A DNA stretch of 64,000 nucleotides. It comes from Paramoeba atlantica (Eukaryota; Protista; Discosea). The position numbers and the translations under genes were made by a program. Each line of letters starts with the position of its first letter. The first letter of the stretch is position 1. Location: contig CDRNVI010000158.1 in the NCBI GenBank assembly GCA_977017575.1, positions 62,001-126,000 on the forward strand, in the 5' to 3' direction. Below, piece after piece: positions 1 through 64,000 of the stretch. The notes under the pieces are model-generated. The model saw only the letters and a program-made list of their open reading frames with translations. It searched no databases and was not told where the DNA came from.

Positions 1-2763
1 CCTGGTGACTCATGGCACTCTGACCAGAAAGGACCCATCAATCCACAGTCAGCTCACGGAAATCGATATTCCATCCTCTTTGTTGATGAACACACTGGAT
101 ATACTGAAGTATTTCACCTCTCCTCTCTTGATCAGACCCAAGAAACCTATGAGAAACATCGGAAAAGAGTGCAAACCCTCTTTAATCGCAACATCAAACG
201 ACTGATATGTGATGGACACAGCACCTACAAATCCATGATCACCACACTCGAAAAGGAGGGAACCACTATCACTTTCCGTGCCCCTTATGACCCAAATGGT
301 AATGCATTGGCTGAGAGGACGATTAGAACAATCTTTGAAATGGCTAGAACAATGATGGTGGCATCTGGATTACCTCAAAATCGATGGGAAGAAGCTGTTG
401 ACCATGCTGTGTGGATTTGGAACAGAGTAAAGACAGTAAGACTCAACAACATCACTCCTTTTGAGGCTTATTTCAGAATGAAACCTGACCTTTGACACCT
501 CCATCCTTTTGGCTGTCTTGCACATGCCCTCATTCCCAAGGAGACAAGGAAGAAAACTTTTGATCCCATCACCCGAAGATGTGTATTTATGGGTTTCTCA
601 AAACATCATGATGCATTTCTACTCTTTGATACTGATAGAAAAAAAGAAGTTGTCTCTCGAGATGTGTTATTTTTCGATGATACATTTCCACTTGTACCAG
701 AACCCTTTTCTTCTTCCTCTCTCTCCTCTTCCTCTTCTTCCTCTTCCTCTGCTTATCCTTCTCCTTCTTCTTCTCCTTCTCCTTCTCCCTCAAAGTGTCT
801 TCTCACACCCAACATTGGAAGACACTCTCTCCGATCGTATGTCCCAAATATGGAAGCTACATCCAAATACAGCAGAATTTGCGGAACTGGGGGAGAAACT
901 TTTGATAAAGGGGATGGGGGAGCTGACAAAATGGAAACTGACCACACTCAAGATGAGCAAAACTCGGAGCAGGGGGAGAAGAAACAACACACACCAACTT
1001 GTGATGATGCTTTCAGAGGTACTCCTCCTTCCTTTTCCTCTTCTTTACATCCTCCTTCTCCCCACCATTCTATTCCACCTCGACCTTCCACTCCACCACC
1101 AGAAATCGCTCCCAAGCCTATCTCTCTCGATGCTCTCCTTATCCATGCAATGGAAAATCTTCCTGACACTCCTACAACAATTGATGAAGCTCTCTCTGGC
1201 CCCAATAAAAATGAGTGGTTGAAAGGTCTCACACAAGAGTACAAAGGAATTGATCGACTCAATGTATTTCAGAAATCAACACCTGAGGAAAGAAGAATAT
1301 TTGATACAACACAACAAAAGGTTTTTTCGAATCACAACATTCTCAAGATCAAGACAGATGAATCTGGCAACATCGCTCGATGGAAGGTTCGACTTGTTCT
1401 TCAAGGATGTCATATGAAAGAAGGGATCCATTATGATAAGACATTCTCTCCTTGTACACACCTCGAAAGTGTCCGGATGCTCGTTGCTCTTGCCTCACAA
1501 AAAGGCTGGAAACTCACCCACACTGATGTACCCAATGCCTATCTGAATGGAGAAATGGAGAAACTCGTTTTCACACACCTTCCTCTTCACTGGAACAAAA
1601 TCAATGGGGATTCTCTGGGAAAAGATGGCGATGTTGTTGTACTCCACAAAGCCCTTTATGGAGCTCCAAATGCTGGAAGAGTATGGAACATCTGTATTGA
1701 CAAATATCTCAAATCGATTGGCTATGCCCCTTCTCCAAATGAACCTGCTCTGTACCATCATTCTAATGGATCAATTATTGCTCTCTGGGTTGATGACATC
1801 TTCATTACTGGTCCCAACAATGACCACATCACAGAGACTCTCGCGCAACTCTGCAAAGAATTCCAAGTCAAAACTCTCAGACAAGTCTCTTACACACTTG
1901 GTATCTCCTTCAAAGTCTGCAAAGATGGATCCTACTTCCTCTCCCAAACTGCTATGATCGAAAGCCTCGTGAACTCTCTTGGTTTGACAAATGCTAGAAA
2001 CACAGAGTACCCACTTCCTGCTGGATATCGACCTCATAAAGGAGACTGTCCTCGGAATGCTGCTGAAATCGAAAATATGAAGGATATCCCTTACTGATCC
2101 ACCATTGACAAACTCCTGTACATTGCAATGGCCACACGTCCTGACATTCTCTACTCTGTGATCTCTCTTTCTCGATATGCCTCAAACCCAGGGATGTCTC
2201 ACTGGAAACACCTGAAACAAGTGGTAAGATATTTGAAGGGAACTAAACAGATGGGATTGCTCTACAAACCAAAAACACCCGACATCACCCTCAATGTACA
2301 CTCAGACGCCTCCTACAACTCAGATTATGACACTGGAAGATCATTCCTTGGCTATTGTATGAAACTAAATGATTGTTGCTGGGCATGGCATTCCTCTCTC
2401 TCTAAAACCGTTCCCAAGAGCACTCAACATGCCGAGATTATTGCTGGATCGAAATGTTTGGACAGCACCAGATGGGCCTTGTTCCTTCTTGAACACACTG
2501 ATGTTGACTACACTCAACCCATTCCCTTCCATACAGACAATGAAGCACAGATCAAGACAATGACAAATCCTCAGACTACAAAAGGAAGTCGACATATTCG
2601 TCTCCACTACTTTGATCTTCGTGATGCGCATGATACAAAGGTCATTTCTTTCGAATCTACCTCTACTAATGAACTGTGTGCAGACATCCTGACCAAAGCA
2701 TTAAATGGACAACCCTTTCGAAAACACAGAAGTTCTCTCTCAATCTCTGATCCACCTATTTAA
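1..2763 (+). pseudogene. copia pol (integrase-RT-RNase H) with two in-frame TGA stops
   Basis: Frame 1 throughout: integrase HSD...CDG...NALAER; RT ARWKVRLVLQG, TDVPNAYLNG, KALYG, WVDD; RNase H TRPDI, SDASY, TDNEA, SRHIRLHY, ADILTKAL. Stops at 493-495 (KPDL*HLHPFGC) and 2095-2097 (DIPY*STI). Confidence 0.93.
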
Positions 2764-3180
2764 CCTGCATTCTCTCTCTCTTCCTCATATCTGACATTTC
2801 TCATCCTGGAGGGTTTTTTGCGCCGTGCTTGTCCCGGTTTTCCCTCGCCTAAGGGCTTTCCACATTGTGGTTTTTCCCTTATCTCTTTACTCTACATCTT
2901 CTACAATGTGATTCTCAACTCTCTGCATACACCATCCATCTGGAAACCCAGTGTACAACATGACTCAAACAAACTGAACCCATGAGGCTGGAGGGAATAC
3001 TTCTACCCAAGGCCACCTGTTGATATGAAGCGCATAGAGGCATCGTCCCAGTGTCGGAGAAAGAGCTAAGGAACCATTATGTAAGACCACTCATCGATAA
3101 AGTGGCATTCCTTGTCTGGACAAAAACTCGAACAAGTCCCTCCGCACATGCGACTTCGAACATTGTTCAATCACAGGAAT

Positions 3181-3188
3181 AGGGGGAG
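3181..3188 (+). other. polypurine tract (PPT)
   Basis: AGGGGGAG immediately before TGTTG, the canonical copia PPT/LTR junction. Confidence 0.85.
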
Positions 3189-3394
3189 TGTTGAAGTCTG
3201 AATTCACTGAATATTCCTTAAGACAAACAATGTTGATCCACACCTTTAACATTCGCACCTTCACCGAACTTTCATTGAAATTGCAATGCAATTGTCACAT
3301 TGCGATTGTTGTCGCAATGCCTCTTGAACACAAATAATAAAGCATTCTTATTTTTCCCAATTCAATTGGTCTCGAGGGTTTAACGAGTCCAACA
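3189..3394 (+). repeat. 3' LTR (206 bp)
   Basis: Starts TGTTG, ends CCAACA (terminal inverted TGTTG/CAACA); AATAAA at about 3336; 8-bp hairpin CATTGCGA...TCGCAATG at 3298-3319. The partner 5' LTR is not in the window. Confidence 0.82.
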
Positions 3395-3660
3395 TGAGGG
3401 AATTCCTGAGAAACTGTCCCATCAATATGGTGTATGTATGTTTCCCAAGTGGTGCAGAAATGGAGGTAGGCTGTGGTTTTTCTCAAGATGGAGTTGAAGG
3501 CATTTACAATGTCCAGTTTAGCAACAATAATGCTGCTAAACTGGACATTGTAAATGCCTTCAACTCCATCTCGAGAAAAACCATCTTCGAAAGCACACTT
3601 CAGTTGGCCCCTCTATTCCTCCCATACCTCTACACCTTCTATTCTAAGGCAAATCCAAAG
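3395..3660 (+). mobile_element. degenerate non-LTR retrotransposon RT fragment (CRE/SLACS/R2-like)
   Basis: Translation KLDIVNAFNSISRKTIFESTLQLAPLFLPYLYTFYS matches the D-x-x-NAFNS-x-x-R...P-x-L-x-PY pattern of early-branching non-LTR RTs. Confidence 0.65.
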
Positions 3661-4297
3661 CATCCTCCCAAACACCAACCTCAAACTCAGCACAGAAAGG
3701 GAGGGAGAGGTTTGTTGGGAAGAAGGTGGGTCATGAGAAGAAAGGCGATGAGAAAGTTGTTGGATGCGAAGGGGAGCAAGAGGGGTGTAAGGAAGGGATG
3801 ATGAGATGGGTAAGATGGGGGAGGAGGCAGAGAGGTGAGGATTATTATTTTGTTCTTGTTCAATAGAATGCCACAATAATATGGCTGATCGAGTGATATT
3901 TTGGGAACCAAAAGTACTTTCACCATTCGAGAGGCTTTATCGCACCGAAGCCTTTTGTCACGTCTGGGAGGGTGGGAGTTGAAAGCAGAATTTTTGGGGG
4001 TGGGTTGGGAGAGGAGGGTTTGGATGAAGCAGGAGGTGGGTGGCGTGGTGGTGAGCGGTTGTTTACGTTTTGTTGTTTGTGGTTTTTTGTGGGGGGAAGT
4101 GGGGAGGGATTGGGAAGGGGATGATTTGGGAGGGTCCGTAGAAGTGGAAAGGTGTGAGGAAGCTTTTGGAGGAGAGCGTGGAGGTGAAGGAAGAAGTGGG
4201 TGGCAGACAGTTGTCCTGATAACGTTCAAAAAAAACAAAAAAACAAAAGAAAAAAAAGGGAAAAAAAGGGAAAAAAAGGGGAAAAAAAAAAAAAAAC

Positions 4298-4370
4298 AGC
4301 CCTCGGCGGGGCTCGAACCCGCGGCCACTAGATTAAGAGTCTAGCGCTCTACCGACTGAGCTACGAAGGC
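4298..4370 (-). tRNA. tRNA-Lys(CTT)
   Basis: Cloverleaf: acceptor GCCTTCG/CGAGGGC, anticodon arm CTAGA-CTCTTAA-TCTAG, T-loop TTCGAGC; downstream T-run. Confidence 0.95.
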
Positions 4371-4497
4371 TTGCTTGAATAATTCACTCAAATTTAGAGT
4401 TTTGATTGTTTTCACTGCCTTTTTTTTTCGTTTTTTTTTTTGCGTTTTGTCTTTTTTGTTTCTTTTCCCAGTCTTTTTCTCTTTTTGTTTGGTAAAA

Positions 4498-6794
4498 ATG
4501 AGTAATGAGAATGAGACAGAGATTGGAGAAGAAGAAGAAGAGGACATTTTGTTGGATAGTGGAGGAGGTGATCGACATCCTGCTGTCTTGGAAGCTCAGC
4601 TTCATCATTTTCAGTGTTTTGTTTTCTTTTTTTTTCTTTTTTTGTGAGAGAAGTTTTTTCTTTCTCTTTCTATTTTCTCCTCTCTCTCTCTTTCTCTCTT
4701 TTTGAAACTCAAATTTTCAATTTTCAGCTCTTTATTTACAAATTGTAAAAGAGAAAGAAGCTCAAGAATCAAACCTTAGAAGAGAGATTCGAGAAAAAGA
4801 GAGAGAGAAGAGAGTCATTCTCGCACAAAGGGATGAAACGAATCGTTTGTATCACATCTCTGAGGTTCCTTTTTCTCTCCTTTCCATTTTTCAATCTCAA
4901 AAAGAGCTCTTTTTTTGAGATTCTTTTTCTTCTCTCTCTTCTTCTCTTTTTAGGCGGAGTGGGCACAAATTGAATTTGAACTCGAAAATAAGCTTGAATC
5001 TGCGTTGAAAGAAATTTCTTCTCTCAATTCTCGGTTGTCAGGTCCTCTTTTCTTCTTCTTTTCTTTTTTAATTTTCTTTCCTGAAATTGTGAATAGAAAA
5101 GGGAATGAAAGTGAATTATTCCATTCCCAAGGTTTTTCTTTTTTTCTTTCCTTTTTTTCAAGCTTTTTGAGAAGGAAAAAAAATCTGTTTTTGAGCTCTC
5201 TCTCTCTCTCTCTTCAGAATGGAGAAATCTTTTCAAATGAAATCAAAAAACTGTCGATTCTTCGAGATCGACTAGTTTCCCTCAATCAAAAGGCTTCTTC
5301 TTTTTCTCTCTCTTCTTCTTCCTCTTCTTGTGAGCAAGAGATCGAACAATTAAAAAAAGAGAGAGAAGAATTATTGAGAGAGCGAGAGGAAAGAGAGCAG
5401 AGAGAGAGAGAGAGGGGAGTGGAGAGAGAGAAAAAGAAACTCGCCCAAAATGAGAAAATTGAGAGACTGACAAAAGAAAAAGAAGAGTTGAAGGGAGAGA
5501 TAAGCACTCTTTTAGAAAAGAAAGAAAAAGAGCAAAGAGAGAAAGAGAATACACTTCAAATAGAAATTGAAAAATTTAAGAAAGAAAGGAATGAACAAAA
5601 AGAAGAGAATGAGAAATTAAAAAGAGAGAAAGAGGAGCGAGAGGCAGAGCAAATAGAGAAAATAGAGAAAGAAGAGAATCTTCAGAAAATTGTTGAGCAA
5701 CAAAGGAAAGAGATAAAAGAGATGAAAAAAGATCTTGAAATGTTAAAAGAAAGAGAAATTAAAGAATTCAAAGAAGAAAACAAAGAGACCAAAGAAAATG
5801 AAGAAAAAGGAAGAGTAGAGCAAGAAGAAAAGGATGAAGAAAAGGAAGAAGAAAAGGAAGAAAAGAAAGAAGAAAAGGAAGAAGAAAAGAAAGAACAAAC
5901 TTCAAAAGAAGAAAAAGAAGAGGGAGAAGAAGAAGAGAGAGGAATATTAGAAAGAGAAACTTCCCAGATCGAAATCGATACATGGATCCTTCGAAACATT
6001 CAACTTGAAACAGAAATCGAAAAAATGAGATCAGGTTTTTTTTTTTGGATGTGAGTGTCACGTTATGTTTGTTTGTGTTTGTGGGGTTTGTCAAAGGTGT
6101 CAAATTTTGGGGTTCGATTTCTGTTGAGCTGATCAAGACCAATTTTTATTTCCTTTTTCCTTTCCAATTATCTTTTTCAGAATATGCTCTAGCAATGCAG
6201 GGATATCGAGAAAAAGAAGAAGAAAGCCTCTCCATTTTGGGAGAGAACGAAAAATTGAAAAGACAAATCGAATTACTTCTGAGAGAAAAAGAAGAAAAAA
6301 GCAAAGAAAACAAGAACATTCGGCAAGAGAATGACTCTCTTCTCTTTCAATTAAGGTCGAAACACAACACATCTCGTTTGAATGTTCGAAAATTATCGTT
6401 GGTTCCTGCTCCACCAGCTCGTGTTGCATCACCTCCTCGCTCTCTTCCCTCTGTTCAGTTAATGAGAGAGAAAGTGAAGAGTGAACAAAACTTAAATGCT
6501 TGGAAAGGTTTCTCTGATCCTCTGTTTGTCACCCTCTCCTTTCTAATTTTCCCTCTAGCTGAAAAATACAGAGACAGAGGGGCGAATCCCTCCTCCTCCT
6601 CATCTTCAAATGTGACGAATTTTATTGGAACAAAGAGAGGCGGCGAACTCAGAAAAGAAGAAGAAAAAGAAGAAGAGAATGGAGAGGGAGAGAGAGTAAA
6701 TGGAGAGGGAGAGAGAGTAATGATTCGTTGTTTTATTTGTTCCAAAAATGTTCCGGTTGATGCTGTCGATCGACATGTCTGTCAAAGAAAGTGA
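4498..6794 (+). CDS. multi-exon coiled-coil protein with C-terminal C2HC zinc finger (UBZ-like)
   Basis: ATG at 4498, T-rich GT-AG introns, long E/K/R-rich heptad region (5005-6054 frame), ends RCFICSKNVPVDAVDRHVCQRK*. Confidence 0.7.
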
Positions 6795-7272
6795 AGTGCA
6801 AAAAGAATAATACACACTAAATTAACTTAAAATTTTGTTTATTTTTCAGATTGGGTTTTTTGGTTTCATTTTCTTGATCCACTTGACACCCATCCTCTCT
6901 CTTTCTTTTTTTTGCTTTCTCCGAGCTCAATTCAGCATTGCCTCTGTCACCTCGGATTTGCCCTGAACTTGGTTTGTACACAGATTGTAAAAGAAGGTCA
7001 ACAAACCTTCCCACAACCAAAAAAATGAAACGAAAACGTATTCAACTTTTCCAGAATTCTTGTGGGAAAACAGAAAAATTGTCTAAAATCTGGAGACCTA
7101 AATCTAGCGCGAGTTCTTTTTCATTTTCGTTTTCGTTTGCAACAGAAAATCTGGTTGTTTCAAAGTTCCAAGGGAATTGGTTCACAGTTCTTTTTCTTTC
7201 CCAATTCACAACTCCTTTTCTCCCATTTTTCTCAAGAAGAGATTGAATTCTTTCTTTCTCTCCTTTTTTGTG

Positions 7273-9411
7273 ATGAGGGATGTGATCTTTTTCCTTTTCT
7301 TTTGTTCTTTTGGATTGAGTGGGAAGAGTTCATCCTCATCATCAAGATTGGACAAATCTCCTGCAACTGATTTGAGAGTTGCTCTTTGTTTGGTTGGAGA
7401 GATGAGGAAATTTGAACTGACAGGTTTTTCCTTTCTCTTTTTTTTTCCCTCACCCTCCTTTTCTTCTCTTTATTGATCTTTTTTCTTTTCTTTTTCTCTC
7501 TTTCAAAGTGGCGAGTTTGTTTCATCATTTAGTGAAGTACTTGGCAATTCATTCTTCAAGAGTCGATATCTTTTTCTCTTCATTTTTAAGTGAAGACTCT
7601 TTCAAAGTTTTCTTTTTTGTTTTTAGTTTCGAAAAATTGAAATTTTGTTGATTGAATTTTTAGTTAGCTTTATTGAACAAAGAACTCGAACTCCTAAAAT
7701 TAGGACTTCCTCAAGGCCGAGAAGTGAATATCCAAGGCATCAAAATGACAATCCAATATCCATATCAATCATCAAAATGTCTCTTTTCCTTTCCTTTTTT
7801 ATCTCAATTATTTTTTCGATGTTTGTATTCATTTGAATCATTTTAGATTCAAAACTTGCAGTTCCAAATTGCGCGAGTGGGAGGGACGGAATTTTTGGTC
7901 TGTATAATTTGACTCTTGGGTGTAATGAGGTTTCTTTTGAAATTCATTACAAATCTTTCCCACTTCATTATTGTTTGACCCAATTCTTTCAGATGATTTT
8001 AAGTGAAGAAAAGAAAGGGAATTTCCTCTATCACACAAGTAACATTTTCTCTCATTTCTTTCAATTGTTGGTTGCTCTTTGACTAAAATTACTGGGTTCC
8101 AAAAGTCCTCAAAACAAGACCTGACGCATTATGGTATGAAGTGCCAAAGAATCTCCCCATTCTTTTTCAAAGAAATCAAACTTGTGTTTTGATTCCAAGA
8201 AATTACAATTACAAGGGTTTGAATGACCGCTTTATGATTGGTCCGTATGTATTTTTTTATCTTTGGAAGAGAAAGGAGAAATTTCATCATTCCAAGACTC
8301 ATTTTAATTTTGGAATTTAGGAGAAATCAGATGATTCTTGCAAACAATCGATTTGAGACCCTTCAACAAGGACAAATTTCGGCTCAGTACTCCTCTTCTT
8401 TTGTTGAATTCAGATGGTTTTTTTAGCTGATTTCTCAATTTCTTACGGTTTTGTCTTCTAGGTCGAAAAACAGCGAAGTTTCGCTCAAACGAGAAATGGA
8501 AATGAACAGGATTTGTGTGACACAAATTTCGGTACTTTATTCAATCATTTCATTCCTCTCTTCCCCCTTGCTGATTCCTTCTCAAAAAAAAGTGTGAAGA
8601 ATCAAATGGCTCTGCATGCCCTGTTCCATTTTGCCTCCTTCGACTTTATCGACCGGTTTTTCTTGTCCTATCATTTGAATTATTTTTTCTTGAAACTGAT
8701 TTAAAACATTAAAATAGTCAGATGGACCAATTACAACGGAAGAAGGGATTCATCCAGTTTACGATGTATTTTGTTTGTTTTTTTTCCAGAGAAAATTGGA
8801 TATCTTTGTTGACATGACTTCTGAACAAGGGTGGGTCTTGTATGCCATGTAAAATGAGGCATTGTAAAACCATTCATGCAGAATGGAAAACTTACTTTCA
8901 ACAACAAATGACTACCTTTCACACCTTTGGACCGATCTTACATTTAAACCATCTCCTTGGGAGAATGAAACATCTCTCTGATTGCGAAAGGATCCTCAGT
9001 GTGACCCTCAGGTTTTATCTTTTTTAATTCTTTTCTTTTCAATTTACCTCATTTATTCATCGCACTTGTCCAGAGGTATTCGTTGGATTTCTGATTCAAC
9101 TTTCGGGGATGTTTGTTTATTTTGGGCAGCAGGGGTTGGTGCTTCCAACTCCTCTCTCATCCTTCCCCCAAAATTTCGAGAAGATATTCTTAAAACCTTT
9201 TCTCCATCAACCTTGCGGTTTGTTCAAAAATGAGACATGCTGTAACACATCGAAGAAATTTTGAAATATTTTCTTTTTCAGAGGTTTGCAGGCATGGACT
9301 GGTGATGAATCTTGTCTTCACTTTCCTGGGATTTTATGTTCTTTTGAGGAATTTAAACTTGTTCGGGGACGTGCTGCCAAAGTCCGACAAATTATGACAA
9401 AGAGAGAGTAG
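7273..9411 (+). CDS. secreted/type II uncharacterised protein, paralogue 1 (plant DUF7796-like, probable GT-like fold)
   Basis: Signal peptide MRDVIFFLFFCSFGLSG; exons give RVALCLVGEMRKFELTG, RVDIFFSSFLSEDSFK, KTRPDALW, GLNDRFMIG, GGSCMPC, RGLQAWTGDESC. Confidence 0.72.
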
Positions 9412-9426
9412 TAATCTACCTGAAGA

Positions 9427-11667
9427 TCATCTTTTTCGTATTTTTTTTTTGGATTTTGGGTATTTGCGAGAGTGAAAGCCATGCATGATTGGCATCTCTT
9501 CTTTTGGATTTTGTTGATCAACTGCAAGTTTGTATTCTTCAGGAGAACATACAACAGGATAACGCAAACAACGAGTTTCAAATGGTTCCCAACTTAACAA
9601 GCCTCTGTTTTCAGACCTTGAATAATGATCAAAAAGGAAAATTATTCAAAACTGAAGAGAACCTCATTGCTGCAGTAGACAATTGGTTGGACAATGTACG
9701 ATTTGAGAGAAAGATTGGGGTGGTATTCTTTGAGATTAAAGGGATGGAACTTTCAGAGGGAGCTGAGATGAGACATAAATCAAAAAAATTGACATCTGAT
9801 TGCCAATTGATTCCTCTATGAGAGGGAAAGTTAGAACAAAAAAATAAAATAAAAATAAAAATCCAAAGCTCCGAAACTGAAGAGATTGGTTGAGGATCGC
9901 GGCACATTCTGAAGTCTGATTGATATCATGCAAGAGTCGGCGCAAATGAAAAAAAGGATGAAGATAATCGCCTGTCTTTGTCATGTCAAGAAAATTTTTC
10001 ATCCATCCCAAGGGGAGTTCATCTCGATCACAGTTATTTTTACATGGTTTACAAGGACCACCCTAAAAAGATCCAAAATATGAAAATTTAATTAATGGAA
10101 CTGAAGATTTGTGGAAAGAAACAAACATCTGCAAAATTTGTTGAGTCTTTCTGATCCGGAACCTTTTCGATATGGTTGAGAAATTATGAAAAGATGGAAT
10201 GAAAAATTCAAAAAAAGAAGAACCGAACGCGCCAAACGGAATGAACAAAATGGCAAAGGACATTCCCCTCCTCCAGAACACTATCAAACCGCTGGTTAGA
10301 AACTTGAAAGAGAATCTCAAGAGAATGAAACATGAAACTGAGATTTTTTGAACACAAATATGCCGATTAAAAAGCTCGAATCTGAGTGACACCTCACTAT
10401 TGTGCGGTTTTCTGAAAAAGATTTGTTTGAGAGAGAGAGAAAAAAAGGAATTGTTTCAGAGTTTCGAAAAAAAAGAAAACACTGCTGGGGGAGTGAGAGA
10501 AAGAGATTCAAATCGATTTGTTGCATTTATCATCTGTCCTCTTCTGAAAAAGATCTCTTCTGAGATTAAATTCCTTTCTCTGAACATTCTTTTTTCTCTC
10601 CAATTCTTTTTTCTCTTCTAATTCTTTTTTCTTTTCTAATTCTTTTTGAGAAGAAAAGAAATACCGGCCCATCATGAAGCGATCGTTATATCCAGCAAAA
10701 TCATGTAATCGAGGAAGAAAAACACATTTCGATCCTATTTCAAGCTCAATCTTCAAATATTTTCAAACTTCGAACCAAAAGAGAAATTGTGACTTTGTAA
10801 ATTGATCGAGAGAGCTGGTTTTCTCAACCACAATCCATCCACCCTTGTTTTCAACACTAATAATGAAAAGAATTGAGAAAATGAAATGAAATGGAAATGA
10901 TTAAAACTCTGATTGTGAAACCTACATCATACTGGAAATTCTCTTTTTTCTCTTGTTCCAAAATTAACTGTTTGTGTGAGAGAAAAGAATATTATTTTTG
11001 GATCAGAAAACTCACACCCTTCCTTTTCTAAAATTTGTGTTCTTTCTTTGAAAAAAACCAAACCTCAGAACAAGAACTCGTCAAATTGAAAAGAGCAAAG
11101 ATCGCTTCTTCTCCTGTTTTACAATTTGGCATCAAAATATGTCGAACTTGTGAAAAAAAAGTTGAGTTTATCATGAAGAGAAAAAGAGAGACAAAAACAA
11201 GAGAAAAGGGTTATTACATGGAGAAGTGAGAGAGGGATATTGGAAGGGCATTCGAATTGTCACAACTCGTACATTGGGAATCGAAAACTGTTTCAAGAGA
11301 ACAATCTTTGTTGAAAGAGATGAGAAATAAAAGAAAAGAGTGGGAAGAGAGGGGAGAGAGAACTTTGAATGATTCATGTGTCAAAAAAGAAGAGAAGAAA
11401 ACATCAACTCTCTTTGATTGTTTGGCAACAGTCTCTAAAAAATGAGTAAAGAGACCAAAAACTGAAATAGGAGAGTAAGAGAATGGAAGAAAAGAGATGA
11501 AGAGATGAAGAGAAGAGAAGACCTGTAAACTCAAATGATCGAAGTTCACCCACCAAACAAACCGCAACAAGAGGAGGAGGAACTTTCCGAGTCCCTTTTA
11601 TCACCCGTCCTCCGTTGACAAGAAAAGGGAAAATGAAAAAGAGGAGAAAAAAGAGTCCAACTTTCAT
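9427..11667 (-). CDS. same family, paralogue 2
   Basis: MKVGLFFLLFF signal; VAVCLVGELRSFEFTG, RVDVFFSSFLTHESFK, KTRVDGLW, GYNDRFMMG, GGPCKPC, RGINWQSD, RGLLSWEP. Confidence 0.72.
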
Positions 11668-11821
11668 TTTCTCTCTCTGATGTTCATGTTGAGAAAAGGG
11701 GAGAAAAGGAGAGAGGAAAGAAGAGAGAGAGGGGTTTCTGCTGGCAAAAGCAAAAACAAAAACAAAACACAATTTTCCTTTGAAATATAAAAATCTTCAA
11801 TTTTCATTCTTTTTCAACTCA

Positions 11822-11893
11822 TCCCCGATAGTATAGTTGGCAAAATCCCCGCCTGTCACGCGGGAGTCCCGGGTTCGATTCCCGGTCGGGGAG
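11822..11893 (+). tRNA. tRNA-Asp(GTC)
   Basis: TCCCCGA/TCGGGGA acceptor, CCCGC-CTGTCAC-GCGGG anticodon arm, TTCGATT T-loop, T-run downstream; one A-A mismatch in the D stem. Confidence 0.93.
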
Positions 11894-12017
11894 GATTTTT
11901 TTATTTTTATTTTTATTTTTATTTTTATTTTTTTTTTTATTTTTTTTTTTTTCCATCCTTTCTTGTGAATTTGTTCGAAGAAAAAAATCTTGAATTTCAT
12001 TTTTCTCAAAATTTAAT

Positions 12018-13631
12018 TTAAATTTGTTCATTGCTCTGTTGTTCTCCTTCAGAGTCACTTGAATTCATCGAGGGAACACTTCCTTGGCGGCTGAAAAATT
12101 CTTGTGGTGATTTTATCTCCCTCTCCTCTGTTTTCTCTTCTTCTTCTGAAGAGTCCCCTTCTTCTTGTTCCATTTTCTGAAATAAATTTTCCCCAAAGGT
12201 GAAACGAAAAGACTCAAGCTGAGCCATTCGAGTCCCTTTATCACTCTCCTGCTCCATCTCTTTTTCAATCTCCTCTCCTGTCTCAGGTTCTTTACTCTTT
12301 GGTTGGTCCTCTTTTTCTTCTTCTTTACTACTTGTTGTTTCTCTGTTGCTCTCATCTACTTCTTCCTCCTCTCTTTCCTCTCCTTCCCCTTCCTCCCTTT
12401 CCTCCCCTTCCTCCCCTCCTTCTTCTTTCCCTTCCTCTTCTTTCTCTTCTTCTGTTACATCATCTGTTTCGTCAGAAAAATAATCATCAGTTTCACCATT
12501 CTCAAGCTCTTTCAACAATTCAGGACCAAAGGAGAAACGAAATGACTCAAGTTGTGACTGAATTTCCCTTCGTTTCTGATTTTGAGAGGGTTTTTGGGGG
12601 GTTGTGTCAATCTTCTGTTTTGAAATTTCCTTTTTGAAAGGAGAAGAGAATCCTTCTGTGGATGGGGAGGAGGAATTTGGGGTTTTGGGGGAGATAGAAG
12701 GAGCCGGTTCTGGTTCTGGTTTTGGTTCACTATCCGTTTCAAGAGAAGGGGAAGGTGGTTTCGCCCAAGAAAAACCTCCCTTTGATGAAGAGAATGGGGA
12801 TGTGTAACTCGAACAGAGAGGTCGACGCTTCCCTCTTTTTTCGATCTTTTTCACTTCTTTTGGCTGCTCCTCAGTGAGGATCTCTTCTTTCTCTTCGCAA
12901 TTACTTTCCTTTTCTTCTTTTTCTTTCTCCTCCTTTTTTTCTTGATTCTCTTGGGTTCTCTTTTCTTCTCTTACTTCCTCTTCTCTTTTCGTCACCTCCA
13001 AATGAGGAGTTTCGTTTTTCTCTTCTTCCCTCAGCCTCAACAGTTGATCAATAACAACCTCTTCAATCCCTTTTTTCTTTAGTATCTCTCTTCCCACCTC
13101 CCCTTTCCTCACTTTCTCGAAATCAATCCCAGCATGCAATAAACGGTTGACAGAGACAGATAAAAGAGGTTCACAACAGCAATGACGAAGAGCTTTGGTG
13201 TACTTAACACGTGAAATCGAATCCCCCAAATCTGTTTTTTTGTAACTTGGGAGAGGTGGGGGAGAAGAAGACCGAGAGGAGACCGAACGGGAGGCGGAGA
13301 ATGTTTCTCTTTGGGCTCGGAGATCCTGTGCCTCTGCGAGCGAGGAACGAGGAGAACAATCAATTGTATGACGAGAAGAGAGTCGGCGAGTCGTTCGAAA
13401 ATATTCTTCTCGATTTTTATCACAACCAAGTAGGAGATGCCCACAAGTGCAATTCTCACAATAAATCCCACCAAGTGGATCTTTACACCTCCATCCTTTT
13501 ATTCCCGAAAAACAAAGTTTCAGAAACCCCAGCCGCCTCAAAAAAAACAAGACAAAAAAAAAGAGCAAACCAGTGAAAGGAGGAGCAAGAGGTTCCTCAC
13601 ATTTAGAACATTTTGAAGATGTACCACCCAT
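12018..13631 (-). CDS. uncharacterised protein: N-myristoylation-like start, Cys-rich Zn finger, SAM-like segment, acidic tail
   Basis: MGGTSSKCSKC start; one short intron; CxxC...CENCTC; helical LLHAGIDFEKV...KKKGIEEVVIDQLL segment; long open frame. Confidence 0.7.
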   Translation of the reverse strand: MGGTSSKCSKCEEPLAPPFTGLLFFFVLFFLRRLGFLKLCFSGIKGWRCKDPLGGIYCENCTCGHLLLGCDKNREEYFRTTRRLSSRHTIDCSPRSSLAEAQDLRAQRETFSASRSVSSRSSSPPPLPSYKKTDLGDSISRVKYTKALRHCCCEPLLSVSVNRLLHAGIDFEKVRKGEVGREILKKKGIEEVVIDQLLRLREEEKNETPHLEVTKREEEVREEKRTQENQEKKEEKEKEEKESNCEEKEEILTEEQPKEVKKIEKRGKRRPLCSSYTSPFSSSKGGFSWAKPPSPSLETDSEPKPEPEPAPSISPKTPNSSSPSTEGFSSPFKKEISKQKIDTTPQKPSQNQKRREIQSQLESFRFSFGPELLKELENGETDDYFSDETDDVTEEEKEEEGKEEGGEEGEEREEGEGEEREEEEVDESNRETTSSKEEEKEDQPKSKEPETGEEIEKEMEQESDKGTRMAQLESFRFTFGENLFQKMEQEEGDSSEEEEKTEEREIKSPQEFFSRQGSVPSMNSSDSEGEQQSNEQI

Positions 13632-13898
13632 CAACTTTTTCTTTTTCCATCAAGAACAAAGCGGCAAACAACAACAAAAAAACGAAAAGACAAAAAAAAT
13701 ATTAGATTTCTAAAAATAAAAAATTGTGCTAAATTAGAACTTTTCAAAAAAAATTCAAACCATTGGAAAAAAGTACTGGAAGAGTCCAATTTGATTTTAG
13801 AGCTCTATTCAACTTGTTAGCAACCCCACTTTTCTCTTTTTCGTTTTTGGTTTTCTCTTCTTCTTTTTCTTTCCTTCCTCTCCCTTTCACCTCTCAAG

Positions 13899-16538
13899 AT
13901 GGACGAAGAAAATTTTGGAATGCAATTTTCAACTGACTCTGATTACGTTGGTGGTTCTTGGATTGGTGGTGAATTCTATTATGGTATGTTTCCTTTCTTT
14001 CCTTCTTTTTTTTTGACCTCAAACTAACTGACACTCTTCTTTTTTTTTTAGAATCGGAAAAGAAAAAACGAAAATTATCAAAAAACGATACGATTTATGG
14101 AATTTGGAATGAAGGAGAAGAAGAACGAGAACAATCACGATCTCACGGAAAAGCGAATTTCTCTCGTCCAATGAATTTTATTTCAAAAGGAATGGTCACT
14201 CAAGACGAATCAAAAGAAGAAAAACAATCCTCTGATGAAGAAGGAAACCTGAGCGGGTCAGACGAAGATGAAAACACAATCAACCCCTTCAACCTGCTCC
14301 CCACAAACTTTGGAAAACCCCCTCCAAAGACAAAAAAGGGAGAAACGAGCAGCCAAAACCAATCTCTCTCGCGAGAGAAGGATCGTGAATTGGGAGAACA
14401 ATACGGAATTGGTGCAAAGTTATTGAAAGGGATGGGATGGAAAGGAGGAGGTCTTGGTGTTGCAGAGAGAAAGGGGAGAGATGCTCCTCTTGATGTTTAT
14501 ATGAGGAAAAAGAATCAGGGTTTGCAGGAAGGAGAAAGACCAAAGACGAAAGAAGAGAGAAGAAAAGAGAGAGAAGAGAAAGAAAAAGGAGGAAAAAAGG
14601 GGAAGGGTAAAGCAGCTGTTCAGTGGAAAAAAAGAGAGAAGAATATCCCTCCCCCAAAGATTGTGTATAAAACTGCAAAAGAACTCTTGAACGAAGAGGA
14701 GAAGAAAGAAGAGAAACAACACATTATTTATGATATGACGGGAAAAGAGGAAAGAGTAACTTCTGCTTCTCAGGCCTTTCGAGGAGGAGGTAAAAATTTT
14801 AATCTATTTTTCTTTTCGAATTTTTTTTTCTTCCCCCTTGTTTTTTTCTCTTCTCAATTTTAACTCTCTTTTTCTTTTCTTCTCTCTCTTTTTAGATGCT
14901 GTTGATTTATACTTTGATCCCTCCAATGCTCCGCTAGAGATGCCAGAACTCCCTCATAATGTTCGAGAATTGGTTCAAGTCGCGGAATTAGAAATTTTCG
15001 AAATTGATTCGAAATTACGAAACCAACACCAAGAAAGAAAAGCAATTGAGAGACAATTCCTTCAATTGAAAGAAAGAAGTGAGTTGGAAGAGAAAGAGCT
15101 CTCACGTTTACAAGAATTATCGAATATTTTGACTCATTGTTCACAACAAACTGCTGTGACATCTTCAGAGAACCCCCCCTCGATGTCCCCACTCGCTCTT
15201 GCAAAGGTCTTTGATCTCTTATTGTTGAAATACCCTCTCGAGTATAAGATGCTTGAACTCTCAGAGATTGGTTACTCTTTTCTTTATCCTTTCTTGAAGA
15301 GGGAGATCCTCTCAAAGTGGGATCCTTTAGTTCATCCAGCGAGGTTTCTTGATATTTATAAAGAGTGGCAAAGATTGTTTGAACAAGGAAAAGAATTAGA
15401 AGGGACGGCAGTACTAAGAGGAGGGAGAAATCCATCAGTTTCGTGTCCAGGGGGGACGATTTTCTTCCGTTTTGTTCGTGATTTGGTCTATGAAAAATTT
15501 CGATCATTTATCGTGAATGATTGGGTGGTTAAATCTCCTTCAAATCCATGCCATCTCTTCGAAATTTGGTTTGATATCTTTCCTCGTGCGTTGACAGCAA
15601 GCATATTACAGCAATATGTTCTTCCGAAATTGGAGAGGACTGTGGAAGGGTGGAATCCGCGACAGGAGGCGATTCCCATTGATGTTTGGCTTCACCCTTG
15701 GATTCCTTTTCTCGGTGATTCTTTGCAATCTCTTTATCCAACCATTCGTCATAAGATTTCTGAAGTATTGAGTATTTGGCATCCTTCTGATCTGACTGCA
15801 CACACCATCCTCTTGCCTTGGAAAAATGTCTTTGATCGTCAGAGTTTGGATGTTTTATTGGTGAGATCTGTCATCCCGAAGCTTGCGATGTGTTTGCGAG
15901 ATTTTATAATCAATCCCGTCAACCAGGATCTGCAGCCTTTAAAATGGGTGATGTTATGGGAAGACCTTCTTCCTTCCAATGTTTTTGCGATGCTTTTCGT
16001 TAATGAGTTTTTCCCCAAGTGGCATCAAGTACTTTGTGCCTGGCTCTCGAATCAACCAAATTATGATGAAGTTTCTCGTTGGTATTCAGGATGGAAAGAA
16101 CAATTTTCTGCTGATCTTAAATCCAAAGATGTTATTCGAGCTCAATTCAATCATGCTCTACAATTAATGGAACAATCTCTCTCTGGCTCTCAAACAATTC
16201 ATTATGCTCCTCCTCCAACAACCCCTGCTCCACCTCCTGGTCCACCGCCTCCCCCCTCTCCTCCCTCTGACGAGGAACCAGAACCTCCTCCACCTCTTCC
16301 GAAAACGTCCCTTGCCTTTGAGAAATACAACTTGAAAATGAGTTTCAAACAGGTTGTAGAAAAATTCGCTGAGGATCATGATACTGTTTTTATGCCTGTG
16401 CCGAGGAGGTTGCATGAGGGAAAACAAGTGTACAGTTTTGGAAATTGTTTGGTATTAATTGACCAGCAAATGTTATTGAGACAAAGTGAAGGCAAATGGG
16501 TCCCAGTGAGTCTGAATGAATTGTTAAATTACAAGTAA
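13899..16538 (+). CDS. TFIP11: Tuftelin-interacting protein 11 / Ntr1 (G-patch spliceosome disassembly factor)
   Basis: N-terminal GGEFYY/DTIYGIW/RPMNFIS, G-patch GIGAKLLKGMGWKGGGLG, GCFC domain (WIPFLGD, IRHKISEVL), C-terminal GKQVYSFG. Confidence 0.92.
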
Positions 16539-16689
16539 AATCAAAAGCAAAACCAACCATTTTGTTGTTTTTGTCCCAAATTTTTAGAGCTCCAAATTTA
16601 GCGGAAACTCTTGGGTCCACTTGCTGTCTTTTCGTTTTGTTTGGTTGGTCTTGCTTGTTTGTTTTTGAAAATTTGGTTTCACAAAAAAA

Positions 16690-19109
16690 ATGTCAGAACT
16701 ATTACTTGAAGCTGTCGAAGAAGGGGATTGTGAGAAAGTGGACCAAATCCTTTTGAATCCAAAAGTGAGCATCAGTCGCCCTCCTCGCTGTCAGGTCTCC
16801 TCTTCTTTCTGAGTTTTGTTTTTATTATCTTTTTCGTTGCTGAGACAAAACGGAGAATAGGGAGGGATCACTCCTTTGATCAAAGCATGCCAAATAGAAG
16901 ACTTGAAAATGGTTTCTTTTTTAATCGATAAAGGAGCTTCTATGAAGAGTGTGACTGTGGTATCTCTGTTTTTCTACAAAATGTTCTTTTTTTTGGGGGA
17001 ACTGAATATCTTTATTTCTCCACAAAGGAGGGAGCAACTCCTTTGGTTGTCGCCTGTGAGCTTGGAAATATCGAACTTGCTGAACTTCTCTTGGAGAAAG
17101 GATCTCCTTTCTGTGTAAGTCCTGTTTGTACTTTCTTTTTCTCCGCCACTCCTTGCTTGGAAACAAACCCCTCTCTTTCAGATCAAAAAAAGTCCCCTGT
17201 GCACAGCCAGTAAACAAGGAAACATTGCATTAGCAAAGTTTTTGATTAAAAAGGGAGCAGAATTAAACCAAGCAAAAACGGTTCTTTCTCCCATTTCACA
17301 AAAATTACCTTTTTCTTGATGTTTCCCAATTGAATAGGGAGGGTTGACTCCTTTGTACATTGCTTGTTTGGATCATAATATAGAGATGATCGATCTTCTC
17401 GTTCGAAAAGGAGCAAACCCCACCTATCCTTCAAAGGTTCCATTTCTTCCATTTTTGGGGGGAGCGGTGTTTGTTAAAATAATGTGCTAGGATAAAATGA
17501 CACCGCTCCATTTGATGTGCTTAGAAGGGAATTTAAAAATTGGCAGAACTTCTGATGAACAAGGGGTCCATTGATAACATTGATGCGAAAAGAAAAGATG
17601 TTCTCTCTTCTCTTCAAAAAGCAAAAAAAAAAATGCCCCCTTACTGAGAACACATTCAAACAGGGAAATTCAAGTTTGCACTTAGCATGTGAAGAAGGAC
17701 ATTTAAATGTTGTTGCCTCATTAGTCGATCGAGGGGCATCCATGAATCTCCCAAACAAAGTGGTTTTCTCTTTCTTTTTGAGTCTCAATTGGACTTACTG
17801 AATATTGGATAATTAAGCGGGGTTTGACTCCATTTCACGTTGCAATTGGACAAGGACATGTGGATATTTTAACCCTTCTTGAACGAAAGGGAGCTTCGAT
17901 CCGAGTTCAGAGATCAGATGGCCTCATTCTCGCTTGCCAAAATAAACATATGGATGTTGTTTCTTATTTAATGGAGCATCGCAAAGAGGTTCGTGAAAAC
18001 GATGTGATTCTATGAAACTTCAAATTGAGCTAAAAAAGATGATTAGGAGCTAACTGTTGCCCCCCTTTATTTTGCAATCACTCATGGTGACATTGAGTTG
18101 GTTCGATTCTTAATTTCAAGGAATTGTCCTATCAACGGAGTGGACCAGGAATACATACGACTGCACTATATGGTAAAACACCATTTTCCAATTTGTTTCC
18201 TCTTTCTCACACTCTCATAAATTCAGTGTTCTTGGTCACCTTTGATCATGGCTTGTTCGCATTACAAGTTTCAAATCGCTGAATTATTATTGCAAAACGG
18301 AGCCCAACATACTTTTCAGCAATACAGCGCCCTTCATATTTGTTGTCGATCGACCGGTTTCGCTTTTCGGGTGATAAGGTGCTTAGTGGAACAGGGTGCG
18401 AATGTCAATGAGATATCTCAGGCTCAGGTAACTTGGCCAAATCCTCCTTACCGCTCTCCCAACCACTGATCCATTCCATTTCAAAACAGGATCTTACTCC
18501 TCTGATGTGTGTTTGCCTATCTCCATGCCAGGAAACACTCGAAAGAATCACTCTCTTGTTGAAAAGTGGCGCGAGGGTCAATGAAGCAAACGTGGTAATC
18601 TCTGATGTTTTCCCTTTTTGTGAGACATTAAATTCGTTGTTTTGACCAATGGTTTCTAACACAGACCGGACAAACCGCTCTCCATTTCGCTGCCCGGTTT
18701 AATAGCTTGGAAGTAATAAAACTCTTGTGTGAGAATTGGAATGCTGATCCTGACCTGAAAACCTCCCGAGTTTGTTGAATGAGAGAAGACTAAAATTCAC
18801 TCTTTTTGTCTTTGAAAAAGCAATTCATGATATTTTGCAGGGGCTCACGCCAGCTGATGAAAGTAATAGGGAGGGTGTAAAGAAATATTTAATGGTATCC
18901 CGACCTTTCTTTATCAGTTTTTCCTTTTCTCAAACTTTCAACAGGAATTCATTCGAATTGATGGTTCCATTAAACCTGCGAAAAGAACAGAAAATAAGAA
19001 GCTCGAACTGGGAGGAGAAGAGGAAGAGAGTAAAAAAAGAAAAAATCGAGATGAATCAGTTGTTTTTGGAGAAAACGAACCCAAAAAACCTCGATCAGAA
19101 ATTGATTGA
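16690..19109 (+). CDS. multi-exon ankyrin-repeat protein; apparent +1 frameshift at 17535-17539
   Basis: Repeated TPL(H/F/V)...G...(A/V)ELLL..GA units, roughly one repeat per exon; last exon EFIRIDGSIKPAKR...KKRK...KKPRSEID*. Confidence 0.82.
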
Positions 19110-19203
19110 ATTGAGTTCAAGTCAGGTTCCTTTTCCCCAACTATTTTCTGATTTTCGTGATGATTCTGTTTGAAGTGAAGATCAGGTTGGGGAGAGCGAA
19201 ATT

Positions 19204-21969
19204 TCATTTCTCTCTTTTTTCTCTTTTCTTGGAACATAAGATCCGATAACGCATACACCGCTCTTCATCGGGCCAAGACATGAAACCTCTGAAATAATCA
19301 AATAAGTATTGAAAAAATTGATTGAAAAGAAACAAAAAAAAGGAACTAAAAAAAACCTCAGAGAAGATGGAGAGAGATCATGGAGGGAGAGATCTGTTTG
19401 TGGGGAGACTTCACCAATGATACATAAATCCTTAAATGTCGCATCAGATTGCCAATTGACATCTCTAAAATAATTATATTAACCCAAAAAAAACAAACAA
19501 TAAACTTTTTGATTTTGAAAAATGAAAGAAAGAAAAGAAAAAGAAAACTGCGCGGCTTTGTGGAGTTGATGGACACAAAAATGGAGACTTTGATTCATTG
19601 ATTTCTTAATCATTTCAAACTCTTTCATTGGTTGAGTTGTTTTTGCGCCAAGGACATCTTCAAAAAGAGATTTCCAATTACTTCGAAGATGTGGGCTTTC
19701 ACATTCTCGATATGATTTACATGGTTTGCATGTCCCTCCCTTTCGAATGAGAAAGAAAGATTCAAAAAAATACAAATTAAAATTTAAAAAAGAAGTAAAT
19801 CAAACATTATATTGTGTGTTGAGTGGACCTTTCGCCTGCAAAAACGAAATGAGAAGAAAGTCAATAAAAGAGAAGAGGGAGAGAAATCAAACGCTATGTT
19901 CAAGCCGCAGTACACAAAATGGAAAAGTGCCCTATCAAAAAGAAAAAACAACAAAAAACAACTGTTTTTCAGCCAAAAAAAAATGAAAAGAAAACAGAAA
20001 AAACGAATTAAAATTCTTTACTTTCTTTACACACAAGCCTAAGGCAGCCAACTCTAATTGTAATGATTCTTCACTATTTTTTGGTGCCCTATTCATTTTG
20101 TTTTATTAATATTTGATTTGGGAAAGAAAGAGAAATGAGAGAGAGAGAGAGAACAAGGCAGGCTTTGCCAATTGAAGAGACTCAAAACGATTATTGGCGA
20201 GAAGGACCGATTTTCTCCTGTTTTTCAAATTTAAATTTTTTCTTGAAATTAAATAATTTAAATACACAACAAACAAATGGTAAAAGCATTTTAAATACAC
20301 AAACAACATACGCACAAGAAGAAGAAGAAAAAGAAAAAGAAGAAGAAGACAAACCCTCCCATTAATAATCGATCATTCCAACCTCCATAGGTCCATTGTT
20401 TTGGTAAATAAACACATCCATCTGAGCGTTTATTCTCTCTTTTTAGAAGGAAGAAGAAGAAAGGAAGAAAAAGGAAGAAGAAAAGAAAGAAAAGAGGAAA
20501 ATGTGTGGGAAAAAAGAAAAAGAACCTTGAAATGAGAGATCAAAATTTGGAAGAGATTTCCAAAGTCCATCAACTCGACTTCTGAGAACTAAAAAAGAAA
20601 AATCAATTTGGGAAAAAAAAATGAGAAATTGATTAAAAAGAGAAATAGATTTTTTGAACAAACTTGAATCATATCGAAAACCTTCTTTTTCTTCCTCTTC
20701 TAAAATCATCTAAAAAATCATAAAAAAAACTCATTTAACAGCATTCAAAAGAAACGAGAACAAAAATGAAAGGAAGAAAAAAAGGGGAGAAAGAGAAAGA
20801 GAAAGAGAGAGAAAGGAAAAGAGAGAGAAAGAAGAGAGAGAGAGAGAAACCGTATTACAAGAAAGAGTCAAATTAAACAAGGCATAAATTCCATCACTCC
20901 CCGAGACAGCATTTACAGGCATTAAAATATCTTGAACTATTTCTTTTGTTTAATTATTTATTTATTTTATTTTCTTTTCTTTTATTTTCTTTTCTTTTAT
21001 ATTTTAGATTTTTTTTATTCTTATTTCTCAAGGAAAATGAAATCAAAAAAAAAACAAAAAGAGAAAAGAGAAGAGAAAAAGAAGAACTTGGAGAGAAATG
21101 AGAAGGGTATTGAATAGGCATTTTAATGGAAACAAGGCGAGTTTTTTGAGATTGGAGTTCTTTATTTAATATTTCGATTTGTTTTGAAAGAAGAATCAAC
21201 TTGAAAAAAAGAAGAGAAATGGATTAAATTATGATTTAGAAAGAAAGGAAAAGAAAAGAAAAGAAAAGAAGAAAAATAGAAAAATAGAAAAATAGAAAAA
21301 TAGAAAATCAAAAAAGAAAAAAGAAAAAGAAGAAAGAAAACCAAAAAAAAAACCTTGAATGAATCATGATTTAAAAAAGAAGAAATAAATAAATCAACTC
21401 TCTTTGATTGTTGAGCAACTCTTTTAATCAGAAAATGAACCAATCCATAAACTAAAACAATAAAAACAATTTAATAAAAACAATTTAATAAAAACTATTT
21501 TAACCAAAAAAAAAATGATGATTTGAATAATTTAATCATTTAGTAATTTAATAATTAATAATTTAATAATTTAATAATTGAAGAAGAACTCTTGATTATT
21601 TCTTGGAATAAAAAGAAAAAGAAGAAAAAGAAGAAAAAGAAGAAAAAGAAGAAAAAGAAGAACAAGAAGAAAAAGAAGAAAAAGAAGAAGAAAGAAAGAA
21701 AGAAAGAAAAGAATGAAAACCAGTGAGATCAAGTGAACGAAGTTCCCCCATCAAACAAACTGCCACAACTGGTTCTAGAAAATAGAAAAGAGAAAGAGAG
21801 AAGAGAAAAGAAAAAGGAGAAAAGAATGAAAAGAGAAGAGAAAAAAATTCAAAAAAAAAAAAAAGAAAACAAAACCTTTTCTCACATTTTTTCGAACTTT
21901 TGAAAAAAGAAAAGAAGGAAAAAACAAAACAAAAAAGAAAAAGAAAAAGAAAACAAAATTTCTTCTCAT
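19204..21969 (-). CDS. same secreted family, paralogue 3
   Basis: VVAVCLMGELRSLDLTG, RVDLFISSFLNHDSFK, RSRVDGLW, GGWNDRLLMG, GGTCKPC, RDVNWQSD, RGFMSWPD; long A/T-rich introns. Confidence 0.68.
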
Positions 21970-22011
21970 CAAAAAGAGAAAGAAAGAGAGAAAAAAAGAG
22001 AAAAAAAAACT

Positions 22012-22280
22012 ATCACGAAAAAGAAATCTAAATTTAGCGTGAAAAATAGATACCCAAATTTAGCGACTAAATCAAATTATTCTCTTTTTGGTAAAAAAAA
22101 TACTTGTATTTCCCCCAATTTGATTTTTCTCTACTTTAGCGCCTTTTTTCTTTTCTCTTTCTTTTTCTTTTTTTTCATTTTGTTTGGATGGCGATGGCAA
22201 ACCGAAAGAGAAGAAAGGAAAAGGCTTTTGACCCAATCGGTTCTTCTTTGGTTCCGAAGGTTTTTTCTTTTTCTTTTTGT
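22012..22280 (+). repeat. copy of the HEATR3-like promoter, exon 1 and donor (original at 27112-27381)
   Basis: Near-identical direct repeat of about 265 bp including ATGGCGATGGCAAACCG...GTTCCGAAG-GT. Confidence 0.92.
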
Positions 22281-23197
22281 TTTGGCGATGAGAGTGCTCG
22301 TATTCTTTCTTTTGTTGTCTCTGATTCAGCGACGGCACTGTTCTCTTCGCTCCTTTTTTTTTTTGAAATTTATTCCCTTGCCAAGGGTTCAGAAAGAGGA
22401 GGTTCAGAGAGTTATACTGCAGTCAGGAATATCCTGGGGCCCCTTCAGGAAGAAGGAACTGTAGGGTGAGAAGAAAAAGGAGGAATTACTTCTGGGAAAG
22501 AAGAGGGAGGGGTTGAAATGTCGTTGGGATCAATGCAAGAAGTGAAAGAGAAAGAGTAATGTCGCAAACTCGAATCTGCTGGGGTTAATGCCTCTCGCAC
22601 CTTGGACATGTAGACGGCCATTGCCTTCATCAAAGCAGCTGATATTTTCCTCTTTGCTCTTCAAGAAAAGCTGCAATGGATTACTGTCCAAGACCTTTCC
22701 GTTCCGTAGAGCGATTGAAGCAAGTGATTTGAGAAGGGAGGAGATATCAGGGGAGACACCACCACCAGAAGGAGAGGCTGCTGGGAGAAAGACAACATCC
22801 CCTTGTATGTCGGACAAGATAATCTGCTTCAGGGTCCGCTGCTCCTCACATGAGTGTGATTGTTTTTTGGAGAATAGTCAACTTGGAACCCCACCCTGTC
22901 ACAACTTGTATTAATGCAACGGACTATCCTGTTGAATGTTGTCCTAATCCTTTTGCAGTTGGTGAAGATTCTGGAGAATGTGTTGTCAGGTTCCACCTTT
23001 CTTTCCCAATTTTTCCATTTTTATTTTTTTCGTTCTTTTCTTTCTTGATTCTCTTTTTTAGTTTGCCCTCAATTTTTTTTTCACAAAATTGAAAAAAATT
23101 GAAATCAAAATCTGAACCAAAAAATAGGTGGCCCAAAGAAACAACAAAGAGAGATTGAATAAGAATTTTTGGCAAAAAAAAAAAAAAAAAGGGGAGA

Positions 23198-23268
23198 AGG
23201 TCCTACCGAGGATCGAACTCGGGGCACGGGAATCAAAACCCCGTATGTTACCACTACACCATAGAACC
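23198..23268 (-). tRNA. tRNA-Gln(TTG)
   Basis: GGTTCTA/TAGGACC acceptor, CGGGG-TTTTGAT-TCCCG anticodon arm, TTCGATC T-loop. Confidence 0.93.
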
Positions 23269-23334
23269 ATTTGTTATGTTTGTGCCAAAAAATTATGACA
23301 GTCTTGTTTGTTGTTTTGGCTCAATTTGGTTTGG

Positions 23335-24937
23335 ATGAAGAGTGCTCGTTGTTGTCTCTGTCGACAGCACAGTTGCCACAAATCCAACATGCCATCAACA
23401 AAAATTTTGCTGGTTGTTTTTCTTGCCGCTCGCCTTTCTGCCTGTGGTGTGCGATTCAGCGACGGCACTTTTATCTAAGATCATTGGAGCATTCTCTGGA
23501 AAAAATGCGCCAATGACCTTTGGGTGAAGGTAAACTTTTTCCTTTGTGATAGTTGGTGGGTTGCTCAAGCACACAATTTTTTCACGACCTTTCTTCCAAA
23601 ACTCAACTCAAACAACTTCTTCATCGACCAACCTTCTATCAAATTCCTCTCCATTCTCAAGATGATCTTCTTCTCTCTTGAACCTTGTTTCACACCCAAA
23701 TGGGATCTCGCTCTGTATTAGTATCGAGTATTATTCCCTGAGGAAGAGTTTTTTATTCGGAGAAACTGTTCCAGACTGATTGATTTTCATCATTTCTTGT
23801 ATGAAAAAAAGGCAAGTGGGCAAAATTCAGTTGTGATCCATTTGAGTGTTGGGGAGGTATTTTGTTTCACCTTATTTAAAAAACCATTAAAAAACAAACA
23901 CCAACATTCTTTTTTTTTCACAGATCACAATTAAAATTGCGCGAACCTTGTGTGTGTTCATAAATCCTGTCTTCTTGGGTCAGTCGATGCTGAAACCAAA
24001 AAGGAAGGGTGTTTTGAATGCAGTGTGAAAGAGTATTTCACGTTTTTTCATATTTTGTCGGTGTGACAGAACCGCAAAGAGGAGATCTCTGAACAAAATC
24101 TCCTTTTCTTCATTTTTGAGCAGTTTATCAAAAATGCATCAACCTTACCAGGTCTATCTCTTTTTTTATTTCTAATTTTTTCTTTTTTTTGATTTTTCGA
24201 AAATGGTCTCTCTTTTACACATGAGAAAAAGACATTTCCATCTCCAATAACACATACATTTTTGGACCAAAAATGGATGTGTTATTGGGGCACTATCTGA
24301 CTTCTATCCAACGAGAGAGAAAGTTAACTCTTTCAATCCGGATTTGGTAGAATTGATTCACTTACCTCTTTTTTTTTGATATTTTTGGATCCTCTTTTTC
24401 GATTTTTACAGTGTTGTGTAGAATTCAATGCCACTCCCAAACTCTTAGGTCTCCAAGGTTTACCACATTTCCGTATTTTTTTTTCGAATTTTTGATTTTT
24501 TTTTTTGTCAGTGTGAAAAGCAAGAAACAGCAACCATGGTGGGGGCTCTCTAAAGAGCAGGGCGAAAAAGAAAAGAATGCCAATCACCTCTTAGCGATCC
24601 TCCAACTCTGAAAATCGTGAAGAAAATTGTTGTGAAAATGTTTATGGGGAGAGAACAAAATCTTTTGTACCTTCTGTAAGATTGGTGTTGCTTTTGCTTT
24701 GTTCCTTGTTGTGCATGAATCCAATGCTCAATCCATTTGGACAAAGATGAAAGGAATTCAATTTTCGGGTCTCCAATCTTTTCAAGACGGAGGAGCATCT
24801 GTGCAATTCCGGAACCTCCACCAGTTGGTTCAGATCCTGAAGAACAGATTTATCAGCGAGAGTTTTCTTCAAATGACAAAACTGCTTATGCTTGTGATGT
24901 GGTCTTGATGAAAGAACAGTTGGGGAAATGTAAATGA
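23335..24937 (+). pseudogene. decayed intron-containing gene of unknown family
   Basis: Exon-like blocks separated by T-rich GT-AG introns (e.g. 23857-23923); the frame from ATG 23335 has a signal-peptide-like segment and isolated TAA/TAG/TGA stops, with later frameshifts. Confidence 0.42.
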
Positions 24938-25152
24938 ATAACAGTTTTTGATGAATTATTTATTTGAAGATTTTTGTGGTTTGATGGTTTTTATTTTTAT
25001 TTTAATATTATTTTCTCAGAAGAAGGGGGAGTGCGAGCAAACACAGCAACACACACAGTGCCCATTCTTCCTTATTTTGAGTTGTGGAAATTATCCAAAC
25101 AGTTTAATTATGGAAAAAATTCCACAACTCAATTTAAATAAGGGTGGTAAGT

Positions 25153-26370
25153 TCATTGAAGTAACTTGCAGTTTTCGTCATTGATCAAAGTGTCAACAAA
25201 GAGTGGCATGCTCTTTTCTTCGTCATCATCGGGGTGGTCATCACCATCAAGGTTAGGAACAGTTTTGAAGTTTTCATATAAGACATTTCCAGCAAAGATA
25301 AAGATAAAGGAAACCAAAATCCACCATTCAAAGACGCTATGGCCTTGCCCAGACACAAAGGGGATCCAAAAGTACATGGACACAAGAGGAGAGGTGATTG
25401 CGTTTCCATTCGCAATGTGAATCGAACCGTTCTTCTCGCTGGATTGCAGAATATACGCACCAATGGAAAATGAACCAAAGTAGAACAGAACAAAGATAGT
25501 GACCCAGAATGTCCCGCCCCATTCACAACAGACAACATCATAGTCACCAAAATAACATTTGAATGCGTCCCACTGATTTCCCATAACTTCAGATCCCTTG
25601 CAAGCACGAGTTGTAAGGGCACAAACATCAAGATCAGGATCTCCATCCACACAAGTTCCGAAAGGTCCAATCATTGTGGTTGGAGTCCAAAGCATATACG
25701 CAATAAGCGATAACAAATTATAATAGGTCAACACAACAAACTTTGGCATCTTCTTCACATCAAAGGCGATCTCTTGAAAAATAATTTCAAATGAAGTTGG
25801 GAGGGCACTGAAGAGAGTCATCAGCAACCAAATCACGCCGTCATTGTATTGATTGGTGCTTCCACTCCCATGGAACAGGGAGTAGCTACTTCCAAAGAGA
25901 AGTCCTGCCATAATCACCACGAAAGCCAAAACTTGATACTTCGAGACTGCTTGGCGGTAAACGTTTGTTTTGCGAGCCCAATCAAGAACGAAAGGATGAC
26001 AAATCCAGGTCATTGGTGCGGAGATCTGGGTGATCAGAGCAGTAATCTCAGGATCAACAAAAGGGATCGATACTTGGGCAAAGATCCCATTTGCTGAAGT
26101 GAAAAATCCAAGCGCCAGAACCACCCACCACAAGTCCCTCGAGATCCTCCAATCTTCTTGACGAACCAAAGCAGCGATCGCAAACATTAAGGTGTACATC
26201 AGAGTTGTTCCATAGAGAAGCCATGTCGAATAAATGGGCATATAATATCCCATATTTTGAACACCTACATTGGCGAACACGTTGCAGAACACATACAAGG
26301 GTAACAAATACGAAGTCTCAAAACTCTGTATCCAGTCGGCAAATCCGGAAAAAGGTGACATCTTGCTCAT
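25153..26370 (-). CDS. CRT-like (chloroquine-resistance-transporter family, DMT superfamily) membrane transporter, intronless
   Basis: About 10 hydrophobic segments, Cys-rich luminal loop (CVDG...CALTTRAC...KCYFGD...CCEW), C-terminal acidic dileucine-like ENCKLL. Confidence 0.78.
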   Translation of the reverse strand: MSKMSPFSGFADWIQSFETSYLLPLYVFCNVFANVGVQNMGYYMPIYSTWLLYGTTLMYTLMFAIAALVRQEDWRISRDLWWVVLALGFFTSANGIFAQVSIPFVDPEITALITQISAPMTWICHPFVLDWARKTNVYRQAVSKYQVLAFVVIMAGLLFGSSYSLFHGSGSTNQYNDGVIWLLMTLFSALPTSFEIIFQEIAFDVKKMPKFVVLTYYNLLSLIAYMLWTPTTMIGPFGTCVDGDPDLDVCALTTRACKGSEVMGNQWDAFKCYFGDYDVVCCEWGGTFWVTIFVLFYFGSFSIGAYILQSSEKNGSIHIANGNAITSPLVSMYFWIPFVSGQGHSVFEWWILVSFIFIFAGNVLYENFKTVPNLDGDDHPDDDEEKSMPLFVDTLINDENCKLLQ

Positions 26371-26930
26371 CGAACGACTTGAAAAAAGCGCAAAAGAAAA
26401 AAAGAATTTGAAAACAACAAAGAACCACCAAGCCCAACGCTTCGAGAATAAGACCGGAAAAGAGGGGACATTCTGGACTTTTTCCTCCGGACGAACGGAA
26501 AAACTTTTCGTTTCGTTTTCGAAAGTTATCGGAAGAATCGACTTGGGATTTTCGCATGAAAAAAAAGCGAAAAAAAAATTATTTTCTGTCCGAAAAAAAA
26601 ACGCGTTGGGGTGGGACGACGAATCCGCGCAGGAAGCAAAGTTTTTTCTTTTTTTGTTTGTGTGGCGTTCGCCTCTGTCTGTGTTCTCTTCGTACTTTTG
26701 TTTGTTTATTTTGGGAGGTGGTGTGGTGAAAAACAATCTTGAATTGGGGGGCTGTATTTAAATATAAATTCATTCACTTTTTATTTTTTTTTTTTTTTTT
26801 TTTTTGAAAATCTATTTATTTTGACTCATCATGTTCCTCTTTTTTCGAAACCAAGAGTAGGAGAGTAGGAGAGAAAAAGGCGCCGTCAGTCCAATGCCAT
26901 TCACGGACCATTCACTCATCCAGAAGCAAC

Positions 26931-27044
26931 TCATGGAGTGAAATTTCCATTTTTCTTTTCCTCCCCAATCACAACTAAAGATTCGCCACAATGAGGACAA
27001 TATTTCCAATCATCTCCGATTCGTTTGGCACCACACTCTGAGCA
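26931..27044 (-). other. zinc-ribbon coding fragment without an in-frame ATG
   Basis: Reads CSECGAKRIGDDWKYCPHCGESLVVIGEEKKNGNFTP*. Confidence 0.5.
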
Positions 27045-27111
27045 TGAATTTTTTTTTTTTGTGAGGTTATGAAAAGTTACTGGAACCCAAAAATTTTGTC
27101 AAAAAAAAAAA

Positions 27112-27381
27112 ATCACGAAAAAGAAATCTAAATTTAGCATGAAAAAATAGATCCTTAATTTTAGCGAGTAAATCAAATTATTCTCTTTTTGATAAAAAAA
27201 TACTTGTATTTCCCCCAATTTGATTTTTCTTTATTTTAGCGCCTTTTTTCTTTTCTCTTTCTTTTTCTTTTTTTTCGTTTCGTTTTGTTTGGATGGCGAT
27301 GGCAAACCGAAAGAGAAGAAAGGAAAAGGCTTTTGACCCAATCGGTTCTTCTTTGGTTCCGAAGGTTTTCTTTTTCTTTTT
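27112..27381 (+). repeat. promoter and exon 1 of the HEATR3-like gene (source of the 22012-22280 copy)
   Basis: See 22012-22280. Confidence 0.9.
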
Positions 27382-28786
27382 CTTATTGAATTCGTAGTCT
27401 TTGAAGAAAAAAATGAGTTGGGGCTTCTGAAAAAAGAATGTCAAGAAAATAGAACGAAAGAAAAAGAAAGAAAAGAAAGAGAAATCTCGAAAGAATAGTA
27501 TTTAAAAACAAAAGAAGAAAGAGAATTATTCGAGGGGTCACCTGAAATTTTCCAACATCGATTACAAAAGAAAAGAAAAGAAAGAAAAGAATAAAAAGAA
27601 AGAAAGAAAGAAAGAAAAGAAAGAAAAGAATAGAAAAAAAAATTTAAAAAATTGAAGAAATAATAGTGGGGACCTGAAATTTTTCAACGAAAAGAAAAAA
27701 GAAGAAAGAAAAGAAAGAAAGAAAAGAAAGGAAAGAAAAGAAAGAAAATAAACTCAAAAAAATAGGAAGAAATAATAGTGGGGGGACCTGAAATTTTGCA
27801 ATTGATTTCGAGTTCTGAATCTTCTCAAAGAGAATATGGTTGTAATACTATTGCTCAGTGTGCTGATACTCCTGGTTTCTCTTTTCTTTTCTTTTGTTTT
27901 GTTTTATTTATTTATTATTTATTTTATTTTATTTTATTTTATTTTTATTTATTTTATTATTTTATTATTTTATTTATTTCATGTTGTAATACTATTGCTC
28001 AGTGTGCTGGTACTCCTAGTTTCTCTTTTGTTTTGTTTTGTTTTATTTTATTTTATTTTATTTTTATTTTATTTTATTTATTTTTTTTATTTATTTATTT
28101 CATGTTGTAATACTATTGCTCAGTGTGTTGATACTCCTGGTTTCTCTTTTCTTTTGTTTTGTTTTATTTATTATTTATTCTTTATTTTATTTTATTTTAT
28201 TTATTTATTCATGTTGGAATACTATCGCTCAATGTATTTTTATTTTCAGAGATTCGAGATTATTTGTTAAAAAATGGAGCTCTGAAAGCTGTTGTTGGTA
28301 AACTAGCTGATCCAGAACCACATGTACCTATTTTCTTTCTTTTAAAAACAAAGAAAATTAAAAAGAAAAATTCAGAAAAATAAAAAGAAACAAAATAGAA
28401 ATTAAGAACAAAAAATAAAAATAAATAAATAATAAATAATAAATAAATAATAAATAAATAAATAAATAAATAAATAAACAGGTTCGAATCGCCGCTCTGG
28501 GAGCACTTCGGAATCTGTGTATTACAATTGGAGAAGAAAGACATTTTTTAGAACAATTGCTTCTTCTTCAACCAATCCCTCTTCTTTCGAAAATTGCTTT
28601 TGATTCTCTTTCTTCTTCTTCTTCTCTTCCTTCTTCTTCTTCTTCTTCTTCTCTCTCTCAAAGTCAGATGAATCAATTGATGATTGAGAGTTCTTTTTTT
28701 ATTTTGTTGTATCTTTCTGAGCAGAAAGAAGAGGCCACTGTCTCTATTGCTGATCCACAAAGAGGTTTATTATTTATTTATTGAAT

Positions 28787-28833
<47 letters not shown>

Positions 28834-31800
28834 TTTTATTTATTTATATTATTTCTTATCATTCTGAGATTATTATTGTGGAAGGGAAAGAAAAAGAGAC
28901 TAAATTTAAAAAAATATCATTAATTTTAATCATTAATATCACAAAGATTAAATTTTTAAGTTCCTCAAAAAAAATAAAAAAAAAATAAAAATAAATTTTA
29001 AAAAAAATATAAAAATAAAAAAATAAATAAATAATAAATTTAAATAATAAATATATTATTAAAGGTCTAATAATTGGGTTGGTTGAATGTTTGGGGAGTG
29101 ATCATTTCTCTCTTTCTGTTCGTGTTGCTGCTGCAAAGCTTCTCCAAACTCTTTCAGGTTTTTTTTTTGTTTCTTTTTTTTATTTTTATTTTTATTTTTA
29201 TTGTCATTTTTGGTTTTGTATTTTTTGGTTTTGTGTTTTGTTTTTCTTTCTTTTGTCATTTTTTGGAAATTTTCTTTTTGCATATTTTAAAATAGGATAC
29301 AATTAACATTTTAATTTTTCAGATGCAAACGAGTTAGTAATTTCCCAAATCCAAAACCAACAAACAATTGAAAGAATCCAATCAATTGCAAATCACCCAA
29401 TTCCAAATACAATCTTTTCATTTGACGCCCCTCTTTCTTCTGGGGAGAGTGGAGTTGGGAAATTGTATCTTTTGAAGGCTCTTTGTTCTGGTTTTTTTTG
29501 TTTCTTTTCTATTTTTTTTTTCTTTTTTAGTTTTTTTTAGTTTGTTTTTTTGTTTTTTGTTTGTTGGTTTTTTCAAAAAATAAAAACATTTATTTACATT
29601 TCTCACCAAAAAAAAAAAAAAGAAAACATTCAAACCCATTCCAATCAACCAGAACCTAACCCCCACAAAAACAACAGGAATCCTGCTCAACATCCTCCCA
29701 GAAAACACAACATCCGAAACAACAACCCAAACAATTCTCCCAAACTTGTTCAACATTTTAGCAAAACATTCTGGGTCATATTTCGAACAAATTGGACCGA
29801 TTTTGCAACACTTAAATCGTCTGAAAGATGAGAATTCGGGGGTTGAAAAAAAAATGGAGGATGTTGGAGGGGGGGAAGAGAGAGGAGAGAGAGAGGGGGG
29901 AGAGAGAGAAGAGAGAGAGGGGGGAGAGAGAGAGGAGAGAGAGGGGGGAGAGAGAGAGGAGAGAGAGGGGGGAGAGATGGTGGAAGGGGAGGAGGGGGAG
30001 AGAGGAGGGGGGGGGAGTGAGTTGGAAAGAATTGAGGAGGTTTTTGAAGAGAGGAAGGGGGAATGGGAATCGATTTGCCAAGCACAAGAAATCTCTCTTG
30101 AAATATTGACCAATCTTTTTTCTATGGAAGAGAGAGAAGAAGAAGAAGAAGAAGATTTGGAGATGGCGAAGGAGAGAATGAGATCTTTTCCGTTTGTTGG
30201 GGAGATACAGAAAGTTGTTTGTGGTTTGATGGATTATTTGAAACCTCATTTGGAGTTTGTTTCTCCTCATTTTGCTCCTCATGTTCAGTGGGCTTTTCCT
30301 TTGCTTTCTCAGCTTCATTTGAAGTAATTCTTTTTTCTTTTTTCTTTTTTCTTTTTTTACTTTATTTTTTGATATTTTATCTGATTTCATTTATATATTC
30401 AAAAAATTTTCAGTCTTTTATTCCAAGTTTTGATTTTTAAATTTACTTTTAAAATTTAAAATTCTTTCTCTTCTTTTGATTGAAAAAAAAACTCAAAAAC
30501 AGAACTCTAAATTGCCTCTCAAATGTCTTTGAAGTGATTCGAATCCCCGAACTCGTCAATTTCTCCTCTTCAGACATTTGGAAAGTGGTTCATAGGATTT
30601 TAAATGATGCTGGTTTGCTCTCTCTTCCTTTCTCTTCCTCCTTTCTTCTCTCCCTTCTCTCTTCTTTTTTACCTAAAAATATAAAATAATTCCAACACCC
30701 AAAAATACAAATCAAAAATAAAATCAAATTTTTCTTTCCACTCCAATTTTTTATTCAAATATTAACAAATTTTATTCTAAATTATAGTACTTGCAAATGA
30801 CATCGCACGAGTTGGAGGAGCATGTAGTTGTGAGTGGTCTCTTTTGAGAATGTGTGTTCGGTTTTTTTCTGTCCATGGAGTTGGAGAAGGTTGGTTTATT
30901 ATTATTATTATTATTATTTATTATTATTGGGGGTGAGAAGAAAGAAAGAGAGAGGAGGGAGTGTGAAAGGAGAAGAAGGGATTTTGAGAATAAAAAAGAA
31001 AGAGAAGAGAAGACGGAAAGAAAAAGGGAAATTGTTCTCATTTTTCTTTCTCTTTTTTGAAGCAAATGTGCATCGAATTGTCCCGCCAGGAGATGTAAAA
31101 CAATTAATGGAATTTGTCAAACAATTTATTGAAGAAGAAGAAATTGTTGTTTCGATTCTTGGGATTTTTGGGTGTGTTTGTAAATTTGATTGTCGAACTT
31201 TCAGGTATTCCATTTTTCATTTCTTTTTTGTTTGTATTTTCTTCTTTGTGCTGAAAAATGAAAGATTTGATTTGAATTATTCTTTTTTCAATTCTCTTGA
31301 AATCCATTTTTTAAAAAACAACAACTAAAATTATTCTCTTTTCATCCACTTTTTTTCTTCTTTACCCCTCTCTTCTCTTCTCTTCTCTTCTCTTCTCTTC
31401 AATTCTCTCCTCAGCCAAACATACAGCCACACACACCAAATCCCAATCCACGAAAATGAAGGAATAGAAGCATTGAGTGGAGTGAGTAATGTTGTATTTG
31501 GTGTATTGATGTCAGATCGTCCAAATGTTGTTGTTGAGGTTGATGTTTTTTTGATTTATTTTTTTTCATTTTTTTTTTGATTTTTTTTTCATTTTTTTTT
31601 TCTTTTTGTTTTATTCATTCGCATAATCAATTTTTCAAAAACTCAATTTCAAATTCTTTTTTCAATAAACACTTTTTCATTCTAATTTTAAAAAAAATAA
31701 TTTCTTCTTTAAAAAAGGGTCTCAACTCTCTCTTTGAAATCTATGGAGAAGATTACCATGATGAATTGTTCAAATCCACCAACGCAACAAAGAAACTCTC

Positions 31801-31918
31801 TCTTCTTTTGGATCGATTGAGGCACATGACAACAGGAATGGCAATGGATCCTGAAACAAATGAACGAGTTCAAGGAGCTCTCTCAAATTTGGAGGCTTTT
31901 CTCAGTTATAAAGCTTAA
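27293..31918 (+). CDS. HEATR3: HEAT/ARM-repeat protein, HEATR3/Syo1-like ribosomal protein import adaptor
   Basis: Basic N-terminus RKRRKEKAFDPIG; EYGCNTIAQC; VVGKLADPEPHVRIAALGALRNLC; QEISLEILTNL; C-terminal GLNSLFEIYGED...LSNLEAFLSYK. Confidence 0.72.
27839..28235 (+). repeat. four tandem copies of an exon 3' end, donor and AT-rich spacer
   Basis: GTTGTAATACTATTGCTCAGTGTG(C/T)TG.TACTCCT.GTTTCTC at 27839, 27983, 28104, and a degenerate copy at 28213. Confidence 0.9.
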
Positions 31919-32086
31919 AGTTTTTGCTCTTTTGAATAATTTTGATTTTTGATGTTTTGTTTTTTTCTTTTTTCATTCATTTTGATGATTCGTTTTTTGT
32001 TTGTTTTGTTTTGTTTTGGTTTGTTTTGTGAACCATCGTTTGTTTTTGATATATGACAAATGATTTCTGATCTTTGGAGAGGGAAT

Positions 32087-35000
32087 TTAAAAGATTGACA
32101 GTTTTCGGCTCAAAACTCCAAGATCTGAATACTCAGTCGCTTCTTCCACCTGATCTTCCCAATCAACCTGAAACGAAATCTCATTCAACGCCATTTGAGT
32201 CATTTTAATTAACAATTCCTTAATCGCAGGGTAATTCCAAAACAAATGAGCGTGACTTTCACAAATCGTACGAAAATTTCTCAAACAACTGTCAACTCTT
32301 TTGGTAATTTTGACACGGCATGATGTTTCTCCAAAACTCAAATCTGTGCCTGAAACTGTACACTCGCTCCACAAATCAGAAAGACAAGCAAGAAAATTCT
32401 TAAAAAGTTTTCTCCATTCGAGAGTCTTTGGGTCTCGGTTTTCAATCTGAGAAATTGTTGCCAATCGTTCCGCCAAACGTAGAACAGACTCTCTTTGCTC
32501 GTTTGTCCAATCATCAATGGCAATTAAAAGATGTGCAGGGTGAAGCAACATTCGAACAATCCCTCGCAAAAGAAGCAAATTTCCCATCACCGGAACGCCA
32601 AGAGAAGAATCAACACTCTTTGCATAATCTTCGATCCAACCAAGAAGCTGAATTGTCTCGGGTGGGATTGCTCGACTGTACTTTGGCATATTTCGGAGGA
32701 TTGTGGGGATTAGGTTATCGATTTCTTCTTCTTCAATTGCCTTGTCTGGAGATCCAGTAATTATATGCAGTGCTTCAAAGAGACACTCTTTCAACCATTC
32801 TCCGCATTGTTCTACGATAAAGACACAAATAATTCGAGTGATTCCCGAGTCACTGAAAAGAGGAAGTTCACTTTCTTTGTTGTCGATGGCAGCTTTCATT
32901 AAAGTGAGAATCAAAGGCGCCAACATTTCGTGAGATTCATAAAATTGGATCAAGGCAAACAAAAATGTATAAATTTCTGAGGTTGAGATACAGTTGTCAA
33001 CAAAAGATTGGACCATTTCGATTGGGAGCTGGAATCCCTTTTCTGAAGTTTCTAAAAAGAGTTGATGAAGATCTGAAACGAGAGGATTTTGTAATACAAT
33101 GGAAAGAGGAGCAGCTTGTCTGAAAAAATAAGGAAGAGAGTGAGAAAATAGATAAAAAGATAATAAAAGAAATATGAAATCAAAATGAATGAAATGAATG
33201 ACTTGATTCCCCAATTTTCGTCAATTTTTTCCTCTTGAAAAAAAAAATAAAAGTAAGTCATTGGAAAAAGATAAGAAAGAAAAAGAATGAAAAAAACCTT
33301 TTGGGTGTTTTCCTTTCTGTTTTGATTTTTCTTTTGGTGCGACTTTCTGAAAATCATCAAGCTAAAAAAAATAACATTAATAAAAAGATTTTTGTAAAAT
33401 TTGAATTGAAAAAAGAGAAAGAAAGTTGAAAACCTGTCTTTTATCATGGTCTGTAATTCTCCCCCAAATTTGAAAGAGAAAAGATTGATAGAGACGACAC
33501 ATAAAGAAATTATCTTCTCTTGAAAGAACAACAAGAGAAGAGTAAGGAATTCGAAGTAAACGACACCCATTTTCTCCTTAAAAAAGAAATTAAAAACAAT
33601 AGAAGAAAAATGACCAAAAAAAAAAAAAATGGTGACAACTTTGCATGACAACTCTGACAGTTTTTTGACAAAATTAAAAGAAAAAAGGAAACAAAAAACC
33701 TCCAGCAATAGTAGCAGTAGGCGCACAATCGAGAATATAACTGACTTCTCCAATAAAAGTTTGATGAAGAACAAACTTCTTCTCTTCAATTCCTTTGATG
33801 GTGATGACATAGTTTCCTTCCAACACATAGAGGATATCATAAAACTAATTCATAAAATTAAAAATAAAAATCTCAAAAAAAAGAAATAAAAAATAAAAAA
33901 TAAAAAAAAAAGAAAATAAAAAATAAAAAATAAAAAATAAATCGATAATAAAAATAAAAATAAAAATAAAATAAAAACATACCCTGACCCCTTGAACACA
34001 AATCACCTCTCCACTTTCATAAAACTCCTCTTTCGAATGAGTTCGCAACTTTTCAATATCATTTTCATTAAGTCCAGAAATTGCTTTTCCAAAATCCAAT
34101 TCTCCATTTGGAAATTCATAAATTATCGAAGTAGAAGTGGATGATTTCAATCCTTCTTTTTGATGTTTCGATTTTTTAACAACATCAAGTTCAACTCCGC
34201 TGAGTCCAAGAGCTTGTTTTAATGGTTCCATTTGATTTTTTTTCCATTTGAAATCAAGAGATGAACCATCTTTCCCTAGAATCCGAAAAAACTTCTTTTT
34301 GTTTTAAAAATTGAGTTCTGAAAGGAGGAAAGAAATGAAATTGAGAAATGAAAACCTTTTTTTCATGAACTTCAACTTTTTCAACATTTGCAAGTTCTAA
34401 AATGTTCGTTTGGTTTCCATCAGAACGATCAACTTGAAACCCTTTCCCTCGCTCTTTCGGTGCAAGAAGAGCAACATAAGATTTACTAATCGCCATAAGA
34501 CGAACTGAATGTTTCTTAACAATCACCTACAATCAAAAAAAAAAAATCAACTTTTTGGAGAGAAGAAAGACAAGAAAAGGGTCGAAGGAAAAGAGAAGAG
34601 CTTTCGAGAACCTTGGATGAAAAAAGAATGACTTCCCCATTAATTGTTACACACCCTCCCTGGCGAGGAATCTTTTTTCCCTACAAAAAAGATTCTAAAT
34701 AAAAAAGAAAACAAAATAACAAACGAATTCAAACAACCAAAAAAAAAAAAATAGAAAAAGAAAAACCTTCTGAGAAAGTTTCCGTTGATGAACCCCCTTC
34801 AACTTGGAAGTATAATACCGACACATCGTCTCAAAAAAGAGATTCGCTCTCTTATACTCCCTCGGATCAGAAAACAAAAAAGAACAAAGAGAAGCTCGAG
34901 AAATAATCTGAACTCGACACTTTGTAGAAGCGACAATGGACATTGTAGTTAACTTATCAGACTTATGAGGATTCAATGTACTCAACTCTCCAAAAATTGG

Positions 35001-36009
35001 CCATTCGCTATGGCAACGAATGCTCCCAAACTTCGATCTCTTTGGTCCTGATGTTATTCCTGTTGGACTAAGAAGTACCCCAGAAAATGATTCGGATTGG
35101 GCTCGACGGATATTTGCTCCTAAATTGTATAAAGAGTTGTGAGATGGAAGTTTCTTTTCGTTTCCTTTTTCTCTCTCTAGTTGATGATCATTTCTCTTCG
35201 GGGTTATCTCTTTGTCTTTGGGGATAATTACAACATTTGCAAGAAGGAGTTCGTTTTGAATCTCGTCTTCCATCTCTCCAAAACCACCAAGCGTTTGATC
35301 ATCAAGTGTTGTCTCATCTTCGCTCTCTTCCTCCTTTTCTTTTTCTTTCTCCGGTACCGGTTCGTGAATTGGTGACTCTTCAGGATTCTTCGATTGAAAA
35401 AGTTCCTGCCAAGCAATTGGTTGTTCAGATTCTTTGAAGAGATCTTGCCATTGGACTTGTTCTTGATTATCACTTTTATGTCGCTTTAATTGATGGTCTT
35501 GTAATCGAAGATCGAGTTGTTCCAAATGCGCGGTCCCATCAAGTAAACGAAAAAGACAGTCATTCACCACATTTGCAGCAAGAATCACTGAATTAGGTTC
35601 ATATTCTCGAATGAGAGAATCTATTTCAAATTTTAAATTCAAAATAAGAAAAAAAAAGAAAAAGAAAAAGAAAAATAAGAAAAAGTTTTTTTGGGGACCT
35701 GAGATCTCATCGGTTACTCGCCAATCGAAAAACCCTTCCGTCACATCAACCTCTTCGACACCAACAATCATCATTTCTTCTTCTTCTTCTTCAAACATCT
35801 CCTAAATTTTTCAAAAGATAAATCAATTGAATTCATTTTGAATTGTCCTGCTGATTACAAACCTCTGGAGTGAAAGAACCACCGGTTAAGTTCAGGTTCG
35901 ATTCCTCATCTTCTACGAGGGTATAAAGATCATCCAGTGATTCAGAATCCGTAATCTCAGATACTTCAGCAATGGATGGCAAGAACCGTTCCACATCCAA
36001 ATCTTCCAT
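32087..36009 (-). CDS. cNMP-binding + PH/GRAM-like + cNMP + RasGAP-like multidomain protein
   Basis: FGELSTL...SIVASTKCRVQIISR (cNMP 1); EEFYESGEVICVQG...FIGEVSYILDCAPTATI (cNMP 2); RasGAP-like PLFSDSGITRII...NLLLLRGIVRMLLHP. Confidence 0.68.
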
Positions 36010-36255
36010 TTTTTCAAACCAAAAACCAAAAACCCAAAACCAAAAAAAACCAAAAACGAAAAAACAAAAAAAATCCGATTTGGGAGGTATTTTTGGAACA
36101 CTGTTATAATTTATTGGGGGTGACTATTTATCAAAATTGAAGAATCAAAATGCCGAAAAAATAAATTCTCTTTTTCTAAAAAAGCGCCCTATTTTTCTGT
36201 TTGTCTTTTTTTTTTGTTTTTTCTGCCATTTCGTTTTTTGTTTGGGGGATGTTGG

Positions 36256-37014
36256 ATGGATTGGGAAGGGATTTGGACTGAGATTGTTGAGACGGGTGAT
36301 CTTGTTGGCCTCTCAGGCTTCTTCTCCTCAAAAGAAGAGAAAGTTTTTCTTTCATCCTTTTGATTTATTTTCCATCTTTCCTCTTTTGATGGTTTGGGTA
36401 ATTTCCTCAGAGAGGCTTCGATATCAACCAACCAATTGGCGAACCCCGCTCCCCTCCACTTCATCGACTACACTCGATCGATTATGTTCAATTATTATTG
36501 GAGAATGGTGCAAATATTGATTGCAAAATCACAGAAGAGGAAAGCACCCCACTACACTTTGCATGTCAAACAAAAAAAGTTGACATTGCCCTCTTTTTGA
36601 TTTCAAAAGGAGCTGGTGTGAACGTGAAAAATGGATTTGGGAAAACTCCTCTTCATTACGCTGCTGAAAATGACCTTCTCAGGTTTTCTTTTCTTCCAAC
36701 AAAAAGCAAGAATAACCCCTTCTGAAATTATCCTCTTTTTTTGTTCACTCTCTATCAGAGTCGCAGAAGAGCTGCTTTCTCATGGAGCTGAGATTGATGC
36801 CAACTCAGACTGGATGCAGCGAACACCTCTTCATCTCGCTGCTGAATATGATGCATATAGCACTGCACTAATCCTGTTAAATTATGGAGCAGACAAGTCT
36901 GCCCGAAACCTGTGGGACCAGACACCTGCCGAAAGTTCGAAGAATTTGAAACTCAAGAAGGAAATCGAGGAGTTTGTGGATGTGATGCAAATTAAACCAG
37001 CAAAACAACAGTAA
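36256..37014 (+). CDS. small ankyrin-repeat protein (3 exons)
   Basis: TPLHFAC, KTPLHYAA, RTPLHLAA, QTPAE; ends EEFVDVMQIKPAKQQ*. Confidence 0.85.
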
Positions 37015-37204
37015 GAAGAGGTTTTTTTGGCTGTTGGTTTTTATTGTGTTCTCTCTACCTTGCAACCTTCATCGCCTGATAAAGAGTAAAGAATGGATAT
37101 CCAGAAAGGAGCGAACATAATATTCAGGGGGTGTATTCTCACCTCCAATAAGAGGACACTCTGCTCCATTTCTTTTTGTTTTTTTAAATGGTGTTGCTGG
37201 TCAT

Positions 37205-39020
37205 TCACGTCAGAAATAAGTCATAAGCCTCTTCAATAGCTCGTTGGCGTATAGACTGTTGAAAAAAAAAAAGGTAAATCCAAATGATATTTTCTTCCAA
37301 TAAAACAAATTCTTCAACCTGAGATTCCCAACCCGCAGCATTTTGTTCTTTTTTTGTGATAACTTCTGACTATAATAAAACAAATTAGATGCCTTCTTTT
37401 TCTCTTTAGATACCAAACATCAAACAAAGAAAACAGACCCGAGGAGGGGGCATTTTCCCAAGGGGCAAAGGTTTGACCAGTTGAGGACCTTGAGCAGCAG
37501 GAAGATTCTGTCAAAAAGGTCTTTTCTAAGATGAAGAAAGAGAAAAGAGAAAAGAAACATAATGAGAGAAAGAAACAAAACTGATTTTGGCATTGGTCGA
37601 TAAGACACACCACTGAATGTTGGATTGGAAAGTGGAGCAGAGAGAGGTGCCACTGGTGTTGTTGCTAAAGGTTTGGAAACTGAAGGTTTGATGAGTTTTT
37701 CTGGTTTTTTTAATGGGCGGAATTTTTTTGGTTTATATGTCGATCCAGTTTCCTACGAATGATAGAGTTTAAATTTACTCAAATTTTTTGAAAAAAAAAT
37801 GAGAAGAAAGAAAAACCATGGCTCGAATTTGTGCTTCTTTTTCTTTGACAAGATGCTCCTGGAGCTGGACAAGAATTTTTTAAAAAAAGAAGAAAGAAGG
37901 AAAATAAGTGAGCACTCAGACCTTCGTTTTGTTTTCTTTCTCCCAAGTCTCCATCTCTTCCACTTTTTGTCGTTCCTACGAGGTTAAAACCATGATTGTC
38001 AGAATTCAATAAAAAGAAGAAAAAGGAAAGAAAAAGAAAACTTTCTCTTCTTGCTTTTCATATTCATCCTCATCTTGCTGCCTCTTTCTAAAAGAAAAAA
38101 AGAAATGAGATGAGTTTCATTTTTTTAAAAAAGAGAAACAAAAAAATGAAAATTTACATGTTATTCCGGGTGATTAGCGCTTCATTTTGGAGTCGATATC
38201 GTCTCATTTGGGCGGCTGTGGCATCCACATCCACTTGATTAATCATACGTTGACAAATATCCTCTACCTATTTTTGAGAGAGAGAGACGAGAGATGAGAG
38301 AAAGAAACCACAGAGAGAGAGAGGAAATGAAAAAATGAAAAAAAACCTCTTCTAGATAGTCATTATAGGCACGGAGAGAATTGAAATCAACTCTTTTCAT
38401 ATTATAAATTAAATAGACTCTCTTTCGAATTGTACATTCTCTCACAAGACCAGATGATTCTCCTCCATCTTCCTAAATTTTTACATGTTGTAAGAAAAAA
38501 CAAGAAAACAAAAAAGTGAAATCAAAAAAATAAAAAAAAAAAATGAAAAAATAACGTTTGTAAAATTCTCTTTTGTGAGAGTTTGTCGACAGTTTGGGGC
38601 AAGACAAACAAAAGTGCTGTTCAAAAAGAAAAAGAAAAAGAGATTCGTTAAAAGGAAAAGAAATAAAAAGAGAAAAGAGAGGAGTGACCTTTGCTTTTGA
38701 GGAAGTAAAGTATTATAACAACCCTCACAGCTTTCAGAGAAAGAAAGAGAAAGAGAAAGTTAAAGAACAAGTGAGATGTGAGTTTCGATTCTGTTCCCTC
38801 AAAACACAAAAAAAGAGAAAAGAAAAAGTCATACTAAAAATGATCACAAATCGAAATGTATAGTTTCATATTTGGAGTTAAGTGTTTCTATCAAAAACCA
38901 TTTTATGAGAAAGAGAGAGAGAAGAGAAGTGAAAAAAGGAGAAGGAAGGAAAGAAGAAAGAGAAAGAGAATTTAGAGAGACTTGATTTTTGCATTTTGTG
39001 CATTGTTCCAACCCTTCCAT
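37205..39020 (-). CDS. MNAT1: CDK-activating kinase assembly factor MAT1 (RING, TFIIH)
   Basis: CTKC...PNMKLYISICDH...CEGC...CRQTL RING; IRKRVYLIYN...FNSLRAYNDYLEEVED; C-terminal QRAIEEAY. Confidence 0.85.
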
Positions 39021-39407
39021 CACTTTCAATACACTTCAAAAAGACAAGAATAAAGGGGAAAGAAGAAGAGAAGAGAAAACACAAAATCCTTCTTTTTTGT
39101 TTTCCCTTCTTCCTTCCTCTCTCTCTCCGAAAGAGAAGAAAGAAAAAGAACCAAACAGCGAAACGAAAGGAAAAAAAAAAAAAACTGAAGAAAATCTCTT
39201 CCGATTCCGGTTCCGGTTCCGATTCCGGTTCCGAATTTTTTTCAAGTGGGACACCTCACTCAAACAGGAAAAAAACAGAGAAAAAGTGTCCTCTTATTTA
39301 GCGCCCCAAAAAAGCCAATCCTTTGGAGTTGTCGTCTCGTTCTTTTTCTTTTTTGCGTTTTCTTTTTTGTTGTGTGTCTGCTTTTCTGATGTTTCTCTGT
39401 TGGTTGA

Positions 39408-40690
39408 ATGTCTTTGGGGTCTCTCGTCTCTCTCGAATCGAAAAAAAAATATGAGTTGATTGAACAACTGGGAACTGAAATTTGGAAAGCGAGGAATGTT
39501 TCTTCTGGAAGAGAAAGAGAAGAAGATGAGGTTGTTGCGATGCGGTTCTTTCCTTATCTTCTTCTGTCAACGGAGGAAAAGATAAAACCGGATCTGATGA
39601 TGACAATCGCTCGTGGAAAAGAGAAACAATATCACCCATCTCTCCTTCGATACCGTGAACTCGCAACTTTCGAAAAAATATTGTGTCTCGTGATGGAGTA
39701 TTGTCAAGGAGGGTCCGTGAAAGAGATAATCCAAATCCTCAACCGTACTTTAACAGAAAAAGAATGTTCTCTCATCATTCGAGAAGTTTTAATTGCGCTC
39801 TTGTTTCTCCATTCCCAAGAAAAAAGAAACCACGAACGGATTCAATCTTCATCCATTTTAATTGATTCGAAAGGGAGAGTAAAACTCGACGAATCTGGTT
39901 TTAGAACGAAAATCGTTTCTCTTCAACAACAATATTCTTCATGTGGATTGTGGATGTCCCCAGAAGCTGTACGGGGTGAACCTTGTTGTGATATTTGGTC
40001 TTTGGGAATAACTGTGATCGAGATGATGAATGGTGCTCCTCCTTTTGCTGAGTTTTCTTTCTTCGAAGCAGTCAAGAAAGTTGAGAGGTTTTTTTTATTC
40101 TTTTTTTTTTTTTGAGAAAAGAAGACGTAAATTGTTTTTTAATTCTTTTAGAAGTATTTTTCACTGAATACCCTCTCTTTTTCTCTTCCAGTGGTGAATC
40201 ACGAAGTGGCCAAAGAAAGGAAAACCCAAAGTGGTCAAAAGAGCTCAATGATTTCGTCAATAAGTGCACCCAAAAAGAACCAAAGGATCGAGGAACTCCA
40301 GCAGAGTTATTAAAACACCCCTTTATCCAACAATTCGACAAAGAAGAAGATCAGCTGAACCGCTCTTCTTCTCCCTTGGTTGAACTTATTGAAGCCACAA
40401 ACTTTGTGATCGAAGGAGCTGGGAGTCGTCTCGTGGCACTGAAGGGAATTCCCCCAATTAAAGAAGAAGTAATTTTCTCTTTTTCATTTGTTATTAAAAT
40501 GGGCCGGTAGCTCAGCGGTAGAGCGCTCGGCAGCAGACCGAGAGGTCCCTGGTTCGAATCCAGTGTTGGCCCTAACCTTTTAATTCTTTTTGTTCTTTTT
40601 GTTCTTTTTGTTCTTTGTTTCATGTTTTTCTTTTCTTTTTTCACGAAAACTGAACAGGAAGGAGCCAACATCAAGCCAGCTCAAAAATAA
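39408..40690 (+). CDS. STE20/MST-like kinase-fold protein, predicted pseudokinase
   Basis: LVMEYCQGGSV, WMSPE, DIWSLGITVIEMMNGAPP, WSKELNDFVNKCTQKEPKDR...HPF; catalytic motifs degenerate; last 11-codon exon EGANIKPAQK*. Confidence 0.8.
40501..40573 (+). tRNA. tRNA-Cys(GCA), intronic, atypical (possibly pseudo)
   Basis: GGGCCGG/TTGGCCC acceptor, U discriminator, CTCGG-CAGCAGA-CCGAG anticodon arm (A at position 33), one extra base in the T-stem 3' strand. Confidence 0.8.
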
Positions 40691-41124
40691 GAATATTTTA
40701 TGTCGCCATTTTTTTTTCTTGGTGGAATATCCCGGGAGAAAGAACGAGAGTCAATGAATAATCTTGAAAGGTTTTTTCTCTCTTTTTGAGTTCTTTTTTT
40801 ACTTTAAGACAAAAAGAAAGAAAGGATGGCAAATTATGATTTGCACGTCAGACTGAATTTCTTGTGGAAAAACTCGCTTTGCTGATCTTTCAGTGTTTTA
40901 AGAAGAAAGATTTTTGTTCTTCTCTGAGATTTGGTTTTAATAATTTATTTACAGTGTGTGTGTTGCGTATGGTGTCGGTTCAACAAAAGTCAAACTCAAT
41001 TTCTTTGAAAAATATAATAAATAAGAATACTACAATAGAACTGTTCTCTGCGAATCTCTTAAATCCACTCCAACAAATCACCTCCGTTTGAGAGAAAACG
41101 AAGAAGTCACTCTCAAGAGGAAGA

Positions 41125-42543
41125 TCAGTCAGGATTATCTTGATTCTGACGATTTCGGTTGTATCGATAACACCCATAAAAAGGTCCAACAACAATACCA
41201 ATCGGAATTGCAACAGCCAGAACGACAATCCCACCCAAAATAATCCCTGTCCAAAGAGCCGCTTTCTTTGCTTTCTTTTTGGCACGTTCGGGGAATGGTT
41301 CCACGAAATCAAAACATTGGTTTGGGCAACCGTTGTCCCAATTGTCAGCATCGTAATGATCCGGCTGAATAAAAAGAGAGAGAAATTAAAAAAAAAAAAA
41401 TAAAAACTTTTGGGTCTTTTCTTTTCAAACGAACCGTGTATTTGCGGAGACATAACCAACAAAACTGGTAGTGGCATTTGGCTGTCAAGAAAGAAAAAAT
41501 CAACACATACAAAAAAAAGCACACCAAAAATGAAATTATTGCTACAATTGAAAAAAAAGAAAATGATCATACAAAAAAAATATCATACCACATTTCATGT
41601 GATTACAACCAACATCTTTTTCGATATCATGTTTACATTGAGGACAAGGTTTTGTCTTTTTTTTCTTTTTCCAAGCTTCTGCACGTTTATCAAGCTTCCC
41701 CTTCTTGAGTGCGTCTCTCTTAAACTCTTCACACGTTTGCTCTGGATGGAAATCTTGACCACATTCAAAACAATACTGTGGGGGGGGGAAATGGTTATAA
41801 AAAAAACGAACAAGGAAAGCAAAGGATAAAAGATAAGAATAAAAGATAAGAATAAAAGATAAGAATAAAAGAGAATAATAATAATTAATTTGAAATGAAA
41901 TAAATTTTCGAAAAAAAAAAAAACAGACCTTATAATTACAAACTCGACAAGTGATTTCGAGAACACCAGTCTCCCCAATATTTCCACGACCACATCCAGG
42001 ACGTGGACACCAACGACAATTAGGATTTTCTCTCAATGTTGACATCTCTTTCACTTCCAAATATTTTGAAGAAAGTTTTTCATCATGTGATAATATCTCA
42101 AAAATGAGATTTTCATCCAACAATTCTTCACAATCGATTCCTGGACAATTCAGGGAAGCAACTTCAGTTTCTTCGATTGCGTTGGAAAGATATCGGAGGA
42201 GACATTCTGGGCAAAAGATATGGTGGCAAACAGGAATCTGAATGAGAAGGTCTCTCTGATCTTCTTGAACTTCAAAATAACAGATTGAACAGACACAAGA
42301 TGAAGGAGATTCCAGTATCATCGAGTCATCACATATCTCTTGTTCATTTCTATTTTCTTCATCTTCTTCACTTTCTCCAATTCCTTCACCGTCATTCTCT
42401 TCTTCAGGCTGAATTTCAATCGAAGCACGAGACGATGAAGAAGAAGGAGATTCCAAAGCAGAGGAACTTTTCAGCTCATCATCTTCTTCTTCACTTTTTT
42501 CTTTTTTCGGGATAATATCCTCTCCTTCATCTTCCTCTTCCAT
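41125..42543 (-). CDS. RBR (RING1-IBR-RING2) E3 ubiquitin ligase with C-terminal transmembrane helix (RNF144/RNF217-like)
   Basis: CSICY...CHHIFCPECL...CPGIDC; WCPRPGC...CRVC; KPCPQCKHDIEKDVGCNHMKC...CHYQFCWLC; WTGIILGGIVVLAVAIPIGIVVG. Confidence 0.88.
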
Positions 42544-42875
42544 CTTCTTTTTCAAAACAACAAAGAGAGTTCTTGAGGGAAAAAAAAAAAAGAAAACTCC
42601 TCTTTCTGAACGAAACAAACAAAACAAAACAAAAGAACAACACACACAAAAATCAGAACGCTGATTTTGATTCAGTGAAAAAAAAGGCGTATCGAAAGGT
42701 CCGAAAAAAACTTTTCGTGGTATTAATAAATTAAATCGGAGAAAATGATTCGAAAAATAAAAGAAGGATTTTTCTTTCGATTTCATTTTTTTTTGAATTT
42801 TCATTTTTTTTCAGAGTTTTTGTTGTTGTTGGGAAAATAATATTTAAAAAAAAGAAAAGATTTTTGATTTTTTGT

Positions 42876-44405
42876 TCAATCATGAATCACTGTCGTAAAA
42901 TCTGTCAACGCAGCAGATCCTGGGACATATTCTGGGTGGGTTTTGTAATCTTGTGGGCTTCGAACAATCAATTTTCTTTTTTTGTTTTCAGCTGGTCTCT
43001 GTTGTAGTTGTTGTTGTTCGCTCTCCTTTTGTCGACGCTCTTCTTTTCTTTGATTAAAATCTCTCAACTTTTCTTCAAGCTTTTCCAAACTCTCAGCCTT
43101 CTTACTCTCAGTTCCGTCCTCAATTCTTTGAATTTTTCCATCTCGAAGCCAAATAATTCTGTCTGCGAAAAATTTGATTGAAACGTCATGGGTTACCATT
43201 ACGAGAGTAATTCTTTTCTTTTGGTTCAAAGAGACCAAGAGTTTCATAATGAGTGCTGAATTCACGGTATCTAAATCTCCTGTTGGTTCATCAAGTAGAA
43301 GGATATCAGGCTCGTTTGCCAATGCTCTCGCAATCGCAACACGCTGTGAGAAGTTTAATTATTTTAATTCTTTTTTCAAAAGAAAGAGGAAATAATTGGA
43401 CACAAGAAAAAAAATAAAAAAGGGACATTGTAAAAACCTGTTGTTCTCCACCAGAAAGTTGTGAGGGTACATGATCTAATCGATGAGAAAGGCCAACCGT
43501 TTCTAATAATGTTGTGGCTCGTTCTCTTCTTTCGGACGAACTCAAGTCAGCTGAAAGAACCATAGGGAGCTAAAGTAGTTTGAGTTAAAAAAATCAATGA
43601 AACACAATCATCCAAACTTAAAAATAGAAAAAGAAAAAGGATAAAAAGAATGGAGTGTATTGTACCTCAACATTTTCCAGAGCAGTCAAAGCAGGGAGAA
43701 GATTGAACGTTTGGAAAACAAATCCAATGTGACGAAGTCTTAAATCAGCTAAGATTCGATCTGTTGTTTTACTCGCCACATGAACACCACAAATATCAAG
43801 GGAACCTTTCGTTGGTTTATCAATTGTTCCAAGAATATTGAGCAAACTGAAAAAAGAAGAACCGAGAGGAGAGAAAAAGGGAAAAAGAATGAAGAGACGA
43901 GAGTTAGAAAAAGGATAAGGAAAACAAGAGAAACATTATAGCAATCAAATACAACAACAACCTCTGCTCCTCCTCCCCCAAAAAAACGAGGTAAAGAAAA
44001 GAAAGAGAAGAAGGAAGAGAAACAAAACCTGGTTTTTCCTCCACCAGAAGTACCAAAAATGCAAACAAATTCTCCTCGTTTGACACTCATGGAAACTCCT
44101 CGAAGTGCAGCAATCCCTTCAATCCCAAGTAAATAAGTTTTGTGGACATTCTCAACTTTGACAATGATATCTTCATGATCTTCGTGATGGGCAGAGAGCC
44201 CTTTCCCCCCAAAATACTCATCTTCATCAACCATTGTGCTTCCTCCTCTTTCTAGATTTTTATTCTTTTGCTCATCCTTTTCTGGGAGGAGAAGAGACTC
44301 AGAATCTCCCTCTCCGGGGTCGTCATCCTCGCTCAGACTGAGACTGGGAGCAGAAGGGATGATGTCCATCATCTCAACTTCCACATCACCTGAATCTGAA
44401 TCCAT
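42876..44405 (-). CDS. stand-alone ABC ATPase, LolD/MacB/FtsE-like (Dictyostelium ABCH-type)
   Basis: Walker [10 protein letters not shown]-loop [17 protein letters not shown], Walker [14 protein letters not shown]-loop VMVTHD; no transmembrane domain. Confidence 0.9.
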
Positions 44406-44816
44406 TGTTCTTTTTTGGGGGGAGAGTAGAGGAGGTGGGGGGTGGTGAGGGATCACACACGATTGAATGAGATGAAAGAAGAATAGAGAGAGAGGGGGGG
44501 GGTCGGGCGTACTTTTGTCGAAACGGAGAGAGAGGAGAGAAAGAGAGAAATGAGAGGAGATTTCAAATCTTTTTCAACACTGAAAAAGCCCCAAAAAGCA
44601 AAACGTCGACGACCAAAAAATCAAGAGTCTTTTAAAAAAAAACCCAAAAAACTCAATAACGATTTTCAAACCAAAACAAAAACACCCCAAAAAACCAAAA
44701 AATCCCACTACTTTCTTTTTCTCGTCTTTTCTCTCTCTTTCTCTTGTTCGTTCTCTTCTCTCTCTTCCTTTTGTCTCTCTCTCTCTCCTTTTATTTTCTC
44801 TCAAAAAAGAAAACAA

Positions 44817-46962
44817 ATGGATGCTCTCCCAACCTTTTGGGCAATCTCAGTGCCAGAGAAATCAGGACAATTCGAACATCTCGATCGTTCCATCAGACCG
44901 ATTGCTCCTGCTTATCAGTTGAGAATCCCTTCTCTTCGTACTGGTACTCTTGATGATTTGATGTCTCTTTCTGATGAATTGGAGAAGGTTTTCTTTTCTT
45001 TTCTTTTCTTTTTGTTTTTTTGTTGAGAATCCCCTTCTTCTGATGAGTTGGAAAAGGTTTTTTTCTTTTCTTTTTGTTTTGTTTTGTTTTCTTTTGTTTG
45101 TTTTTGTTGAGAATCCCTTCTCTTCGTACTGGTACTCTTGATGATTTGATGTCTCTTTCTGATGAATTGGAGAAGGTTTTGTTTTTTGTTTTGTTTTTTG
45201 TTTTGTTTCTTTTGTTTCTTGTTTTTTGTTTTTTTTGAATGGTTTGGTGATTGAAAAAAGAAAAGATGTTTTTTTTGCAAAAATGAAAATTGTCAAAAAA
45301 AAAAAAAACAACAACAAATTTGTTGAGAATACAAAAAACAGACGGAGATAAATGTAGAGAAAACATGTAAAAGGATTGGAGCAGCTCTCTTTAGTTTTGT
45401 TTCAGAAACGCAAAAGAATATCTCTTTTCGGCAAGCATTGATGGTTGGGAACTCAACAGCTGAAGATTTTGTGACACAATTTCGTTGGGATGAAGTCAAA
45501 TACCCTTTCATGAAACAAAGTTGTAAAGAAATTGCATCAACCATCACAAAGGTATTCTACCTTTCTTCTTTCTTCTTTCTTCTTTCTTCTTTCTTCTTCT
45601 TCCTCTTTTTAAAACAAGCTTTATTTGTTGTTTTTGTTTCAAAATGTTCTTTTGTTTTTTTTTTTGATTTCTTTTTTCTAGGATTCTGGGGAATTTGAAG
45701 AAACATTCAGGAAACAAATGTCTGAATACCTTGAGGTTTGATTTCCTTTTTTTGTGGTGATGGTTTTGATCACAAGAAAGAAACATAAGATACAACAAAG
45801 AGTGGTCATTCAGAAGAATTGTCATTGTTTTCGAAATGTTGATGTGATGTTGTTAAATGATGTTTAAAAAATTGGAATCTCTTTTCCTCTTTTAATTGAG
45901 AATATGATAATCAGGTTGAGCATGAAATCAATGCCCTTGAGAAGAGAGAATCAGGGAATTTGATGTTGAAAGATCTTTCTGGAGTTGTGAAACCCCAACA
46001 TTTAATTCAATCGGAATACTTTGTTACTCTTCTTGTTGTGTTTCCAAAACATAGCGAGAAAGAGTGGTTTGATAATTACGAGTTTTTGATGCCAATTCCA
46101 GATCCACCACAACCCCCACCAATTGTTCCTCGTTCTTCTACTGTTATTGCCACAGATAATGAGTTTTGTATGGCGACTGTTGGTTTGTTTTTTGTTTTTG
46201 TTTTTTAATTTTTATTCGCATTGAAAAGACATGGAAACTATGTTTTTTTTTATTTATTATTTTTTAAAATAACCATTCTTTCTCTCTCTCTCTCTTTCCC
46301 TCTCTCCAGTTGTTCTTCGTTTAATTGAATCAGAGTTTAAACAAGCCGCTCGACAAAGGCGATTCATTGTTCGTGAATATAGGTAGATGTTGTTTTTTTT
46401 CATATCCAAAAAAGTTTATTCGATTAAAACAATTTTTTTTTTCAAAGTCCAAGCAGTGATGTGGACCCTGTTGATCATATCAAAAATTTGAAACGAAAGA
46501 AAGAAGAAGTTCGAAGTGATCTCATTGTTTGGTCAAGGGTATGTTCTTCATCTTATTTCTCTTCTCTCTTCTCTTCTCTCTCTCTCTTCTCTTCTCTCCC
46601 TTCCTGTTCTTTTATTAATATTAACTGATCTCTCTCTCTCTCTCTCTCTCTCCTCCCTTCTTCTTCTTTTTCAGACAACTTACAGAGATATCTTTTCCGG
46701 GTGGATTCATTTGAAAGTAATTCGATTGTTTGTTGAATCTGTTCTCCGATTTGGTTTACCTGCAAACTTTTGTAACGCGCTTCTGAAAGTTCAACCAAAG
46801 AAATCGAAACCCCTCCGTGCTGAACTTGGGAAGTTGTACAAACACTTAGGATCCAATATGATGAAGGATGATGATCTTGATGAAGCCGAATTGGTGACTG
46901 TTGGGATATCGAAGAAGATTTATCCTTACGTCTATCTCTCTTTGGATTTGAGTGTGGATTAA
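44817..46962 (+). CDS. ATP6V1C: V-type ATPase V1 subunit C
   Basis: IPSLRTGTLDDLMSLSDEL, FRWDEVKYP, SEYFVTLLVVFPK, WIHLKVIRLFVESVLRFGLPANF, YPYVYL. Confidence 0.95.
44918..45177 (+). repeat. tandem duplication of exon-1 end and donor inside the V-ATPase C intron
   Basis: 44918-44989 is repeated essentially perfectly at 45106-45177, with an internally deleted copy at 45022-45057. Confidence 0.92.
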
Positions 46963-47349
46963 TTTTTGTGTTGTTTCAAAAAAAAAAATGATAAGAAAAG
47001 AGAAAAGTATAAGTGTCGAAAGAAGAAGAAGTGAATATGGTCATCCAAAATAGAATTCTTTCTTTTTTGGTCAATTCATTCACCAATAAATGTTCCAATC
47101 AAAAAAAAAACCTTTTCTCCTCAAAACCAACCCCTTTCCTTTTTTAGTCTTGTCTTGTTCTTTCAACATCACTTTCACTGCCATCCCTCTTTTGAGAACT
47201 TCGCAAAAAGAAGTTCTGGATTCAACCATCACAAGGAAAATCCATTCTTGAATTTTCCGAGTAACATCCAAATTCTCTACTACTCAATTCGACAAAGCAT
47301 CTTCCATTTCATCTTTCATCTTCAGTTAAATTTTGTTGCAATTGATCCA

Positions 47350-47777
47350 ATGGCGACCGGAGGTAATGGACATATCGAGACTGGAACAGTTCCTTTTCGG
47401 TTCTGGGAAACAGGGAAGCCAATGGAAAGAGGAGAACCAAGAGGAGAACGTTCTGAAGTGAAGTTTGTCAAGTTTAATGAAGGTGATTTTTTTCAACTTA
47501 CTTTGGAGAAAAACAAACGAATCAGGAAAATTTTCAATAACTTTTTTTTTCTCTTGTCATAGGGTACAAGACCCCTCCAAAAGTGCTTCTTTCTCTTTCT
47601 GGCCTTGATTCAGATAGTGGGACCAATCTCCGAGTTGAAGTGGTGGCTGAGGATATCACACGAGACGGGTTCGTTGCTCGAGTCAAGACTTGGTGGGATA
47701 CCAAATTGTATGGAGTGACAATTTCATGGCTTGCGATTAAAGATGAAATTGTTGAAACTAAAGATTTACAAAAATAA
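47350..47777 (+). CDS. H-type lectin domain protein (discoidin C-terminal/HPA-like)
   Basis: YKTPPKVLLSLSGLDSD...LRVEV.AEDITRDGF...KTWWDTKLYGVTISWLA; one intron; start codon uncertain. Confidence 0.82.
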
Positions 47778-47998
47778 ATAATGAAAGAATCATTTTCCTT
47801 ATCCATTCTTGGAGAACAATGAAGCAGAAATATGCAGAAATACTCGTTCATTGGGTAAAATTTGGTTCAAACAAAAAAAAGAATATTTGAGGAAAAATAT
47901 TTACAAGCTCCAGGGCTTTCTTTTTTTATTATTCATTTCACATGAACAGACATTAAAAATCATCAACCACACCACACCCTGAAAAAAAACAAACAGAT

Positions 47999-49342
47999 TT
48001 ACTCGCCCATGAGCTGCTCCATGGCTTGGTCAAGATCATCATTCACAAGATCCAGAACACTGTTCAGAACATCAACATCAAATCCCATTGGGGTCAAAAC
48101 TTCCAAAGCTCGAGCTCGTTGTTCAGAGACAGGTTTCTCATTTTTCTTGGCCTCCTCTTCCGCAGCAGCTGCTCTCTCGGCTTCTTCTTGGGCTTTTTTG
48201 GCCTCTTCTTCAGCTTTCTGGGCCTCTTTTTCAGCTTTTCGTGCTGCTTCTTCTAACAATCTGGCACGTTCTTCCAATTCCTTGGCCTCCTCCTCAAGTC
48301 TTCGAGCTTCTTCCAAGGCTTTAAGAGCTTCTTCTTCAGCTTTTCGAGCAGCTTCGACCAATTTCTGAGCTTCTTGTTCCTTTTGAATTAAGAAGAATTG
48401 TTCAAAATCTTCATCAAGATCCTCGATAGTAACAGTCGATTGAGCTTTTTTGGGAGAATCAGAAGGAGGGAGAGTCTGGTTCGACTTGTTCTTCAACCAT
48501 TCATCAAATTGAGGAGAGTTTCGAAGATTCTTGAAATCAGTATCACTCAAAATAGCTCCAAAATCAGGTTCACCAAAGGAAACATAACGGTCCAAAGAAG
48601 CAAAAGCTTCATCCAAAGATCCAACACGAGAGAGAGCGCACGCCAAATTATAAGCAACAATTCGATCTCCTGGAGAAATTTTAGCACAATCTTGAAGGAG
48701 AGAAACAGATTCAGCTTCGCTAAGCTTATCATCGTGATCCAAAAGATCAAGTGCGTATTGGTGAATGGTAGTCGAGAAGAGAGCAAGATCGATATCCAAC
48801 AATAAATCTCCACTTCCTTGAGGGCAAGGAACAAATTTGACTGCTCCAGTGAGCCAAGGAGGAAGGTTTCCACCAGAGGAAGTGATCAAACGCTCGACAA
48901 TTTGGGGAACTGTTTCTTGAATGTGAGCTTGCTCGTCTGGGGTTGCTGAAACTTCTTTCCCATCAGATTCATAAAAGTACTCAGTAGACACAGTAAATTT
49001 GATGACTTCATCTCCTTCAGAAGACTCGATTTTGATCTCCCCAGACTCAACAACATTCTCTTTCTTAACTGATTCAGAGAACTGAACAAAAAGTTTAAAA
49101 GGCCAAGCCTTCACAGACGAAAGAGCTTCATCCCACTCCAACTGGGATCCTAAAGTGATATAATCCCCATCTTCATCGCACCATTGAACAACAAAACTCA
49201 AATCAGGTGATTGGGGAAAAAGAGAGCGAAGTAATCCCAAGAAATTATCCCATGTTGGAGAAGAGGATGTTCGGATCCTTCGAATGAAATCAACATCAGA
49301 AGGATCGGGAGATTTCAAAAAATACAGTTTAAACGACGACAT
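47999..49342 (-). CDS. PB1 + TPR-like + coiled coil + UBA protein, intronless
   Basis: PB1 acidic motif WCDEDGDYITLGSQLEWDEAL; AYNLACALS...AILSDTDFKNLR; C-terminal LTPMGFD...NDDLDQAMEQL. Confidence 0.82.
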   Translation of the reverse strand: MSSFKLYFLKSPDPSDVDFIRRIRTSSSPTWDNFLGLLRSLFPQSPDLSFVVQWCDEDGDYITLGSQLEWDEALSSVKAWPFKLFVQFSESVKKENVVESGEIKIESSEGDEVIKFTVSTEYFYESDGKEVSATPDEQAHIQETVPQIVERLITSSGGNLPPWLTGAVKFVPCPQGSGDLLLDIDLALFSTTIHQYALDLLDHDDKLSEAESVSLLQDCAKISPGDRIVAYNLACALSRVGSLDEAFASLDRYVSFGEPDFGAILSDTDFKNLRNSPQFDEWLKNKSNQTLPPSDSPKKAQSTVTIEDLDEDFEQFFLIQKEQEAQKLVEAARKAEEEALKALEEARRLEEEAKELEERARLLEEAARKAEKEAQKAEEEAKKAQEEAERAAAAEEEAKKNEKPVSEQRARALEVLTPMGFDVDVLNSVLDLVNDDLDQAMEQLMGE

Positions 49343-49737
49343 TTTTGTGAGATTTTCAAAAAAGAAAAAACAAAAACAAAAATCAAAAACCAAAACAAAA
49401 GAAAACAAAAAGAGAGAGAGAAAGCAAGAGAGAGAAAGGGTTGCGAAAAGAGAGAAAGAAAAAACAAGAGACGGTTTCGGTGAAATAATAAAATGGCTTT
49501 GTCATCACCAATTCGGTGAAGGTCTTCCATTAATTTTTTGAACATTTAAAAAGTTCTTTTTCGATTTTTTAAATACCCAAATTTCGAACCGACTTTTTCG
49601 AACGTCGAAAATATGTTTCTGGACATTTTCCTGATTTCTGAAAACTCGACGAAACGAAAAAACAACGCCGACTTTTTTTTGTTTTTTTTTCTTTGTGGTC
49701 TTTCCTCAAAAACTTGACCCCCCCCCAAAAAAACACC

Positions 49738-50763
49738 ATGGCTGCTGAAGCAAAGGCTCAAGGAAACAAGTATTACTCCCAAGGAGATTACATCAATGCT
49801 ATTGAGATGTACTCCAAGGCAATTAAACTCAATTCAAGTGACCACACTTATTTCTCCAATCGTTCTGCTGCTCACTTTGCACTTGGAAACTTTGAAGTAA
49901 GCATTGAGGATGCGAGAAAGTGTATTGAGATCTCTCCCAAGTGGGTTAAGGTATCTAGATATTTTTTATTCTTTTTCTTTTTCCTTTTTTCTTCGTATTT
50001 TCTTTTTTCATGTTTTGTTTTCTCTTTCTCAAAAAATTGAACCAATACAACAACACAGGGTTACTATCGCGCTGCCCTCTCCATGAAAGAACTTTTGTTG
50101 TTTGAAGAGGCAAACGAAACTCTTACAAAGGGTTTGAAGGTTGAATCTGGAAATAAAGACTTGAAGAACCTCCAAGTCGAAATCTCCAAAGAATTGAACC
50201 AAATGAAGGCAAAGAGGAGAACAGATTCCAGTGGAAAGGCACTCTCAAATGCTGCTGCGGCAAAAGAAGAAGGAAACGAGCAATTCAAGAAAGGAATGCA
50301 CGAAATTGGTATGCTCAATTTTTGAATTTTTTTCTTTCTGTTTTTTTCTTTTTCTCTTGGTCTTTATTTTTTGTTCTCTCAAGAAAATTTCCTTCTTCTC
50401 TCCAATTAACTCTTTTCTTTTTTTTTTTCTTTGAACCTACTAGCTATTCGATGGTATACAAGAGCTATTATCTTGGCAGAAAAAGATAAGGATCGTGATG
50501 TGATGATCGCTTCTCTCTCCAACCGAGCAAACTGTTACGCTCAACATCACAATTACAAGAAGGTGATTGCTGATGCCACTCGTGTGTTAGAAATGGACCC
50601 AAAACACGTCAAAGCTCTTATTCGAAGAGGACTTGCGTATGAAGCAACAGAGAAGTACAAACTTGGTTTGGCTGATATGAGAGAAGCTCAAGCTGTCTCA
50701 GGTGGAAGCCCTGTTATTTCACAAGCAATCTCAAGACTTACAGCTAATGTGAGATATATGTAA
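49738..50763 (+). CDS. TPR co-chaperone-like protein (Sti1/Hop TPR1-like N-terminus plus second TPR block)
   Basis: AKAQGNKYY, FSNRSAAH, PKWVKGYYR; KEEGNEQFKKG, SNRANCY, VKALIRRGLAYE; 2 introns. Confidence 0.85.
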
Positions 50764-51081
50764 TAAATTATTCAATTTCAACAAATCCACAAAAACACAA
50801 GGAAGTTTTTTTTTGGCAGTCATTCTTTCTTTCTTTTTGTGTTGTTCTTTTTGGAGAGAGAGAGAAGGGAAGGGAAGGGTTGTTTTGTTTCGTTTTGTTC
50901 ACGATTTTCGTTTTTCTCTTTGGACACGTCACCAACTCAAAATAGATAAATAAGGAAAATAAAAAACACCAAATAAAGTCAATCGTGGTTTTTTCTCTTT
51001 TCGCGTTTCGGGTTGTCCCGTCGTTCGTTCGTTTTCTTGTTCGTTCTTCGTTCGTCTTTTTCTCTTTCTTTTTCTTCAAAG

Positions 51082-52501
51082 ATGAGTATCACTGTTCAAT
51101 CTCGCCAAGGTTGTTCTCTTTTGAACAAAGTTTTGATTGCTGGACTCTACAATGGAGTCGAAATCAAACAGGAAATTGTTGAACGAGGAGAAAAGGGGTA
51201 TGAGTTGGGTCACCCTTTGAAGAAATGCCCTGTTCTCCGTGTTGACTCTCATGTGATCTTTGAGAGCAACGCAATGGCTCGTTTTGTTGCTCGATCAAAT
51301 GGTGATTCTGCTAAGCTTTGTGGAACCAATGACTTTGAAATGGTCAGTAGTAATTGTTCATTTCTTTTTCCACACAAACATCAACTGACTCGAACATTTT
51401 TTTTTTTTTTAGGGTTTGATTGACAGTTGGGTCGACCTTGCTTCCAATGATGTTGATGTCCCCCTCCAATTGTGGTTGGACACTGTCCAAGGAAAGATCC
51501 CAAACAACCCTGATGCGACTAAGAAGGCCATCGCTGATGTTCGTAAAGTTTTGGTGACTCTTGATGCTTACTTAGCCAACAAGACTTTCCTTGTTCGTGA
51601 TCGTTTGAGTCTCGCAGATATTGTTCTTGCCACTTCTCTTCTTCCTGGTTACCGCTCTTTGTTGGATCCTGGATTCAGAAAAGCTTTCAAGAACACAAAC
51701 CGATGGTTTTTGACCTGTGTGAACCAACCCTTCTTTGTGTCTGTGATTGGTAAAGCTGGTCTTTGTGAGAAGAAGGCTGTTGCCCCTGCTCCAGAGAAAA
51801 AGGAACAACCCAAAAAAGAACAACCCAAAGAACAAGCCAAGAAGGCTGAAGAAGCTCCTGCCCCAGCTGCTCCAAAGAAGGCCAAGCCTTTCTCCAATTT
51901 GCCTCCTTCTCCATTCAACATGAACGACTTCAAGGTGTGCTATTCCAATGAAGATACCCGATCTGTTGCTCTTCCTCACTTGTATGAACATTTTGATAAG
52001 GAAGGATGGTCTCTCTATTTCGTTGAATACAAATACCCAGAAGATTTGCAAAAGTTGTTTATGGTTTCCAATTTGTTGGGTGGTTTCTGTCAACGTGTTG
52101 AAGGAATCCGTGACCATGTTTGTGGATCTTTCTTGATCTTTGGAGAAGAGAATGACTATGAAATTCATGGTACTGTTCTTCTTCGTTCTGCTGAGTGGCC
52201 TGCGGATGTGGTAAATATATTTTTCTTCTTTCTTTTCTTTCTTTTCTTTCTTTTTCCTTTTCTTTTTTTTTTTTTTTATTATTACTTTATTTTTTCCTTC
52301 ACAAAAATGTTTTTTTTTCTAATTTTCTTTTCTTTTTTTCCTTAGATGGGTGATATCCCAGATACCGATTCTTACAACTTTAAGAAAATCGATCTTGACA
52401 CCATCACTCCTGAAGACAAAGCTTTCTTTGAGGACTTGTGGGCCTGGGAAGGTGAATTCAAGGGTAAGAAATTCACTGACTCTGGTAAAGTTATGAAGTA
52501 A
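51082..52501 (+). CDS. EEF1G: translation elongation factor 1B-gamma
   Basis: GST-like N-domain (IFESNAMARFVAR, RLSLADIV) and EF1G C-domain (FNMNDFKVCYSNEDT, GWSLYFVEYKY, WAWEGEF). Confidence 0.95.
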
Positions 52502-52806
52502 AAATACCCCTTGAAAAACAACCTGAGTTCTCTTTTTCTCTTCACTGAACTTTTTCAAAGTGCTTTGAGAGAATAAAGAAATTTTAGAACAAAAAAAAAC
52601 AACAAATAATTATCATTCAAAAACAAAGTCAATTTTGAATTTGATAATATTTTTTTTTTATTATTGCAAAAATTGACACGGCAATGTCCTCGCTCACGTT
52701 TTAAATGTGGAAGGAAGAAGGGGGGGGAGTTCATGCAGAAGTGTGGTCTGATTTTTTTTTGGGAAAAAGGTGGGGGATGATTGCATTTTTGGCCTTGCCA
52801 TTAAAT

Positions 52807-54807
52807 TTAAGAAAGACCAGCACCTTCTTCTTCATCCTCGAATTCAGGACCCTTTTCACGAGGGAAGTATTCTTCCAAAAGAGCGTTCTTAATACGTTTC
52901 AATTGACTGCGTGGGAAGATACGCATCAAACGCCAGGCAAGATCCAATGAATCAAAGATTGTTCGGCACTCATATTTGCCTTGGTTGATGAACTCGGTCT
53001 CAAACTTCTTCAAGAAAGTCAAATAAGATTTGTCTTCATCAGTCAACGCATCTTCTCCGACCACAGATTTCATAGCATCCGCATCTTTACCAATAGCATA
53101 GTTGGCATACTGTATTTGAAATTCAAAGAGATAAATATGAATGAGTAAAAGAAAGGGAAAGGGAGAAAGGAAAGAGAGGGGATGGGGGAAAGAAGAGGGG
53201 AAGGAAGAAGAAAAAAGAAAGGAAAAAGGAAAAAGATATTCTCACCAGCTGATTGGAAACATCAGGATGATCCTTACGGGTCAAACCAGGACCAATAGCA
53301 CGCTTCATCAGACGAGAAAGAGAGGGAAGTACATCAATAGGAGGATAAACACCACGACGATGCAAACCTCGATCAACATAAATCTGACCCTCAGTGATAT
53401 AACCAGTCAAATCAGGAATTGGATGGGTAATATCTAAAAAGAAAAAAAGATAAATAAGAAGGGGGAGGAGAGAGGAGGGAATTTAAAGAGATAAAAAGAA
53501 GAATAAATTAAATCAGCAAAAAAAAAGAGAATAATTTCAATTTAGATTTCAATAATCAATAAAGAATAATAAAACAACAAAAAAAAAGAATGAACCATCG
53601 TTAGGCATAGTCAAAATAGGGATCTGAGTAATAGAACCATTACGACCCTGAACACGACCAGCACGTTCATAAATTGTGGACAAATCAGTGTACATGTAAC
53701 CAGGATAACCACGACGACCAGGCACTTCTTCTCGTGCAGCAGAAACCTCACGCAACGCATCAGCATAAGAACTCATATCTGTCAAGATAACCAACACGTG
53801 CTTCTCTGTTTGGTAAGCGAGGTACTCAGCTGTGGTCAAAGCAAGACGAGGAGTAACAATACGTTCGATAGTAGGATCATTAGCCAAATTCAAAAACAAA
53901 CACACACGCTCCAAAGAACCGTTCTCTTCGAAATCTTCTTGAAAGAAAGCAGCGGTATCTTGACCGACACCCATAGCTCCAAACACAATAGCAAAGTTGT
54001 CTTCGTGCATATCAACAACTCCTGATTTTTGGTGCTTCACAAGACCAGCTTGACGACAAATTTGAGCCGCAATATCGCTGTGTGGCAAACCAGCAGCAGA
54101 GAAAATAGGAATCTTCTGACCACGGGCAATAGAGTTCATACAATCAATGGATGAAATACCAGTTTGGATCATCTCAGCAGGGTACACTCGAGAGTAAGGG
54201 TTAATTGGTTTTCCCATAATATCTAAGAAATCCTCAGCAAGGACTGTAGGTCCTCCATCAATAGGAGCACCAGATCCGTTAAAGACTCGCCCCAACATAT
54301 CTTCCGACACGGGAATCTTCATAATATCACCGGTAAATTCAATACGAGTATCACGAGCATCGATACCAGCTGTTCCTTCGAACACTTGGACAACAGCCTG
54401 TTTAGAATTTTCAAAAGTTTGTCCATTTTGTCTCTTTTTTCTCCCACCACACAAACACACAACACGCTTCACAACAAACCAAACAAACAAACATTACCAC
54501 CAAACAATCACCCCCCCCCCCAATCATCAACAAAAAATAGAAATGATTCTTCTCTTACCTTTGTTCCAGAGACTTCCAAAACTTGACCACGGCGAGTAGA
54601 TCCATCACCAAGGGTAATGTTCACAATCTCAGAATATCGAGGTTGTTTCACATGCTCAAGAATGACCAAAGGACCATCAACACCAACGACGGTTCGGTAA
54701 TCCAAACGAGGATTGATTCGGTAATCTCTTGTTGCCGCCTCAGCATTCACTCGAAAGATATTCTTTTTGATTGCCGCCAACTTTGGGTGCTTTGCCTCTT
54801 CTGCCAT
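52807..54807 (-). CDS. ATP6V1B: V-type ATPase V1 subunit B
   Basis: [70 protein letters not shown]. Confidence 0.98.
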
Positions 54808-55146
54808 GGTTCTTTTTTCTTTTTGGGAGCTCAAAGACCAACACGAACGCGAAAAAAAAGAAAGTTCCACGACTTTCAAAAACCGCGGTCTTTTTAATTT
54901 TTTTCCCGATTCTCTTTTTTACCGTGATTTCTCATATAAATAAAAAAATCGAAAAAGTATTAAAAAAGTCCTTTGATGATGTGTCACAAAATGGGATGTT
55001 TTTTGAACTCCGCATCCTCTGGACGTCTGACGGATTTTCGACTCCCTTTTTCCTCCTCTTTTTCTCTCTTTCTTTTTCCGTTTCCGTTTCTCTTTTTTTC
55101 CTTCTCTCTCTCTCGTATGTGACAACACAGTCCGATTTAGGAAAAT

Positions 55147-58100
55147 ATGACGAACAAAATGAAACCATTCCCCTCTCTGACAACAGGAGGGAAGATGATC
55201 TTACACCCAACCATTTTCTCTCCAAACGGACAACTCTCTTTTGTTATTCAATCAAATCAAGTTAAAGTTGTTGGAGTTGTCTCAGGAGAAGAAGTTGGTT
55301 CTCCTCTTGTTCATGAAAATGATATTGTCTCTTGTTTTTTGAACCCTTTTAATTCTCTTCAGTTATTTGTTGTGACGGATGATTGGCGGCTTTTTGTTTG
55401 GGATTATTCTGATTTTGTCTTGTTGAGCACTTCCCTTTTGATCCCCAAAGAGAAACCAAAACCGAAAGAGAATATCTTGTGTTCTGTTGTTCTTGATCCA
55501 AAGAATGAAGGCGTCTTCTATCTTCTTTCAAAAACTCCTTCTTCTGAATCTTCTCAAAAATCATGGAACAAAAAAATTGATGAAAAGGAAGAAGAAGAAG
55601 AAAAATCTGCTGGAAACCAAAAACCAAACAAAAGACCTCGAAAACAACAAGATCGCCATTCTTCTTCTTCTTCTCGACCCCCTTCTTATCGACTCACTCG
55701 TTGCGATACAAACACAAAGAAGAACAACCAATCGCTTCTTTCTTTCTTTTCTTTCGATTCACCAATCATCTCTGTGGATACTCGAGGAAATCATCTTGTC
55801 TGTTGTGCTGGGAAAACAATTCACTTTCTTCATCTCCATCGAAACTTTTTTGTCGAAATTCTGAAGAGTCGTGTGGCGATTTCATGTTTCTCTTTTCATC
55901 CAACGGAAGACTATTTTGTGACAGGTTTCAAATCGGGTGAAATTTGTTTTTGGCGTTATTCTGTTCAATTGAGAGAAAAGAGAGCGAATGAAGTTTCTGA
56001 ACAAAATCCTTCTTCTTCTTCTTCTTCTTCTTCTTCTCTTCGAACTTCAATGGTTAAGAATATTCCCAAACAGTGGCATAGTCACCCTGTTCGTGCACTT
56101 TCATTCACTCCTGGTTTGATTTTTCTTCTTATTCAGATTCTTATTCAACTTTTCCTTACTCACAATCAAATTTATTTCCCTCTTTTCTCTCTCTCTCTCT
56201 CTTTTAGATGGGTGTTATTTACTATCAGGTGGACAAGAGGGAGTAGTGGTTATTTGGCAACTCTCAACAAACCAACCACAATTTATCCCACGACTGGGAG
56301 GTCCAATTTCCCATCTATCTGTTTCTCCTAAAAGTGATATGTATTGTGTTAGTCTTGGAACAAATGTTTTACTTTTTCTCTCTGGTAACTTTTCATTTTT
56401 TTTTTTGTTTTGGGGGTGAGAGGAAGGGAGGAGAGGAGAAGTGAGAAAAGAAAAAAACAATTTTAAATTATTCAAAAAAAAGTAAAAAATCCAAATCTAA
56501 ATCTAAATCTAAACAAAAGGTGTTTCCCAAAAATTGGAGAGCCAGGTCATTGGACTGAGGCCACTTCAAACAATTCATCGACAAACTCAGAAAGTGAAAC
56601 CAACTTTAATTGCTCCTTGTAATGTTCCCAACCAAATTGTTGTGAGTGCGAAACAAGGCATGATCCAATTCTATGATGTTTTTACGGTTTTTATATTCTC
56701 TTTTTCTTTTTTTTTTTCTTTTTTTTTTTCTTGTTTTTCTTGTTATTGATAAGTATTCTTTAAAAATATTTTATTATTCTTTTATTATTATTTTTGTATT
56801 ATTTTTTTTATTTTTCTTTATTTTTTTCTTTTTTGTTATTCTTTTGCTTTCCATTTCGTTTTTTGTCAACTAAAAAATCATTTCTTTCTTTCTTTTACAG
56901 GAGAGGACAAAATTGGAGATTGGTGTGTTACCAAAGGAACAATCTGTTTTTGGAGAAGTTGGTTTGAACCCACCAAAAGTTGATTTATTTGCTTTGAGTA
57001 CTGATATGAAATCTTTGGTCACTGTCGAAAGGCAATCATTCTTTGGACAGGTTTTTCCCCTTTCCCCTTTTCTTTTTTCTTTCTTTTTTCTTTGTTTCTT
57101 TTTAGATTGAAAGTGTTAAATGTGAATTGATACAGAATATTCCACCAATCGTGTATCTCAAATTTTGGTATTTAACTCCAAAAGGACATGCGAAACTCCA
57201 CACACGTTTTGATAACCCACACAACTCAGTAATTACAAGCATCTCTTATGATCCAAACTCGCACACAGTTGTCACATCTTCTATGGATCGAAAGTTTAAA
57301 ATTTGGGAAAATGTTTCTTTAAATCCAGCACGACAAGTTTTGATCTCTTTTTTTTTGATCTCTTTTTTTTCTTTCACTATTTTGGGGATATTTTTGATGA
57401 ATTTTATGCAACTCTTTCGGTTATTATTCAAGTTATTGATCTTATTTTCAATTTTCTTTAATAGAATAAGGGACCAATTCCCAAAGAGACAAGATGGCAA
57501 TGCCGAGGAGAAGGCAAATTTCTCCGATATGAAGCTCGTTCTGTTGCATTTTCACCTGACTCTTCTCTTTTAGCTGTAGCTTTCCATCAAATTGTAACAT
57601 TATGGTCTCCTTCCACGTGCACTCTTCTCCATATTCTTTCTTCTCCTCCTCCACTTCAGAAAGTTTCTTTTATGTTTTTCGCACCATCACCACACCCGTA
57701 TTTGGTCGTTTGTACTGACACTCATCTCTTTGTTTGGAACTTGTTGACTTTAACTGTTTGGTGGTCTCTTGGATTAGAGACATCATCAATTGCAGTTGAT
57801 TTCAATCAACCTCGATTTGCTGTGGTTTGTTCAAAAGGTTGGTTTTTTTTTTCTTTTTCTAGGTCCAGAATGATTTTTTTATTTTTTATTTTTGAGTCAA
57901 ACAGAGGAAACAAACACAAATATTAATCGAACAAACAGGGCTTTTTGAAACCCAGGAAGCTTCTTCTTATGTTCTTATGTTTTCTTTTGAATCTCCCCGG
58001 CCCCTTGGAATCTGGATGTCAACGCTTGTTTCGGATATCTGCTTTGTGAAAACAGATCCTTCGGAAAAGAATGAAAGCTGTGGTGGATCTTCTTCTTATT

Positions 58101-58753
58101 TGGTTGGGATTACTCCAGCAAGTAAGACGATTCTTTTTGGTGAAGAAGGAAAAGTATTTTCAGCAAAGAGAAAAGCTTCAATTACAATGGCTGGTGGTCC
58201 TTCTTCTGATCAAAGAAGTGAAGAGGAACAATCCAATTATTTTCGATTTTCTGATATTTATGGTGGGTTTACAAAGAGCGAAAAAGAGGAGCGAGTGGAT
58301 GTTGGAGAATTTGAGAAGGAAAAGAGTAAGGAAAGAGCTTCACATTTCCATGAAGCTGTGAGTCTTTTTGATATGCCATCACATATTCTTCCTTCTGTTT
58401 CGGAGATTCATGGTTCTTTTATGGATCGGCTTCTGAAGAAAGGTGGAAGAAATCCCTCTACAACAACAGAAGAAGAAGAAGATCTGATGGATGATGTGGA
58501 CACCCAAGAAAAGGGTGAATCTCAAGATGAAGAGACAGATATCTCAAGGATATCAAACGATTTTATGCGTTTAATGGTACCCCTTTTTTCTCTTTGAATT
58601 TGTATTTTGTTGGTTTTCTAATTTTTTTTTTCGAAAAAGGTGGTTCCAGATGATCGGGCAACCAAAATTGCAAATGATGAACAAAAAGAACTTGTTCAAG
58701 GAAATTTCAAAATTTCAGAAGAAATGGAAGAATTTTATCGAAAACTGGTGTGA
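55147..58753 (+). CDS. WDR75: WD40 protein WDR75/Utp17 (SSU processome)
   Basis: GGKMILHPTIFSPNG start, QWHSHPVRALSFT, GGQEGVVVIWQ...LSRLGGPI, VYLKFWY, C-terminal PSHILPSV. Confidence 0.8.
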
Positions 58754-59257
58754 AAAGAGAGGAAAACATCGAAACCCATAAGGGGGCATTTCAACGGAAT
58801 GCACAGCGCCGGTTATCTGTTGCCCTTATTGCAAGCATGGCCAGGAAATATGATCTCAATCTGCCAAGGACTCTCCCTGTGATCCTCCCAGCATTGTGGT
58901 CTCGGCCTCTCTTTCAACTCCTCCAGCTTTTTCTTTCAGTCTCTCTCCACTTCGCTCGATAAACCAGCCACGGCAGGCTCTTCGCTCTAGGATGTCGAGT
59001 CTCTGAGTGCGCCCCTCAACCAAACTGTGCCCATCTCTTTCGACTCAGTCCCAGTTAACAAAATTCAAGAAATAAAAAAAGAAATAAAAAAATCGAGAAC
59101 CTGACAGAAAAAGGGAGTTCGATTCTCTGAGGAGTTTCTTTTTTTCATTTTTTAAGAGACTTTTTTAGCAACTTTTTGCTCTTTTTTTTTGGTGACGACG
59201 CTTTTTTTTGTGTTGTTTGCCTTCTTTTGTTTGTGTTTTGTGGTTCACATCAAAAGT

Positions 59258-60454
59258 ATGACAAGCCATCTCCCACCTGGACTTTTGGCCTTGTTCGTGG
59301 CCCGGCCTCCAATTGATTATGTTGAACCTCTCAAGAAAAGAAAAATGCCTCCTGTGGATGGGATTGCCAAGTATCTCGAGAGGTGTGGTGAAGGAGAACA
59401 ACGCGAGTACGAGTACACAGGTGGGTATGAAAGCCGACTTGTGAAAAGACGGAAGAAAACGGAGGAGTTAAAACAAAAGAATGAAGAGAAAGCTCAACAA
59501 GGAATCAAAGAACATGATCCAAATTCAGATCCGAACGTTGATGGGGATGGGTACAAAACAATCTTTGTTGGGAGGTTGCCTTACGAGATCACAGAACCTG
59601 CTCTTCGTCGTGAGTTCGAAGTTTATGGTCCTGTTCGAAAGGTTACTTTGATCTATGATCGTGAAGGAAAACCAAGAGGCTATGGCTTTATTGAGTTTGA
59701 GAGAGAAAGAGACATGAAAGCTGCTTATGAGACTGCAGATGGTCGCCGTCTTCTTGGTCGCCGAATTTTGGTCGATGTTGAACGTGGACGAACAGTTAAA
59801 AATTGGGTTCCTCGTCGTTATGCAGGAGGTCTCGGAAACCCTCGTCCTGAACTTCTCCCAAAAGTTGGTAAGAAAAGGTATTTCTTTTTTTTTTCTTTCT
59901 TTTCAGTTTTCCCCTTCCTCTTCCCCTCCTCTCTTCCCCTTTCTTCTCTTTTTCCTTCTTTCCCCCATTCCCTTCCCTTTTTTTCTTGAGATTGCAGTTC
60001 CTTGAACATTTATCTTTTTTTTTTTATATAAAAAAGTGGATCATCGAGTCAACAACCTGCAAAAACTCGTCCATCCCAAGAACCAAGACATGTACCGGAG
60101 CAGCCATATCGAGATGATAGAGGAGGAAGAGATCGGTATGGTGGTGGTGGTGGTGGTGGTGGCCAAGGTGGTGGCCATGGTGGTGGCCATGGTGGCGGCA
60201 GTTATGGTGGGGATCGTCGTGGGAATGATCGTCGTGGAGATGATCGCCGAGGCGGATATGGTGGTGGTGGAGATCGTGGGTATGGGGGTGGTGGTGATCG
60301 AAGTTATGGTGGTGGCGGTGGTGGTGATCGAAATCGATACAATTCTGGAGGTGGAGGAGGTGGAGGTGGTGGAGGTGGAGGAGGTGATCGAAGAAGAAAC
60401 CAAGGGGCTGACGAAGGTTACGAAAACTTCCGTGATCGACGACGAAAGTATTAG
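59258..60454 (+). CDS. SNRNP70: U1 snRNP 70 kDa
   Basis: MTSHLPPGLLALFVARPP, RRM KTIFVGRL...RGYGFIEF, VDVERGRTVKNWVPRR..GGLG, RGG/RD-rich tail after one intron. Confidence 0.96.
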
Positions 60455-60802
60455 ATTTTCAAGTGGTGGTGTTTTTTTTTTGAGGTATGTTATTTGTGAT
60501 AGGTGTATTTTGGTAGGTGTGTTGTTTGTTTTTCTTTTTCCTTTTTTTTTTTGGTTTTTTCTTTGAGAGAAAATAGATTTTTCACTTTTTCTTTTGGGGT
60601 ACTTCTGAAAATTTCTGGTAGGTAGCTGTTAAGGTGAGGTTTTCTTTCTTTTGATGAGAGATGAAGAAAGACAAAGTGAATCTAAGGTTGGATTGAACCC
60701 AATAAAAAAACTTTTTAAAAAAGAGAAAGTGTGTCTTGGAAATTTTGGGGTTTTTTTTTCTTTGTCAAAGAAGAGAGTTTTGTCTTTTTGCTGTGTTCTG
60801 AA

Positions 60803-60924
60803 CCCGCTGATCGTCCACTCTCACCATCTACTTTGTTCACCATCTACTTTTTTCACCATCTACTACTTGAATAACGAAACAAGAGAGTGATGAGAAGAGA
60901 GGGTGAGAGTGGACGATCAGCGGG
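60803..60924. repeat. perfect 23-bp inverted repeat with 76-nt spacer
   Basis: CCCGCTGATCGTCCACTCTCACC (60803-60825) and its exact reverse complement (60902-60924); the spacer has three TCACCATCTACT copies. Confidence 0.92.
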
Positions 60925-61291
60925 CTTTCCGCCGCGCTGTTGCCGTCATTCCTGCAGCTTCGTCGTCTTCTCCAGCATTGAGAACTTCTGATCCAGACCC
61001 ACTCGCTCCTGTTGTAAGAGGAGTAGAAGTAGCGATTGCCAATAAGGGTGATGTTGTGGTTTGAAAAGAAGAATAAGAGGGAGCGGAAGTGGTAAACTTT
61101 TGTGAGAATGTTGTACTGGTGGAAAGGCTTTGGCTGGTGATGGATGAGGAGGTTTTTGATTGGAAAGTAATTCCTCCGACCGTCATGGATGATTGAAGAG
61201 CTCGAAGTTGAGACCCATGAACTAAATTTGGGCGAAATGAAGAGGTGACGATTCCTCTTCGCATCCCGTTCAAAGCCAAACGACAAGCCAT
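60917..61291 (-). CDS. small Ser/Thr-rich protein with mitochondrial-presequence-like N-terminus
   Basis: ATG start MACRLALNGMRRGIVTSSFRPNL (Arg/Ser/Thr-rich, no acidic residues); intronless; GC above flanks. Confidence 0.55.
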   Translation of the reverse strand: MACRLALNGMRRGIVTSSFRPNLVHGSQLRALQSSMTVGGITFQSKTSSSITSQSLSTSTTFSQKFTTSAPSYSSFQTTTSPLLAIATSTPLTTGASGSGSEVLNAGEDDEAAGMTATARRKAR

Positions 61292-61323
61292 GATTTGTTT
61301 CTCTCAGGTTTTTTTGAAACCGA

Positions 61324-61355
<32 letters not shown>

Positions 61356-61541
61356 ACGAGAGAACTTTTTTCAAAACCGAGAAAAGATCTTTTTGATTTT
61401 TCGATTGTAGATAAATTCTTCCAAGAAAAAAATGGAAAGATAATTACTGAATTGGCTTGAATCATCTCGACCAAAAGGAATGACGATTGACTTGGGTTTG
61501 GGGGAGAAGGAATCATCCAAAATGGTATGGTAATTTTTTCT

Positions 61542-61931
61542 TTATGTCCTCTTTGCAGGTTTTAAAGGAAAACTAGAAAGAGAGAGGATCATGGCATCGA
61601 ACCATTCATCTCTCTCTCCTTTGTTTCGAGCGCGAAAATAATAACTGTGGTCTGTTTTGGATTTCACAGAAATATATTTTGGGTTCTTTCTTGCCTCAAC
61701 CTTTTCCACCTCATTTGGAGGTTTGTTCAAGAAGGAGCGAGGAAAAAAAAAAGAAGAAAAAAAGAATCAAACTGCAATATCAACCATGATTTCCCCGCCC
61801 CTCTCTCCATAGCAATAAATGTGACCATTTGCGACAACCACCCACGATGGCATCCTGTTCGCCAGGAATGACGAACTGGGGAGCATTACCAATGTTCCCT
61901 CTTTTTCACCAACCTCTCCAGGATCATCCAT
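61542..61931 (-). CDS. solo PH-domain protein (2 exons)
   Basis: EKEGTLVM...SWVVVANGHIYCY...YYFRARNKGERDEWFDAMI; ends FPLKPAKRT*. Confidence 0.78.
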
Positions 61932-62233
61932 CTATCCCGCGGTTTCTCTTTTTCACTTTGTCAGTGAAAAATTCTTTTTTATGAACTTTATCAACTTCTT
62001 AATGACTGAAACCAAATCATTAAGAATCAAGGATCAAGAAAATCTTTTGTTCGTGGCCAAAGAGACCAAACAAAAACAACAAAACCCTCGAAAATAGTTG
62101 GATGTTTTTAAACGATCGTATGACCTAAAATTATTGATTTTTGCACAAAAAATAATTTAGAAAATAAATTAAAAATACCCAACCACCATAAGTATCAAGT
62201 CGTATTGCACTTTTTTTGTGTTTGGGGACAAAG

Positions 62234-64000
62234 ATGAAAAAATCGATTGGTTTACGTTCTAAACTCAAAACGAGATTTTCTTCTTCCAAAAAATTAGAGA
62301 AAGCATATCAGAATTTACAACCTGATTCTGTGGAGGAGATTCGGCAATTGTTTCAGAAGTATGATCGAGATAACTCAGGTTCTTTTTTGAGAAGAAAAAC
62401 ACTTTTCCCCTCCCTCATTTTTTTTGCTGACATTTTGCTCCCTTTTCTTTCCCTCTTTCTCAAAAATGTAGGGACAATTGATGCAAAAGAATTAGCAAAG
62501 GCGGTTGGTGTTCTCTTGGGTTGTCCTCTCTCAAAACAGAATGCGGAACTGATGTTGGAAAGGGTCGACACAGACAAGTCTGGATCGGTGAGTTTTGACG
62601 AATTCAAACATTTGACAGCTCTTGTAATTACGCTGAAAAAACAATTTGATGAAGCGGACAAAGACAAATCGAAGACCTTAACCGCTTCTGAAATGGTTCC
62701 GTTGCTGAATCAACCGCCAAATAGTTACAAGTTTTCTCTCAAAACAGCGGAAGGATTTATCAAAATGTTTGACGATGATGAGAGTGGAACCATTTCATAT
62801 CAAGAATATTTCAACTTGTCGTTCTATCTCCGAGAGTTGGAACACATTCATGACGAAAGATTAAGCGACGTGGAAGAAGGGAGACAAGTTCAAGAATGGT
62901 CTCATTATTTGAAAGGGGTGTTGGGGAAACGGTTGGCGAGTGATAAAAAAGCTCTGGAACAATTTCAAAAGTTAGATAAGAACAAAAATTTCGAGCCTTT
63001 TGCGGAAACAGTGATTCGAGTTTGGGTTTCTTCCTTGTCAGGAAAACAAAAGAAGGGCGATCGAGATGTTTTGAAGGTTTGTGTGTTTGCTCTTCTTTTT
63101 CTCTCTTACTTACTCTTAAAAAAATAAGAGTTTTTTTTTCGAAAGTTTTCTCACTTAAATCAATTAAAAAAAGGTCAGAAAAAACATACGAGAAAGGAGG
63201 AAAAGAAAAATGGTTCGTAAATCTCCATCTTTTGCAAAGTCAGAGAAAGCTTCCCAAAATTTACAACCTGATTCCCTTTCATCAATTCGAACATTATTTG
63301 ATCGATATGATCGAGACCATTCGGGTAATCTCTTTTTTCTTTTTTCTTTTCTGTTTTAATCTCTCTCTCTTTTTTACTACATCTTGTGTTTCTTAAATTT
63401 AATCTTTTTCTTTTCACAGGAAAGATCGACTCTTCAGAACTTGCTTCTGCAATGGGGGCACTTTTAGGGTGTACACTCAACAAACAGAATGCTGAATTAA
63501 TGTTGGATCGCGTCGATACTGATCGATCAGGAACAATCAATTTCGATGAATTCAAAAGCCTGACTGGGATTGTGATTTCTTTCAAGAAACAGTTTGATGA
63601 AGCGGACAAGGATAACTCGAAAACGTTGTCAGCTGAAGAAATGTTACCATTGTTGAATCAACCACCAAATAACTACAAATTTACACAAAAAACAGCCGTG
63701 AATTTCATCCAAACTTTTGATGATGATAAAACAAAGTGGGCAATCTCGTATGTTGAGTTCATCAACCTCGCCTTTTACCTCCACGAATTGGAACATCTTC
63801 ATGACGAAAGAGTCAATGATTTAGGAGAAGGAGGGGGACCAAAAGAATGGTCTTATTATTTGGTTGGAGTGTTGGGCGAAAAGTTAGCGAATGACCCAAA
63901 AATTTTGGAACAATTTCGTCCTTTGGATAAAAATACTGCTTTTGAGCCTTTTGCTGAGAAGATTATTGCGATTTGGCGATCTTCTGCTGGAAAAGGGGCT
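62234..64000 (+). CDS. two tandem four-EF-hand modules (penta-EF-hand-like); one fused gene or two paralogues; truncated at window end
   Basis: DRDNSG, DTDKSG, DKDKSK, DDDESG loops in unit 1; DRDHSG, DTDRSG, DKDNSK, DDDKT in unit 2 (ATG 63210); same intron position in both. Confidence 0.85.

What the first reader, a model, noticed from the sequence alone, without database searches (positions are those of the whole stretch)
18969..61565. Shared C-terminal [I/L]KPA[K/Q] tag on four unrelated recognition-domain proteins: candidate undescribed docking/adaptor system
Seen in sequence: small ankyrin protein ends MQ-IKPAK-QQ* (36991-37014); STE20 pseudokinase ends AN-IKPAQ-K* on its own 11-codon last exon (40658-40690); solo PH protein ends FP-LKPAK-RT* (61542-61565, minus); the large ankyrin protein has DGS-IKPAK-RT at the start of its last exon (18969-18983), followed only by a basic NLS-like tail. 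I did not see the motif in the housekeeping genes. All four are catalytically empty binding modules (ANK, PH, dead kinase) plus the tag. Inference: this resembles substrate-adaptor logic (recognition domain plus a short recruiting motif, as in SOCS-box or p97 PIM proteins), or a shared degron or localisation signal. I know of no described function for it.
Basis: partly seen in the sequence, partly recalled or inferred. Interest (0 to 1): 0.78.

Follow-up and report, generated by a model that had tools for sequence, protein, structure and literature searches.

The report
Shared KPA tail on unrelated proteins
Four genes in this amoeba window (two ankyrin proteins, a dead kinase and a small PH-like protein) carry the same short peptide, hydrophobic-K-P-A-K/Q, at or near their ends; the recurrence is far beyond chance, matches no known end-signal, and most likely serves as a common docking handle whose reader is unknown.

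Summary
The four [I/L]KPA[K/Q] sites are at the stated coordinates. They are the only [ILVM]KPA[KRQ] matches in all six frames of the 64 kb window. Three lie 1-2 codons before a stop. In 300 dinucleotide shuffles the means were 0.30 hits in all and 0.037 near a stop; 4 and 3 were observed.

Conservation is at the protein level. Third codon positions vary and the flanking DNA cannot be aligned. Hand-built gene models have GT-AG introns in matching phases, including the 10-codon last exon of the kinase.

Pfam confirms the Ank and Pkinase domains and gives a weak PH match. The kinase lacks the VAIK lysine, the HRD aspartate, the catalytic-loop asparagine and an intact DFG.

"Four unrelated" is overstated. 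The two ankyrin proteins share a longer C-terminal module, so there are three independent families.

No regex for a known C-terminal signal fits all four tails, and no paper describes the tag. A second assembly of the same organism keeps three of the tags. No orthologues were found elsewhere.

The docking or adaptor reading is plausible but untested. This scan has found the same tag before on other DNA of this genome (s1-399680, s1-405722, s1-396105, s1-369949, s1-369832).

The parts
36256..37014 (+). Small ankyrin-repeat gene, three exons (36256-36342, 36411-36682, 36759-37014), about 206 aa
   Evidence: GT-AG introns with matching phases. Pfam Ank, Ank_2 and Ank_5 on exons 2 and 3. First exon and start codon chosen by eye.
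36991..37005 (+). Tag IKPAK, followed by QQ and a stop
   Evidence: Intact in the second assembly (L002 10196-10210).
39408..40690 (+). STE20-like pseudokinase gene, three exons (39408-40087, 40192-40468, 40658-40690), about 329 aa
   Evidence: Pkinase E=6.9e-26 on exon 1; exon 2 matches the end of the profile. Phases and GT-AG checked. Best named relatives are STK24/25/MST4 at 34-36% identity. Catalytic residues lost: VAIK to VAMR, HRD to HER, N to S, DFG to DES, no glycine loop.
40658..40690 (+). Terminal micro-exon EGAN-IKPAQ-K-stop (10 codons plus stop); the tag itself is at 40670-40684
   Evidence: Phase-0 acceptor AG at 40656-40657 after a pyrimidine tract; the donor at 40469 is also phase 0. 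Intact in the second assembly (L002 13883-13897). No read evidence here.
61542..61931 (-). Small stand-alone PH-like gene, two exons (61931-61773, 61709-61542), about 108 aa
   Evidence: Pfam PH E=0.0065 on exon 2 alone, below the gathering score. Exon 1 has the usual PH beta1-beta4 pattern by eye. An EF-hand gene starts about 260 bp away on the other strand, so there is no room for further upstream exons.
61551..61565 (-). Tag LKPAK, followed by RT and a stop
   Evidence: Intact in the second assembly (L005 16354-16368). Lies about 8 residues after the end of the PH profile match.
16669..19109 (+). Large multi-exon ankyrin-repeat gene. The last three exons were verified (18665-18769, 18841-18894, 18945-19109); the upstream exons are only sketched.
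   Evidence: ORF pieces with ankyrin repeats. Pfam Ank on 17782-18012 and 18221-18466. The last three exons are all phase 0 with GT-AG introns.
18969..18983 (+). Tag IKPAK inside the last exon, followed by RT and 39 further residues that include KKRK
   Evidence: Shares the upstream context KKx[IL]xEF[VI]x[VI] with the small ankyrin protein (read by eye).

Best explanation
The peptide hydrophobic-K-P-A-[K/Q] is a real short linear motif specific to this lineage and kept by selection on the protein. It is appended just after the last folded element of proteins that bind things but have no catalytic output of their own: ankyrin repeats, a PH-like domain and a dead STE20-like kinase. It most likely works as a docking handle. 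One common reader protein would bind the exposed tail and so connect many different recognition modules to one shared downstream machine or place. This is the same logic as adaptor motifs in unrelated receptor tails.

Shown here: the motif is non-random, conserved at the protein level, lies outside the domains, sits on non-catalytic carriers, and does not depend on a fixed distance from the C-terminus.

For: Only four matches in six frames, three of them next to a stop, against 0.30 and 0.037 expected.

The K, P and A codons differ at third positions (AAA/AAG; CCT/CCA; GCG/GCA/GCT) and the flanking DNA is unalignable, so it is neither a DNA repeat nor an RNA element.

The tags lie beyond the Pfam domain ends.

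The kinase has lost its catalytic residues.

The residues after the motif number 2, 1, 2 and 41, so the free carboxylate is not in a fixed register.

Two of the four tags sit on a separate phase-0 last exon, as expected for a portable module.

Three tags are unchanged in a second assembly that is 97-99% identical.

No known end-signal regex fits all four.

Earlier notes of this scan, not tested here, report the same tail on well over a hundred genes. These include GTPases without prenylation signals and an LRR module that ends either in a kinase or in the tag.
Against: No reader, complex or localisation is known.

There is no RNA evidence in this window for the terminal exons.

No orthologue outside this organism was found for the kinase, the small ankyrin protein or the PH protein (the large ankyrin gene was not searched), so long-term conservation of these particular tails is untested.

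The two ankyrin carriers are probably paralogous at their C-termini, so independent carriers in this window number three.

A five-residue motif is short for high-affinity binding on its own.

The pattern 'binding modules only' rests on four genes here.
Confidence: 0.5

Rival explanations
1. The tail is an address label. A transport or anchoring receptor reads it and brings the carriers to one compartment or surface. Candidates are a membrane (replacing a lipid anchor), the nucleus, or the kinetoplastid endosymbiont that Paramoeba species harbour.
For: It sits near the C-terminus like most short address signals. Earlier notes report it on Ras/Rab-like GTPases that lack prenylation signals (not tested here). 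Paramoeba's endosymbiont lies in, and ingests, host cytoplasm (PMC5601477).
Against: It fits no tested pattern for PTS1, KDEL, KKxx, CaaX or a classical NLS. The large ankyrin protein carries a separate KKRK after the tag, which argues against the tag itself being an NLS. No data link it to any compartment. That the organism is a Paramoeba rests on earlier notes only.
Confidence: 0.2
2. The tail is a substrate site. The invariant lysine after a hydrophobic residue is modified (acylated, methylated, or joined to a ubiquitin-like protein), or the tail is a processing signal for a peptidase or transpeptidase.
For: The layout hydrophobic-K-x-small resembles the SUMO consensus (hydrophobic-K-x-E) apart from the last position. 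The lysine is invariant in all four copies. A lipid on lysine would explain the replacement of prenylation signals reported in earlier notes (not tested here).
Against: The tag fails the SUMO regex; the single match is to LKKE upstream in the small ankyrin protein, not to the tag. No enzyme candidate exists. Nothing in the sequence can show a modification.
Confidence: 0.13
3. The tail is a shared degron that puts many signalling proteins under one ubiquitin ligase for co-ordinated turnover.
For: It is short, exposed and C-terminal, and lies on regulatory proteins.
Against: Known C-end degrons are read in fixed register with the carboxylate. Here the trailing residues differ (QQ, K, RT) and one copy is 41 residues from the end. 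None of the tested C-degron patterns match.
Confidence: 0.08
4. There is no common function: the recurrence is chance, paralogy, or a passively shuffled terminal exon.
For: The two ankyrin tails are probably related by descent. The motif and its flank classes were chosen after seeing the data.
Against: Shuffles never reach the observed counts, and the look-elsewhere simulation gave 0 of 20,000. Amino acids are kept while third codon positions and flanks have diverged. The kinase, the PH-like protein and the ankyrin proteins have different domain families (Pkinase, PH, Ank), their tail flanks cannot be aligned at the DNA level, and the last exons of the two ankyrin proteins gave no BLASTP alignment. 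No direct protein comparison between the three families was run.
Confidence: 0.05

Closest known systems
Docking motifs shared by unrelated receptor or adaptor tails, such as TRAF-binding motifs read by the TRAF-C/MATH domain (from established knowledge)
   Same: A 4-6 residue peptide outside any fold, present on proteins of unrelated families, connects different recognition modules to one common downstream reader.
   Different: The sequence is different. No MATH/TRAF or other reader has been identified here. This tag is strongly biased to the C-terminal end and is often on its own last exon.
The C-terminal WEF motif of the STE20-like pseudokinase STRAD-alpha, which docks into MO25 (from established knowledge)
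   Same: A catalytically dead STE20-family kinase carries a very short docking peptide at its extreme C-terminus. The window's pseudokinase has the same architecture.
   Different: The peptide here is IKPAQK, not WEF. The same peptide also sits on ankyrin and PH-like proteins, so it is not specific to kinases. MO25 binding was not tested.
Classical C-terminal address or modification signals: CaaX box, PTS1, KDEL, KKxx, PDZ ligands, C-end degrons
   Same: They are short, C-terminal, found on unrelated proteins and read by one machinery.
   Different: All of these are read in fixed register with the free C-terminus. The tag has 1, 2, 2 or 41 trailing residues and matches none of their patterns.
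The invariant CRGKA tail of Giardia variant surface proteins (from established knowledge)
   Same: A lineage-specific, invariant five-residue C-terminal peptide in a protist.
   Different: CRGKA belongs to one membrane-protein family and follows a transmembrane helix. The tag here is on soluble proteins of several families.
Class II SH3 ligands (PxxPx[KR])
   Same: The PH-like protein's tail FPLKPAK fits PxxPxK. The P-x-K half-site is present in three of the four tags; the kinase tag has Q in that place (IKPAQ).
   Different: The other three tags lack the first proline. Earlier notes report that A can replace the P elsewhere in the genome (not tested here), which an SH3 pocket would not tolerate.

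Membership tests
CaaX / Rab prenylation signals | Cysteine at position -4 (CaaX) or a CC/CxC end | tested here: not met
   No cysteine in any of the four tails.
PTS1 peroxisomal/glycosomal signal | [SAC..][KRH..][LM..] as the last three residues | tested here: not met
   The ends are KQQ, AQK, KRT and EID. The broad kinetoplastid PTS1 regex quoted in PMC5601477 matches none.
Dilysine ER retrieval (KKxx/KxKxx) and KDEL | Lysines at -3 and -4/-5, or a [KH]DEL end | tested here: not met
PDZ ligands, TPR EEVD, CAP-Gly EEY/F | Defined last 3-4 residues ending in a hydrophobic or aromatic residue with a free carboxylate | tested here: not met
C-end degrons (GG, RG, R-end, Rxx-end, EE, RxxG) | A specific residue at a fixed distance from the C-terminus | tested here: not met
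   No pattern matches. Trailing lengths are 1, 2, 2 and 41.
SUMO consensus site | Hydrophobic-K-x-[D/E] | tested here: not met
   The tag has A or K where the acidic residue should be. The one regex match is to LKKE upstream of the tag in the small ankyrin protein.
Classical monopartite NLS | K-[KR]-x-[KR] | tested here: not met
   The tag K-P-A-K fails. The large ankyrin tail has a separate KKRK downstream.
   No Pfam family of any kind matches the large ankyrin protein's last-exon ORF piece at E<=0.01. Only the domain families Ank and PH match the small ankyrin protein's last exon and the PH protein's last exon; Pkinase matches the kinase's second exon. The tails are 5-12 residues past the domains. 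The kinase's 10-codon tag exon is too short to scan.
Active STE20-group protein kinase (for the kinase carrier) | Glycine loop, VAIK lysine, HRD aspartate, catalytic-loop asparagine and DFG | tested here: not met
   Alignment with five active relatives shows VAMR, HER, S and DES at these sites and no GxGxxG. The fold itself is Pkinase, E=6.9e-26. It is therefore a pseudokinase.
PH domain (for the PH carrier) | A Pfam PH match at or above the gathering score | tested here: inconclusive
Exon 2 alone scores 17.4 bits (E=0.0065) against a cut-off of 25.1. Exon 1 gives no hit.
The genome-wide 'KPAK tail' set described in earlier notes of this scan | [ILV]-K-[PA]-A-[KRQ] within a few residues of the stop, often on its own last exon, on unrelated families | tested here: met
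   Three of the four sites meet it fully. The large ankyrin site meets the sequence but is 41 residues from the stop. The genome-wide set itself was not re-derived here.

The most novel reading that the evidence does not exclude
The tail is the address label of a eukaryote-in-eukaryote symbiosis. It would take host-encoded ankyrin, PH, GTPase and pseudokinase modules to the surface or interior of the Perkinsela endosymbiont, as the host's toolkit for controlling it. A close second is that the tail is the acceptor of a new lysine-directed lipid or protein modification that replaces prenylation.
Probability: 0.07. Interest if true: 0.95.

Novelty: new variant of a known kind. Interest (0 to 1): 0.68.

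Why it matters
If one short tail really plugs dozens to hundreds of unrelated recognition modules into one reader, it defines a previously unseen wiring principle of signalling in a group of amoebae. That group includes fish pathogens and hosts a unique eukaryotic endosymbiont. The tag's frequent placement on its own last exon would also be a clean natural example of function gained by shuffling of a terminal exon.

Tried and rejected
Read evidence. The look-up of sequencing runs listed one possible RNA run and four other runs. The Rfam scans were split at 37871 and 37909, and the local BLAST pieces avoided the stretch.

Orthologues. All three homologous-protein searches found nothing closer than 43% identity apart from ORFs of the same organism's ENA assembly. 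The queries were kinase exon 1, the last ORF of the small ankyrin gene, and the PH ORF. The large ankyrin gene was not searched.

Motif harvest.

Second assembly. I walked ENA contig ERZ24900291:ctg3818l. It confirms three tags. It ends at about window position 61.8 kb and differs structurally upstream of about 23.4 kb, so the large ankyrin gene is not on it. The 20 kb locus fetched there (L006), about half of it DNA absent from the window, holds no tag.

Ideas rejected:
- A DNA repeat, or a transposon-borne terminal exon: the flanks are unalignable.
- The poly(A)-signal variant ATTAAA: only two of the four sites have it.
- A WH2/thymosin-like LKKT motif: the regex fails, and the micro-exon tags have no preceding helix.
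- SH3 class II: only the PH tail fits.
- The Kap121 IK-NLS, the PP1 RVxF motif, and dibasic cleavage: each fails, or fits only two of the four.

Idea left open: that the large ankyrin tail arose by loss of a stop after KRT (PH reads ..AGG ACA TAA, the large ankyrin reads ..AGA ACA GAA). It could not be tested without orthologues.


Full report
**1. Observation**

- DGS-IKPAK-RT at 18969-18983 (+)
- MQ-IKPAK-QQ-stop at 36991-37014 (+)
- EGAN-IKPAQ-K-stop at 40658-40690 (+)
- FP-LKPAK-RT-stop at 61542-61565 (-)

A six-frame scan for [ILVM]KPA[KRQ] returns exactly these four sites and nothing else in 64 kb. Three are followed by 1-2 codons and a stop, and one by 41 codons. Relaxing the pattern to K[PAS]A or K.A adds only two matches, both in very short ORFs that are not plausible genes.

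**2. Chance**

Three hundred dinucleotide-preserving shuffles of the window give a mean of 0.30 matches (maximum 3). For matches within two codons of a stop the mean is 0.037 (maximum 1). No shuffle reaches the observed 4 and 3.

The motif was chosen after seeing the data, so I also simulated 32 random ten-residue tails with this window's coding composition. Some exact tripeptide recurs in three or more tails in 16% of trials. With a hydrophobic residue before it and K/R/Q after it, this happened in 0 of 20,000 trials. The flank classes were also chosen after the fact, but the margin is large.

**3. Protein level, not DNA or RNA**

An alignment of the four sites with 60 bases on each side shows conserved columns only at first and second codon positions of the motif. 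The codons used are:

| Residue | Codons in the four copies |
|---|---|
| I/L | ATT, ATT, ATC, TTA |
| K | AAA, AAA, AAG, AAA |
| P | CCT, CCA, CCA, CCT |
| A | GCG, GCA, GCT, GCA |

The flanks do not align. This excludes a dispersed DNA repeat, a transposon-borne exon of recent origin, and an RNA element. Only two sites contain ATTAAA, so a poly(A)-signal reading also fails.

**4. Gene models**

The models were built by hand and checked by script for GT-AG introns and phase.

| Gene | Strand | Exons | Size |
|---|---|---|---|
| Small ankyrin | + | 36256-36342, 36411-36682, 36759-37014 | about 206 aa |
| Pseudokinase | + | 39408-40087, 40192-40468, 40658-40690 | about 329 aa |
| PH-like | - | 61931-61773, 61709-61542 | about 108 aa |
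| Large ankyrin (last three exons) | + | 18665-18769, 18841-18894, 18945-19109 | all phase 0 |

In the kinase and the large ankyrin gene the tag lies on a separate last exon that is entered in phase 0. In the other two genes it is in the same exon as the end of the domain.

The last intron of the kinase gene (40469-40657) contains a tRNA-Cys gene on the same strand (ARAGORN; Rfam 40.2 bits). If that intron were retained, the protein would end untagged at 40511.

I could not test splicing with reads. The one run that may be RNA holds 32% of the sampled words of 36100-40750. That share is about what the exons alone would give, but it is a weak hint and not evidence.

**5. What the carriers are**

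- **Domains.** Pfam finds Ank families on both ankyrin genes. It finds Pkinase (E=6.9e-26) on kinase exon 1, and the end of the Pkinase profile on exon 2. It finds a sub-threshold PH match (E=0.0065) on the second PH exon.
- **Position of the tags.** In every case the profile match ends before the tag, so the tag is outside the fold. It lies about 8 residues past the PH match, about 25 past the last ankyrin repeat, and about 50 past the kinase domain.
- **The kinase is dead.** Its best named relatives are STK24/25/MST4 kinases at 34-36% identity. Aligned with five active relatives it has no glycine loop, VAMR for VAIK, HER for HRD, S for the catalytic-loop N, and DES for DFG.
- **'Four unrelated' is overstated.** Between the last 'TPA' of the final ankyrin repeat and the tag, both ankyrin proteins have 20-21 residues with the shared pattern KKx[IL]xEF[VI]x[VI] (KKEIEEFVDV and KKYLMEFIRI; read). 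BLASTP of the two last exons finds nothing, because in the large gene this stretch is split over two exons. I count three independent families.
- **Share of genes.** By my rough count the window holds about 30 genes, so about one gene in eight here carries the tag. The others carry no match. They include the GCFC, CRT-like, RBR/IBR, PB1, WDR75 and EF-hand ORFs scanned with Pfam, and the V-ATPase, EF1G/GST, ABC_tran and U1-70K genes labelled on the second assembly. The six-frame scan finds no match in any of them.

**6. Relatives**

Three searches of 5.8 billion proteins found no orthologue of the kinase, the small ankyrin protein or the PH protein (the large ankyrin gene was not searched). The only close hits are ORFs from an ENA assembly of what is clearly the same organism, ERZ24900291 contig ctg3818l.

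I walked that contig. From about window position 25.0 kb to its end near 61.8 kb it is collinear with the window at about 97-99% identity, and from 23.4 to 24.8 kb at about 95%. It keeps the ankyrin, kinase and PH tags letter for letter.

Upstream of about 23.4 kb it carries different genes (RING-B-box-NHL proteins), so the large ankyrin gene is not on it. The 20 kb locus fetched there (L006), about half of it DNA that the window lacks, holds no tag.

These carriers are therefore fast-evolving or lineage-specific. Their tails cannot yet be compared across species.

**7. Known signals and literature**

A panel of 24 patterns was run on the four tails:
- lipid-anchor signals: CaaX, Rab CC/CxC
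- compartment signals: PTS1, KDEL, KKxx, classical NLS, Kap121 IK-NLS
- free-carboxylate ligands: PDZ classes I-III, EEVD, EEY/F
- five classes of C-end degron
- the SUMO consensus site
- docking and cleavage motifs: SH3 classes I and II and one non-canonical SH3 pattern recalled from memory, RVxF, WH2, dibasic cleavage

None fits all four. PxxPxK fits only the PH tail. KP..[QK] fits two tails. KR is present in two.

The variable number of trailing residues (QQ, K, RT, or 41 residues) argues against any reader that measures from the free carboxylate.

Full-text searches found no description of such a tag. I searched for the peptide strings, and for Paramoeba/Neoparamoeba/Perkinsela together with C-terminal, motif, prenylation or host-encoded proteome. 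The Paramoeba genome paper searched only for standard signals (PMC5601477).

**8. Earlier notes of this scan**

The same tail has been reported several times on other pieces of this genome. Follow-ups state the following:
- well over a hundred genes carry it;
- it is often on its own tiny last exon;
- it is spliced in;
- it is conserved in another Paramoeba;
- it occurs on Ras/Rab-like GTPases without prenylation signals;
- one LRR module ends either in a kinase or in the tag.

I did not re-test these claims. They agree with what this window shows. The LRR swap gave me the idea that the tag stands in for a catalytic domain supplied in trans. That the organism is a Paramoeba also rests on those notes, not on a test here.

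If 'well over a hundred' is near the true total for a genome of some 50 Mb, four tagged genes in 64 kb would be a marked local excess. This is worth testing for chromosomal clustering, especially as the overlapping neighbour window also reports tagged genes just past 64 kb (s1-399770). It is an inference from unverified numbers.

**9. Mechanism**

My best reading (confidence about 0.5) is a docking handle. An exposed peptide with a hydrophobic anchor, an invariant K-P-A core and a basic or polar end is bound by one common reader.

For this reading:
- the tag lies outside the folds;
- the carriers are non-catalytic;
- the tag is portable on phase-0 terminal exons;
- it does not depend on the exact C-terminus.

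Against it:
- no reader is known;
- only three independent carriers were examined here;
- there is no RNA or cross-species support in this window.

Rivals:
- an address label, including the endosymbiont version: 0.2;
- a lysine modification or processing site: 0.13;
- a shared degron: 0.08;
- no function: 0.05.

An address label and a docking handle overlap, since an address is read by docking.

**10. Verdict**

The feature is a new short C-terminal tag of a familiar general kind, with an unknown reader and no description in the literature I could search. This window does not reveal the mechanism, and the scan had already met the tag elsewhere in the genome.

It adds clean examples:
- a dead STE20-like kinase with a ten-codon tag exon behind an intron that contains a tRNA gene;
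- a minimal PH-like protein with the tag only a few residues after its last helix;
- an ankyrin pair that shows the tag can travel with a longer C-terminal module, and can also sit 41 residues from the end.

Noticed in passing
window 40501-40573 (+): A tRNA-Cys(GCA) gene lies inside the last intron (40469-40657) of the pseudokinase gene, on the same strand, just upstream of the tag micro-exon. If the intron is retained, the protein ends untagged at 40511. Pol III transcription here might influence use of the tag exon.
   Followed up: partly
window 1-23400 versus ENA ERZ24900291:ctg3818l (L004, L006): A second public assembly of the same organism is collinear with the window at about 95-99% identity from about 23.4 kb to 61.8 kb. 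Upstream it carries RING-B-box-NHL (TRIM-like) genes and extra copies of the 22.9-24.4 kb segment, instead of the GCFC and large-ankyrin genes. This is either a structural haplotype difference or a mis-join in one of the assemblies.
   Followed up: partly
window 18969-19109 (+) and 61542-61565 (-): The PH tail ends ..KPAK-RT-stop (AGG ACA TAA). The large ankyrin tail reads ..KPAK-RT-E.. (AGA ACA GAA) and runs on for 39 more residues with an acidic run and KKRK. A lost stop codon would explain the one internal copy of the tag. This could not be tested without orthologues.
   Followed up: no
window 1-2760 (+): Long ORFs that look by eye like the integrase and reverse-transcriptase parts of a Ty1/copia-type retroelement run in from the window start. 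No Pfam scan was run on them.
   Followed up: no
window 48002-49501 (-): A single 500-codon ORF has a PB1 domain (Pfam) and, by eye, a UBA-like C-terminus. This is the p62/NBR1-type architecture of autophagy receptors.
   Followed up: partly
window 8087-8317 (+), 10511-10762 (-): Two ORF pieces on opposite strands share the word NDRFM[IM]G. They may be dispersed members of one unnamed gene family.
   Followed up: no
window 20400-22000 and 27500-29600: Two intergenic stretches of 27-28% G+C consist of purine-rich or T-rich microsatellites, plus two 112-144 bp tandem units at 27575-28206.
   Followed up: partly
window 61931-62192: The PH-like gene and the first of two tandem EF-hand genes (62192-63124 and 63329 onward, + strand) are divergently arranged with only about 260 bp between them.
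   Followed up: no
window 4297-4371 (-), 11822-11893 (+), 23198-23268 (-): Three further tRNA genes (Lys-CTT, Asp-GTC, Gln-TTG) are scattered between protein-coding genes. All were confirmed by Rfam.
   Followed up: yes
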